Assembly (NCBI GenBank): GCA_946410665.1
Contig: CAMKBC010000003.1
Span: 1-55,074, forward strand
Source: an uncultured Clostridia bacterium
Lineage (GTDB): Bacteria > Bacillota > Clostridia > TANB77 > CAG-508
Direction of reading: 5' to 3'
Length of the DNA: 55,074 nucleotides
Each line of letters opens with the position of its first letter. Positions within the stretch are counted from its first letter, which is position 1. A program made the translations under genes and the position numbers. This document shows positions 1-55,074 of the stretch, piece by piece. The notes below the pieces were generated by a model. That model was not told the origin of the DNA. It searched no databases and was given only the letters and a program-made list of their open reading frames with translations.

Positions 1-1166
1 TCAATGCATTATTAAAAACATTAGAAGAACCACCAGCGCATGTTAAATTTATTTTGTGTACAACAGAACCTCAAAAACTACCAGCAACAATACTTTCAAG
101 ATGTCAAAGATTTGACTTCAAGAAGATATCAAGCGAAAAGATCGTAGAAAATTTAGATCATATTTGCAAAGAGTGTGGAATAAATTATAGTGGAAAATCA
201 TTAGAACTTATCGCTGAATTAAGTGAAGGCGCAATGAGAGATTCATTATCAATTCTTGAAAGATGTGTTCAAGATGGCGAGAATGAAATTAGTGAAGATA
301 AAATAAAACAATTAGTTGGAATTCCTGAAATAGAGATTACTTCTGGATTAGTAGAAGCAATCATTGATAAGGATCCAACAAAATCATTAGACATTACTCA
401 AAAGATTATTGATGAAGGAAAAAATACAATTAATCTACTTTGGGAAATGATTAAATATGTTAGAAACTTGATGTTGTTCAAAGCAACAAAGCAAGCATCT
501 AATGTTTATAATGAAAATGAAATAAATAAAATCACAGAATTGTCAGAAAAAGTTGATAAAGAAAGATTATTAAATATAGTTTTTGAATTATCAAAACTTG
601 AAAATGATTTAAGATATTCTTCACAAAAGAACATAGTATTCCAAGTTGGAATATTAAAGTTAAGTTCAGCAGATGAAGAAACAGTTGTAGTAAAAAAAAA
701 TAAAACAGTAGTTGAGGTAGCAGATGAAAAAGTTGAAGCTAGACCTCTTGCTAAACCAGCAGTAGAAACAACACCTAAAGCAGCTGTAAAACCTGCAACA
801 CCAAGAGTTGAAAATGTTCCAAAGCCAGAAACAATTACAGCGCCAGTTAAAGGCGAAGCACAATTTTGGAACAAAATAATTAAACAATTAAGAGAAGAGC
901 AAATGCCAGCAGTAGCATCAGCATTGACTGGAACACATGGATTTGTTGTAGATGATTTAACATTTGGAATTTCTGGAGTAGATGCATTTAAGAAGATGAT
1001 AATAGAAAAGCCAGAAAACCTTAGTGCTATAAAAAGATTAGTATCAATCGAATGCAAGAAAGATATGAGAATCCAATTTGTTGATCAACCAAAATCGGAC
1101 AATGCGAAAAAAGATGAAGGCAGTGCAACATTAGATTTAGGAATAGATATAAACGTAATAGATTAA
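1..1166 (+). CDS. dnaX: DNA polymerase III subunit gamma/tau (DnaX), 5'-truncated at the window edge
   Basis: The frame is open upstream of the listed ORF start. Codons from position 3 read NALLKTLEEPPAHVKFILCTTEPQKLPATILSRCQRF (clamp-loader box VII / SRC motif). A Lys/Pro/Ala/Val-rich linker and a C-terminal tau-type domain follow. Confidence 0.9.
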   Translation, partial: NALLKTLEEPPAHVKFILCTTEPQKLPATILSRCQRFDFKKISSEKIVENLDHICKECGINYSGKSLELIAELSEGAMRDSLSILERCVQDGENEISEDKIKQLVGIPEIEITSGLVEAIIDKDPTKSLDITQKIIDEGKNTINLLWEMIKYVRNLMLFKATKQASNVYNENEINKITELSEKVDKERLLNIVFELSKLENDLRYSSQKNIVFQVGILKLSSADEETVVVKKNKTVVEVADEKVEARPLAKPAVETTPKAAVKPATPRVENVPKPETITAPVKGEAQFWNKIIKQLREEQMPAVASALTGTHGFVVDDLTFGISGVDAFKKMIIEKPENLSAIKRLVSIECKKDMRIQFVDQPKSDNAKKDEGSATLDLGIDINVID

Positions 1167-1186
1167 AAAATAAGGAGGAATTTAAA

Positions 1187-1525
1187 ATGGGTAGAGGTGG
1201 ATTTCCAGGCGGAAACTTTGGTGGAATTAACATGAACCAATTAATGAAGCAAGCAAAGAAAATGCAAGCTGATATGGAAGAATCACAAAGAGAAATACAA
1301 GCAAAGGAATTTGATGCATCAACAGGTGGCGGAGCAGTTAATGTAAGAGTTAATGGAGCAAAGCAAGTTATTGAAATCAAAATCGATAAAGATGTTGTTG
1401 ATCCAGATGATGTAGAAATGTTACAAGATTTAATTATGACAGCTATCAACGAAGCAATGAAAAAGGTGGACGACGCTACAGCTTCAGAGATGGGTAAATA
1501 CAATATTCCAGGAATGGGATTCTAA
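1187..1525 (+). CDS. ybaB: YbaB/EbfC family nucleoid-associated protein
   Basis: 112 aa with NMNQLMKQAKKMQADMEE...GGGAVNV..NG...I.I motif. Sits in the conserved dnaX-ybaB-recR order. AGGAGG RBS upstream. Confidence 0.9.
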   Translation: MGRGGFPGGNFGGINMNQLMKQAKKMQADMEESQREIQAKEFDASTGGGAVNVRVNGAKQVIEIKIDKDVVDPDDVEMLQDLIMTAINEAMKKVDDATASEMGKYNIPGMGF

Positions 1526-1538
1526 TTAAGGAGAGAAG

Positions 1539-2138
1539 ATGTCAGAATTTTCACCATCAATTGAGAAGTTAATAGAAAGTTTTGAAAAGCTTCCAAGTAT
1601 AGGAAACAAGACTGCTATAAGACTTGCATTCTATATGTTAAACACAAGTGAAGAGCAGGCAAATGAATTTGTAAAAAGTATTCAAGATGCACGAAAGAAC
1701 TTAAAGTTTTGTTCGAAATGTTTTAACATATCTGATACAGATCCTTGTGAAATTTGTTCAAATGCAAAGAGAGATCAATCACAAATATGTGTAGTAGAAG
1801 ATGTTAAAGATGTAATTGCAATTGAAAAAATTCACGAATTTAAAGGCTTATATCATGTTCTTCATGGAACAATTTCTCCGATGGATGGAATTGGACCGGA
1901 CGACATTAGAATTAAAGAACTTTTAGCAAGACTTATGGATGGAACTGTTAAAGAAGTAATCTTGGCTACCAATCCTAAAGTAGAAGGTGAAGCAACAGCT
2001 ATGTATATTTCAAAATTAGTTAAGCCAATGGGAGTTAAAGTAACAAGATTAGCACACGGAATTCCAGTTGGTGGAGATCTAGAATATACAGATGAATTCA
2101 CATTAGGAAAAGCTTTAGAAGGCAGAACAGAATTATAA
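1539..2138 (+). CDS. recR: Recombination protein RecR
   Basis: 199 aa. N-terminal HhH ([14 protein letters not shown]), Cys4 zinc finger ([16 protein letters not shown]) and a Toprim-like C-terminal half. Confidence 0.95.
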
Positions 2139-2146
2139 TAGAGAAA

Positions 2147-2181
2147 CAAAAAAGACGCTTGATAGCGTCTTTTATTTTTTT
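2147..2181. terminator. Bidirectional rho-independent terminator between recR (+) and the convergent minus-strand operon
   Basis: Stem agacgct (2153-2159) pairs with agcgtct (2164-2170). A-run on the left, T-run on the right. Confidence 0.75.
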
Positions 2182-2182
2182 A

Positions 2183-2746
2183 TTATTTGCTGCTAAGTGA
2201 TTGTCTACAATATCCACAAACTCCAGTATCACCAACGATTGTATTGTTTGCACCACATTTTGGACAAGTAACAACATGAGAATGTTGAGCTTTATACTCC
2301 ATTTCCTTTACTCTAAAGTTGTTTTCTTTTTCAATCTCGGCATGTTTTACTTCGTTTCTTTCAATAGCACCTGACAACATATTTTTGAAACGAGTAAGCA
2401 AGTTGTTAAATAGTATAGAAACGATTAATGAAACGATTCCAAGAACAATTAAAGTAAAACCACAAGTTGTAACGTTATTCATATAGAATTCGTTGTTAAC
2501 AATATTTTTCAAAAATGCGTTAACAGCCATATCAAAGTGTAGTCCTTCAGATAATAGAAACAACCATCTAGGAATTAATAGAAGTAAACCAATTATAATT
2601 ATAGAAATTGATCCGCGTCTATCTTTTTTACTATTTGAAGTAATATATCTTAGAATCATTAGTAAAACTCCAAGTAATGGTGCTAGCAGTGTCGCAGCCA
2701 CAATAACTGGAACACTAACGATTATTTTTAAAAATAAACTACTCAT
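2183..2746 (-). CDS. Polytopic membrane protein with a C-terminal zinc-ribbon (CPKC...CGYC), function unknown
   Basis: I prefer the internal ATG (2744-2746) because AAGGAG lies 7 nt upstream. It overlaps the stop of the upstream glycosyltransferase gene (ATGAGTAG). Several hydrophobic helices, then VVTCPKCGANNTIVGDTGVCGYCRQ. Confidence 0.6.
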   Translation of the reverse strand: MSSLFLKIIVSVPVIVAATLLAPLLGVLLMILRYITSNSKKDRRGSISIIIIGLLLLIPRWLFLLSEGLHFDMAVNAFLKNIVNNEFYMNNVTTCGFTLIVLGIVSLIVSILFNNLLTRFKNMLSGAIERNEVKHAEIEKENNFRVKEMEYKAQHSHVVTCPKCGANNTIVGDTGVCGYCRQSLSSK

Positions 2747-3926
2747 TTGTATCTCCTTTTTTTTCATCAGTTTTTAGGTATTTGCCTTCGTTGTATGCAT
2801 TTAAAATTGTTGAACAAATATCTCTTGTTGAATTAGCTTTAGCAAGAAGCTTAGCTTTGATTTTCATTTGTTGTAATCTATCTTGATCAGCTAACAATTC
2901 TGAAATCTCTTTATTAATATCATCTTTCTTTTTTAACCAAAGCGCAATTCCCGCATCAACTAAGAATTCAGCATTTTGTTCTTCTTGGCCTGGAATAGGA
3001 TTAATAATAACCATTGGAAGTCCAGATACTAAACTCTCTGAAGATGTTAAACCGCCAGGTTTGGTAACAACCAAATTTGAAACACTCATTAATTCGGGAA
3101 CTTGCGTAGAGAAACCTTGAACAAAAACATTTTCTCCAGCGTTCTTTTCAGAAACAAGTTTTTCAAAAGCCTTCTTCATATCTTCGTTCTTGCCTGCGAT
3201 AACAACCATTTGATATTCGTCTTTTATATTATCAATAAATGCTTCAAGAATCTTCATAGTTCTATCGCCACCCAAACCAAATTCGCCGCCACCGAAGAAT
3301 AAGATTGTTTTCTTATCTTTAGAAAGGCTAAATGAATTTTTGATTTCGGTTTTATTAAAATTAGCAAGAAAACGATTTGATAAAGGAATACCAGTAGCAA
3401 AAATCTTGTTTTCGTCTATGCCTTTTTTAATAATACTTTGTCTCATGTTTTCGTTAGAAACAAAGATTTGATCTAAGAATTCATGGCATACAAGCCATTG
3501 ATTATGAGAAGCAAAGTCAGTCATAACACTTGCAATCATGCAGCTTATCTTACCTTTTTTCTTTAAATATGCACACATTTGTGAACTGAATGGGTGTGTT
3601 GAAATAATGATATCAGGCTTAACCTCATCAATCTTTTTAAGTAATTTTTTAGACATCATTCTATTACTAAAATTACTTATAGCAGAGATAAATCCTTTTT
3701 CGGATTTGAAATAAAATTTACCCCAAGCCCAAGGCATTTTTCGAGCCATGCCATTATAAGCACCAACAGTTATCTTTTCGATTCTTGCATTAACATACTT
3801 CATACAATCGCAGATATCTGTTTCAGCTTCTTTATAATTATCGTCAATATATTGCTTGATTGATTTGGCGGCTGATAAATGACCACCACCATAACAAGCA
3901 TAAAAAACTAATACTTTCATTTTCAC
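2739..3926 (-). CDS. MGDG-synthase / GT28-family glycolipid glycosyltransferase (UgtP-like diacylglycerol glycosyltransferase)
   Basis: 395 aa. N-terminal YGGGHLSAAKSI motif typical of the MGDG synthase domain. C-terminal GT28-type region (KPGGLTSSESL...PGQEEQNA). Confidence 0.75.
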   Translation of the reverse strand: MKMKVLVFYACYGGGHLSAAKSIKQYIDDNYKEAETDICDCMKYVNARIEKITVGAYNGMARKMPWAWGKFYFKSEKGFISAISNFSNRMMSKKLLKKIDEVKPDIIISTHPFSSQMCAYLKKKGKISCMIASVMTDFASHNQWLVCHEFLDQIFVSNENMRQSIIKKGIDENKIFATGIPLSNRFLANFNKTEIKNSFSLSKDKKTILFFGGGEFGLGGDRTMKILEAFIDNIKDEYQMVVIAGKNEDMKKAFEKLVSEKNAGENVFVQGFSTQVPELMSVSNLVVTKPGGLTSSESLVSGLPMVIINPIPGQEEQNAEFLVDAGIALWLKKKDDINKEISELLADQDRLQQMKIKAKLLAKANSTRDICSTILNAYNEGKYLKTDEKKGDTNE

Positions 3927-4013
3927 CTCGTTAGTTTTAAATTAACCTACTTTGTTATACCATAACCGACTTTATAATACAAGAAACCAAGCCTAACGAA
4001 AAGGCCGAAAATA

Positions 4014-4042
4014 TTGAAAAAAGAGGCGAAATGATGTAAAAT
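4014..4042 (+). promoter_or_regulatory. Candidate sigma-A promoter for the hydrolase-murF-ddl-yqeK block
   Basis: TTGAAA (4014-4019), 17-nt spacer, TAAAAT (4037-4042), in the divergent intergenic region. Confidence 0.45.
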
Positions 4043-4094
4043 ATAGAGGACTTTGTGATTAATTAATCTAAAGGGGATAATACTGGAATTCGTA

Positions 4095-4877
4095 ATGGAG
4101 AAAACAGTGAAAATCGAAATTAATAATAAAAATATTAATTATGATGTAGTTGGAGAAGGCAAAGAAGTAATTTTACTTCACGGCTGGTTAGCAAACTTAG
4201 AAACAATGCGTCCAATTGCAAATATGTTAAAAGATAATTTCAAATGCTACCTAGTTGATATTGTTGGCTTTGGTAAGAGTGATAAAATTGACGAGCCTAT
4301 GAACTCAGACGATTATGGTGATTTTGTCAAAGATTTTATGCAAGCACTCAATATCAAGAAACCAATAATAATAGGGCATTCAAATGGTGGTAGAGCTGCC
4401 ATTGACGCCATAGGTAGAGGAATAGTTGAATGTGAGAAACTTGTATTAATTGATAGTGCGGGTTTGAAAAAGAGACATAGTTTAATGTGGTACTTAAAGG
4501 TTTACACATATAAATTAGGAAAGCTAATATTAAACATTATGCCTCAAACTAAATACATAAAAGAATCAAAAGAAGAGTATTTCAAGAATGCAGGAAGTAA
4601 TGATTATAAAGCATCATCTCCTGTTTTGAAGCAAACAATGAACAACATCTTAAACGAAAGCCAAGTTGAGAACTGCAAAAAAATCAAATGTCCTACACTT
4701 CTAATTTGGGGTGGAAAAGACACAGCAACTCCGGTTTATCAGGGAAAGAAAATGGAGAGATTAATACCAGATGCCGCCTTGGTTGTATACAAAGATGCAG
4801 ATCACTTCTCATACTTAAATCACTTAAATGAAGTTTCACTAGTATTAAATTCCTTCTTAGGAAAGGAGGGAAAATAA
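4095..4877 (+). CDS. Alpha/beta-fold hydrolase
   Basis: 260 aa. HGW oxyanion region (ILLHGWLAN), nucleophile elbow GHSNGG and a late D..H (DADHFS). Its stop is 1 nt from the murF-like start. Confidence 0.75.
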   Translation: MEKTVKIEINNKNINYDVVGEGKEVILLHGWLANLETMRPIANMLKDNFKCYLVDIVGFGKSDKIDEPMNSDDYGDFVKDFMQALNIKKPIIIGHSNGGRAAIDAIGRGIVECEKLVLIDSAGLKKRHSLMWYLKVYTYKLGKLILNIMPQTKYIKESKEEYFKNAGSNDYKASSPVLKQTMNNILNESQVENCKKIKCPTLLIWGGKDTATPVYQGKKMERLIPDAALVVYKDADHFSYLNHLNEVSLVLNSFLGKEGK

Positions 4878-4878
4878 T

Positions 4879-6471
4879 ATGAAGATAGCAATGATTATTT
4901 TATTAATCTCACTTTATGCTCTTGTAGAATTTTACTTAATAAGAGCAATGAGAAATGGCTTTCATATTTTACAACTTGAAAACTATCATAGAGATAGATA
5001 TTCGAAATGGATAAAAGAAAATAAAGCAAAATCATATCCGTTCTTTAGAATGTTAATAGCAATGCTTCCAATATTCTTTATATGGAATGAATTAGCTTTG
5101 ATTATTTCATCAATAGTATGTTTACTATTTAACATTATCGGAACAAAGAAGAAAAAAGAGAAAAAAGAATTTGTTCTAACGAATAGAATGATTCGAGAGT
5201 TCATAATAGCAAGTATAGTATGGTTAATAGATGCAGTTGCAAGTGTTACTACATATATCTTAATAAAACCAGACTTTGTAGTTATTTATATAGGAACTTT
5301 AGTTGTAGCATTAATTCAAATATTCACATACAGATATGTACATTTAATTGATTTGATTAATGCACCAATTCAAAATCATATCAGTAAAAAGTTTTTAAAT
5401 AACGCAAAAAACAAATTAGCTGAAATGAAGGATTTAACTGTAATCGGAATCACAGGAAGTTTTGGAAAAACAAGTACAAAACATGCTGTTACAACTATTC
5501 TTTCACAAAAATTTAATCCTATAATGACACCTGGAAGTTACAACACACCAATGGGAGTTACAAGAACAGTTAATGAAATGTTAAAAGCAACAAATGATAT
5601 TTTTGTTTGCGAAATGGGTGCTAAATATGTTGGAGATATTAAAGAAATTTGCGATATAGCAAAGCCTACAATCGGTATTGTTACTGCAGTAGGACCAATG
5701 CATTTAGACACATTTAAAACAATAGACAATGTAAGAAAAACAAAATTTGAATTAATAGATAGTCTTCCGGAAGATGGAATCGCCATCGTAAACTGGGAAG
5801 ATGAAAACATTAGAAATACAGAAATTAATAGACCATTTATCAAATATGGTTTATCAAGCGAAGCGGATTATTATGCAGAAAATATCGAAATGAATGAGAA
5901 CGGTTCAGAATTTGATGTTGTTATGCCAAATAAAAACCAAGTTAGAATCTCTACAAAATTATTAGGAGATTTAAACATTCTTAATATCGTCTGCGCAGTT
6001 GCAGTTGCTGATCAATTAGGAATGAAAGAAAATGAAATTAAACTTGGAGCAAAATACTTAAAACCAGTTGAACACAGATTACAACTTAGAAGAAATTTAA
6101 ATGGATCATTAATAATTGATGACGCATACAACTCAAATGTTAAAGGTTCAAGAATGGCACTTGATGTTTTAAGTAATTTTAAAACAAGAAAGAAAATATT
6201 TATCACCCCAGGAATTGTTGATTTAGGGGATAAGTCAGACGAATATAACAAAGATTTAGGAAAGTATGCTGCAGACAAATGCGACATTGCAATATTAGTT
6301 GGTGAGAAACAAGCTAAGCCAATAAAAGAAGGATTATTGGAAGAAGGAATGAATGTAGATAAAATATTTGTAGCAGAAAATATCAACGTAGCGATTACAA
6401 TTATGGCACAAGAAAGTGATGCCAATTCAGTAGTTTTACTAGAGAATGATTTACCTGATAATTATCTATAA
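4879..6471 (+). CDS. murF: Mur ligase family protein, MurF-like, fused to an N-terminal multi-helix membrane region
   Basis: P-loop GITGSFGKTSTKH plus the central and C-terminal Mur ligase domains (DDAYNSN, ITPGIVDLG). About 165 hydrophobic N-terminal residues take the place of the usual soluble N-domain. Confidence 0.75.
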   Translation: MKIAMIILLISLYALVEFYLIRAMRNGFHILQLENYHRDRYSKWIKENKAKSYPFFRMLIAMLPIFFIWNELALIISSIVCLLFNIIGTKKKKEKKEFVLTNRMIREFIIASIVWLIDAVASVTTYILIKPDFVVIYIGTLVVALIQIFTYRYVHLIDLINAPIQNHISKKFLNNAKNKLAEMKDLTVIGITGSFGKTSTKHAVTTILSQKFNPIMTPGSYNTPMGVTRTVNEMLKATNDIFVCEMGAKYVGDIKEICDIAKPTIGIVTAVGPMHLDTFKTIDNVRKTKFELIDSLPEDGIAIVNWEDENIRNTEINRPFIKYGLSSEADYYAENIEMNENGSEFDVVMPNKNQVRISTKLLGDLNILNIVCAVAVADQLGMKENEIKLGAKYLKPVEHRLQLRRNLNGSLIIDDAYNSNVKGSRMALDVLSNFKTRKKIFITPGIVDLGDKSDEYNKDLGKYAADKCDIAILVGEKQAKPIKEGLLEEGMNVDKIFVAENINVAITIMAQESDANSVVLLENDLPDNYL

Positions 6472-6539
6472 AAAGAGTTATAAGAGAAACAATAATTATT
6501 GCGTCTCAACGTTATCAAGAAATCAATGAAAGGGAAAAA

Positions 6540-7745
6540 ATGAAAATTAAATTAGGAGTTTTCTTTGGAGGAAAATCAGTAGAACACGAAATAGCTGTTA
6601 TTACAACAAGCCAAGCTTTGGAAGCAATTAATAAAGAAAAATATGAGATTGTTCCAATCTATATTTCAAAGAAAGGTGTACTTTACACAGGAGATGCACT
6701 TTTAGATTTACAAGAATTTAAAGACATGGATGCATTATTAAAGAAATGCACAAAAGTTGCAGTAGTTAATGATGGAGAAAGTGTAAAAGTACTTAAAGTT
6801 CCAGCACCTGCATTTGGAAAACAAGTTATCAATACAATTGATGTTGCGTTCCCAATCGTACATGGAACAAACTGCGAAGACGGTACAGTAGCAGGATACT
6901 TAAACTTATTAGGACTACCATTCATCGGACCAGATGTTGTTTCATCAGGACTAGGAATGGATAAAATCTTCATGAAGAAAGTATTAAAGGAATCAGGAAT
7001 TCCTGTAGTAAATTATTATTCATTCTATAGTGAAGAATATGTAAATGATGAAGAAAAAATAAGAAAAGAAATTAATGATAAATTAAAATATCCATTAATT
7101 TGTAAACCAGGAAACACAGGCTCAAGCGTTGGAATCAAGAAGGTTTCAACACCAGAAGAGTTAGCTGAAAAGATAGAATACAGTATGCAATTCTCAGATA
7201 GAATTTTAGTTGAAGAATGCGTACAAAATTTAAAAGAAATTAACTGCTCAGTAATGGGCAATTTAAATGAAACAGAAGCATCAGTTTGCGAAGAACCATA
7301 TTTCTCAGATGAAATTTTAAGTTACACAGACAAATATATGGGTGGATCAAAAACGGGGGATTCTGAAGAAAAAGGAATGCAAGTTTCTGATAAGAAATTA
7401 CCTGCTGATATTCCAGATGAAAAGAGAGATGAGATTCAACACTTAGCACAAGAAACATTCAAACTATTGGGATGTAGCGGTGTTGGAAGAATTGATTTCT
7501 TAATGGACAGTAAAACAGGAAAAGTATATGTAAATGAAATCAACACAATTCCAGGTGCTTTATCATACTATTTATGGGAAGCAACAGGAAAGAGTTTCGA
7601 AAAAGAAATCGATGAATTAGTACAAATAGCATTAAGAAGAGATAGAGATAAAAACAAATTAACATTCTCTTATGACCAAAACATTTTTGCACTATCAGGT
7701 GGTGCAAAAGGTGGAACAAAGGGTTCTAAAGTTTCTAAAAAATAG
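6540..7745 (+). CDS. ddl: D-alanine--D-alanine ligase (long form)
   Basis: 401 aa. FGGKSVEHEIAV, HGTNCEDGTVAG and an ATP-grasp core ending in NEINTIPG. Carries an insertion (GGSKTGDSEEKGMQVSDKK) before the conserved PA motif and a Gly/Lys-rich C-terminal tail. Confidence 0.9.
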   Translation: MKIKLGVFFGGKSVEHEIAVITTSQALEAINKEKYEIVPIYISKKGVLYTGDALLDLQEFKDMDALLKKCTKVAVVNDGESVKVLKVPAPAFGKQVINTIDVAFPIVHGTNCEDGTVAGYLNLLGLPFIGPDVVSSGLGMDKIFMKKVLKESGIPVVNYYSFYSEEYVNDEEKIRKEINDKLKYPLICKPGNTGSSVGIKKVSTPEELAEKIEYSMQFSDRILVEECVQNLKEINCSVMGNLNETEASVCEEPYFSDEILSYTDKYMGGSKTGDSEEKGMQVSDKKLPADIPDEKRDEIQHLAQETFKLLGCSGVGRIDFLMDSKTGKVYVNEINTIPGALSYYLWEATGKSFEKEIDELVQIALRRDRDKNKLTFSYDQNIFALSGGAKGGTKGSKVSKK

Positions 7746-7754
7746 GAGTTTATT

Positions 7755-8336
7755 GTGGTAAGTATCGAAGAATTAAAAGAAGAACTTAAAACAATTTTAG
7801 ATGATCATCGCTATATACATTCAATTGGTGTCATGGAATCATGTGAAAAGTTAGCTAAGAATTATAATCTAAGTGAAGAAGACACAGAGAGATTAATGAG
7901 GGCTGGATTAATGCATGACATGGCAAAGCATATGTCTGCTGAAGAATCAATTAAGTATTGTGAAGATAATAATCTAAAAGTTGATTATATTGAATCAGTT
8001 TTACCATCACTTTTACATGGTAAAATAGCAGCAGATATGTGCAAAAAGAAGTATGGGTTTGACGATGAAATGTGTGAGGCAATAGAGTTTCATACAACAG
8101 GCAGAATGAATATGACAATCTTTGATAAGATCTTGTTCTGCTCAGATAAAACAGAGGAAAGAACTAGAGACTACGAAGATGTAGAACATTATAGAGCTAC
8201 TCCTTATAGAGATTTAGATGAATCAATAATTGAAATTATAGACTATATAATAGACGACGCAGTTAAAAATAATAGGGTGTTTCATGAATTAAGTGCACAA
8301 ACAAGAAATTATTTATTGCTTAATCGCCAAAAATAA
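7755..8336 (+). CDS. yqeK: HD-domain protein, YqeK-type (bis(5'-nucleosyl)-tetraphosphatase family)
   Basis: GTG start 6 nt after AGGAG. RYIHSIGV...GLMHDMAK HD motifs. 193 aa. Confidence 0.7.
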   Translation: MVSIEELKEELKTILDDHRYIHSIGVMESCEKLAKNYNLSEEDTERLMRAGLMHDMAKHMSAEESIKYCEDNNLKVDYIESVLPSLLHGKIAADMCKKKYGFDDEMCEAIEFHTTGRMNMTIFDKILFCSDKTEERTRDYEDVEHYRATPYRDLDESIIEIIDYIIDDAVKNNRVFHELSAQTRNYLLLNRQK

Positions 8337-8375
8337 GGTATAATTCGGAAAAGTTAATTGTTACTTGTGGAGGAT

Positions 8376-9248
8376 ATGATGGTTTTCAAAGACTACTACA
8401 AAATATTAGGTCTTGATTCTAATAAAGTAACAGAAGATGAAATAAAAACTGCTTATCGTGAGCAAGCAAAGAAATATCACCCAGATATGAATGTTGGCAA
8501 CACAGATTATGAAGAAGTTTTTAAAGATATAAATGAAGCATATAGAATTCTATCAGTAGATAGAACTAAAAGAAAATATGATTTCCAATGGAAAAGATAT
8601 TCAGGAAAAGAATCAAAGACTACTACAAAAGACGAAAAGAAATCATTGAAAGATAATTTAATAGGAATATTCTTAGGTGAAGAAAACACTCCAACAAAGA
8701 AAGAAAAAGTTAGAGTAGCACCTAAATATGGTGAAGATATAACAACAAGAATTGATGTTTCTATCGAAGAAGCATATTTCGGAGTTAATAAAAAACTACA
8801 ATTAAAGAATATTGATGGCAAAGATACATCTGTAGATATTCGAATCCCAGATGGAGTTCAAAGCGGAGAGAAGATTAGATTAGTTGGCTATGGAAAACCG
8901 GGCAAAAACGGCGGAAAGAATGGCGACTTAGTAGTAGTGATTAACATCAAAGATTCAAGAAATCTTCACATAGAAAGAAACAACCTAGCAACAATGCTAC
9001 CACTAAAAGTGTGGGAAGCGGCTCTAGGAACAACAAAAACAATAGAGATTTTAAATGAGAAAATTTCTATAATTATCCCTGAAAAAACCAACAGCAACCA
9101 AAATATTATTATTAAAGGAAAAGGATATAAGGCTGGCGAGGATAAAAGGGGAGATTTAAGAGTAATAACACAAATAGTTTTCGACAAAATGGACGATAAA
9201 ACAAAGAAATTATATATGGAATTAAAAAACAACGATACCAAAGGATAA
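8376..9248 (+). CDS. DnaJ-domain co-chaperone without a zinc-finger domain (CbpA-like)
   Basis: J domain DYYKILGL...KKYHPD followed by DnaJ C-terminal beta domains (GEDITTRIDVSIEEAYFG..., GDLVVVINI). The start is either of two adjacent ATGs (8376 or 8379) just after GGAGG. Confidence 0.75.
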   Translation: MMVFKDYYKILGLDSNKVTEDEIKTAYREQAKKYHPDMNVGNTDYEEVFKDINEAYRILSVDRTKRKYDFQWKRYSGKESKTTTKDEKKSLKDNLIGIFLGEENTPTKKEKVRVAPKYGEDITTRIDVSIEEAYFGVNKKLQLKNIDGKDTSVDIRIPDGVQSGEKIRLVGYGKPGKNGGKNGDLVVVINIKDSRNLHIERNNLATMLPLKVWEAALGTTKTIEILNEKISIIIPEKTNSNQNIIIKGKGYKAGEDKRGDLRVITQIVFDKMDDKTKKLYMELKNNDTKG

Positions 9249-9262
9249 TCTTTGGTATCGTT
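9231..9262 (+). terminator. Hairpin overlapping the DnaJ-like stop codon (possible terminator)
   Basis: 13-bp stem: aacgataccaaag (9231-9243) pairs with ctttggtatcgtt (9250-9262). The trailing T-run is weak. Confidence 0.5.
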
Positions 9263-9337
9263 GACTTTTACGGGAAAAAATACTATAATTATATTGTGTT
9301 TACTTATGAAAAATGATTTGGAAAGAGAGGATTAAAA

Positions 9338-9850
9338 ATGTCTCAAGAAATGACTGGAAAATTCTTTAGCATTCAACAACCTCAAGGTGTAAAAACTGTA
9401 ATTTATAGAATTGATAAATTAGCTAAGGAATATCAAACACCTACTTTAAAATACAAAGCAGAAAGAGTAGTGTCTTCTGAAGAGTTTAATGGAACTTTTA
9501 CAAAGAAGACTTTCTTTATTGATTTTCCTGAACCAGATGGAGAAAATCTAGTAATCTTATCATTCTCTAAAGATAAGGTTTCAGTAAATATGGGACAATT
9601 AAAAGACGACAAGATTAAGTTCAACAAATCTCAACTTCCAATACAATTTAATACACTATATTCAGAGACCCCTATGGATTTTAAAGACTTCAAGTATACT
9701 CAAAATCTTGCAAGATCAATTACAATCATAGATCCTGAAACAGCAGAGGAAATCAAGCCAAACTTATATCTTGATGAAACAACAAATGAAGTTAAAGGAA
9801 CATGCAGATTGCAACCTTATAAATCTTATTTCACATTTGAGATAAGATAA
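9338..9850 (+). CDS. Hypothetical cytoplasmic protein (170 aa)
   Basis: Long ORF with a GAGAGG-type RBS, no signal peptide and no recognisable motif. Confidence 0.5.
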   Translation: MSQEMTGKFFSIQQPQGVKTVIYRIDKLAKEYQTPTLKYKAERVVSSEEFNGTFTKKTFFIDFPEPDGENLVILSFSKDKVSVNMGQLKDDKIKFNKSQLPIQFNTLYSETPMDFKDFKYTQNLARSITIIDPETAEEIKPNLYLDETTNEVKGTCRLQPYKSYFTFEIR

Positions 9851-9886
9851 TTATTTTAGAATCTAAATTTTAAGGAGGAAATTCTC

Positions 9887-10144
9887 TTGAATAGTGAAGA
9901 TAATATGATATTTAATTGCGGAACATTCTCAACAGATGGCAGCCAATTAGTTTTTGAAAACCCGAATTCTGAAAAAGTACAAGAAGGCGAAGCATTTGAA
10001 GGAAAGGCAGAAACATTTACATCAGCAACAATAGCACCAGAAATTGATGCAGCATTAAGATCAGGATTAGAAGGAAGATTAACAGACTACGCAATAAGTG
10101 TAAAAGAAAGCAACTTAGATAAGAGTGAAGTTGCAGAAAAATAG
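9887..10144 (+). CDS. Hypothetical small acidic protein (85 aa, TTG start)
   Basis: AGGAGG (9873-9878) lies 8 nt before the TTG at 9887. A clean terminator follows. Confidence 0.4.
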   Translation: MNSEDNMIFNCGTFSTDGSQLVFENPNSEKVQEGEAFEGKAETFTSATIAPEIDAALRSGLEGRLTDYAISVKESNLDKSEVAEK

Positions 10145-10148
10145 AGAT

Positions 10149-10177
10149 AAAATAGCTTAATTTATTTAAGCTATTTT
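10149..10177 (+). terminator. Rho-independent terminator
   Basis: aatagcttaa (10151-10160) pairs with ttaagctatt (10166-10175), followed by T residues. Confidence 0.65.
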
Positions 10178-10211
10178 AGTTGTAAAATAAACTAAAGAAG
10201 AGGAAAAAATT

Positions 10212-12206
10212 ATGGATGATTTTTCTATATATCTAAAAAAGCATATGGTCCCAATTATTGGTTTGATAATATTTTGGGTTTTAGTATGCTTTTTTTTAGT
10301 GGGAGCCATAGCTGAAACAGAGGTTCAAGTATTAAATAAAATAGTTCCAGAAAAAGAAATGTTCCCACAATTAATAAAAAATATTTCTTCAGTAGGATCA
10401 TTCTTTAGTGTATTTGCTTTACCAGGCGGAGGCGCTGCACTATTTAAACACATATTAATCTTCACATTAGTATATTCAGCAATAGTTGGCGTAGGAATGT
10501 GGAAGTCTAGAAGAAAAACAGAATATTCTGGAAGAGAACATGGTTCTTCAGACTGGAGCAGAGGCGGAGAACAATATAAAGTTCTTAGTAAAAACAATGG
10601 TTTAATCCTAGCAGAAGAAAACTATTTACCACTTGATAAGAAAGGTAACTTAAACATCCTTATCGTCGGTGGTTCAGGTTCTGGTAAATCTGCATCATTC
10701 TCAATACCAAATGCACATCAACTTTTAGGTTCATATGTTTTCACAGACCCTAAGGGAGAAATATATGATAAGACAGCTGGATACTTCAGAGATAATGGAT
10801 ATAGCGTAAAAATATTAAACTTAGTTAATCCAGAAAGTTCAGATAGTTATAACCCTCTAGCACATATTAGATCAGAGCTAGACGTTGATATTATAGCAAG
10901 TACAATCGTAAGAGGACAAAAGAGTGAAAAAGCAGGTGGAGCGCAAGATCCATACTGGGATAACATGTCAGAGTTATTATTAAAAGCATTGATTTATTAC
11001 TTAATGGCAAAACGTCCACCAGAAGAATGTAACTTAGCATCATGTGCAGAAATGGTTAGAGCTGCAAATAATAATGGCGACAATAACTTATTAGCAGACT
11101 TAATTAATCAATTACCTTATGATCACCCAGCAAGAACAAACTTTAAATCTGTTGAATTAGCATCAGATAAAACATATAGCTCAATTTTATCATCACTACA
11201 ATCAGCGTTAGGTAAATTTGATTCTAAAGATATAGCAGATGTTACATCAACAAACACAATAGATTTCGAAGAATTAGCAAATAACAAGACAGCATTATTC
11301 GTTGTTTCATCAGACACACATACAGCATACGACTTCTTGTTAACAATATTCTTCTCACAATTAATACAACAATTATATGACTTTGCAGATAAAGCAGGTG
11401 GAAAACTTCCTGTACCAATGTTCTTCATTTTGGACGAGTTCTCAAATATCGGACAAATACCAGACTTTGATAAGAAGATTTCAACATCACGTTCAAGAGG
11501 TATTTCATTCAGTGTTATCTTACAAAACTTAGATCAGTTAAAAGCAATTTATGAGAAATCATATGAAACAATTATCGGTAACTGCGATACTCACGTATTC
11601 TTAGGTAGTAACTCATATACAACAGTTGAGTATTTCTCTAAAGAACTTGGTGAGAAAACAATTACACACGAAAGTAAATCTTCTAATAGAAAGAATGATA
11701 GAACAAGAACTGGATACAGTGAGAGTGAACAAATCATGGCAAGAGCTTTGATGACACCAGACGAATTAAGAAGAATGGAAAACGACAACTGTATCATCTT
11801 TGCAAAAGGTTTAAAACCAATCATGGCAAAAAAATACTGGTACTATAAAAAGCCAAACATCGTTAAAGATTTTGATAAGTTAAAACTAAATCACAATGAT
11901 TACGATATTGGAAACAGAGGTGAATGGAGAAAATATAATCCATACAACGCAGATGATAGTGCATTAGATAAAGAAGATACAGAAATAGCATCACTAGATG
12001 ATTTATTTGCAGATGATTTTGCGACAACAGACGATGCAAAACCAACAACGGAAGCAGGAACATTTGCTGGATTCGAACCAGAAACAGCAGATACTCCAGA
12101 ACAACCAGTTACACTAATGGATAGTCCACTGGATGATGACGAATTAGATATCGAAAAACAACTTGAAGCTAAATTCGATCAATTATTTGGAACTGGAAAT
12201 GATTAA
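10212..12206 (+). CDS. VirD4/TraG-family type IV secretion coupling protein (T4CP)
   Basis: 664 aa. Two N-terminal TM helices, Walker A IVGGSGSGKSAS, Walker B MFFILDEFSNIG and the conserved tail MTPDELRRM. Ends in a long acidic C-terminal extension. Confidence 0.8.
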   Translation: MDDFSIYLKKHMVPIIGLIIFWVLVCFFLVGAIAETEVQVLNKIVPEKEMFPQLIKNISSVGSFFSVFALPGGGAALFKHILIFTLVYSAIVGVGMWKSRRKTEYSGREHGSSDWSRGGEQYKVLSKNNGLILAEENYLPLDKKGNLNILIVGGSGSGKSASFSIPNAHQLLGSYVFTDPKGEIYDKTAGYFRDNGYSVKILNLVNPESSDSYNPLAHIRSELDVDIIASTIVRGQKSEKAGGAQDPYWDNMSELLLKALIYYLMAKRPPEECNLASCAEMVRAANNNGDNNLLADLINQLPYDHPARTNFKSVELASDKTYSSILSSLQSALGKFDSKDIADVTSTNTIDFEELANNKTALFVVSSDTHTAYDFLLTIFFSQLIQQLYDFADKAGGKLPVPMFFILDEFSNIGQIPDFDKKISTSRSRGISFSVILQNLDQLKAIYEKSYETIIGNCDTHVFLGSNSYTTVEYFSKELGEKTITHESKSSNRKNDRTRTGYSESEQIMARALMTPDELRRMENDNCIIFAKGLKPIMAKKYWYYKKPNIVKDFDKLKLNHNDYDIGNRGEWRKYNPYNADDSALDKEDTEIASLDDLFADDFATTDDAKPTTEAGTFAGFEPETADTPEQPVTLMDSPLDDDELDIEKQLEAKFDQLFGTGND

Positions 12207-12222
12207 AAATAAAAAAACAAGC

Positions 12223-12256
12223 AAAAAAAGCGTGAAAATTTATTCACGCTTTTTTC
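12223..12256 (+). terminator. Rho-independent terminator after the T4CP gene
   Basis: agcgtgaa (12229-12236) pairs with ttcacgct (12243-12250), followed by a T5 run. Confidence 0.8.
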
Positions 12257-12471
12257 TTTTGCAAAAATATAGTTTTTCAATGTAATATTTGCAAGCCCTA
12301 CGAAAAAGGGAAAAATTTAAAATAATTTGCAAAATAATAGACAAATATTACAAAACAAAATGAAATGAAATAAAAATAACCTTAATAATTATTTATTAAT
12401 AAATAAAATATATATAGTGTTTTCCAAGAGGGAGACTGACATAAATAACTAACAATTTAAGGAGAGAAAAA

Positions 12472-13953
12472 ATGTTAAATCAAAATTCAAGAAAGACAAA
12501 AATTAATATCGGGATTATAGCATCAGCAGCTGTAGTCATAGTTGCAATAGCAACAATAATTGCAACAGTTTTTACAAGTTCGACCACAACAGTATCTTCA
12601 GTATCAGCTAAGGATTACTTTGAGGGAAACAATGAACAACTAAGAGGAAAAGTAATAGTAAAATACGTTGATCGTGCAGGAGAAGAAATAAGTTCTACAG
12701 ACACAGTAGAGGGAATATGTGGAGAGGAATATAACGTAGAACCTAAAACTGTTGAAGGATACTTAATTCAAAAGTATCCAGTAAATAAACGTGGAAACTT
12801 CTCAGAAACAGATGAAACAGTTTATTTCATCTATGAAAAGGATGTTTCGAGCATCGATGAAAGATCAGATGGACAAAACGTTGTAGTAACCGTTTTCAAG
12901 AACAAAGAGAAAAAACCAGATGAATACAAATTCATAATCAAGACAATTGATGAAAAAGGAAAGCCATTACCAGGAACAACATATAGAACTGTTGATGGAA
13001 ACTCTGTAGTAATCAAAACAGGAAAAGATTATACAGGAGAATTTGTAATCGGCGGATTAACAAACTTTGAAGAAGGAACAGATACATACAAGATTTCTGA
13101 ATTAGAGACATTAGACGGATATTATCCATTAGATGGAACAATAGATGTTCAAATCAACAAAACAAAAAATGATGGAACAGACAATATCGATATGACAGCA
13201 ACATTAACAGAAAGAGATAATGTAACTCTAGAAGTAAATGAAGAAACAAAAGAAATTGTAATTACATACGTTAAAAAGGCAATTCCAGAAGAACCAAAAC
13301 CAGAGGAGCCTAAGCCAGAAGAACCAGATGACCCAGAACCTCCTACACCACCAACACCACCAATCACAGGAGAAGAAATATTTGATTTAACTATAGATAA
13401 AAAGATAAAAACAATTGATGTTGTAAACGAGAAGGAAAATAAAACTTTAACAAAAACAAATTCAAACCAATTAATGAAAGTTGATATTCCAAACAGTCAA
13501 ATCAACAAAACAACATTAACAGTAAAATACGATATAACAGTAACAAATGTTGGAGAAGTTGCAGGATATGCACTAAGCATAAAAGACAACTTACCAAAAA
13601 ACATGAAACTTGCAGGTAATCAAGTTGATTGGAGCGACGGAAACAATATAGCAACATTAACAAAGTTAGCAAGCACAGAATTAAAACCAGGAGAAAGCGT
13701 TACAGAAGAAATCGTTTTAACAATTAAGCTAACAGAGAACGATGTTGGAATGAAAATCAACACAGCAGAGATTACAAGCTATTATAACGAGAAAGGATTA
13801 AAGGATGCTACTCCAGACAACGTTGGTTCTGACTCATTCATCATAGCAATAAAAACAGGACATGAAGAAAAAATAGCTTTATTAGCAGTAGTTGCATTAG
13901 CAGCTACTACAATGGGAGTTTATCTAATAAAGAAAAAATACGAAAGAAAATAA
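12472..13953 (+). CDS. Surface protein: MucBP-like domain, SpaA/Cna-B-like fold, Pro-rich linker, DUF11-like domain, C-terminal AIKTG + TM + basic tail
   Basis: N-terminal TM/signal segment. GKVIVKYVDRAGEEISS...VEGYLIQ...VYFIYEK resembles MucBP. Linker PEEPKPEEPKPEEPDDPEPPTPPTPP. C-terminus IAIKTGHEEKIALLAVVALAATTMGVYLIKKKYERK. Confidence 0.8.
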   Translation: MLNQNSRKTKINIGIIASAAVVIVAIATIIATVFTSSTTTVSSVSAKDYFEGNNEQLRGKVIVKYVDRAGEEISSTDTVEGICGEEYNVEPKTVEGYLIQKYPVNKRGNFSETDETVYFIYEKDVSSIDERSDGQNVVVTVFKNKEKKPDEYKFIIKTIDEKGKPLPGTTYRTVDGNSVVIKTGKDYTGEFVIGGLTNFEEGTDTYKISELETLDGYYPLDGTIDVQINKTKNDGTDNIDMTATLTERDNVTLEVNEETKEIVITYVKKAIPEEPKPEEPKPEEPDDPEPPTPPTPPITGEEIFDLTIDKKIKTIDVVNEKENKTLTKTNSNQLMKVDIPNSQINKTTLTVKYDITVTNVGEVAGYALSIKDNLPKNMKLAGNQVDWSDGNNIATLTKLASTELKPGESVTEEIVLTIKLTENDVGMKINTAEITSYYNEKGLKDATPDNVGSDSFIIAIKTGHEEKIALLAVVALAATTMGVYLIKKKYERK

Positions 13954-13994
13954 AATTAGATAAACTACAGAAAGAAAAATAAAGGAAGAGGATT

Positions 13995-16900
13995 ATGAAA
14001 AAGAAAGTTTTTATTATCGTAAGCTTATTAAGCATCATAATAGCGATATTACTAGCAACAACAATAAAATCATCAGCAGATTCTGTAAATTTTGATTTTA
14101 TCGATGACTATGGAATAAGATGGAATGTATGGTCTAGAAACTATAAAGGAGACCTATTCCAAAACTTGAGATATGTAAGTGGAGAGATACCTGAAGATGG
14201 TACTATAGTAATTCCAGGAGAAGTATATGAGAGACAAGCTCGTGGAGTAGAAGGACTAGTATGGGACCTTTATATTGATGGATATCATGGAGACGACTAT
14301 ATCGATATAGAATCAATAGGAATTAATGACGCATGTATGTTTTCTGCAGCAGATGCAGCAACAAAAGCAAAAATTAAAAAAATAGTTGTTCCTGGAAAAA
14401 TTAAAAAAATAAGTAACAAATGTTTTGAAGGATTAACAAATTTAGAAGAGGTTGAATTAGGAGAAGGTGTAGAAACACTAGGGGATTATTTTATTTCAAA
14501 AACTAAAGTTTCTGAAATTACAATTCCTAACTCTGTAAAGAAACTTAACTATACTTATCAATTTATAAACTCAGACTGGAGTGTAAACAGTTACTTAAGA
14601 AAGATTAACTTTGGTAGTGGTGTATCACCAAGTGACATATCAAAAGTAGGAGATCCATATTCTCTACCAAATTTAAAATCATATGGCGCAACACCAGACA
14701 GTGGTTTAACAGAGATTGATGGAATTTTATATAAGGATGACGGAAAAACATTATATGCAGTTCCACAACAAAAAGATTTAACAAATTGGGAAGTGCCAGA
14801 CGAAGTAACTAAGATAGGTGATTATGTTTTTTATGAACATAGCAATTTTTATAAATTAACAAATGCTAAAGCTTTTAAAGAAGGACTCATAAGCATTGGA
14901 GATTATGCTTTCTATGATGCATCTATTAAAGATCCGTTAAAATTACCCTCAACAGTTCAATACATCGGTGACAGTGCTTTCGAAAGAGCTAGCATACCTA
15001 CAACAAATAACTTCACATTACCAGCAGATTTAAAAGTAATAGGAAAAAGTGCTTTTCAAGTTTACGACCGAGGAAGATATTTAAAGGGTGAATTAGTAAT
15101 TCCTGATGGTGTGACAACTATAGGAGATTATGCTTTTAATGGTTGCTATGGACTTACAGGAACATTAACAATTCCAGATTCAGTAGTAACTATAGGAAAT
15201 AGCGCATTTAAAAACTGTGATAACATGTATGGAAAGTTAACTATTGGAAATGGAACAACAACAATAGGAGATTATGCTTTCTATAAAGAAAATGTTTATA
15301 GTGCAGACAGAAACTGGTATAGACCTACTATCGGTTCAAGTATTGAAAGTATCGGGCCAAACTTTATAAATGGTGCATACATACCGGATTTATGGATTGA
15401 TAGAGTACCGGGAGAAACTTATATTTCATATGGTTATGCTGGAACAGACAATGAAACTCATGTACATTTCAAAGGTTGCACACATAGAGTAACAATCGGA
15501 ACTTCTGAAGGAATAAGAGTTGTAAATGTAGAAACAAATCAAGAGATGGTAACAGGTAACTATGAATGTGGAACTACAGGTAAATACAAAATTGTAGTAG
15601 ATGAAGGTTACGATTATAGTAATTTAAAAGTAATTGAAATCAATGACGACAAATTCAGCAATAAAAAAGTATATGAATATGAAGAAGGAAGAGAATACGA
15701 CTTCGACGAATTATTAAGAAATAGAAGAATATATGTAGAAACATTAGAGACAGGACATGACTTATCATTAAGAACATATATTACAGATGTTAATTATATA
15801 AGTGTTTCAAAAGTAAGAGAACCACTTGTAGAATTAAATAAAGGTGTATTTACATATACTCATACAAAATATCCAATTAGAGTATCTAGAGGTGATGATG
15901 TAACATTCAAAATCTCAGTATATAATGAAAGTGTTGAAGATACAGCAGCACAAGAAATAAAAGTATACATTCCAGAAGGAATGGAACTAGATTCAGAAAA
16001 TCCAACAAACAAGAGATATAACTGGACTCTAGATAGTAATGGAAATGCAATTTCTGATGCATTAGCAGGAGAAACAGTTCAAGGATACTTTGGAAATGGT
16101 GATGTTCACCACAAAGACTTGAGCATTGTTTTAAAAGTAACAGAAGATGGACAAGAGTCAGATATTTACAAGACAATCTTTGCTGAAATAAGTGGAGAAA
16201 GTGCAGCAGATAATGATTCTACTCCGGGAAATGTAACAGTTTCACAAGATTACATGATTGATGAAATTAACGAATCAAACGGAAATTCAATTATCAATTC
16301 ACAAGAAGATGATGATGATTTCGAAACAGTAGTATTAAATGCAAAAATTAGAGTTGAATACAACATCAGAGTTAATAAAATTGATAAAGACACAAACGAA
16401 GTATTAAGGGGAGCTAAATTCAACTTAATATCATGTGGCGAAAACAAACTAGAAGTAGCAAAAGAAGATAATACAAAAGAACTAAAAACTTTTGCTGACG
16501 GAGATGTTATAGCAGTTGCAACTTCTGATGAAAACGGAATTGTAGATTTTGGTGGAATTGTTTCATACGATGAAGGTGAAAACACATATTATATTGAAGA
16601 AGTAGATGCTCCAGAAAGCTACTTAGCTAACATTGGACAAAAGATGAAGGTAAGAGTTGTTAAAGCTATTATCGATGCAGAAAAAGGAACATATAGTGTT
16701 AAAGTATATTGCGACACTTCTTCATATACAGTTGATACAACACAATTTGAATTCACACCAATTTCTACAGCTGAGCAATTAGCAAAGGTAGGAAGTGGCG
16801 AGACAGTTAATGTAAACGGAACAGATTACGAATACAACATCGATACAAACTACAAATTAATCAACGATATTGATTTAGCAGGAATTAATTGGACACCAAT

Positions 16901-19900
16901 CAATTACCAAATCAAAGGTATATTTGATGGAGATGGACATAAAATAAAGAATTTAACAATTCAAAGAGAAGCTAGCGAAACAAAAGAAGTAGGTTTAATC
17001 GGATACTTCTCAGGAATTGTTCAAAACTTAACATTTGAAGATCCTAACATCAACGTTTCATATTATGATGAAACAGCAAAATCAAGATCTGGATTCTCTG
17101 GAACTGGATGTTTTGCTGGTGTTATGGAACAAGGTGCTATTTACAATGTAAAAACAACACTAACAGAAGGATCAACAGCAGCAGTAAAAGCATCAGTAGA
17201 TAATATTGGTGGTATTGTTGGACATACTGTACCAGAAGGAATGGTAACAGTAATTAACTGCGAAAATAATGTGCCAGTAATAGGAGAATCATTTAGTTTA
17301 GCAAATGTAGTAAACACAAAAGCAAGCAACGCTGGTGGTATTATTGGATGTGCATTAGGTTCAATTACAGTTGAAGACTCAGTTAATAATGGAACAATTA
17401 TTGCTGAAAACTATAATGCTGGTGGTTTAGTAGGATTTGTAAGACCATCAGATTATAGAGAAATGTTCTTAGCTGCAGGATATGATGAAGATAATAAGAG
17501 AATTGACTTATTAGTTGAAAACAAAGCAGCAGAAGGACAATACAATTTAGCACTAGAAATTAAAGACAGAAAGACAAGTGAGTTATTAGGTGGAGCAACA
17601 TACGAAATCGACAAAGTTGAAAACACAATAATGACAAAACTAATCGAAACTGGATCATTAAAATTATTTGATAAAGCAATTGAATATGCGGGAAAAGATA
17701 TTTACTTCTTAACAGAAGAAGAAACAATTCCAGGATATACAAGATTAAATGGAATTATTAAAACAACGATCGAAAGATATTGGGACAATGCAGCAAACGA
17801 TTACAGAGTAAGAGTTGAAGCAGTTCTTATTTCTCATAAAGAATATGAAGAATTCATTGGAGAAAGAGAAACAAACGAAGACACAGTAAGAGGAAGCGAA
17901 TTTGATAGAGGACAAATATTTACAGATGTAAATATTGCTAAAGCAAACTGGAATGGAAAGAAAGTAAGCTTCGAAAGATGTACAAACAATGGAACAATTA
18001 CTGCAAACTACATGAATGCTGCCGGAATACTAGGTACATCATATGGATTAGTAGACTTCAACAATTGTACAAACAATGGAACAATTACAGGTAGTTATAA
18101 GAGTGCAGGTATAATTGCTGAATTAAGAACAGTTAATGCACAATTCTTCAACAACTACACAGCAGAAACTACTATAGTAGAAACAATAAATGAAAGAGGC
18201 GTTAGTGAGTTTAACAATTGTATAAACCATGGACAAATTTCAAATGGTAGCGGTACTGGCTTTAGTACTGCAGGAATTGCTGCAAACACATATGGAAATG
18301 TTGTGTTCAAAGAATGCCAAAACCAAGGATATATTAATGGCGGCGGAATTCTAGGCGGAATCGTTGGTGAAGCTAGAATGGGTACTACAATTAAGAATTG
18401 CCAAAACAAAGGTGAAATAAATCATACTTCTTCAGCTACCAATGTGGCATGTGGTGGTATTGTAGGACAAGTAATTCGTACAAGATCAAGTGAAAGCGAA
18501 AACATAAGTGTACAAGAAGTTTATTTAGAATTGGATAATTGTCAAAACTATGCAAACATTACTTCAAATGCATGGGCAGGTGGTATTGCTGGTATGGTAA
18601 ATGGTAAGAGAGCAAGAATTAACAATTGTACTATTGCTAGTGAAGATCCATCAAATGTATTAAAGATGAAAATAAACCCAAGTGGTGGCGCAATTGCAGG
18701 AATTGTAGCTGGTACAGATGCTGAGGAAACAATTTTAACAAACAACACACTGAATAATTGTGAAATAGAAGTTGCTAAAGGAGTAAGAAACACTACAGAT
18801 GCTAATGCTGCTGGTATGCTTGCATGTGTACATAGATCAATTAATTATGGAGAAATTGATCCAAAATCAGTAGTTATCAACAATTGTGCTACTATAAATT
18901 CAACAATTTTAGGTACAGCTAAACAAGTTACAGGTATCATGGGTGAAGTAGACCATATGCCTGATGTAGAAGTATCAATAAATAACTGCATGGTAGATAA
19001 TTGCCAATTACATGCCAGAGTAGATTATGGTTCATCATATGGATGGATTGGAGGAATCTCCGTAGGTGGTTACCAACCAGGAAATCAAAACATTAGAAAT
19101 TGCGTTGTAAAAGATACTAGCATGAAATGCACAGACAGAGATGGAGACTTAGCAGCTACATATTGTTCTATAGGTGGAATATTTGGTAAGGCTTCAGTCG
19201 GAACTCAAGGAACATCAACAACTAAAGTTAACATTGAAGATTGCGATGTTATAAACATAGATATAAATGGATATACAAAAGAGTATACACCAGGAGGAAC
19301 TGCTGGAATTTTAGGAAATCTTAATTCAGGTGATTCTGTAACTATAACAAGATGTAATGTAAGAAGATCATCAATTAAAGAGCGCGCACAAATGGTAGGA
19401 GGAATTGCAGGCCAAGTATCAAATGTAAATAATCTTCAAATTAAAGATTGTAATGTATATGAAACAGACATATTAAAAACACAACCTATAGAAGGAAACA
19501 GTCAATCATTAAATTCAATTGCAGGTGGCATTTTAGGATTCTCGATAAGAGCTAAGAATCTACAAATTGATAATTGCCAAGTTATAGGTAAAGAATTAGA
19601 TAAAGATAATGAAAACAGAAACAAAATTGGTGTTGATTGCAATGGTTCATCAGGACTATTAGGAAAAGTATATTCAATACCAAATTTAGAATTAACAAAT
19701 AATAAAGTTAAGAATATGGACATAGTTGATAATGCTCCAGTATCAGGAAGTGGAAACTATAATGATGTTGGTGGAATTATGTGCTATGGTAACTTTACTA
19801 ATGCATATTCTGAGAACAATATAGTTGATAACTGCAATATATCTGGAAATAAAACATATAATGTTGCTGGAGCATATGGATCATTAGAAGGAAAAACTAC

Positions 19901-21656
19901 AATCAGAAATGATAAAGTTCTAAATTGTAACATTTCAAATAAAACTATGTTGCCAGATAACAGAGGATCAAATGTAAGTGTTGGAGGATTTATAGGTGTT
20001 GCAAATAATGAAACTAATATAGATGGTATGGAAGTTAAGAGTTGCAAAATAGATTCTGGAGATCATATTGCAGCCGGTGGTGTAGCTTATGCTAACAGCA
20101 AACTTACTGCTTCAAATTGTAATATTAACAATGTTGAAATAACTGATATATGGGAAAATCCAGAAGGACCAGTAAATATGAATTATATAAACATGAGGGA
20201 ATTTGCAGGATTTGCTGGAGGAGTGAATGGATATGAATCTTCATTAAACAATATTCATGTAAATGGAGTAAAGATTAGCGGAAAATATTTACATATTGGT
20301 GGTATTGCAGGAAATGTTAGCGATGCAAATATTACAAACTGCGATGTTAAAAATTCAACATTCAAATCTGAAAATGGTGTTGCACTTTCAAACCAAGCAG
20401 TTGGTGGTATTGTAGCCGAACATCATAGAGGAACAAATAAAAATAATAAAGTATCAAATACTACAATTACAGTAGATGCACATTTAGTTGGTGGCATTAC
20501 AGGACATGCAGGATACGAAACAACAGACATGGTAATTGAAGATGCTGTAGTAGATAATGTTACAGTAGTACATAATAATATGAAACATGCATATGTAGAT
20601 GGTGCTTGGTATACACCAAGAGAGCCAGCAATAGGTGGAATTGTTGCTACAACAGCTGGATCTGTAAAGAATTCTCAAGTAAAGAACAGTAGTATTACAG
20701 TTAAAGAAAATGAGAATTTACCAGTTCACGTTGGTGGTATTGTCGGAGGTGCTTTAGGAGCAAAGACAATCGAAAATGTAAAAGTAATTAATACAGACAT
20801 TGATAATAAAGCAGCAGCAGGACAAGTTGGCGGAAGTATGAGTGCACCAATGCATTCATGTACAGGTGGATTAGTTGGTATAGCAACAAATGCTTTAACT
20901 ATAGCCGATTCATCAGTAGAGCAAGAAAGCAAAGTAACAGGTACTTCACACGTTGGTGGTTTGTTAGGATATTCAATTAATTACGAAACAACATTAACAA
21001 GAGACAAAGTTCTAAACACAACAATAACAAACAACGGAACAGATGCTAACAGCACAATAATGGGAAGAAATGTTTCATGCACAGGTGGTGCAACATCTAT
21101 AGTACATGACAACGTAAAACTTAACGATATAACAATAAAAGATACAACAATAACAAATACACAATCAAATGGATATATTGGTGGTGTAGTAGGCGTTTCA
21201 ACAGGATCAATCAGCAACATAACAATGTCAAATGTAAATGTTTCTGGAAACGGAATTGCTGGTGGTGTAGGAGCTATTATAGAAGATAAAGCAAATACAA
21301 CATTAGCAGCAGATGCAAGAAAGAATGTAATTTCTGACTTAACATTAGACACAGTAAATGTAACATCTAAGAAAAATCATGCTGGTGGAATTGCCGGAGT
21401 ATTTAATGCAAGCGAAGTTAAGAATGCAACAGTAAAGAATAGTACAATCAAAACTTTAGCTGGAACATTTACTTTAGGAGAAGAACTATTACCAACATGT
21501 GTTGGAGCAATCTTTGGTGTAGGTAAGACAGGTGTTATCATTACAGCACCTACAGTACTTAACAATACACTAACAGGAGCAACAGGTTCTATCGTAGGTA
21601 AATATGTTGGAGCACCAACAGCACAAAACAATGAATTAGTAGCTGCAGAGCAATAA
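13995..21656 (+). CDS. Giant secreted protein (2553 aa): signal peptide, BspA-type leucine-rich repeats, DUF11-like and SpaA-like domains, then a very long GLUG-motif beta-helix-like repeat region. No recognisable anchor.
   Basis: Signal peptide MKKKVFIIVSLLSIIIAILLATTIKSSADS. LRR units of the IGDYAF...IP.SV..IG..AF type. Entry motif ISTAEQLAKVG...YKLINDIDLAGINWTPI...GIFDGDGHKIKNLTI is typical of GLUG-containing proteins. Roughly three dozen (by eye) xGG[IL]xG units follow. The protein ends ...APTAQNNELVAAEQ with no TM or LPXTG. Confidence 0.85.
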   Translation: MKKKVFIIVSLLSIIIAILLATTIKSSADSVNFDFIDDYGIRWNVWSRNYKGDLFQNLRYVSGEIPEDGTIVIPGEVYERQARGVEGLVWDLYIDGYHGDDYIDIESIGINDACMFSAADAATKAKIKKIVVPGKIKKISNKCFEGLTNLEEVELGEGVETLGDYFISKTKVSEITIPNSVKKLNYTYQFINSDWSVNSYLRKINFGSGVSPSDISKVGDPYSLPNLKSYGATPDSGLTEIDGILYKDDGKTLYAVPQQKDLTNWEVPDEVTKIGDYVFYEHSNFYKLTNAKAFKEGLISIGDYAFYDASIKDPLKLPSTVQYIGDSAFERASIPTTNNFTLPADLKVIGKSAFQVYDRGRYLKGELVIPDGVTTIGDYAFNGCYGLTGTLTIPDSVVTIGNSAFKNCDNMYGKLTIGNGTTTIGDYAFYKENVYSADRNWYRPTIGSSIESIGPNFINGAYIPDLWIDRVPGETYISYGYAGTDNETHVHFKGCTHRVTIGTSEGIRVVNVETNQEMVTGNYECGTTGKYKIVVDEGYDYSNLKVIEINDDKFSNKKVYEYEEGREYDFDELLRNRRIYVETLETGHDLSLRTYITDVNYISVSKVREPLVELNKGVFTYTHTKYPIRVSRGDDVTFKISVYNESVEDTAAQEIKVYIPEGMELDSENPTNKRYNWTLDSNGNAISDALAGETVQGYFGNGDVHHKDLSIVLKVTEDGQESDIYKTIFAEISGESAADNDSTPGNVTVSQDYMIDEINESNGNSIINSQEDDDDFETVVLNAKIRVEYNIRVNKIDKDTNEVLRGAKFNLISCGENKLEVAKEDNTKELKTFADGDVIAVATSDENGIVDFGGIVSYDEGENTYYIEEVDAPESYLANIGQKMKVRVVKAIIDAEKGTYSVKVYCDTSSYTVDTTQFEFTPISTAEQLAKVGSGETVNVNGTDYEYNIDTNYKLINDIDLAGINWTPINYQIKGIFDGDGHKIKNLTIQREASETKEVGLIGYFSGIVQNLTFEDPNINVSYYDETAKSRSGFSGTGCFAGVMEQGAIYNVKTTLTEGSTAAVKASVDNIGGIVGHTVPEGMVTVINCENNVPVIGESFSLANVVNTKASNAGGIIGCALGSITVEDSVNNGTIIAENYNAGGLVGFVRPSDYREMFLAAGYDEDNKRIDLLVENKAAEGQYNLALEIKDRKTSELLGGATYEIDKVENTIMTKLIETGSLKLFDKAIEYAGKDIYFLTEEETIPGYTRLNGIIKTTIERYWDNAANDYRVRVEAVLISHKEYEEFIGERETNEDTVRGSEFDRGQIFTDVNIAKANWNGKKVSFERCTNNGTITANYMNAAGILGTSYGLVDFNNCTNNGTITGSYKSAGIIAELRTVNAQFFNNYTAETTIVETINERGVSEFNNCINHGQISNGSGTGFSTAGIAANTYGNVVFKECQNQGYINGGGILGGIVGEARMGTTIKNCQNKGEINHTSSATNVACGGIVGQVIRTRSSESENISVQEVYLELDNCQNYANITSNAWAGGIAGMVNGKRARINNCTIASEDPSNVLKMKINPSGGAIAGIVAGTDAEETILTNNTLNNCEIEVAKGVRNTTDANAAGMLACVHRSINYGEIDPKSVVINNCATINSTILGTAKQVTGIMGEVDHMPDVEVSINNCMVDNCQLHARVDYGSSYGWIGGISVGGYQPGNQNIRNCVVKDTSMKCTDRDGDLAATYCSIGGIFGKASVGTQGTSTTKVNIEDCDVINIDINGYTKEYTPGGTAGILGNLNSGDSVTITRCNVRRSSIKERAQMVGGIAGQVSNVNNLQIKDCNVYETDILKTQPIEGNSQSLNSIAGGILGFSIRAKNLQIDNCQVIGKELDKDNENRNKIGVDCNGSSGLLGKVYSIPNLELTNNKVKNMDIVDNAPVSGSGNYNDVGGIMCYGNFTNAYSENNIVDNCNISGNKTYNVAGAYGSLEGKTTIRNDKVLNCNISNKTMLPDNRGSNVSVGGFIGVANNETNIDGMEVKSCKIDSGDHIAAGGVAYANSKLTASNCNINNVEITDIWENPEGPVNMNYINMREFAGFAGGVNGYESSLNNIHVNGVKISGKYLHIGGIAGNVSDANITNCDVKNSTFKSENGVALSNQAVGGIVAEHHRGTNKNNKVSNTTITVDAHLVGGITGHAGYETTDMVIEDAVVDNVTVVHNNMKHAYVDGAWYTPREPAIGGIVATTAGSVKNSQVKNSSITVKENENLPVHVGGIVGGALGAKTIENVKVINTDIDNKAAAGQVGGSMSAPMHSCTGGLVGIATNALTIADSSVEQESKVTGTSHVGGLLGYSINYETTLTRDKVLNTTITNNGTDANSTIMGRNVSCTGGATSIVHDNVKLNDITIKDTTITNTQSNGYIGGVVGVSTGSISNITMSNVNVSGNGIAGGVGAIIEDKANTTLAADARKNVISDLTLDTVNVTSKKNHAGGIAGVFNASEVKNATVKNSTIKTLAGTFTLGEELLPTCVGAIFGVGKTGVIITAPTVLNNTLTGATGSIVGKYVGAPTAQNNELVAAEQ

Positions 21657-21690
21657 TATATTGTAATGTGCTAAAAATAATTTAAAGATT

Positions 21691-21727
21691 AAGAGCAAAT
21701 GATTAATTCATTTGCTCTTTTATTTTG
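21691..21727 (+). terminator. Rho-independent terminator after the 2553-aa gene
   Basis: aagagcaaatga (21691-21702) pairs with tcatttgctctt (21708-21719), followed by a T-rich tail. Confidence 0.8.
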
Positions 21728-21836
21728 TCGAAAAATGCCAATCAAAAAGAAACAAAAGTTTGAATAAAGTATAGGAATTTATGAAAAAATGTGATATAAA
21801 ATAAGGCGAGTGTAAAACGAACGAAAGGAGCTTAGC

Positions 21837-22877
21837 ATGAAATATATTCAAGTAGCAGATATACATTTTGACATGCCGTTTACAACTATTTCAAATAGGG
21901 CTAATTTAGGACAACAACGAAGAATAGATCAACGTGAAGCTTTCAAAAAAGTTATTGAATGTGCCAAGGAGAATAAAGTTGATTATTTGTTCCTATGCGG
22001 TGATATTTATGAAGATAAATATGTTAGAGAATCAACAGTCATTTATACAAATAATTTATACAAAGAGATTCCTGAAACAAAGGTTATTATCGTGCCTGGA
22101 AACCATGATCCTAGAATTAAAAATTGCTATTATAACACGTTTAAATTCGCGGACAATGTAAAAGTGTTAACTAACGAGTTGCAAGTCTTATCTGACCAAA
22201 TAAACGGCGAAGAGATAGATATTTATGGCTATGGATTCAATGATTTTCATATGGATGATAATAGATATGAAGATATCAGTGACATCGATGAGAGTAAGAT
22301 AAACATATTTATAAGTCACGGAGATGACGAAGGCGACGAAGAATATAACGCCATAGATTTATCAAATTCTAACCTTAAAAAAATGGATTTAATTTTGTTA
22401 GGACATATTCATAAAAGAGATGAATATTATGCTGGTTCACTTTGTTCACTAGGTTTTGACGAACCAGGAGAGCACGGATTCTATATTGGTGAGATCACAA
22501 AAACAAAGAAAACCAGAGAGTTTGTTAGAGCAGATAGCAAAGAATTTGTAAACACAGAGTTAGATGTTTCTAATATAAATGATGAAGATGAATTGGTTGA
22601 AAAGATTAATTCATATAATGAAGAAAACAAATACTATGAAATTCATTTAGTAGGAAATAGAAAGTTCAGCATTGATGTAGATATGAATATCTTAAATAAG
22701 AATATTATTAAAGTTAAAGATAATACAGAGCTATCAAACGAGATTGAACTTAAACCTAACGATAAGACACTAACAGGAATATTTGTTAAGAAACTCAATG
22801 AGAAACTTGAAGCGGGAGAGGTCACAAAAGAAGAGTACGACAAAATGCTAGAAGGTTTATTAGAAAGTTTAAAATAA
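21837..22877 (+). CDS. Metallophosphoesterase, SbcD/YhaO-like DNA repair exonuclease subunit
   Basis: Calcineurin-like motifs ADIHFD, CGDIYE, GNHD and GHIH. 346 aa. Directly upstream of its ATPase partner. Confidence 0.75.
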   Translation: MKYIQVADIHFDMPFTTISNRANLGQQRRIDQREAFKKVIECAKENKVDYLFLCGDIYEDKYVRESTVIYTNNLYKEIPETKVIIVPGNHDPRIKNCYYNTFKFADNVKVLTNELQVLSDQINGEEIDIYGYGFNDFHMDDNRYEDISDIDESKINIFISHGDDEGDEEYNAIDLSNSNLKKMDLILLGHIHKRDEYYAGSLCSLGFDEPGEHGFYIGEITKTKKTREFVRADSKEFVNTELDVSNINDEDELVEKINSYNEENKYYEIHLVGNRKFSIDVDMNILNKNIIKVKDNTELSNEIELKPNDKTLTGIFVKKLNEKLEAGEVTKEEYDKMLEGLLESLK

Positions 22878-22888
22878 TGGAGTTTTAG

Positions 22889-24736
22889 ATGAAAATTAAC
22901 AAAATCAAAATTAATAATTTTGGTAATCTAAGTGATAAAAATATCGAACTTAAAAAGTTCAATATCATATATGGAAAGAATGAGTCTGGAAAATCGACAC
23001 TTCAAAACTATATTATTAGCTCACTTTATGGAATTCAAAAGAATAAGAACGGCAAAGCAATGTCAGACTTTGATAAGTATGAGCCATGGAATGATGGAGA
23101 ATTCTCTGGAACTATTAATTATGAATTAGACAATGGAGAGGAATACAATGTCTTCAGAAATTTCAAAAACAACAAAGTTGAATTAACTGACGCCACAGGA
23201 AAAGATGTTTCCGGAAACTATTCTATAGATAAAAAATTGGGAAACAACTTCTTAACTGAGCAAACAAATTTAGATAGAAGTCTAGTTGAAACAACAGCTT
23301 TTGCAGAACAAAAGGGAATAGAAATCAGCCAGGATTCACAAAATGTTTTAATACAAAAAATTGCAAATTTAGCTGAGAGTGGAGATGAAGATGTTTCTTA
23401 CAAGAAGGCTGAAAGCAGCATAAAAAAGATGATTACAGAAAAAGTCGGAACAAACCAAACATCTGAAAGACCTATTAATATTGCAAAGAGAAATATAGAT
23501 TTATATGAATCTAAGATTAGAGAAATTAAGTCTGTAACGGGCAGAAAGTTTGAACTAGAGACAGAAAAAAATGAAATTGCAGACCAATTAAACGAAGAAA
23601 AAAACAACGAAGAACAATTTGAAAAGATAAAAGAAGCGGTTGATTACAACAATAAAGAAGAAGCAAAAATTAAACCATATGAAGATATGCTTGCAAAGAA
23701 AAAAGCAGAGTTCAAAAAGATTAATAGCAAAACTAAAACAACAAAAACAGTAGAAAGCAAAAAAGCAAAATCAAGTAAAATTCCGCTTGTAATAGCATTA
23801 GTAATATTACTAGCAAGTCTTATAGGACTAGTCATATCAATAGGAAACAATGATACATTTACAAGAATCTGTGGAACATTAACACTAGTAATGGTAGGAG
23901 TTAGCACATTTATTGCGGTTAGAAGCTTCACGAAAAAAGAGATTGTTGAAGTAGAAATTGAAGATGATAATAATAGTGTTTTAGTAGAGCAAATTAAAAA
24001 CGAAATTGCTGAACTAGAAGAAACTGTTGATTCAATGAATAAAAAGTTGTTGGCTGATAATAACGAAAGCAAAGAATGGTTAGTTAAAACATATGGAAAA
24101 GAATGCGAAGTATTCTTTAATAAAGACATAGATACATATGTAAAAAATAATAAAAACAACATTAGAAACTTAGAATTAGATTTGCATAAAAAAGAATTAG
24201 AATTACAAAACATCGAGCCTCAATTAGAAAAATTAGCCGAATATGAAGAAGCCTTGGCAGTTGAAAAAGAAAGTTACGATGAACTTCTTGAAAAGAAGAG
24301 AATTTATGATATGACATTAGAATTATTAAGAGATTCTTACGAAGAAATGAAGGCTAATATTACACCAGAGTACAATAAAAAAGTTTCTAAGATGATTGAA
24401 ATATTCAGCAACGGCAAGTATAAAAATGTTTCAATTACAGAAGGGATAAACGTTGAAATTGAGAACGGACAAAGAGTTGAAGCAAGCAAACTAAGTGTTG
24501 GAACAATTGAACAAATCTATTTAGCTTTACGTTTAAGTATTATAAACGAGCTATCAGAAGAGTCATTCCCAATCATTTTAGATGAGCCATTTGCATATAG
24601 TGATAAGGAAAGATTGAGCGATATGATGCAATTCTTAGCAAAAGTAGATAATCAAGTAATTGTTTTAACTTGTACAGAAAGAGAAAAAGACGAAGCTCAA
24701 AGACTTAATATAGATTATAATTGGATTGAAATGTAG
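22889..24736 (+). CDS. SbcC/Rad50-like (YhaN-type) AAA ATPase with a central transmembrane hairpin
   Basis: Walker A GKNESGKST. Long Lys/Glu-rich coiled-coil regions. Signature-like LSVGTIEQIYLALRLS and Walker B PIILDEPFAYSD. Two hydrophobic helices lie mid-protein. Confidence 0.75.
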   Translation: MKINKIKINNFGNLSDKNIELKKFNIIYGKNESGKSTLQNYIISSLYGIQKNKNGKAMSDFDKYEPWNDGEFSGTINYELDNGEEYNVFRNFKNNKVELTDATGKDVSGNYSIDKKLGNNFLTEQTNLDRSLVETTAFAEQKGIEISQDSQNVLIQKIANLAESGDEDVSYKKAESSIKKMITEKVGTNQTSERPINIAKRNIDLYESKIREIKSVTGRKFELETEKNEIADQLNEEKNNEEQFEKIKEAVDYNNKEEAKIKPYEDMLAKKKAEFKKINSKTKTTKTVESKKAKSSKIPLVIALVILLASLIGLVISIGNNDTFTRICGTLTLVMVGVSTFIAVRSFTKKEIVEVEIEDDNNSVLVEQIKNEIAELEETVDSMNKKLLADNNESKEWLVKTYGKECEVFFNKDIDTYVKNNKNNIRNLELDLHKKELELQNIEPQLEKLAEYEEALAVEKESYDELLEKKRIYDMTLELLRDSYEEMKANITPEYNKKVSKMIEIFSNGKYKNVSITEGINVEIENGQRVEASKLSVGTIEQIYLALRLSIINELSEESFPIILDEPFAYSDKERLSDMMQFLAKVDNQVIVLTCTEREKDEAQRLNIDYNWIEM

Positions 24737-24818
24737 CTCAAAATGTAGTATAATTAGTAGGCTTAAAGAAAGGAGTGCGTAAAACTCATAAATAAAGGCA
24801 GAGTTTTACACATATATT

Positions 24819-25880
24819 ATGTTTGATAATTTAGAAGAATTAGAAAGAAAATTTGAAGAATTAAATAATAAAATTATGGATCCAGCCATAATCTCAGACC
24901 GTGAACAATACGGAAAGATTATGAAGGAACGTTCTGATTTAGAGCCTATTGTTGCAAAATATAGAGAGTACAAATCAGTTCAAAAGAATCTAGAAGACTC
25001 TAAAGAATTAATGAATGATCCTGAAATGAAGGACTTAGCTGAAGCAGAAATGTTAGAAGCTAAAGAAAAACTACCTAAACTTGAAGAAGAGTTAAAGGTG
25101 TTATTAATTCCTAAAGATCCAGATGATGATAAAAACGTTATCTGTGAAATCAGAGGCGGTGCTGGTGGAGACGAAGCAGCATTATTTGCTGGTGAACTTT
25201 TCAGAATGTATTCAATGTATTGCGAAAAGAACCATTGGAAAGTTGAAATCTTAAATGAAAACGCAACAGAACTTGGTGGATATAAAGAAATTTCATTTAT
25301 GGTAAAAGGGGCAGGAGCATACTCAAGACTTAAATATGAGAGTGGTGTACATAGAGTACAAAGAGTTCCAGAAACAGAGACAAGTGGAAGAATTCATACA
25401 TCAACAGCATCAGTATCTGTTTTACCAGAAGTAGAAGATGTTGATATAACAATCAATCCATCAGATGTTAAAATGGAAGTTTTCAGAGCATCAGGTGCTG
25501 GTGGACAACACGTTAACAAGACATCATCAGCAGTTAGATTAATTCACATTCCAACAGGAATAGTTGCTGAATGTCAAACTGAGAGATCACAATTCCAAAA
25601 CAAAGATTACGCTATGAAACTTTTGAAATCTCGTTTATATAGTATTGAAAAAGAAAAACGTGATAGCGAAATTGATAGTGCTAGAAGAAGCCAAATTGGA
25701 AACGCAGACAGAAGTGAAAAAGTAAGAACATACAACTTCCCTCAAGGAAGAATCACAGATCATAGAATAGGATTCTCAACATTCAGATTCCAAAACTTCT
25801 TAGATGGTGATCTTGATGAAATGATTGACAACTTAACAGCCGCAGATACAGCTGAAAAGTTAAAAGGTAACGAAGAATAA
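24819..25880 (+). CDS. prfA: Peptide chain release factor 1
   Basis: 353 aa. GGQHVNKT (GGQ motif), RVQRVPETETSGRIHTS (PxT class-1 RF1 motif) and the conserved C-terminal RTYNFPQGR.TDHR. Confidence 0.95.
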   Translation: MFDNLEELERKFEELNNKIMDPAIISDREQYGKIMKERSDLEPIVAKYREYKSVQKNLEDSKELMNDPEMKDLAEAEMLEAKEKLPKLEEELKVLLIPKDPDDDKNVICEIRGGAGGDEAALFAGELFRMYSMYCEKNHWKVEILNENATELGGYKEISFMVKGAGAYSRLKYESGVHRVQRVPETETSGRIHTSTASVSVLPEVEDVDITINPSDVKMEVFRASGAGGQHVNKTSSAVRLIHIPTGIVAECQTERSQFQNKDYAMKLLKSRLYSIEKEKRDSEIDSARRSQIGNADRSEKVRTYNFPQGRITDHRIGFSTFRFQNFLDGDLDEMIDNLTAADTAEKLKGNEE

Positions 25881-25990
25881 AAAACACATTGATTCTTAGC
25901 CTTGCTTTCCTGTGAAAATGCTACGCATTCTTCTCGGAATTCGCGCTAACGCTTGATCGCTGCGCGGCATTGCGAATCAATATGTTTTTT
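25879..25990 (+). other. Terminator-like long inverted repeat enclosing a 78-nt GC-rich structured insert
   Basis: aaaaaacacattgattc (25879-25895) pairs with gaatcaatatgtttttt (25974-25990), one mismatch. The enclosed 25896-25973 is about 50% GC against about 30% background. Internal hairpins: aatgc-tac-gcatt and cgcgc-N15-gcgcg. Confidence 0.5.
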
Positions 25991-26019
25991 ATAGAAGTAC
26001 GATAGAAAAAGGATATATA

Positions 26020-28359
26020 ATGGAAGAAAATTTATTAAATGAATTAAATCCAATGCAAAAAGAGGCAGTGGTCCAAACAGAAGGACCATGCCTCGTTATT
26101 GCAGGAGCAGGTAGTGGAAAGACTAAAGTGCTTACTTATAAAGTTGCATATTTAATGGAACATGAGAAAGTAGCACCTTGGAACATCTTAGCTATTACAT
26201 TTACAAATAAAGCAGCAAATGAAATGAAAGAGAGAGTTGAAGCTTTAGTTGGAAATGCAATTAATGATATATGGCTAGGAACTTTCCACTCTATTTGTGT
26301 GCGCATTCTTAGAAAGTTCATAGACAGATTAGGATACGATACATCATTTATTATCTTTGATACAACAGATCAAAAAACATTAATGAAACAAGTTCTTAAA
26401 GAACTAAATGTAGATAGTAAAATGTTTAGTGAGAAGTCTGTTTTAAGTGATATTAGTAATGCAAAAAATGAAATGATTGAACCAGAACAATACAAGTTAA
26501 TGTATGGTGGAGATTATAGAAAAGACATAATTGCAAAATGTTATGAACTATATCAAAAGAAGTTGAAAGATAATAATGCAATTGATTTTGATGATATCAT
26601 TAACTATACAATTAAGATTCTACAAAATAATTCAGATGTTTTAGATTACTATGCAAGTAAGTTTAAATACATATTAGTTGATGAGTATCAAGATACAAAC
26701 AAAGCACAATTTACATTGATTTCTACACTAGCTAATAAGTATAAAAACATCACAGCAGTAGGTGATAGTGACCAAAGTATTTATCGTTTTAGAGGTGCTG
26801 ATATTACAAACATTTTGAACTTTGAAAAAGACTTCCCGGGAACACAAATAGTAAAACTTGAACAAAACTATAGATGTACACAAAACATTTTAAAAGCCGC
26901 AAATGAAGTAATAAAGAACAACGGAGACAAGTACGGAAAAAGACTTTGGACAGAAAATGAAGAAGGAAATCTTCCTAACATTTTCTGTGGAGAAGATGAA
27001 TATGAAGAAGCATCTTATGTTGTAGAAGAAATAAATCACTTAAGAAGAGCAGAATACATGAAGTATTCAGACTTCGCAATTCTATATAGAATGAACTCTC
27101 AATCAAGAGCAATTGAAGATGTGTTAAGAAGAGAAGACATTCCATATAAAATTATTGGTGGTCTAAAATTCTATGAAAGAAAAGAAATTAAAGACGCAAT
27201 TGCATATTTAAGATTAATAGCAAACTCATCAGATAGTATTTCTTTTGCAAGAATTATCAACGAACCAAAACGTGGAATTGGAAAAACAAGTTTAGACAAC
27301 ATTCAAAAAATAGCTGATGAAAATAGCATCTCAATGTATGAAGTTGTAAAACATGCAGAGCAATATATGCCTAAGTTAGTGAACAGCACAAAAGCATTTG
27401 TTGATACAATCGAGGAACTTAAAGGCCTTGTGTATCAAGAGACTGACGTTTCAGAGATAATAAAACAAACTCTAAAAAAGACAGGATACACTGATGCATT
27501 AAAACTAGAAAACACAATTGAAGCTCAAAGTAGAATTGAGAACTTAGAGGAATTGTTAACTGTTGCAATGGAGTTTGAAAAGGAATCAGCAGACAAGTCA
27601 TTACAAGAATTCTTAAATGGAATATCACTATCAAGTGATACAGATAACATAGAAGAAAGTGATGACATGGTTACTCTAATGACATTGCATAGTGCAAAAG
27701 GACTTGAGTATCCAGCTATATTCTTAGTAGGATTAGAAGAAGGAATTTTCCCTGGAAACTTATCAATGGGAAGCGAAGAAGATATACAAGAAGAAAGAAG
27801 ATTGTTCTACGTTGGAATAACAAGAGCAAAGAGATATTTATATATTACATTTGCAAAGAAAAGAACAATATTTGGCTCAACAAGTTATAATCCACCATCA
27901 AGATTTGTTAATGAAATCCCAAAAGAATTATTCAATGGATATGATGATGCAATCGAATCATCTAATTCAGCAGACAAGTTTGCAGATAGCCAATTTGAAT
28001 GGACTTATGGAAGTAAGTTTAATAAATTTGGTTCTGGCTCAAGTAAAAATAATGGACCAGTAATCACCAAAAGAGCAGTTGATAGTGGGGATATCCCAAG
28101 TGCATCACCAGCCACATTTGGAAAATCTGTGGACAGCTTCTTAAAAAATATGAACGTAGGAGTAAGTACTGCAGCAAGTGCACCAACAGATTTATCACAA
28201 TATAAAGTTGGCCAAGCAGTATTCCATAAGAAGTTTGGAGAAGGCGTAATTACGGGATTGGATCCAGAAGGCGACGACTATAAAGTAGATATAGAATTTA
28301 AGAATTTCGGACATAAGAGATTAATGCTTAAGTTCGCAAGATTAGAAATAATAGAATAG
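26020..28359 (+). CDS. pcrA: ATP-dependent DNA helicase PcrA (UvrD family)
   Basis: 779 aa. LNPMQKEAV, AGAGSGKTKVLT, VDEYQDTN, LEQNYRC and TLMTLHSAKGLEYP motifs. C-terminal Tudor-like tail (GQAVFHKKFGEGVI). Confidence 0.95.
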   Translation: MEENLLNELNPMQKEAVVQTEGPCLVIAGAGSGKTKVLTYKVAYLMEHEKVAPWNILAITFTNKAANEMKERVEALVGNAINDIWLGTFHSICVRILRKFIDRLGYDTSFIIFDTTDQKTLMKQVLKELNVDSKMFSEKSVLSDISNAKNEMIEPEQYKLMYGGDYRKDIIAKCYELYQKKLKDNNAIDFDDIINYTIKILQNNSDVLDYYASKFKYILVDEYQDTNKAQFTLISTLANKYKNITAVGDSDQSIYRFRGADITNILNFEKDFPGTQIVKLEQNYRCTQNILKAANEVIKNNGDKYGKRLWTENEEGNLPNIFCGEDEYEEASYVVEEINHLRRAEYMKYSDFAILYRMNSQSRAIEDVLRREDIPYKIIGGLKFYERKEIKDAIAYLRLIANSSDSISFARIINEPKRGIGKTSLDNIQKIADENSISMYEVVKHAEQYMPKLVNSTKAFVDTIEELKGLVYQETDVSEIIKQTLKKTGYTDALKLENTIEAQSRIENLEELLTVAMEFEKESADKSLQEFLNGISLSSDTDNIEESDDMVTLMTLHSAKGLEYPAIFLVGLEEGIFPGNLSMGSEEDIQEERRLFYVGITRAKRYLYITFAKKRTIFGSTSYNPPSRFVNEIPKELFNGYDDAIESSNSADKFADSQFEWTYGSKFNKFGSGSSKNNGPVITKRAVDSGDIPSASPATFGKSVDSFLKNMNVGVSTAASAPTDLSQYKVGQAVFHKKFGEGVITGLDPEGDDYKVDIEFKNFGHKRLMLKFARLEIIE

Positions 28360-28366
28360 AATAAAT

Positions 28367-28405
28367 AAAAAAAGACTGGGATTTAAATATTCCCAGTCTT
28401 TTTTA
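28367..28405. terminator. Bidirectional terminator between pcrA (+) and mecA (-)
   Basis: agactggga (28373-28381) pairs with tcccagtct (28391-28399), flanked by an A-run and a T-run. Confidence 0.8.
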
Positions 28406-29026
28406 CTAATTTTTAAAATACTTCTGCAATGTACTAATCGCATTGTTTTTTACAACTTGATTTCCATGCTCCTCAATCGCACTGATTTCAGTAGTATCAT
28501 GTGAAATGAATTTGCTGAATTCTGAAATTCCAGAATATACTTTAGCTGTATAATTATAATTTGGGTCAATGTTTTTAAAGATTAGATAGTAGGCATTATT
28601 ATAATCATATAGCGTGCATTCTTTTGAAAATCTATTTATATAAGTAACTTTATTGTTCTTTAAATATTGCGAAAAACCGATAACATCATCGAAACTTACA
28701 AACTTGTAGTAAGCGTTTTGATGTAGTTTTCTCTCTTTATCAGCGCTCTTGCCGAAGCGGACTTTTTCTCTTGAAGGGCCTCTTAACTTGATTAACTTAG
28801 TAACAAGAAACTCGAATTCTCCGCCATCTAAAGGTTTAGCGTCTACTTTTATCTTGTAATTTTTTGTCTTGAAACCGACTTCTTTTTCGGCTTTATCAAG
28901 AAGTCCAAGAAATGTCTCTTTAGCGTTAGTAGAGTGGATCATTTCCTCAAGTGTTTCAACCGGAGGAATATCGCCATCAGAAAGAATTATTTTTAGTTTA
29001 TTCGTACTGATTTTTTCAAATCTCAT
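28406..29026 (-). CDS. mecA: Adaptor protein MecA (ClpC adaptor)
   Basis: Start moved to the internal ATG (29024-29026), which is preceded by AAAGGAGAC. MRFEKISTNKLKIILS..., YKFVSFDDVIGFSQYL, TLYDYNNAYYLIF and IEEHGNQVV..NAISTLQKYF parallel B. subtilis MecA blocks. Confidence 0.8.
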   Translation of the reverse strand: MRFEKISTNKLKIILSDGDIPPVETLEEMIHSTNAKETFLGLLDKAEKEVGFKTKNYKIKVDAKPLDGGEFEFLVTKLIKLRGPSREKVRFGKSADKERKLHQNAYYKFVSFDDVIGFSQYLKNNKVTYINRFSKECTLYDYNNAYYLIFKNIDPNYNYTAKVYSGISEFSKFISHDTTEISAIEEHGNQVVKNNAISTLQKYFKN

Positions 29027-29232
29027 ACTCGTCTCCTTTGAATAAAACATATAATAAAAATGAGTAAAATATGTTTGACTGAATATTATATTAGCGAGTT
29101 TAAATTTGCAATAGATATTTATAAAATAACCTTGAAAAAAATGCCCCAAACTTATATAATAAGACGTGTGAAAAGGAAACATTACGGAAACAAGCGTTTT
29201 AAAGAAATCTAAAGATAAATGAGGTACAAAAC

Positions 29233-29481
29233 ATGAAAGAAAAAAATTGGCTTATACTTTTGGTATTTGTTCTATGTGGACTAGTAATTGGAGGACTTTT
29301 AGGACAACTTGCAGCAAATGTTAGCTGGTTAAGTTGGTTAAATTACGGAAAAGAGTTCGGATTTAGCCCAGTTACTATGGATTTAGGTGTAGTAAAAATC
29401 ACATTAGGACTATTATTCAAGATTAATGTTGCAAGCATTATTGGTATTGCAATTGCTATATTTATATATAGAAAAGTCTAA
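29233..29481 (+). CDS. Small membrane protein, DUF4321-like
   Basis: 82 aa with two TM helices. Sits in the position typical for this family, upstream of radC-mreB in Clostridia. Confidence 0.55.
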   Translation: MKEKNWLILLVFVLCGLVIGGLLGQLAANVSWLSWLNYGKEFGFSPVTMDLGVVKITLGLLFKINVASIIGIAIAIFIYRKV

Positions 29482-29520
29482 TTAAATTTCATTTAAATAA
29501 ACAGGGGCAGAAAGGATAGT

Positions 29521-30210
29521 ATGCCACTTAAAATGAAGGAATTGCCAGAAGCTGAAAGACCATATGAAAAGTTAAAAATGTATGGTGAAGATAAACTTTC
29601 GATTGCAGAGCTTCTGGCTATTATTATAAAGACAGGTACAAAAGACGAAAATTCATTAGACATCGCTAACCGAATTCTGATAACGTCAAATAACTTATCA
29701 GATTTAGCAACGATTTCGATAAACGATTTAACAAAGATAAAAGGAGTTGGAGAAGTCAAAGCAATCCAGATAAAAGCAGCATATGAATTATCTAGAAGAA
29801 TTGCCTCTCCACAAAACAATTTAAAGATTCGAATCAATAGTCCAAAAACAATAGCGGACATATTGATGCATGAACTACGAGATGAAAAACAAGAACAATT
29901 AAGATTAATTATTTTAAATACAAAAAACGAAATAACTAAGAACATTGTAATTGTAAAAGGTGACACTAATGTTGTTAATGTTTCTATAAAACAGATATTA
30001 GCGGAGCCAATAAAAAATCAAGCACCAAAGATAATTTTAGCGCACAATCATCCGAGTGGTGATCCAACACCATCGAGTGAAGATTTGCACTTAACAAGAG
30101 AAGTAATAAAGGCATGTGATATTTTTGGAATCAAACTTTTAGATCACATAGTTATTGGAAACAATAGCTATCACAGCATCTTATCAATGTCTGAATTCAA
30201 AAATTTTTAA
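29521..30210 (+). CDS. radC: RadC-family JAB-domain protein
   Basis: 229 aa. ERPYEKL, SIAELLAIII.TG, HhH-like LTKIKGVGEVKA and the JAMM motif LAHNHPSGDPTPSSED. Confidence 0.9.
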   Translation: MPLKMKELPEAERPYEKLKMYGEDKLSIAELLAIIIKTGTKDENSLDIANRILITSNNLSDLATISINDLTKIKGVGEVKAIQIKAAYELSRRIASPQNNLKIRINSPKTIADILMHELRDEKQEQLRLIILNTKNEITKNIVIVKGDTNVVNVSIKQILAEPIKNQAPKIILAHNHPSGDPTPSSEDLHLTREVIKACDIFGIKLLDHIVIGNNSYHSILSMSEFKNF

Positions 30211-30223
30211 GAAAGGATTATCA

Positions 30224-31261
30224 ATGGACTTTTCAAACTTTGGTACAAAAGACATGGGAATTGATATTGGCAGCTCAAAACTTAGAGTCACATTTGAAGA
30301 CAAAGGCATTGTACTTGAAGAGCCAACATTGATAGTAGTAAATAAAAAGACAGGACAAATAATTGCAACAGGAATGAAGGCACAAAATATTATGGAGCAA
30401 AACCCTATCACATTAAAAGCTGTTCATCCGATGCAAAATGGACAAATAATAGATATAGATTACGCAGAAATATTTATGCGTGACATGATAAAAAAAGTAT
30501 ACAAAGAGTTTAATACAGGCCGACCACGAATATTTGCAAACGTTGCAACAGATATTAATGAAGTTCAACAAAAAGCATTAGAAAATGCACTATATCAAAT
30601 GGGTGCTAAAGAGATATTTTTAATTGATGCACCAATTGCTGCAGCAGTAGGATGCGGATTAAGGGCTGACAAACCAATTGGAAACATGATAATTGATATC
30701 GGCGCAGGAAAAACAGAAGCAGCAGTTGTTTCAATGGGTGAAGTTGTTGTTAGTGACACAACTGATGTTGCAGGCAATGCAATCGACGAAGATATCATTC
30801 AATATTTAAAAGACAACTTAAGTCTTTCGATAAACAAAGAAACAGCAGAAGAATTAAAAATAGAACTTGGTGGCGCAGAGTCACTAATTGAAGAAAAAGT
30901 TTTAGAAGTAACAGGAAGAAATGTTGAAACAGGACTTCCATATACGATACCAGTATCATCAAAAGATATTGAAAAAGCAACAAAGAAAGCAATGCAAGAA
31001 ATAACAAATACAATTTTATCAGTTATCTCAAATACGCCACCAGAGTTAGTTAGCGACATCATGCAAAATGGGATTTACATCACAGGTGGTGGTGCACATA
31101 CAAATACGATTGATAATTTCATTGCACAAAAGACTGGAGTAAAAACATATATTGCAGAAAATCCAGAGCATTGTATAGCTCGAGGAATAGATAAAATAAT
31201 TAACAACACAGGTGATTACTCAAGAATGATGGAAGCTAGAAGAAGGAGAAAATTACTATAA
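30224..31261 (+). CDS. mreB: Rod shape-determining protein MreB
   Basis: Start placed at the internal ATG 30224 (MDFSNFGTKDMGIDIGSSKLRV), which avoids overlap with radC. Actin-fold motifs IDIGAGKTE and ITGGGA. Confidence 0.9.
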   Translation: MDFSNFGTKDMGIDIGSSKLRVTFEDKGIVLEEPTLIVVNKKTGQIIATGMKAQNIMEQNPITLKAVHPMQNGQIIDIDYAEIFMRDMIKKVYKEFNTGRPRIFANVATDINEVQQKALENALYQMGAKEIFLIDAPIAAAVGCGLRADKPIGNMIIDIGAGKTEAAVVSMGEVVVSDTTDVAGNAIDEDIIQYLKDNLSLSINKETAEELKIELGGAESLIEEKVLEVTGRNVETGLPYTIPVSSKDIEKATKKAMQEITNTILSVISNTPPELVSDIMQNGIYITGGGAHTNTIDNFIAQKTGVKTYIAENPEHCIARGIDKIINNTGDYSRMMEARRRRKLL

Positions 31262-32100
31262 TGAAAAACAAGTTTGGCAAAACTAATTTTATAGGTGTAC
31301 TAATTACAACGTTAATACTAGTAATAATAGTTGTTGTTTCAAGTGTAAATGCAGGAAGTAGCTCTGTGTTTAATCAAGTTGTTTCAGCACTATTTACACC
31401 AATTCAAAACGGCTTTGCACATATTGGATACTCGATGTCTGGCAATCCTAATATCTCTGATGTAGATAAATTGAAACAAGAAAATGAACAATTAAAGAAA
31501 GAAAATGAAGAGCTAAAGAACGGACAAAGAGAATTAGAAGTAATCAAAAAAGAGAACGATACTTTAAAAGAGTACCAAAATTTAAAAGATAAATTTTCGG
31601 TATTCACAACAGTGCCAGGAATGGTTATAGAAAGAAGTTATAGTAATTACGATAAAATTTTAGTAATAAATGTCGGTGCTGCAGATGGTATAAAAGAGAA
31701 TATGGCAGTAGCCTGCGGACAAGGATTGGTTGGACATGTAATAGCGGTAAACGAACATACAGCAAAAGTTCAAACAATTGCAGATACAGCAAACACAATA
31801 AGTGCAAACATAAGTACATCAAATCAAAGTATATTAGTTAAAGGAACAATCGGGGTAACACAAGAATTAAAAGCAACATCAATTCCTGCAGAAGCAACAG
31901 TAATGCAAGGTGATACATTAACAACATCAGGACTTGGTGGAATTTATCCAAAAGGAATTTTAATTGGAACAATCAAAGAAATTGTTAACACAAAGAATCA
32001 AACAGATAGATATGCCACAATTATTCCATCAGTAAACTTTAATACAGTAAATACAATCTTAGTAATTACAAGTTCAACAACAGAAAATAAGCAAGAATAA
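31261..32100 (+). CDS. mreC: Rod shape-determining protein MreC
   Basis: TAATG overlap with mreB. N-terminal TM, coiled coil (LKQENEQLKKENEELK), then beta-rich domain with GLGGIYPKGILIG. Confidence 0.85.
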   Translation: MKNKFGKTNFIGVLITTLILVIIVVVSSVNAGSSSVFNQVVSALFTPIQNGFAHIGYSMSGNPNISDVDKLKQENEQLKKENEELKNGQRELEVIKKENDTLKEYQNLKDKFSVFTTVPGMVIERSYSNYDKILVINVGAADGIKENMAVACGQGLVGHVIAVNEHTAKVQTIADTANTISANISTSNQSILVKGTIGVTQELKATSIPAEATVMQGDTLTTSGLGGIYPKGILIGTIKEIVNTKNQTDRYATIIPSVNFNTVNTILVITSSTTENKQE

Positions 32101-32134
32101 GAAATGAAAATAATAAAATAGAAAGGAGTTGCAA

Positions 32135-32668
32135 GTGAAAAAATTTAAAAGCATTTTAATAATAATTTTACTTTTCATAATCATATATTTTTTACAATGC
32201 AACTTTTTTTCATGGTTTAATATAGCCGGAATTATGCCAAACTTATATGTTGTTCTTGTTTTATTTGTAGGACTATTTATAGGTAAAAAAATAGGGGTTG
32301 TATCAGGAATTATTATTGGATTAATTCTTGATGCACTATTTGGAAGAGACGTCGGAATCACCAGTATATTGCTAGGTGCAGTCGGCTTAGCTGCAGAGTT
32401 CTTAGATAGAAGATATTCAAAAGATAGTAGAATAACGATTGTAATAATGGCGATAGCAGCAACTGTTTTCTTTGAGGTTGCTAAATATGCAATTTGTTAT
32501 TTTATGCATGGTATTGAATTAGAAATCATGGAGTTCATAAGAATTCTTTTAATTGAAAACTTATTCAATTCTTTATTGATCATCATAGTTTATGCAGGAA
32601 TGAAAAAACTAGGGTACTACTTAGAAGATGGATTCAAAACAAAGAAATTTGCAACAAGATATTTTTAG
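32135..32668 (+). CDS. mreD: Rod shape-determining protein MreD
   Basis: Small polytopic membrane protein directly after mreC. I prefer the GTG at 32135 because the GAAAGGAG RBS abuts the TTG at 32129. Confidence 0.7.
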   Translation: MKKFKSILIIILLFIIIYFLQCNFFSWFNIAGIMPNLYVVLVLFVGLFIGKKIGVVSGIIIGLILDALFGRDVGITSILLGAVGLAAEFLDRRYSKDSRITIVIMAIAATVFFEVAKYAICYFMHGIELEIMEFIRILLIENLFNSLLIIIVYAGMKKLGYYLEDGFKTKKFATRYF

Positions 32669-32718
32669 TGTATCAGTAAAATTTAAAATGCAAGATTAAA
32701 TTTATAGAAAGGTAAATA

Positions 32719-34770
32719 ATGAAGAAGGCAAAAACCAAGCAAGATTATAATTTAAGATTCAATATTATAATTGCAATTATTTATATAATTGGAATTGTTT
32801 TGCTTGTTAAATTATTTACTCTGCAAATTGTTGAAGGTGAGAATTATCGCGAAGCTTCAAACACAAAACTGACAAGAGAAACAACGATACATGCAACCAG
32901 AGGAAATATACTTGATGCAAGTGGTAACAAACTAGTTTCAACATCAATGGTATACAGCGTAGAAATTTATAAAACAAAAATAGACAACGATACATTAAAT
33001 AAATCATTATTGTTATTTGCAAAAACAATGGATGAAAATGGCGATAAATATGTTGATCAATTTCCTATAATATTTGATTCGGAATTTAGAATAAAAGAAG
33101 GAATTGATTTTGATAATTGGAAGAAGAAGCAAAACTTAGATGAAAACTATAGTGTTGAAGAATGTTTCAATCATTATGTTCAAAAATATGACATAAAAAC
33201 AGAAGACAAATTAGAACAAAGAAAAATTGCGAACTTGCGTTATATTATTGATTTAAATGGATATAGTTCAACGCGTTCGATAAAATTGGCGACACACATC
33301 AGCAACAATTCAGTTGCAAGATTAAATGAAATGAGTGCTAGTTTCCCAGGAATAACAACATATAGCGACACATCAATTGCATATCCTTATGGCGAATTAG
33401 CATCACACATATTAGGTTATACAGGGGCAATTAACGAAGAAGAATTAGCAGCAGATAAAACATATAACAGAAATGATGTAATTGGAAAAACAGGATTAGA
33501 AAGAACTTTTGAAAAATATCTAAGAGGAAAAAATGGAACAAAACTAGTTGATGTTTCTGTGGACGGCGTTGTAATGGACGAATATGTAAGTGAAGAAGCA
33601 ATAGCTGGTAGCAATATAATTTTAACTTTAGATATTGATTTGCAAAAACAAACCGAAAAAGCATTAGCAAAAGGAATACATGATATTAGTTCGGCAACAG
33701 AGGGCGCAGCAGTTGTTTTAAATTGTAATACAGGTGAAGTGCTTGCGATGGCAAGTTATCCAAATTACAATCCAGCACTATTTATAGATGGAATAAGTTC
33801 AACAGATTACAATAATTATATAAATGACTCACGACATCCTTTTATAAATAAAGCAATATCAGATACATCGGCACCAGGTTCTACATTCAAGATGGTTACT
33901 GCAATTGCGGGATTACAAAGTGGCGGAATACAAGTTGATTCTAAAATAGGTTGTTCGGGAAGATACACAAGATTTGATACATATCAACCTTATTGTTGGA
34001 ACAAAAGAGGACACGGATATTTAAGTGTTACTCAAGCAATTGAAAGATCATGTAACTACTTCTTCTATGAAACAGGTTACAGATCTGGAATAAAAGAATT
34101 AAATAGAGTTGCAAGAGCTTTTGGACTTGGATCAAAAACAGGAATTGAATTGCCAAACGAGACACCAGGTGTATTAGCAGGACCAGATAGTGATTCACAA
34201 TGGTCACCAGGAAAAACAGTTCAAGCAGCTATAGGACAAAGTAACAACTCGTTTACACCTCTGCAGATGGCAAAGTATACAGCAATGATTGCAAATGGTG
34301 GAAAGAATATTGATGTAACAATTATTAAAGATATAGAAAATCCAGATGGAACAAAAGTATCAAGAAATGAAATTGATTCTTTAATCAATGAAGAAAATGG
34401 TGTAACCAATAGTGGTGAAGATTTAAACTTTTCAGAAGAACATTTAAAAGCAATTAAAGAAGGTATGAAAGGCGTTACTACAGACGATGGTGGTACTGCA
34501 GTTGGATACTTCAGAGGATTTTCAACAGTACTAGGTGGTAAAACAGGATCTGCATCAGTAGATGAAAGAGGAAACGCAAATGCGTGGTTTGTGGGTTTTG
34601 CACCATATGACAATCCTGAAGTTGCAGTTGCTGTTTACATTAAACTAGGACAACATGGTGCGGCAGCAGCTCCAGTAGCAAGAGAAATTTTAGCGCAGTA
34701 TTTTGGAATGAACCAAGTAGATATTAAAGAAGATGTTTCAGTAATGAACGAGGAACAATCAACTTATTAA
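32719..34770 (+). CDS. mrdA: Penicillin-binding protein 2 (elongation transpeptidase)
   Basis: 683 aa. N-terminal TM, PBP dimerisation domain (RGNILDASGNKL), SxxK (APGSTFKM), SxN (SCN) and KTG (GKTGSA) motifs. Confidence 0.9.
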   Translation: MKKAKTKQDYNLRFNIIIAIIYIIGIVLLVKLFTLQIVEGENYREASNTKLTRETTIHATRGNILDASGNKLVSTSMVYSVEIYKTKIDNDTLNKSLLLFAKTMDENGDKYVDQFPIIFDSEFRIKEGIDFDNWKKKQNLDENYSVEECFNHYVQKYDIKTEDKLEQRKIANLRYIIDLNGYSSTRSIKLATHISNNSVARLNEMSASFPGITTYSDTSIAYPYGELASHILGYTGAINEEELAADKTYNRNDVIGKTGLERTFEKYLRGKNGTKLVDVSVDGVVMDEYVSEEAIAGSNIILTLDIDLQKQTEKALAKGIHDISSATEGAAVVLNCNTGEVLAMASYPNYNPALFIDGISSTDYNNYINDSRHPFINKAISDTSAPGSTFKMVTAIAGLQSGGIQVDSKIGCSGRYTRFDTYQPYCWNKRGHGYLSVTQAIERSCNYFFYETGYRSGIKELNRVARAFGLGSKTGIELPNETPGVLAGPDSDSQWSPGKTVQAAIGQSNNSFTPLQMAKYTAMIANGGKNIDVTIIKDIENPDGTKVSRNEIDSLINEENGVTNSGEDLNFSEEHLKAIKEGMKGVTTDDGGTAVGYFRGFSTVLGGKTGSASVDERGNANAWFVGFAPYDNPEVAVAVYIKLGQHGAAAAPVAREILAQYFGMNQVDIKEDVSVMNEEQSTY

Positions 34771-34816
34771 TTAGTACAAAAGATTATGAAAATTTATTTA
34801 TTAAGGAGAATGCATA

Positions 34817-35443
34817 ATGTATAAGATGAGAAACATAATCAGTGTATTATTAAACAAAGATAAAATAATAATTAGAATAAAAGATGAAGCAACACACGAT
34901 TTAATGATGTCAGAAATAAAAGAAAAACTTCCAATGTTGAAACAATTTTACCAAGATGAAAAAACACCAATTTTAGTTACAGGTAAAATTTTAAAACAAA
35001 AAGAAATGGACGAAATTCAAAAATTAATCAACAAAGCAATTGCTGTAAAGGTAGAATTTGATAGCCCTACAGCACTTGGTTTGCCAGCAATTAAAAAGAT
35101 TTATAGAAAAGACATACAAGCATCATCAACAAAATTTTATAAGATGTCTATGCGATCAGGACAAAAAATTGAATTCGAAGGAAGCGTTGTTATATTAGGT
35201 GATGTAAATTATGGCGCAGAAATAATAGCAGAGGATAATATTGTTGTGCTTGGAAACCTTAGAGGAATGGCACATGCGGGAGCAAAAGGAAATCAAAGTG
35301 CTTTTATAAGTGCCCATGTAATTGATTCACCACAAATAAGAATAGCTTCAAACATACTAGAAAGAAACAAAGATGAAATTCAAACTCAATCATTTACTTA
35401 TGCATTCGTAAATGAAAATGGACGTATAGAATTAACAAGATAA
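34817..35443 (+). CDS. minC: Septum site-determining protein MinC
   Basis: 208 aa. C-terminal beta-helix motif RSGQKIEFEGSVVILGDVNYGAEIIAEDNIVVLGNLRGMAHAG. Confidence 0.85.
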   Translation: MYKMRNIISVLLNKDKIIIRIKDEATHDLMMSEIKEKLPMLKQFYQDEKTPILVTGKILKQKEMDEIQKLINKAIAVKVEFDSPTALGLPAIKKIYRKDIQASSTKFYKMSMRSGQKIEFEGSVVILGDVNYGAEIIAEDNIVVLGNLRGMAHAGAKGNQSAFISAHVIDSPQIRIASNILERNKDEIQTQSFTYAFVNENGRIELTR

Positions 35444-35471
35444 TAAATCGCTATCTCCTAACGGAGACAAT

Positions 35472-35502
35472 AAAGAGACCTGTTTTAGGTCTCTTTTATT
35501 TT
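35472..35502 (+). terminator. Rho-independent terminator after minC
   Basis: agagacct (35474-35481) pairs with aggtctct (35487-35494), followed by a T-rich tail. Confidence 0.8.
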
Positions 35503-35594
35503 ACAAAAATATTACACCAATATTACAAATTAACAACGCCCAGCAAACTCAGTAATTACAATAGTTACACGGCACAGCAAAACGGCAAATATTG

Positions 35595-35623
35595 TTGATA
35601 AAGTAATAAATTAAAAGTATAAT
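35595..35623 (+). promoter_or_regulatory. Candidate sigma-A promoter of the 1615-aa surface protein gene
   Basis: TTGATA (35595-35600), 17-nt spacer, TATAAT (35618-35623). About 65 nt upstream of the ATG. Confidence 0.55.
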
Positions 35624-35687
35624 AAAAGAGTATAAAAATACAACGATAATAGTCGAAATAAATTAAGTATTTTTACGGAGGATTTAA

Positions 35688-38600
35688 ATGAAAAACTTTA
35701 TTAGAACAATCTCATTCATAGTAGTAACAGTGTTGATATTATCAACAGTATTACCTGTTTCTATTTATGCATCATCAGTAATAACTGACGGTGAAAACAA
35801 TGGCACAGTAGTAGGTGCAAAAACAGGATCTGAAGATATAACGATGCAGATTACACCTGAAGGAGAATTAAAAGGATCGACAGGAGACGAAAGTTTAAAC
35901 GAAAACGGTATTCCGTCAGGAAACTATATAGTGGAAATTCCTGTTGTAATTGATGCATATAATTCATCATACATAAAAGATGCATCTATTAGTTTTGCGA
36001 ACAGTAATTTTACTGTTGTTGATTCCAGAATTGCGGATAATAAAAACGTACAATCAATCAACAAGGATGTAATCAAATTAAATTCTTCTGAAATAGATGA
36101 AAAAATAGAATTAAATATTCCAGTATCATTTAAGAAAGTTGATTATGTTGCTGAAGATTATTTTAATAGAGCAGTAACTGTAAAACTTGAAGGTACATAT
36201 GTAGATAAAAATGGAACTGAAAAAACTTTTTCTAAACAAACTCAAGTAAACATTTCATGGCATGTTCTTGAAAAAGAAATTCTTGCAAAAGCGAGAATTG
36301 TAAGAAGTTTTGAGTTTACAGAAAACAATGTAAGAAATGCTTTAGTTACAGTAGAACTTACTTCTGGAATAAAAGATGGAAGAGCACCAGAAAAAGAAGA
36401 ATCATTAGAGGTTAGTGTTCCAACGATTAATAATATTCATCCAGAATTAAGAGTTTCAACAGAAAAATACACAACAGAAGAAAATCCAGTTACCGGAAAA
36501 TTAACACTAAACAAAAATATAGAAAAAAATGAAAATAACGAGTATAAATGGGATAAAGAAAGTGAAAAAATATATGTTACATACATATATAGAGGCATAA
36601 ATAACAACTTCTATTCTAGTATAGAAAATATGCAAGTTGATTTTGTGGCGAATATAAAAACAGTTGATGAAGCGGAAACAAAAACAAAACACGCAAGAGA
36701 GACGGAAATAGCAGGAACAAACACCCCAATAATAGTAGAAGCAACAGCCACATCAAGTATTAACAGAGGAGCTATAATAGCAAATGTTGGAATAGACACA
36801 GATTTCGATGTTAAGTATTTATTAAACATTGGCTATGCGGGAACAACTAATTCAATAACATTAAAAGAAAACACAGAGGCATCAGCTGTTAAAACAAAGA
36901 GTATAAGTGCTAACGCAAATGAAATAACAAGAGTGTTAGGAGACAGCGGAAAAATTACAGTTTCTTTTACAGAGGGAACAGACACATATGAAATAAACAA
37001 AAACAATACAACAATTACAATTCCAAATGGAAAAAAGATAAAAGATATTACAACTTCAAAGCCAACTGGTGATGGAAACTTAAATATAAAAATAGTAAAG
37101 ACAGTTAATAATAGTGATAAAGAAGCGTTGGCAAATAAAACAAAAATTACAGGTGGCGCAACAATCACAAATACAGCTTTAGATAATAGCCAAACAACAA
37201 TCGCTTGCGAATGGGAAACCAAAATAGAAGAACCTACACAAAAAATTCAATTCGAATCAAAATTCAAAACTTTATCAACTGTTAAGAAAAATGAGAGAAT
37301 GATTTTATCGGCTATTTTAGAATCTGATTCAGTAGATGATTATTTATTTAAAAATCCAGCAATAAGAATCACATACCCTTCAGACATTAAAACAATATCT
37401 AATGTTACAGTTAATGTTTTATATGATGATTATAGTGAATTGAACAAAAGCATAACACCAAGAGTGGATAATGACAAACATACAATCGTTGTAGAATTAT
37501 CAGGAGAACAAAAACACTATTGCACATCAGCTGTTTCTAAAGGAATTCTAGTTCAAATTGAGGCAGATTACACATTGGATAGATTGGCACCAACAAAAGA
37601 TTCTGAAATAAAATTAGAAGCGTATAATGCTAACACAAATAAAACGACGGAACTAAAAAAAGGAATTAGAATAGTAGCACCAACTAAGTTTATTATTCAA
37701 AACAAAATGGAAGTGACAAATTCTAATAACCCTATTGGTGCAGAGAATGTTTATAACGAAATAAGGGAGACAATAGAAGAAGATGTAGAAGATATTATCT
37801 TACCTTTATATAGTAGTGCAAAGTATATAGATGTATATGGAACAGTGGTAAACAACCAAGGTACGTCTACTGATAATGCAATCATAATAGGAAACTTCCC
37901 ATCAAAAAATACAAACTCATATTCTGGAACCCAATTTAATGCAACATTCGATACAAAAGTAATGGGTGAAATAAACATAGATGGAGAAAGAAAGAGAGAT
38001 GCAAACAACCCAAATGGCACATATAAAGTTTACTATAGCAAAAATGCAAACGAGGCAATAAACTCAAATGGCTGGTCAGAAACACTATCTGAGGATGCTA
38101 AATCTTATAAAATAGTTTTTTTAACACCATTTGAAAATGCAACAAAGAAAGTTTTCCACTATAAAGTAATTACTCCGGAAAATATGACTTACAATGAGCA
38201 CGCAAAAGAATCTTTTGCATTCTTATATGGAAATGGATCAATATCCGGTGAACAATATTCATATCTTGAGGCTAAAACTATAGGTGTTGCAACAAAGCCG
38301 GAAGCCGATTTTTCTGTAGACATATCAGTGAAAGACTATGAATCAAAACAAGAAATAAGAAACGGAGATACAGTAAGAGAAGGTGCATATTTAAGTTTAA
38401 AGATTTCAATAACCAATGTTTCAAACAGAAACATTAAAGATGTTAAAGTTGTTGTTGATTTAATGCAGGGATTAAATAAAGCTAAGATTATCGAAAATCA
38501 AGTAACACATTATGGAAAATACGGAAACATAGAAGAATCTATAGGCGAAATTAAAGCTTCAGAAACAAAAACATTAAATGAAATGCTATATGTAGATCCA

Positions 38601-40535
38601 ATTACAGATGACACAGAAGACATGTATACGAATATGAACGTGGAAGTATATGAGAAAAATGTGTTGGAGTTTGTATATCAAGATTTTAAAAACAAAATAG
38701 AAAGCAGAACAATATCGGGAATAACTATTTCTACAGCTGAAAAAACAGACGTTGGAATAAATGATACTTTCCAACAAATATTCTATATTAGAAATCTAAC
38801 AGGAAGTGAAATAAACAATGTTGAGATAAAAGGAACGGTTCCAAAAGGAATAGAATATGATGAAGAACAAAACAATGAAATTAAAATTGATGGTTTGACA
38901 TATTCTTATGATTCAAATAAAAAGGAATACACTATAAAGATAGATAAGATTTCAGCATATGCATTTACTACAGCATCTATTAATGAAATTGCAGTGAATT
39001 TCAAGGCAATAGATTATGGAGATTATGTATTAAAAACAAAAGCATATCTAAATAATGAAGAAATGAATTTCAATGATATAAATATTACAGTGGCTGGCAA
39101 AGCAAGAAACTTTGAAGTATCACACACAATAAGTACACCAACAAACCAAGTTAAAGATACGGATACTTTCAATTTTAACATTACAATAAAGAGTCATTGG
39201 GATAGTGAGAAAATAGTAGAATTCAAAGACGATATGAATGATAATTTTGTTGTTTATGAATACGAAATACTACAAAACGGCCAATCATTAACAAAACACA
39301 AAAATGTTAATTTGATAGAATATAACTATAAAATGAAACCAGAAGATGTTGCAGAAATTAGAATTAAATGCGGATTAAAAACTCAATCAAAAGGTACAAC
39401 GATAAACTTAACTCATAGTCCAGAAGCTATATGTAATAATGTTAAAATTACAATAAATCCAATCACAATTAATGTTACTGGAACAGGAGAGTTTGTTAAT
39501 ACAAATGTTCCTGAAATAGATGGTAAGTACAGCATTTCGGGAAAAGCATGGTTAGATGCAAACAATGATGGAAGACGCGAAGAAACAGAGCAACAAGTAT
39601 CAAATGTAAAGATGCAATTAATAGACAACAAAACTAATAGAGTTTTTGTGGATGATGAAGGCAATGAAAAAACTACAACGACAAATACAAACGGAGAGTA
39701 TTCGTTTAATAATATACCAATCGGAAGTTATATTGTAATTGCATATTATGATTCTGAAAAGTATGGTTGTGGTTATTATCAAAATAGAAATGTTGCTGAA
39801 GATTTGAATAATGATTTCATTGAAACAGAATATGAAGGAACGATAGTTGGAACAACAGATAATATAATTATTCAAAACACTAGTATTTATGCAATAGATC
39901 TTTCATTGATTCCAAGAAACACATTTGATATGGCATTAGATAAAAATGTCACTAGCGTGTCGATAACAGCATCAAATGGAAAAGAGGCAAATTATAAATA
40001 CAACAATGAAATGGCAAAAGTAGAAATATCAAATGAAAAGAACGTTAAATATTATTTTGTAATTGAATACACATTAACAGTAAAAAATGTTGGCTACATT
40101 GATGGATATGTAAAATCTGTAATAGATTATATTCCAAAAGGAATGACATTTATTCAAGAAGACAATCCTGGATGGTACATAAAATCTGATGGAAATGCAT
40201 ACAACGATACACTAGCAAACACTTTGATAAAAGCTCAAAATAAGGTTGATGTAAGAATTAAACTAAGAAAAGAAATGACAGCAGAACAAACAGGAATAAT
40301 TAAAAACTCAGCAGAGTTAGGAGATACCTACAACACTGAAGGAATTGATGATATAAATTCCAAAGGAGCAAACAAGGATTCTAGTGAAAATGATTATTCA
40401 GAAGCACTAGTTGTGGTAGCACTAGCAACTGGTGGACAAATAATAAAAGTTGCAGGAATTGTATTTGGAGTACTAGCACTTGGGGTTATTATAATCTCAG
40501 TTACGAAATACAAGAGTAAGAAAAAAATAATTTAA
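35688..40535 (+). CDS. Large surface protein A1 (1615 aa): signal peptide, many Ig-like/DUF11-like modules, SdrD-B-like domain, terminal DUF11-like module, ALATG + TM + basic tail
   Basis: Signal peptide ...LPVSIYASS. ISGKAWLDANNDGRREETEQ...TNGEYSFNNIPIGSYIV is SdrD B-like. YFVIEYTLTVKNVGYIDGYVKSVIDYIPKGMTF is a conserved-repeat/DUF11-like segment. C-terminus VVVALATGGQIIKVAGIVFGVLALGVIIISVTKYKSKKKII. Confidence 0.85.
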   Translation: MKNFIRTISFIVVTVLILSTVLPVSIYASSVITDGENNGTVVGAKTGSEDITMQITPEGELKGSTGDESLNENGIPSGNYIVEIPVVIDAYNSSYIKDASISFANSNFTVVDSRIADNKNVQSINKDVIKLNSSEIDEKIELNIPVSFKKVDYVAEDYFNRAVTVKLEGTYVDKNGTEKTFSKQTQVNISWHVLEKEILAKARIVRSFEFTENNVRNALVTVELTSGIKDGRAPEKEESLEVSVPTINNIHPELRVSTEKYTTEENPVTGKLTLNKNIEKNENNEYKWDKESEKIYVTYIYRGINNNFYSSIENMQVDFVANIKTVDEAETKTKHARETEIAGTNTPIIVEATATSSINRGAIIANVGIDTDFDVKYLLNIGYAGTTNSITLKENTEASAVKTKSISANANEITRVLGDSGKITVSFTEGTDTYEINKNNTTITIPNGKKIKDITTSKPTGDGNLNIKIVKTVNNSDKEALANKTKITGGATITNTALDNSQTTIACEWETKIEEPTQKIQFESKFKTLSTVKKNERMILSAILESDSVDDYLFKNPAIRITYPSDIKTISNVTVNVLYDDYSELNKSITPRVDNDKHTIVVELSGEQKHYCTSAVSKGILVQIEADYTLDRLAPTKDSEIKLEAYNANTNKTTELKKGIRIVAPTKFIIQNKMEVTNSNNPIGAENVYNEIRETIEEDVEDIILPLYSSAKYIDVYGTVVNNQGTSTDNAIIIGNFPSKNTNSYSGTQFNATFDTKVMGEINIDGERKRDANNPNGTYKVYYSKNANEAINSNGWSETLSEDAKSYKIVFLTPFENATKKVFHYKVITPENMTYNEHAKESFAFLYGNGSISGEQYSYLEAKTIGVATKPEADFSVDISVKDYESKQEIRNGDTVREGAYLSLKISITNVSNRNIKDVKVVVDLMQGLNKAKIIENQVTHYGKYGNIEESIGEIKASETKTLNEMLYVDPITDDTEDMYTNMNVEVYEKNVLEFVYQDFKNKIESRTISGITISTAEKTDVGINDTFQQIFYIRNLTGSEINNVEIKGTVPKGIEYDEEQNNEIKIDGLTYSYDSNKKEYTIKIDKISAYAFTTASINEIAVNFKAIDYGDYVLKTKAYLNNEEMNFNDINITVAGKARNFEVSHTISTPTNQVKDTDTFNFNITIKSHWDSEKIVEFKDDMNDNFVVYEYEILQNGQSLTKHKNVNLIEYNYKMKPEDVAEIRIKCGLKTQSKGTTINLTHSPEAICNNVKITINPITINVTGTGEFVNTNVPEIDGKYSISGKAWLDANNDGRREETEQQVSNVKMQLIDNKTNRVFVDDEGNEKTTTTNTNGEYSFNNIPIGSYIVIAYYDSEKYGCGYYQNRNVAEDLNNDFIETEYEGTIVGTTDNIIIQNTSIYAIDLSLIPRNTFDMALDKNVTSVSITASNGKEANYKYNNEMAKVEISNEKNVKYYFVIEYTLTVKNVGYIDGYVKSVIDYIPKGMTFIQEDNPGWYIKSDGNAYNDTLANTLIKAQNKVDVRIKLRKEMTAEQTGIIKNSAELGDTYNTEGIDDINSKGANKDSSENDYSEALVVVALATGGQIIKVAGIVFGVLALGVIIISVTKYKSKKKII

Positions 40536-40562
40536 TAAAATGATTTTTTAGCAAGTAAAAAT

Positions 40563-40605
40563 AAAAACTCTTATATGAAGAAATTCATATAAGAGTTTTT
40601 GTTTT
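40563..40605 (+). terminator. Rho-independent terminator after A1
   Basis: 16-bp stem: aaaactcttatatgaa (40564-40579) pairs with ttcatataagagtttt (40584-40599), followed by a T-run. Confidence 0.85.
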
Positions 40606-40765
40606 GACAAAAATGGTTTTGTTCTACGAAATACTGGATTAAAAGAAATAATAATACAAAAATATTACAAAAAAAAACGGATTAAACATAAAAAATGAGT
40701 ATTATTGCATTTATATATAAATATAATATAGCCTGAAACGAAATGTGAGAAAAAGGAGAAAAACT

Positions 40766-43700
40766 ATGCTAAAGAAAAGGATAATTAAAGGGATAATCTT
40801 AATTGCAATAAGCTTAATTGCTTGTCTTGTAAGCGGCAACTATTGCAACGGATATGTACCAGTAGAAGGAGACTCTGTTTCACAAGAGTATTTGAGTACT
40901 TTCGTAAACGATAGGTTCAACGACGGACAACCATATGGAAGCCAGTTACTTCAATATGTACATTACGTGCATTACGAAGGAGATGAGACTGACTATTCGT
41001 TCTTTTGCAACGATTTAGGTTATCCACCAATATTGATAAATTCTTTATCAGGTGAATACTCTTTAGGTTCGCCAGATGTTAGTTTGGTATCGAGTCGACA
41101 AGGAGAAGATAAAATAAATCCTCAAATTGCATATGCTATGGATATAGGTATTTTACCTAAAAATTTAGGTGGAACCGAAAAATCTTGGGAAGACTTACAA
41201 GTTCTAATTTGGGATGCTAAGAGAGATACTGAACAAGGTTCAGCGAGTGGAGATGGATTATTAAATGCTAAGTCAAAAAAACCTAAAAACATTACTAGTT
41301 CAATTCCAAAAGAGGTTTATAGATTTAGAAAAGTTTATGAAGAAATCTTTGAAAAGACACTTGTAAAAGATCAACCATTATTTAGACTTGAAGATAAGCA
41401 AGCTAGTTTGTTTGTAGATCAAAATGATGGAACATATATATATGGACCATTTCAATTAAAAGTTAATTGCGATGCACCTGATGAGACAATTAAGTATTTA
41501 ATAATGGAAATTATGGAAGAAGGGCGCGTAGATTATATAGACTATGATAAAGGTGAAGCATATATAGAAAACTTTTATAAGTTCCATCAGTCTATAGATG
41601 ATTCTTTTATAAATAACGGGTTCAGTGATGGATCTAAGAAAAAATTAAAGTATAGCACAAATCCAGCAAACAAAGATAAAAATCTATATAGTACAATAAT
41701 AGTTGACAACCGCGGAAACCCAATTGATTTTCCTAAAGTTAACAATAGCGATGCCGAAACTAACAACTTCTTCATAAAATTTTACCCAGCAAACGGTGGA
41801 GCAATAATAAATCTAGGAAAAGCTGATAATTCGGCCGAATTGTTCAAATTGAAAGTAAAATATGGACATTATTTGGAATATACAGAACACACACAACAAG
41901 GGGCACTATACTCAAAAGGCTTGGTAGCAACGTTGCATGTGGAAGATAGAAGCAATCGTGTTATAGAACCAGGGTATTTTGGCCAAAGTCTTAGAGATCA
42001 AGGTGATGAAAATCCTGAAGATACAGGTTGGAGAGTTACTTGGTCAAGACTAGATGCGTTTGACGCAAATAGAATGTGGTGGAACTCTTTTTTGCAATAT
42101 ATAGGTATACCAAGAACACTGGCATTGTATTTAAAAGTATCAAGTGGAAATGGTACTGCAGATTCTAATGGTGCAATGAGAACAGAGCTTATAAATAATA
42201 CAAATTTTAATTTAGGTATGTCAAGTACAATTTATAATCCTGTAGACGAGATTGGAGAAACATATATCCTATATCGTCTAAATGATTATTATACAAATTT
42301 GCATTGTGTCGGATTCTCTTCAGGTTATCTTAATGACTGTGGAGCAAGTATATTCACACCATTTACATTCGGAGGGGTATTGCCTGATGAATCAGTAGAT
42401 ATAACGAATCTAACAAAATCGATAAAAGATAATTATGGATTTCCTTTACAACAGGGAATGAAAGCAATAGATTACTGTGGAATTGTACGCGAAGAACAGG
42501 AAGTAACTTTTAGTGCAAGTGGAAGTAAATATGTAAAAGATAAAGATGCATATTGGGATCCTGAAGAAGGTGCTGAAGGTGCAGTACATCACGGGGAAGA
42601 AGGTCACACAGAATATGATACTGCCTCTAAAACTATGAAAATATACAGATATAGATTTGTAAATTGGGGTGAATATGGCGAATCAACTATTAGTGGTTGG
42701 AAGTCAGCCAATATGATTGATTCTGGTACAGCAAATACATCAATAACATCAGGCACCCAAGATGACTATACAGTACCATCTGCTAGTCAACTAAATAGTT
42801 ATGACTCTGATTATAGCTATGGAACCGTAACATATACAGTTAATCCTGATGCGTGGTCTATTGTAAAAGTTTATGGCGGAGGATCTAATGCTTGTGGTGC
42901 AGGTAAGAGTGGCCAAGGTTTTGGATATGTATTAAAAAATGAAGGATGGTTTTATGACAAATATTTTGAGTCATATATGGGCAGACAAACATTAAGCAAC
43001 GCTTTAGGTCAAGGAGATGATCATGCTTATACATATACTCCGGGAAAAGCTGTTGGAGAATATGATGTTTGGATTCCAAAAGATTTACCTCAAATCCCTA
43101 ATATTACAGGTCCAGAATCAGCAGAAGCTTGGTATAGTACACAGGCAGAAATGAAAAATCTAAAAAACAACATACAAAGTTTTATTTCGTTCGGAATTCG
43201 CGGAACTGTTAAAGATAAAAAAGTTTACCAATATGGAACACAAACATCTACTGAATTTGTTGCGCTACCACATTTAAAAATAGCGGAAGCGTTTGGTGGT
43301 AATGTATGGAAAGAGTCAGTAGGGGTCAAAGGCATACCAGAAAAAGATGTGGATGGCATATATAACTCGGGAGACAAAAATGGAGATGGAAGAGAAGAAG
43401 CATATCAAGCAGTAAAAGTAGATTTATATGAATGTAATATAAAATACAAAGAACCACAGCAAGACCAATATATATCTAGTGCAGATATAGAGCCGGCAAC
43501 ATACTTGACAAGTACATTTACAGATTCGGATGGTGATTATAGATTCTTTGGTAAAATTGCTGAAAATGTACCATTAATCAACCCTTTGAAAAAGTATATT
43601 GTAAAATTTGTATATAATGGCCAGATTTATGCGCAAACATTATATAATGTAAATTTAGGTTCTGATTATAGTGAATATAAAGAAAAAACTTCAAAGGCTA

Positions 43701-46700
43701 TAGATGAGAACAGAGATCAATTTAACAAGCGCTTTGAAAATATTTATGCGGATTCGAACAACTATACATTTGATGGTAAAAGATACACGGGATGTAATGG
43801 TCAATTAGAACCAACTTATACATATACAGGAAGAGCATATGGATTAAAACACGTTGTAAAAGAAGCTATAGATGGAATAGCAAATGATCCTAGTGCAGAT
43901 CCTGCTTTAGATACTTTTGAAGAACAATACAATTTATTTATAAAGAATAATACACACGAGGAGTTTTTAACGACTACAGCTGAATATGAATTCCAACATG
44001 CAGGAGGAGCTGATTTAGGTAACACTCAAATTACAGTTGGAACAGGCGAAATTGTTAATAGTGATATCGACAAAACTTGGGAACACACTCCAGGCATACC
44101 AATTGACTACAACTATTCAGGATTAAGCCCAAGTGTTGCAAACTATATTAAAGATTGTATGATAGAAGCATCTGTACCTTATGCGGATGCTACACATGAT
44201 TTAACTGTGTATGGAAGAAACATAGGTATGACAGATTTTCATAAGCAATTTCCAGAACAAGCAACATTTAACTTAAAAGACTTGAATAGAACATACATGG
44301 AAGGCTATAAAAAGTGGACATTAACTGAGGTAAGCATGAGAGTAACTGTACAACCTCAACCGGGTGATGCTGAGAACATGTATGAAGTTCCACCAGAGAT
44401 AGAAAAATACATAGGAAGAACAATATATCCTATAGGAACTTCAGTTGTATTATTTACATATAAGGGTGAAGAATATTATCGTATAGTAGGACCTAATGGC
44501 GTGGCATTGACAGATGCAATTAAGGTTGCATCATTAAGTGATGATTATAATTTTAACTTCAAAGAAAATGATAACACGGATGTAGATTTTATAGATGAAA
44601 CAATAAAAGTAGGATCACAAGAAATTGAGTGGGAACCAGATCCAGAACCACCAGGACCAGGACCAGGACCAGGACCGGGACCAGGACCAGGACCAATAAT
44701 CTATACACTTAAGTATTTGAAGTGGGATTATGCACAAGTTGATGAAGTTAAAACAATAGAACATCGTTATGAACCACCAAAAGAACACTACATCAACTTA
44801 TATAATAAAGAATTTGATTTACGTCATTGCTGGAGCTTTGGTGTATATCAAAGAAACTTCAACGAAGTACAATTAGAAAAAGATTTATATAAAGCAACAA
44901 TGGTAGTAAACGGAAAGAAAGAAGTTTACAGCTATTCAGGAAAATTACCAAATGAAGATGGTGATCAATATAACTTCGAAGTTGGTGAGTTAATCAACTT
45001 AAATAAACCTGTAAATGGTGGAACACCATATACAAGAGAAGTAAGAAAATCAGATTACTTATATGATGAAAACGTTTCTTACGGTGACGGAAAATATTCA
45101 AAGAATATAAAAGCATACTTAACTTATAAGATAAAAGTACATAATGCTAGTCCATATACAATAAGAATAAATGAGATTGCAGATTACTACGATGCAGACA
45201 ACTTAGAGTTCGACGGTGTAAGAGATGCAAGTGGTAGATATGAAATAGCAACTCACACACAAAATATTGACGGACAAATAACACAAAGCAAGTATACATA
45301 TGCATCTAATTTAAGAGATACTGCAGGACATGATGTAAATAAAGAATACATTGGAATTTACGATAATTCAGCATATACAAATGGTGATAACACTAAAGTT
45401 AGAGAAACATTTAAAATTGCAAATGATGGCCAAGACAACAATGGACAACCATACAATTTAAAGACTCTATATATTAGAGGAAATGGTGCAGAAGGAATTC
45501 CAGTAGTGTCAAAGAAGGGTGATGTAGAAACAGTAACAAATCAATTGTTACCATCACAATCAACAATATTATTCGTAACATTCAAAGTTAAGAACAATAC
45601 AATTGATAATGGAATTTCAACATTCACAAATCAAATTAAATTAGATCAAATAACAAGAGATTTCGCAGATAAATTACCTACAATAGGAAAGAATAACTTT
45701 GCAGAAATCAATAGCTATGCATCATACTATACAGCAGAAATGCCAGGTGATGCAGCAGTTGAGGAAAAACAATACTACAGACCATATGCTGAAGGAAAAA
45801 TTAGATATGGTAACAATGAAGCTACCTACATACATCCAGATGGTACAGAAGAAAGAATAGAGGGAAGAGACATTTGCATAGCAGGTGTTGTAGATGTTTA
45901 CTCAAACCCAGGAAGCTTCACAGAAAGAGATGTAGAAGTTGTTCGTACAGATGACGGAGAATATAAAGAATTACGATTCAAAGACAACTCATACAGAAAG
46001 ATAACAAGACCAGAAGGAATGCCAAAACTAAATAAAGATGACGCAGCAGAAGAATCATTACCTACAGTTGAACCTGATATGGACAAAGCTCCATCAATCA
46101 GAATTATCTTAGATGATGATCAAATCAGAAAGATTTCTGGTTATGTATTTGAAGATGAGAAAACAGTAAATAGCGATGGTTCACCAATCGGAAATGGTAA
46201 GATGGATGATGGTGAAACAAGAATCAACGGTGTAACAGTACAATTAGTAGAGTTAATCCAAGACGTAGATTACGATGGAACATTTACTGGACAATATATT
46301 GGTGAAAAGGTTTGGGATGAATGTGAATACACAGGATTATCAGATGTTAAATACCAATTGAAAGCCGGAAGTGAAAACCAAGGAGCTCAATATTATTCAG
46401 GAAAAGGAACAAAATACATCCTTAACTCAACAAGCGATCTTGTAAAAATTTATAGCGATCCATCAGTTGCAAATGAAACAACTGAAGATGGTAAGTACTG
46501 TTTCGCAGGATTACCAAGTGGTGATTTCGTTGTAAGATTCATTTATGGTGATACAGATCGTACAGTGTTAACAAACGGAACAGACAACAATGATTCTGAA
46601 AAGGAAGAAGCAGTTAGAGAAACAGCAGCAGTAAATGAATTAACTGGAAGAACTGGTATGAACGTAAAATCATACAATGGTCAAGACTTCAAGTCAACTG

Positions 46701-48565
46701 TATATCAAAGAGATTTAGCTTCAAATAGCCAAGTAAATCAAAATGCAATAAGCTACAAGATGAAAGAAAATAATGAAGTTAAAGGTTATGTTGATACATT
46801 AAATCAAGATTATGCAAGTATGTACAATTACAACAACAATCAATTAAGAGCAAAAGAACAATTATATGATAGTAATATAATTTACTATGCAGGACAACCA
46901 ATTAATAATAGTGGAGATTTAGCACCTTCACAAAATGCTAAAAATTCAAATCCAAGATCTAACATTGCAAACTCATATGGTTCAATGTGGAGATATGATA
47001 GAGTTGCAACAGAAGGAAATAAAGCCTTATCAGATGTTAACGACTTATATGGATATAGACAACGTGGAATTGATTATGCACAAGGTTATGCACAAGGCGT
47101 ATCAGAAAACGAGAAAACATTATTAAACTACAGAGCAGAAGTATTAAGTTCATTCGAAAGACTAACATCTCAAGAGTATGCAGACGGAACATATAATAAA
47201 GATGTTCAAAATGCTATGATTGATGAATTAACTGCAAACACATATATGGTTGCACAAACTGGTATCATTTCAATGAACAATGAATACGAAGGTAAAAATG
47301 ATAACGATCCTAATATCTTAAATGGTGCTGAGGACCCATCAACATCATTACATAGAGTAAGCAAAACATATGAAAACCATGAAAGCAATGTAGATTTAGG
47401 TTTAGTAGAAAGACCTAGAGCACAAGTTAAATTAACAAAGAATGTTTCTAACATGGAAATCAAATTAGCAGATGGACAAACATTGTTTAATGCTAACACA
47501 TCAATGAAGAACTTAATATACGATGACCATAGTGAACATGATATTACATACAAAGAACCTAACAAAGGTCCTATACTAGAAAAAGTAAGAGTAACATTAG
47601 ACAGTCAAGGAACCCCAGAATTAATTCAAGCATTTATGGATGACGAAATTATGGATGGAGCTACAATCAACATAACATATCACTTACAAGTAGAAAATGT
47701 TGGTGAAATTGACTATATCGATAGAGATTTCTACTTCTATGGTAAGAAATCTGGAAACGTACAACCAGTCACAACAAAGGTTGTAAGAGTAATCGATTAT
47801 GTTCCAAACGATGTTTCATATGATGCTTCAAAACAAAACGAAGATGCACATTGGGATGTTTATAAACCAAGTGAATTAATTAACTCTAGAATTACAGAGA
47901 CACCAAATGCAAACAATCAAATTGACCCAATCACAAATGGTGAATCATTTGTAGATCCTGTAGCAAGCACAACAGATGGATTCATTAATAGAATTACTGC
48001 AAGAGCTGAAACAGGCGATTTCTATGATAAAGTTAATAGAGATTATGTAACAAGAACATATGCAAACGAGGTTGAAACATACAATACAATCGTTGTTACA
48101 AAAGACATGAATGATGAATTATTACCTACACTATATGTAAAAGATAATAGTGCATTAGAAGGAAGAAATGTTGATAACACAACATTAATACTTACAACAT
48201 CAATTACAGCAAGCGGAAACAGTGACGACTTAACATACAACAATTTAGCTGAAGTAATTGAAACAGCAAATGCATACGGTAGAAGAATGCAATTCTCTAT
48301 CTCTGGAAACCAAGAGATGGCTAACCAAGATATTAACGACGGTGGTGGAACAAGAACAGAACAAGATCATCACGCATACTCATCATCTAAGATAGTACAA
48401 CCAAGAGAAATCGATGCAGATAGTGCTCAACAAGTTCAAATCTTACCTCCAACAGGTAGTCCAGAATATAGAAACAAATTATTAACAATAATTACAACAA
48501 CAATTGCAACAATCATCGTATTAGTAGGTGCAATAATCATTAAGAAAAAGGTTTATGACAAATAA
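40766..48565 (+). CDS. Giant surface protein B1 (2599 aa from ATG 40766): signal/lipobox-like leader, thioester-domain-like N-terminus, SdrD-B-like and DUF11-like modules, (PG)n linker, C-terminal LPPTG sorting signal
   Basis: The ATG at 40766 follows AAAAGGAGA. The track's GTG at 40745 is less likely. Leader MLKKRIIKGIILIAISLIAC. FFCND (Cys codon 41006-41008) and LQVLIW (Gln codon 41198-41200). Two SdrD-B-like segments. LPPTG (48443-48457) followed by a TM and KKKVYDK. Confidence 0.85.
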   Translation: MLKKRIIKGIILIAISLIACLVSGNYCNGYVPVEGDSVSQEYLSTFVNDRFNDGQPYGSQLLQYVHYVHYEGDETDYSFFCNDLGYPPILINSLSGEYSLGSPDVSLVSSRQGEDKINPQIAYAMDIGILPKNLGGTEKSWEDLQVLIWDAKRDTEQGSASGDGLLNAKSKKPKNITSSIPKEVYRFRKVYEEIFEKTLVKDQPLFRLEDKQASLFVDQNDGTYIYGPFQLKVNCDAPDETIKYLIMEIMEEGRVDYIDYDKGEAYIENFYKFHQSIDDSFINNGFSDGSKKKLKYSTNPANKDKNLYSTIIVDNRGNPIDFPKVNNSDAETNNFFIKFYPANGGAIINLGKADNSAELFKLKVKYGHYLEYTEHTQQGALYSKGLVATLHVEDRSNRVIEPGYFGQSLRDQGDENPEDTGWRVTWSRLDAFDANRMWWNSFLQYIGIPRTLALYLKVSSGNGTADSNGAMRTELINNTNFNLGMSSTIYNPVDEIGETYILYRLNDYYTNLHCVGFSSGYLNDCGASIFTPFTFGGVLPDESVDITNLTKSIKDNYGFPLQQGMKAIDYCGIVREEQEVTFSASGSKYVKDKDAYWDPEEGAEGAVHHGEEGHTEYDTASKTMKIYRYRFVNWGEYGESTISGWKSANMIDSGTANTSITSGTQDDYTVPSASQLNSYDSDYSYGTVTYTVNPDAWSIVKVYGGGSNACGAGKSGQGFGYVLKNEGWFYDKYFESYMGRQTLSNALGQGDDHAYTYTPGKAVGEYDVWIPKDLPQIPNITGPESAEAWYSTQAEMKNLKNNIQSFISFGIRGTVKDKKVYQYGTQTSTEFVALPHLKIAEAFGGNVWKESVGVKGIPEKDVDGIYNSGDKNGDGREEAYQAVKVDLYECNIKYKEPQQDQYISSADIEPATYLTSTFTDSDGDYRFFGKIAENVPLINPLKKYIVKFVYNGQIYAQTLYNVNLGSDYSEYKEKTSKAIDENRDQFNKRFENIYADSNNYTFDGKRYTGCNGQLEPTYTYTGRAYGLKHVVKEAIDGIANDPSADPALDTFEEQYNLFIKNNTHEEFLTTTAEYEFQHAGGADLGNTQITVGTGEIVNSDIDKTWEHTPGIPIDYNYSGLSPSVANYIKDCMIEASVPYADATHDLTVYGRNIGMTDFHKQFPEQATFNLKDLNRTYMEGYKKWTLTEVSMRVTVQPQPGDAENMYEVPPEIEKYIGRTIYPIGTSVVLFTYKGEEYYRIVGPNGVALTDAIKVASLSDDYNFNFKENDNTDVDFIDETIKVGSQEIEWEPDPEPPGPGPGPGPGPGPGPIIYTLKYLKWDYAQVDEVKTIEHRYEPPKEHYINLYNKEFDLRHCWSFGVYQRNFNEVQLEKDLYKATMVVNGKKEVYSYSGKLPNEDGDQYNFEVGELINLNKPVNGGTPYTREVRKSDYLYDENVSYGDGKYSKNIKAYLTYKIKVHNASPYTIRINEIADYYDADNLEFDGVRDASGRYEIATHTQNIDGQITQSKYTYASNLRDTAGHDVNKEYIGIYDNSAYTNGDNTKVRETFKIANDGQDNNGQPYNLKTLYIRGNGAEGIPVVSKKGDVETVTNQLLPSQSTILFVTFKVKNNTIDNGISTFTNQIKLDQITRDFADKLPTIGKNNFAEINSYASYYTAEMPGDAAVEEKQYYRPYAEGKIRYGNNEATYIHPDGTEERIEGRDICIAGVVDVYSNPGSFTERDVEVVRTDDGEYKELRFKDNSYRKITRPEGMPKLNKDDAAEESLPTVEPDMDKAPSIRIILDDDQIRKISGYVFEDEKTVNSDGSPIGNGKMDDGETRINGVTVQLVELIQDVDYDGTFTGQYIGEKVWDECEYTGLSDVKYQLKAGSENQGAQYYSGKGTKYILNSTSDLVKIYSDPSVANETTEDGKYCFAGLPSGDFVVRFIYGDTDRTVLTNGTDNNDSEKEEAVRETAAVNELTGRTGMNVKSYNGQDFKSTVYQRDLASNSQVNQNAISYKMKENNEVKGYVDTLNQDYASMYNYNNNQLRAKEQLYDSNIIYYAGQPINNSGDLAPSQNAKNSNPRSNIANSYGSMWRYDRVATEGNKALSDVNDLYGYRQRGIDYAQGYAQGVSENEKTLLNYRAEVLSSFERLTSQEYADGTYNKDVQNAMIDELTANTYMVAQTGIISMNNEYEGKNDNDPNILNGAEDPSTSLHRVSKTYENHESNVDLGLVERPRAQVKLTKNVSNMEIKLADGQTLFNANTSMKNLIYDDHSEHDITYKEPNKGPILEKVRVTLDSQGTPELIQAFMDDEIMDGATINITYHLQVENVGEIDYIDRDFYFYGKKSGNVQPVTTKVVRVIDYVPNDVSYDASKQNEDAHWDVYKPSELINSRITETPNANNQIDPITNGESFVDPVASTTDGFINRITARAETGDFYDKVNRDYVTRTYANEVETYNTIVVTKDMNDELLPTLYVKDNSALEGRNVDNTTLILTTSITASGNSDDLTYNNLAEVIETANAYGRRMQFSISGNQEMANQDINDGGGTRTEQDHHAYSSSKIVQPREIDADSAQQVQILPPTGSPEYRNKLLTIITTTIATIIVLVGAIIIKKKVYDK
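44651..44695 (+). repeat. Hexanucleotide tandem repeat (CCAGGA)x7 with one CCGGGA variant, encoding a (Pro-Gly)n linker inside B1
   Basis: Read directly: ccagga ccagga ccagga ccagga ccggga ccagga ccagga cca. Translates PGPGPGPGPGPGPGP. Confidence 0.95.
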
Positions 48566-48596
48566 ACTAAAATCTTAAATAAAGGCAAAAAGCCAT

Positions 48597-48647
48597 AAAA
48601 AAGAGGTAAAATCAAGGCGAAAAACCAAGATTTTACCTCTTTTTTTC
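48597..48647 (+). terminator. Rho-independent terminator after B1
   Basis: aagaggtaaaatc (48601-48613) pairs with gattttacctctt (48629-48641), followed by a T-run. Confidence 0.85.
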
Positions 48648-48697
48648 GTCTAAATTGCTATATTATATATAATAATGTAGGTTTTACAGTAAAAAAC

Positions 48698-48726
48698 TTG
48701 AAAAAAATGGCAAAACTTGGTATAAT
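48698..48726 (+). promoter_or_regulatory. Near-consensus sigma-A promoter of the A2-B2 operon
   Basis: TTGAAA (48698-48703), exact 17-nt spacer, TATAAT (48721-48726). Confidence 0.65.
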
Positions 48727-48769
48727 AAAAGTGTTATATTGTGATTATTACTAAGGAGGACAAGATTAT

Positions 48770-51700
48770 ATGTATTCTAAATTAATAAACAAGATTATCA
48801 CTATTCTTGCTATTATTTCTTTTTTAGGTATTCAAATAATGCCAGCAGTATCTATGGCTGTAGAAGAAATCAATCAAAACATAGCAACAAATGAAGAAAA
48901 CGTTAAGTTTAATGCAACTTTAAATGGAACAGGCTCATACACAATGGAGGCTGATCTAACTCAAAATCCAACAATTGATTTTGAAATTAAAGTTGAAAAG
49001 ACTGGTTATTTAAAAAACATAGTTGTAGAAGCTAAAGGTGCTAACTATGAATTATTAAATGACCTTGAAGAATCACAAACAGCAATTAACTCAATCAAAG
49101 GAAACACAATTAACTTTAATAATATCGATGCCGGAAACACAACAGTAGCATCAGTAAAGATTAAAGCAATAAAAGAAGATGTTACCAAATACGAAAACTT
49201 TGATAAGATTTCTTCTATTGTTTTAAAAGCTACTTACGTTAACAAAGATGGTAACGAGAAAGAAATCAAGAAAGAGTTAAAAGAACAAGTTAAGTGGAAT
49301 ACAAAAGCAGAAGCGGACTTAAACCTAGAACTTCTTAGATATTTAAAATACGAAAATAGTAGAACAATGATTAGTATCAAAGTTAGTGATGGTATAAAAG
49401 ACAACATAATACCAGCTTCATCAAAAGAAATCACAATTGATATTCCAAAGTTGAATGGACAAGCACCAACAGTTGTTTCAGCAACTGGTAAGAATGCTAC
49501 ATACAAAAATAAAAATGACAAACTAATTATAAGTAAGTCAAACGATAACAATTCACTTGCATGGAATTCAAACGAAGATTTCATAGCTAACTTTATTTAT
49601 GAAACTCAATCAGATGACAAGAATATATCAGTTCAAGCTTCAGAAACGATTAAAACAATTAGAAACGATGAAATCACAGCAAGCAAATCTGAAAACTTCA
49701 GCATCGAATCAGAAGTAGGACATATTCTTGAGATTTCAACAACAACACCAGGTGAAATCAACAAAGGTTATATGTATACAAATATCAACAGCGCTAAAGA
49801 ATTCACAACGAATTACGAGGTTTCATACAGATTAAACATTGGACTACAAGATTTAACAAATAAAATTGTTTTAACAGAAGTAAGTAATGAATTAGCAACA
49901 GACAACGATGTGTTAAACAATACAGCTATCAAAAACAAAAAAATAAAAGTTGATTCAGACGAAATTAAGAACACATTAGGTGATGAAGGAAAGATTATTG
50001 TTAAGAAGTCAGACGGAGCAGAAATCGCAACATTAACAGCAAGCAATACAGAATTAGAGACAGACGAAGCAAAATTAATCTTTGAAACATCACAACCAGC
50101 TAACCCAGGAAACATTGAAATTAAAGTTGAAAAACAAATTGCAAAAACAAGCTTAAGTAGATCACAAATAAAAGCATTAACAACAATAAATTCAAAAGTT
50201 AACTTCAAAGGTTATAAAGATGAAAAAGTTGTTTCAGAAGGAAATGGTACAGTAAAAATTAAATTATCAGAACCTTCATCAAAAGCAGCTTTAGATATAA
50301 GTCAAAACACATTATCAACAATTGCTAAGAATGAAGATGTAGTGTTCAACGTAGTATTAAAAACAAAAGACATCTCAGATGCACTTTATACAGATCCTAG
50401 AATTTCAATTGAATTACCAAGCAAAGTAAACAATATTGAAATCAAGAAAGCAGAAATTTTATACGACAATGAAATTATCGCAGGAGACAGTTCAGTTAGC
50501 GGAGACACAATCAACGTTAGTTTAAGAGGACAACAAACAGACTATAGTAAATCAGCTACAACAGATGGTTTATTAGTTAGAGTTGAAACAAACATCGATC
50601 TTGAAGATATGGCAACATCAAGCAATGATAAAGTTAAATTAACATATACAAACAATGCAACAGGAGAAACAAACATCGTAGAGCAAGATGTAAAAATAGT
50701 TGCTCCTTCAGAATTTGTATTATCAAGCACAATTTCTAACGAATCAAAGAGAGAAATAACAATAGTAAAAGATATTACAAACTTCAGAGTACATGCTAAT
50801 AGAGATGTTCAAAGATTAAAATTTGGCGGATCTGTAGTTAGCAATTTAGGAAAAGATGCAACAGGATTTGCTATCGTTGGAAGAATTCCTTTCAAAGGAA
50901 ATAAAACATTATCAGGAAAAGATTTAGGAACAACAGTAGATACAAAGATTATAAAAGCAGTTGAAGTAAGTGGAATTGAAGATGCAACAGTTTACTACAG
51001 TGAAAACGGAGAAGAATCAGTTGACGGACAAGGTTGGACAACAGAGCTTACAGCAAACTCAAAAACATACAAAATTGTTTCTAACAATAATCTTCCAGAC
51101 AAGGCAAAAATAGATTTCAATTATGAAGTTGAAGTTCCAGCAAACTTAGATTTTGAGCAATCATTAAATTCAATCTATGGAGTTTACTTCAATAATGATT
51201 CAACAGAAGGAATTAAGAAAGATTTAGTTGAAGCAAAAATTGTAGGTGCAAGAACAGAAGACAAACCTGCACTAGAATTAGAAGTAAAAGCATATGATGA
51301 AGCGGGAAGCGAAATAAATCAAAACAGTGAGAATGAAGAAGGAAAGAAAATCACATACAAAGTTAATATTAAAAACACAAAGAGCATCACAATTAAAAAT
51401 GCAAAATTAAACATTGAATTACCAGATGGATTGTCATTCGTCGGTGGTGATAAATCAGCAACATATGCAGAAATACCAGCTAACAGTGTTAAGACTGTTG
51501 AAATAAGAACACAAATAAATGAGCTACCAACAGATGTAGATACAGATGAACTTAAAGTTAAAGCAACTGTTTCTGCAGATGACATGGAAGCAAATGCAAC
51601 AAACGAATTTACAATCAAGAGAGTTCTTGGACAAATGATTTTACAATTAAAGAACCAAGTTTCTCCAAACAGCACACACCCTAAAGGAAGTGTAGTTACA

Positions 51701-53449
51701 TATTCACTTGAAGTTAAGAGCCCTAACAGCAGAAAACAAACAAACGTAAATGTAAAACTTCACTTACCACAAGGAACAGAATATAGAGGCGAAGACTACG
51801 AATACGATAAAGGACAAAATGTTGTTTCAGTAAAATATGATGAAGTTGGAAAAAATCCAAAGAGAATGATCGTGTACGTATCAGTTACAGAGGATTATCC
51901 AACATTAACAGCATATGCCACAGCAACAAGTGATCAAACAAAAGGAGAAATTAGAACTCCAGATAACACAGTTAACGGAAACATTGCAAAGAAATATATA
52001 ACAGCAAATCAATCAGTAAATATTGATGAAAACAAAGTATTAGATACAGATTCTGTTGAATTCTATGTAGATATAAAGAACGATAAAGACGAAGATGTAT
52101 TAATAAGAATTAAAGATGAATTTAAAGATATTGTTTACCTAAGAGATTTCACAATTACAGGAAATGTAGAAGTTTCATCTAAAAACAAATCATACATAAA
52201 TGATGAATTTGTTTTAAATGCAAAAGGTACAGCAAGAGTAACAATTAAATGTGCAATCTACAGTCAACAAGAAGGTTCACAACATTCATATGATCACAAA
52301 CCAATATTAACTGTTGATAATGAAGAAATAGACATTAATACTATTACATTAAAAATCACAGGAACAGGAAAAACAGTAGCTCCTGAAAATCCAGATAAAC
52401 CAGACGTTCCAATCGCAGACGGAACATTCAAGATTTCTGGTAGAGTATGGTTTGATGAAAACAATAACGGACAACAAGATGTATTTGAAAAAGCAATTGG
52501 TAATCTAGAAGTTATGCTATACGATGCTAACACACAAGCGATAGCAAAAGATAGCAAAGGAAACGAAGTTAGATTAACAACAGGTGCTGATGGAAAATAC
52601 ACATTCACAAATTTAAATAAAGGAAAATACAACGTAATTGTTAAATACAACATTGAAGAATATGCACCAGGTCCATACAGAGCAAACAAAGTTGCAGACT
52701 CTGACAACAACGACTTCGTACAAGCTAAACTTAGCGGAGAAGAAGTTGCAGGATGCGACACAATCACATTAAAAGACGTAAACGTATACAACATAGATTT
52801 AGGATTATCATTAAGAAACACATTCGATTTAAGACTAGATAAGAGAATATCTAAAGTTACAATCGTAAGAGCAGGAAGTGATACACCTACAATTTATGAA
52901 TACGACAACGTTGAATTAGCAAAAATTGAATTACCTAACAGCAATATTGAAGGTATTACAGTTATAGTAGAATATAAAATTTTAGTTACAAACCAAGGTC
53001 ACGTTCCAGGATATGCAAAATCAGTAGTTGACTACTTACCAAAAGGAATGGGATTCAGTGGTGAAGATAATAAAGATTGGTACTTATCAAACGGCAGTGT
53101 TTATACAACAAGTCTTGCGAATACAATTATCAATCCAGGAGAAACAAAAGAGTTAAAGCTAGTTTTAACTAGACAAATGACTAATGAAAATACCGGAATA
53201 GTTAGAAACACCGCAGAGATTGCAAGTTCATATAACGAACTAGGTATTGAAGATATCAATTCAAAAACATCAAACAAGATGGATGGAGAAAATGATATGT
53301 CTTCAGGAGCAATTGTTTTAGCAGTAGCAACTGGTAGAACAGCAATAGCAATCACAGGAATTACATTAGCAATTCTTGCAATTGCGGCAATAGCTGTATT
53401 CGAGACAAAGAAAAATGTAATAAACAAAACTTATACAAATATTCTATAA
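48770..53449 (+). CDS. Large surface protein A2 (1559 aa), diverged paralog of A1, ending in AVATG + TM tail
   Basis: Same order of blocks as A1. LKATYVNKDGNEKEIKKELKEQVKW matches LEGTYVDKNGTEKTFSKQTQVNISW. ISGRVWFDENNNGQQD matches ISGKAWLDANNDGRRE. NTFDLRLDKRISKVTI matches NTFDMALDKNVTSVSI. C-terminus IVLAVATGRTAIAITGITLAILAIAAIAVFETKKN. Confidence 0.85.
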   Translation: MYSKLINKIITILAIISFLGIQIMPAVSMAVEEINQNIATNEENVKFNATLNGTGSYTMEADLTQNPTIDFEIKVEKTGYLKNIVVEAKGANYELLNDLEESQTAINSIKGNTINFNNIDAGNTTVASVKIKAIKEDVTKYENFDKISSIVLKATYVNKDGNEKEIKKELKEQVKWNTKAEADLNLELLRYLKYENSRTMISIKVSDGIKDNIIPASSKEITIDIPKLNGQAPTVVSATGKNATYKNKNDKLIISKSNDNNSLAWNSNEDFIANFIYETQSDDKNISVQASETIKTIRNDEITASKSENFSIESEVGHILEISTTTPGEINKGYMYTNINSAKEFTTNYEVSYRLNIGLQDLTNKIVLTEVSNELATDNDVLNNTAIKNKKIKVDSDEIKNTLGDEGKIIVKKSDGAEIATLTASNTELETDEAKLIFETSQPANPGNIEIKVEKQIAKTSLSRSQIKALTTINSKVNFKGYKDEKVVSEGNGTVKIKLSEPSSKAALDISQNTLSTIAKNEDVVFNVVLKTKDISDALYTDPRISIELPSKVNNIEIKKAEILYDNEIIAGDSSVSGDTINVSLRGQQTDYSKSATTDGLLVRVETNIDLEDMATSSNDKVKLTYTNNATGETNIVEQDVKIVAPSEFVLSSTISNESKREITIVKDITNFRVHANRDVQRLKFGGSVVSNLGKDATGFAIVGRIPFKGNKTLSGKDLGTTVDTKIIKAVEVSGIEDATVYYSENGEESVDGQGWTTELTANSKTYKIVSNNNLPDKAKIDFNYEVEVPANLDFEQSLNSIYGVYFNNDSTEGIKKDLVEAKIVGARTEDKPALELEVKAYDEAGSEINQNSENEEGKKITYKVNIKNTKSITIKNAKLNIELPDGLSFVGGDKSATYAEIPANSVKTVEIRTQINELPTDVDTDELKVKATVSADDMEANATNEFTIKRVLGQMILQLKNQVSPNSTHPKGSVVTYSLEVKSPNSRKQTNVNVKLHLPQGTEYRGEDYEYDKGQNVVSVKYDEVGKNPKRMIVYVSVTEDYPTLTAYATATSDQTKGEIRTPDNTVNGNIAKKYITANQSVNIDENKVLDTDSVEFYVDIKNDKDEDVLIRIKDEFKDIVYLRDFTITGNVEVSSKNKSYINDEFVLNAKGTARVTIKCAIYSQQEGSQHSYDHKPILTVDNEEIDINTITLKITGTGKTVAPENPDKPDVPIADGTFKISGRVWFDENNNGQQDVFEKAIGNLEVMLYDANTQAIAKDSKGNEVRLTTGADGKYTFTNLNKGKYNVIVKYNIEEYAPGPYRANKVADSDNNDFVQAKLSGEEVAGCDTITLKDVNVYNIDLGLSLRNTFDLRLDKRISKVTIVRAGSDTPTIYEYDNVELAKIELPNSNIEGITVIVEYKILVTNQGHVPGYAKSVVDYLPKGMGFSGEDNKDWYLSNGSVYTTSLANTIINPGETKELKLVLTRQMTNENTGIVRNTAEIASSYNELGIEDINSKTSNKMDGENDMSSGAIVLAVATGRTAIAITGITLAILAIAAIAVFETKKNVINKTYTNIL

Positions 53450-53464
53450 TGAAGGGAGAAAAAA

Positions 53465-55074
53465 ATGAGTTATAAGAAGAATTCATTACTAAAGAAGATA
53501 GTATCTCCAATAGTATCAATAATTATTCTATGTTCATTAACCTCTGCTGTTTGTGCCATGGAATTGAGAACTGGCGGAATGCCTTATAATTACACACCTT
53601 TCCCAACTGATACTCTATGGGGTTGGTTCTGTTTCCAATTATCAACACCAACTAACTTCTACGATTATGTATCAGGAATACCAGAGGATGAAGATGAAGA
53701 TTCTGAACATGCAGGATTTAAGTATTCTAAATTTAAGTTAATCGAACATCACGAGGGAGAAGTTGAGCCATCTGTTGGTTATGCAATGTATTATGTTTCA
53801 ACACACTCTATCGCGAATGAAGCAAATGGATATCCAATTGATCCAAGATTAAACACACCAGATGTTAAGAAAACAAGATTAGCATTCCAACACGTTTTAT
53901 GGGCATCACAAAGATGGGGTAACGAATCAAATGTATATGGAACACATATACAACACAATTCAACATCATATGGCGAAGCTAAGAGACAAGGAATTGCTAA
54001 ATATGACAAGATAGAAGATAGAGCAACAGACTTCGGTAATGTTTATTACTACGTAACTAAACCATTACAAGAAAAGAAAACAAACTTCGAAGTTTCACCA
54101 GCTGTAGATGATCAAGATTCATTAGATGTTTTAGTAAATCAAGCAGATCAAAGTTATACAGTAGGACCTTACAAATTATCATTAAATATTACACCAGACA
54201 TGATTGAAGTTGAGGATTGGGCAAAAGACGATCCTAAGTTATTACCAACTCAAGAAAAAATCGACAATGCAAAAAACACATTATATGATGAGTTATCAAA
54301 CCCAGAAAAAATAAAAGACAAAGCAAGATTTGCATGGTCAGATGGAGTTGAAGGAATCAACGGTAAGAACGTAAAATACTTAAATGCAAACGGTGAAGAA
54401 ATAGCATTCCCTGATTTCAGAACAGGGGAAGAATTCTATATTAGATTTAATGATGATCCAGCTAATGATGGAATTTATGAAATAGGAAATCCAAAGATTA
54501 GAGTAAACTTCATAGACGCATTCGCCGGAGAAATCAAAGTATGGGCAGTAGAAGCATTAATAATTAAGAACTTAAAAATTAAAGTTCCACAAATTCACAT
54601 TCATCATGAGGCAGAAGAAAATCTAGAATTAGACCTTGAAGGACAAATTCAAGATAGTGGTTCAACAACTATTGGACATTATCATTGTGCAATTGTTGAT
54701 ATGGACAACATCCAAGGAGACAATGTTCCATCAACAGGATCTAGTGAATGGATTAGAATAGATGCAAGTTGTACATTAACAATGAAATTTAAATGGACAG
54801 CAAACTTCAGATTAACTGAAGATATGATAGGTACAGTTGAAAGTGATAAATATGGTAGACAAACAATCACTTGGGAAATGGTACAACGTCAAAAAGAAGT
54901 AGAAATCAAAGGTTTCTATTCTGAACAAGAAGTAAAAGACGTTAAGATTTCAAGATGGATTCAAGGTACACCACACTATGCAACAGGCAAGAATGATGAC
55001 GGCACAACATATAAATACATAGATTACTATGTATACGACTCATCATGGAACCATACAGAAACACCATGGCATGT
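53465..55074 (+). CDS. Surface protein B2, 3'-truncated at the window edge. Paralog of the B1 N-terminus (thioester-domain-like). Not in the supplied ORF track.
   Basis: AGGGAG RBS then ATG at 53465. The frame is open to the end of the window by manual translation: MSYKKNSLLKKIVSPIVSIIILCSLTSAVCAMELRT... (signal peptide). WFCFQ (Cys codon 53630-53632), VGYAMYY, FQHVLW (Gln codon 53888-53890) and YTVGPYKLSL parallel B1. Confidence 0.75.
   Translation, partial: MSYKKNSLLKKIVSPIVSIIILCSLTSAVCAMELRTGGMPYNYTPFPTDTLWGWFCFQLSTPTNFYDYVSGIPEDEDEDSEHAGFKYSKFKLIEHHEGEVEPSVGYAMYYVSTHSIANEANGYPIDPRLNTPDVKKTRLAFQHVLWASQRWGNESNVYGTHIQHNSTSYGEAKRQGIAKYDKIEDRATDFGNVYYYVTKPLQEKKTNFEVSPAVDDQDSLDVLVNQADQSYTVGPYKLSLNITPDMIEVEDWAKDDPKLLPTQEKIDNAKNTLYDELSNPEKIKDKARFAWSDGVEGINGKNVKYLNANGEEIAFPDFRTGEEFYIRFNDDPANDGIYEIGNPKIRVNFIDAFAGEIKVWAVEALIIKNLKIKVPQIHIHHEAEENLELDLEGQIQDSGSTTIGHYHCAIVDMDNIQGDNVPSTGSSEWIRIDASCTLTMKFKWTANFRLTEDMIGTVESDKYGRQTITWEMVQRQKEVEIKGFYSEQEVKDVKISRWIQGTPHYATGKNDDGTTYKYIDYYVYDSSWNHTETPWH

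Follow-up and report, generated by a model that had tools for sequence, protein, structure and literature searches.

A conserved operon for a pair of giant putative surface proteins, present as two diverged tandem copies in an uncultured gut Clostridia bacterium

Several groups of Gram-positive surface proteins are close to the locus considered here. In the FCT pilus of Streptococcus pyogenes (Cpa and FctA), the gene of a thioester-type adhesin stands beside the gene of an Ig-like rod, the partners carry different C-terminal signals with xPPTG or xVPTG motifs, and the tip adhesin with its thioester is linked to the pilus shaft (PMC7900414). The TIE proteins SfbI, CpTIE, BaTIE and C. difficile CD3246 consist of a motif-bearing head, a beta-sandwich stalk and an LPXTG-type anchor. 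Their thioester domains (TEDs) are recognised by the motif [YFL]-C-hydrophobic-hydrophilic near the N-terminus, a central helical TQxx-hydrophobic-W and a bond-forming Gln in a beta-strand hydrophobic-Q-hydrophilic-hydrophobic-hydrophobic, which lies ~70-100 residues past the helix motif (PMC4450167, PMC6194298). Fibrillar adhesins with SdrD_B and CLIPPER domains form a further group (PMC12617251, PMC9210967), in which CLIPPER (DUF11) is an isopeptide-stabilised stalk domain (PMC12617251). Finally, the SrtB substrates of C. difficile carry the motif (S/P)PxTG, while a non-proline NVQTG is not cleaved by sortase there and a protein deprived of its motif stays caught in the membrane (PMC5569036).

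The window, that is, the whole analysed stretch of 55,074 nucleotides of contig CAMKBC010000003.1 from an uncultured Clostridia bacterium, contains four very large genes in the order A1-B1-A2-B2 (Table 1), with positions and lengths identical to those given in the initial annotation. The A-B pairing has no published description known to us.

Table 1. Features of the two A-B modules and their surroundings in the window
Feature	Position	Strand	Description
minC hairpin	35472-35496		Terminator-like; upstream of the A1 promoter-like site
Promoter-like site 5' of A1	35595-35623	+	TTGATA-17-TATAAT
A1	35688-40535	+	1615 aa, predicted secreted rod-like protein (ORF list, Pfam, BLASTP); signal peptide, long all-beta region, SdrD_B aa 1283-1356, DUF11/CLIPPER aa 1449-1547; tail VALATGG, membrane helix, KKKII
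Hairpin between A1 and B1	40563-40600	.	17-bp AT-rich palindrome with flanking T/A runs
B1	40766-48565	+	2599 aa from ATG 40766 behind AAAGGAG; signal peptide, head, hypervariable region, (PG)n linker, conserved stalk, LPPTG sorting signal
B1 head	40943-41470	+	Thioester-domain-like motifs FFC81ND, LQ145VLIW149, VDQ219NDGTYIYGPF (numbered from ATG 40766)
B1 hypervariable region	41966-43165	+	aa ~400-800
B1 Pro-Gly linker	44650-44695	+	Head region to stalk; tandem repeat (ACCAGG)x7.7
B1 conserved stalk	44786-48442	+	aa 1341-2559; weak SdrD_B-like match
B1 C-terminal sorting signal	48443-48562	+	LPPTG, hydrophobic stretch, KKKVYDK
Hairpin 3' of B1	48602-48646	+	Intrinsic-terminator-like; AGAGGTAAAATC / GATTTTACCTCT, 15-nt loop, then T7
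A2-B2 promoter-like site	48698-48726	+	Near-consensus TTGAAA-17-TGgTATAAT, extended -10
A2	48770-53449	+	1559 aa, A1 paralog; SdrD_B aa 1222-1315, DUF11/CLIPPER aa 1399-1488; tail LAVATGR, membrane helix, KK
B2, 5' part	53465-55074	+	ATG 53465, 536 codons, continues past the window end; head motifs WFC56FQ, FQ142HVLW146, VNQ226ADQSYTVGPY

A1 and A2 are collinear paralogs with a similarity far beyond chance: BLASTP joined them in a single collinear alignment of 1544 aa (28% identity, E=4e-165), which bears out the heavy divergence with preserved order described for them earlier. SdrD_B scored above the Pfam cutoff in both proteins, and DUF11 scored above it in A2 and slightly below it in A1. 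The AF2 model of aa 31-1200 of A2 (pLDDT 84.6) is all-beta and represents a chain of Ig-like sandwiches, and the A proteins as a whole are predicted to be all-beta rods of Ig-like domains with SdrD_B and CLIPPER. The matches of this model in Foldseek, an archaeal S-layer protein being one among many, were only generic multi-Ig/MG-domain chains with TM ~0.1, reflecting Ig-like repeats only. No adhesive domain was recognised in A, and SLH, CWB2 and other S-layer anchoring domains were absent from A1, B1, A2 and B2 in the Pfam search. The length of A is nearly constant across species (~1550-1710 aa), and its domain order is fixed. Having SdrD_B and CLIPPER near the anchor and a long Ig-like chain, A is similar to the corresponding fibrillar adhesins (PMC12617251, PMC9210967), but it is not built from tandem near-identical repeats, shows a unique fixed order with constant length, contains no recognised adhesive tip domain and has a non-canonical anchor motif.

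The B proteins are much more variable. The true start of B1 was taken as ATG 40766, although the mechanical ORF opens at GTG 40745. Mean identity among B1 orthologs is 22-37% in the hypervariable region versus 62-86% in the stalk, which every member of the B family has, the B2 ortholog among them. Lengths in the family vary from ~1300 to 3000 aa around a conserved stalk of ~1250 aa, some heads are pseudogenised or split in relatives, and module 1 is the faster-evolving of the two in this genome. Pairwise comparison of B1 with the visible part of B2 gave a marginal match (23% over 207 aa, E=0.021). The complete B2 ortholog of the closest species genome (L004), with a head 85% identical to that of the B2 in the window, was aligned over 1338 aa with residues 1341-2599 of B1 (32.7% identity, E=7.5e-151); judging by these alignments, B1 and B2 are paralogs. 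B2 orthologs comprise 1978-1980 aa and end in IMPPTG and a membrane helix.

A common N-terminal architecture of B1 and B2 with a thioester-like head was also proposed by the initial annotation. The common architecture was found again, although the pairwise match is marginal, since both proteins conform to the pattern of 31 aligned B heads, consisting of a near-invariant Cys, an invariant Gln, a near-invariant Trp and a VDQ...TYTVGPY block. The thioester-type Cys is present in 30 of these 31 heads (FFCND, WFCFQ, LFCIN, YYCAD and others; it is missing from the L009 head) and in most remote heads. The helix-type motif is [ILFM]Q-x-[VIL]-[VIL]-W, represented by LQVLIW in B1 and FQHVLW in B2, and remote heads have QEAIW, QKAIW or QFAIW, the Thr of the TQxx-hydrophobic-W motif being mostly replaced. 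The near-invariant later Gln is located in V-[DN]-Q ahead of TYTVGPY (Q219 in B1, Q226 in B2); its local motif fits loosely, and it aligns within one residue of VMQTIG...YVAGPY in P0035, a Pfam-recognised TED protein. The order and spacing of [YF]C-hydrophobic-hydrophilic, Q-x-x-hydrophobic-W and the later Gln are as in TEDs. Since the set of motifs in the B head is that of Gram-positive thioester domains, covalent binding of the ligand by B is probable.

While the motifs thus agree with the proposed thioester-like head, every profile test of it was negative. TED profiles (Pfam PF08341, TIGR03934, NCBIfam) matched neither B1 and B2 nor 31 + 21 + 10 family heads, the profile of the B head family gave no TED match in the PDB, and hhalign of this family against the TED of P0035 gave a probability of 11% with the matched stretch outside the TED. 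The AF2 model of the B2 head, obtained from a 12-sequence alignment, was unusable (mean pLDDT 33.7). The head profile itself matched only 48 clusters among 1.84 billion representative proteins. B resembles the TIE proteins in its motif head, beta-sandwich stalk and LPXTG-type anchor (PMC4450167, PMC6194298), but differs from them in having no Pfam TED, NCBIfam or PDB profile match, in its far larger size, (PG)n linker and unique ~1250-aa stalk, and in its obligate pairing with A, a feature not described for TIE proteins.

The C-terminal tails of the two families are different. The motif of A is [SGAT][VMIL]xTG, with Pro in 0 of 92 motifs; 17 of 109 A tails (16%) contain no TG motif at all, and some A proteins end in a membrane helix only. 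A motif was found in 104 of 118 B tails; most of the 104 have Pro-Pro in the form [LM]PP[TF]G, and in about a third of B tails Phe replaces the scissile Thr, giving an atypical PPFG, which is not a sortase substrate known to us. One B tail scored above the TIGR01167 LPXTG_anchor cutoff, and one family member matched Pfam Gram_pos_anchor. B shows the complete layout of a sortase anchor (LPXTG-type motif, hydrophobic stretch, basic tail), and A only its hydrophobic and basic parts. Among the SrtB substrates of C. difficile, PPKTG is similar to the xPPTG of B, and the uncleaved NVQTG is similar to the proline-less xVxTG of A (PMC5569036), but A and B are unrelated to these proteins and belong to other organisms.

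As noticed earlier, no sortase is encoded next to the module: a search for TLxTC or Sortase-domain ORFs over ~10 kb around the module found none in the window and none in ~134 of 135 related loci. The only such gene near a module (L122) lies 221 nt downstream of B, and its product lacks the C-terminal membrane segment typical of pilus-specific class C sortases. With one sortase gene in ~135 loci, the module is not a classical pilus cluster.

The 15 nt between the A2 stop and the B2 start, as well as the near-consensus promoter-like site before the pair, were found as annotated; the ribosome-binding sites are AAGGAGG before ATG 48770 for A2 and AAGGGAG for B2. Terminators had been proposed after A1 and after B1, and hairpins were found in both places. 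The first, lying in the 230-nt spacing between A1 and B1, is a weak terminator-like site, readable on both strands, and such a gap with a hairpin means that A-B coupling can be relaxed. The second (12 bp, GC-containing) was read by eye from the sequence; it is absent from the scan list because of its 15-nt loop.

The pairing of A and B is very stable in other genomes. Among 58 GTDB species loci retrieved with A, 51 contained a total of 65 A genes, and a B gene was the next one downstream of A in 62 cases, with a median gap of 15 nt (<=30 nt in 55 of the 62). In an independent scan of metagenome loci seeded with B, A was directly upstream of 44 of 51 distinct B genes; six of the other seven stood behind another B (A-B-B or split B), and one was an exception. 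Solitary genes are almost absent (A 1/65, B 1/51), A-B-B arrangements exist (L014, L077-L079), and A-B adjacency is kept in well over 100 related genomes, which makes a joint function of the two very probable. A survey for independently occurring A or B genes had been suggested as a way of refuting the pairing, and these counts gave no refutation. Even where protein identity has fallen to ~25%, and also across independent duplications, the order, orientation and ~15-nt spacing persist. In many species, the module has a conserved site, preceded by mreB-mreC-mreD-PBP2(-minC) and followed by a SpoIIE-like gene. The A-B operon is typical of a low-GC clade of uncultured gut Clostridia. Distance matrices of A and partner B correlate with r=0.94, a value reached in 0 of 999 Mantel permutations, but this is weak evidence of an A-B interaction because linked genes co-diverge anyway; neither sequence similarity between A and B nor a known interaction domain was detected.

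The order A-B-A-B was also found in the sister species, in distant relatives (L001, L005, L010, L013, L021, L025, L038/L047, L052, L062, L064) and among B-seeded protein contexts, and the A tree indicates several independent module duplications. These data support the A-B pair, not a single gene, as the unit of duplication, in accordance with the earlier suggestion.

In our opinion, it is fairly probable that the locus represents two diverged tandem copies of a conserved A-B operon that constitutes a co-expressed, co-evolving adhesion module, made of a stalk kept at the membrane or wall and an adhesin anchored in the wall. Both proteins would be Sec-exported giant surface proteins translated from one mRNA with 15 nt between the genes, co-evolving and co-duplicating. 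A, a predicted rod of about a dozen or more Ig-like beta-sandwich domains with SdrD_B and CLIPPER at the end, may, as its proline-less tail suggests, be held by its membrane helix or processed by a different enzyme, and B, with its fast-evolving N-terminal head, presumably flexible Pro-Gly linker, conserved ~1250-aa stalk and canonical-type [LM]PP[TF]G sorting signal, would be cross-linked with the peptidoglycan, the sortase for this step being encoded at another place in the genome. A and B may cooperate physically and would act as one adhesion apparatus made of a conserved basal or stalk partner and a variable adhesin, and tandem duplication followed by divergence may have led to alternative binding or antigenic specificities. 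Doubtful, though worth stating, is the bolder idea that A and B form one giant heteromeric surface fibre of >4000 residues with A as the membrane base and B as an exchangeable covalent-binding head, where a sortase encoded far from the module would ligate the Thr of the B PPTG onto A or a tight non-covalent stalk-stalk contact would be formed.

The initial annotation compared the pair with a shaft and a tip adhesin, and a covalent two-subunit or short-polymer A-B fibre, i.e. a giant sortase-built pilus, could be assembled if a sortase joined the Thr of B [LM]PPTG to a lysine of A, the latter being a membrane- or wall-bound base and B a thioester tip. The strict and old gene pairing, the rod of Ig-like domains in A, reminiscent of pilin shafts, the systematic difference between A and B C-terminal signals, as in subunits of one pilus, the sortase gene in L122 and the similarity of B tails (xPPTG, xVPTG) to VPPTG, QVPTG and EVPTG of the S. 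pyogenes pilins Cpa and FctA (PMC7900414) are consistent with such a structure. It is nevertheless unlikely and the comparison was not upheld, given the nearly complete absence of sortase genes around the module, the L122 enzyme lacking the membrane segment, A tails lacking Pro and partly any TG motif, and the Thr-less third of B tails. No SipA-like gene was noticed in the flanks, the subunits are ~5-10 times larger than known pilins, and a pilin motif was not identified: nothing like YPKN was noticed among the conserved A columns, although acceptor lysines of pilins are not always within such a motif (PMC7900414). Compared with the FCT pilus, the module has no dedicated sortase or SipA gene, encodes proteins of 1500-3000 aa versus 30-120 kDa, has the order stalk then adhesin and an A tail without proline, sometimes with a membrane helix only, and polymerisation is not indicated.

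Gram-positive genomes often cluster surface-protein genes, and A and B, each having its own signal peptide and anchor, might be fibrillar adhesins that have nothing to do with each other physically or functionally and are placed in one operon solely for the sake of co-regulation. The 230 nt and the hairpin between A1 and B1, as well as the A-B-B arrangements, agree with this, but co-regulation alone seldom keeps such strict adjacency at such depth, and the arrangement persisting to ~25% identity and across independent duplications, together with the near absence of solitary genes, makes mutual independence quite improbable. Still further from the data, and very improbable, is a structural envelope component such as an S-layer-like or cell-shape-associated coat instead of an adhesin. 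The site beside mreBCD-PBP2-minC and SpoIIE in many species, the strikingly constant length and domain order of A and the archaeal S-layer protein among the Foldseek matches can be cited in its favour; however, synteny alone is weak evidence, the structural matches are generic, S-layer anchoring domains were not found by Pfam, and hypervariable B heads, several of them pseudogenised or split, are unlike essential envelope parts.

The adhesion module proposed here is carried by Clostridia that are common in the gut of humans, rabbits, ruminants and wild mammals although they have not been cultured, and the two module copies, occupying ~19 kb of the window, represent a large investment. A strict anchor-adhesin pair that duplicates as a unit and varies mainly in the head would be a plausible determinant of attachment to a host or niche. 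If the B head is a true thioester domain, this family reaches beyond the current profiles, since Pfam and NCBIfam miss the B head, and the head alignment could seed a new family model. With the A-B pair, Gram-positive surface fibres would gain a new principle of organisation in which no dedicated pilus sortase takes part, and a heteromeric A-B fibre, if true, would be a new, polymerisation-free way of building a Gram-positive adhesive fibre.

The window, with about 31% GC, belongs to a low-GC Firmicute chromosome. Core genes, namely dnaX, recR, a Mur ligase gene, ddl, a dnaJ-like gene, pcrA, mecA, radC, mreB, mreC, mreD, the gene of a PBP2-type transpeptidase and minC, are followed on one strand by four large ORFs, A1, B1, A2 and B2, which encode rod-like (A) and giant adhesin-like (B) surface proteins and form two A-B modules. 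An origin from a mobile element was rejected on account of these core chromosomal flanks and of the synteny of the site across species. The insertion site is conserved: in many relatives, the A-B module is located 3' of the mreBCD-PBP2 block and 5' of a SpoIIE-like gene (~815 aa). The 2599-aa length of B1 in the initial annotation is matched by the ATG start, and the A2-B2 promoter, the terminators after A1 and B1 and the tight A2-B2 spacing noted there agree with the sites located here; the gap between A2 and B2 is only 15 nt and has a ribosome-binding site inside.

Coordinates of the modules, their signals and neighbours in the window, and of selected genes in related loci (L handles)
Feature	Location	Remarks
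TraG/VirD4-type type IV coupling protein gene	window 10212-12206	Pfam T4SS-DNA_transf, E=8.6e-83
Genes of 493-aa and 2553-aa proteins	window 12472-21656	41 nt between them
minC	window 34817-35443	no minD/minE after it
Promoter-like site before A1	window 35595-35623	
A1	window 35688-40535	1615 aa
AT-rich hairpin after A1	window 40563-40600	
B1	window, from ATG 40766	2599 aa; AAAGGAG ribosome-binding site; mechanical ORF start at GTG 40745
Most variable stretch of B1	window 41966-43165	aa 400-800; 22-37% identity among orthologs
Repeat encoding the B1 linker	window 44650-44695	(ACCAGG)x7.7
Hairpin + T7 after B1	window 48602-48646	clear; read from sequence
Near-consensus extended -10 promoter	window 48698-48726	
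A2	window 48770-53449	1559 aa
B2	window 53465 to end	536 codons visible
Sortase gene	L122 9358-10107	249 aa; 221 nt downstream of B
A-B-B order	L014 14721-24690	
Split B gene	L001 14729-20606	
Split B gene	L005 3832-9650	
Split B gene	L013 3643-9661	
Split B gene	L026 4003-9929	
Split B gene	L031 3608-9641	
Split B gene	L027 7316-12263	

Another kind of pair is present further upstream in the window. Its 493-aa protein contains MucBP, SpaA and DUF11/CLIPPER domains, ends with an IAIKTG tail and a membrane helix, and shows 37% identity to A2 at the C-terminus. The following 2553-aa protein consists of BspA-type LRR, SpaA and Gly-rich repeats, has no C-terminal anchor and may have the smaller protein as its anchored partner. 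The same pair was found downstream of B2 in GCA_016648615.1. Near the TraG/VirD4-type gene, no other conjugation genes were recognised among the neighbours scanned.

No exact match to A2 was found in the records. Its relatives are few, forming 38 clusters in a collection of 5.8 billion proteins, and the same search gave 13 clusters for B1 and one for the B2 head. With an A alignment as seed, 58 loci were recovered when a single genome of each GTDB species was scanned. Nearly all carry labels of uncultured gut Clostridia or of Clostridium MAGs (rabbit, sheep and human samples), Clostridium sp. CAG:793 and CAG:780 among them; the ORFs of the loci were classified with our own profiles of full-length A, B stalk and B head. 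Among the A genes with the 3' end and downstream sequence present (n=65), 62 have a B-family gene as the next gene on the same strand, at a median distance of 15 nt (≤30 nt in 55 of the 62). Of the three unclassified neighbours, two are short fragments truncated by the end of the contig, and only the A gene of locus L061 has a clearly different neighbour. The converse, independent metagenome scan, seeded with a B alignment, gave 71 loci with 51 distinct B genes having at least 1.5 kb of upstream sequence. A is directly upstream of 44 of these (median gap 15.5 nt, with some overlaps), six come after another B (A-B-B or split B), and the one exception is in L091. A-B-A-B contexts recur around remote B-like proteins retrieved by protein search (L062, L064). 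Since both scans show adjacency, the independent occurrence of A and B, named initially as evidence against a pair, was not observed as a pattern. The A-B-B order was also noticed in L077-L079, L087 and L117; in the metagenome loci, the second B has 1701 aa, with no A in between.

A1 and A2 are aligned end to end in a single collinear BLASTP segment (28% identity over 1544 aa, E=4e-165), as expected from the diverged duplication originally proposed. The direct match between B1 and the visible fragment of B2 is marginal (E=0.021), but the same proposal for the B genes was upheld through the closest species representative, L004 (JAZUKI010000003.1), with an identical A1-B1-A2-B2 order. Its complete B2 (1980 aa) has a head 85% identical to that of the window's B2, and its C-terminal 1100 residues match B1 1341-2599 with 32.7% identity (E=7.5e-151); B1 and B2 are therefore paralogs, and their heads have diverged strongly. 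The tails of A and B look alike by eye, but a BLASTP comparison of A with B gave no match.

Two-module loci are present in many lineages. Neighbour-joining trees of A contain a clade of upstream-module copies without the TG motif (L001, L005, L010, L013, L021, L026, L031), which is sister to the A2-type clade, and A1 forms a deep, long branch close to this split; further duplications (L038/L047/L058, L052, L062, L064) are separate and more recent. The upstream A copies without TG consistently have a B partner with an xVPTG tail, the A2-type copies a partner with xPPTG, and the distances of A and of the B stalk are correlated over 41 pairs (r=0.94). Taken together, the trees, the matched tail types and this correlation indicate that the unit of duplication is the pair, which was duplicated repeatedly; several independent duplications thus bear out the initial annotation, which favoured a duplicated pair over a single gene. 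Comparison of the window with L004 shows much faster divergence in module 1 (66% identity for A1, 56% for B1) than in module 2 (82% for A2, 85% for the B2 head). B1 orthologs hypervariable at aa ~400-800 are 62-86% identical in the stalk.

Within the family, A varies unusually little in length (~1550-1710 aa) and in domain order. Pfam recognised only SdrD_B and DUF11 near the C-terminus; the latter is now named CLIPPER and serves in surface proteins as a CnaA-like stalk domain stabilised by isopeptide bonds (PMC12617251). AlphaFold2, run on A2 residues 31-1200 with 24 family sequences, gave a confident model (mean pLDDT 84.6) that is all beta, a chain of sandwich domains. Foldseek of this model against the PDB found only generic long chains of Ig/MG domains with TM ~0.1 (hydin, mastigoneme, alpha-2-macroglobulin/complement, archaeal S-layer) and no specific structural homolog. 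Judging from the model and these generic matches, A looks like a rod without a recognisable enzymatic or adhesive domain.

B begins with a signal peptide and a ~330-aa head, continues with a variable region and a conserved stalk of ~1250 aa, and ends in a sorting signal. The variable region and the stalk of B1 are connected by a (PG)n linker; its microsatellite could change in length by slippage, and similar PG runs were noticed in other B genes, e.g. in L003. Several MAGs have the head and the stalk of B in separate ORFs, for the most part in the upstream module, which could reflect pseudogenisation, phase variation or assembly error.

In the alignment of 31 heads, a Cys in [FY]-[FY]-C-x-[NDG] is present in 30 sequences, and Q-x-[VIL]-[VIL]-W contains an invariant Gln and a near-invariant Trp; strong conservation is otherwise limited to a V-[DN]-Q...TYTVGPY block and an Arg. 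A cysteine protease or transglutaminase was rejected, as the alignment shows no conserved His or Asp alongside the Cys. Thioester domains (TEDs) are extremely divergent apart from three signatures: [YFL]C-hydrophobic-hydrophilic around the thioester Cys, TQxx-hydrophobic-W in a central helix and, more weakly, hydrophobic-Q-hydrophilic-hydrophobic-hydrophobic in the strand that supplies the bond-forming Gln (PMC4450167, PMC6194298). Counterparts of all three elements, the third a loose fit, occur in the B heads in the same order, and near-canonical QEAIW, QKAIW and QFAIW are found in remote heads. The spacing of C56, Q142 and Q226 in B2 resembles that in P0035, a comparison protein bearing a TED according to Pfam, and P0035 fits the alignment at the Cys column as well as at the block ...Y-x-[VA]-G-P-Y. 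The motifs, order and spacing agree with the thioester-like head suggested initially, but every profile and solved-sequence comparison was negative: Pfam and NCBIfam, with single sequences and whole alignments, and the head family profile against PDB sequences gave no TED match; local and global hhalign of the head with the P0035 TED, phmmer of this TED against the PDB and tblastn against plasmids, in which TED relatives were sought, were negative as well. The model of the B2 head (pLDDT 34) is unusable. On the strength of the motifs, we consider a putative thioester domain fairly probable. The head profile matched only 48 clusters in 1.84 billion representative proteins, so the family is rare and unannotated.

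Comparison of 109 distinct A and 118 distinct B tails revealed different motifs. Those of B correspond to [LM]PP[TF]G (LPPTG 37, LPPFG 24, MPPTG 12) together with xVPTG and related variants, and one passed the TIGR01167 LPXTG-anchor cutoff. Those of A correspond to [SGAT][VMIL]xTG, never with Pro, and 17 of the 109 have only a membrane helix and a basic tail without the TG motif. Exosortase or Firmicu-CTERM-like sorting was rejected, as NCBIfam gave only weak LPXTG-type matches with eight isolated tails. In C. difficile, the sortase does not cleave the proline-free NVQTG, and a protein with the motif deleted stays in the membrane (PMC5569036). From the tail motifs and this analogy, we infer that B would be linked to the wall and A retained in the membrane or processed otherwise. 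About one third of the B tails (the L041-L059 group and metagenome relatives) have [LM]PPFG, with Phe replacing the scissile Thr. We know of no sorting system that accounts for them.

The window contains no sortase gene, and none was found in the A-seeded loci up to ~10 kb from the module. The only sortase gene near any module in ~135 loci is that of L122, one of the B-seeded loci (0.86 Mb in all); its product (Pfam Sortase, E=2.7e-26, TLITC motif) has an N-terminal and no C-terminal membrane segment, and the neighbouring tails are SVETG (A) and LPPTG (B). This gene shows that the clade possesses sortases; it gives no support to a dedicated pilus sortase.

Among known systems, Cpa/FctA of S. 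pyogenes is the most similar, with like motif types and a rod paired with an adhesin of the thioester type, to which B probably belongs. A pilus-like arrangement with B ligated onto A, in line with the shaft-plus-tip likeness seen by the initial annotation, would be the most novel alternative, of low probability; several of the features that define sortase-assembled pili were looked for and found lacking, and the likeness to such pili was not borne out. A and B might instead be independent adhesins sharing an operon, or the module might be a structural component of the envelope. Both possibilities are less likely, the former because the adjacency of A and B is strict and the latter because B heads are hypervariable and sometimes disrupted.

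Best supported is a conserved, probably co-transcribed and co-evolving two-protein surface module, in which a constant rod A is combined with a variable adhesin B, predicted to be wall-anchored and probably to bind covalently. Tandem duplication and divergence would give a wider repertoire. No published description of the A-B pairing was found; the papers retrieved deal only in general terms with fibrillar adhesins, TEDs and sortase substrates, and public records contain no protein names for the family. In our classification, the A-B module is a variant of the Gram-positive fibrillar/thioester-domain (TIE) adhesins, the new feature being an obligate partner gene.
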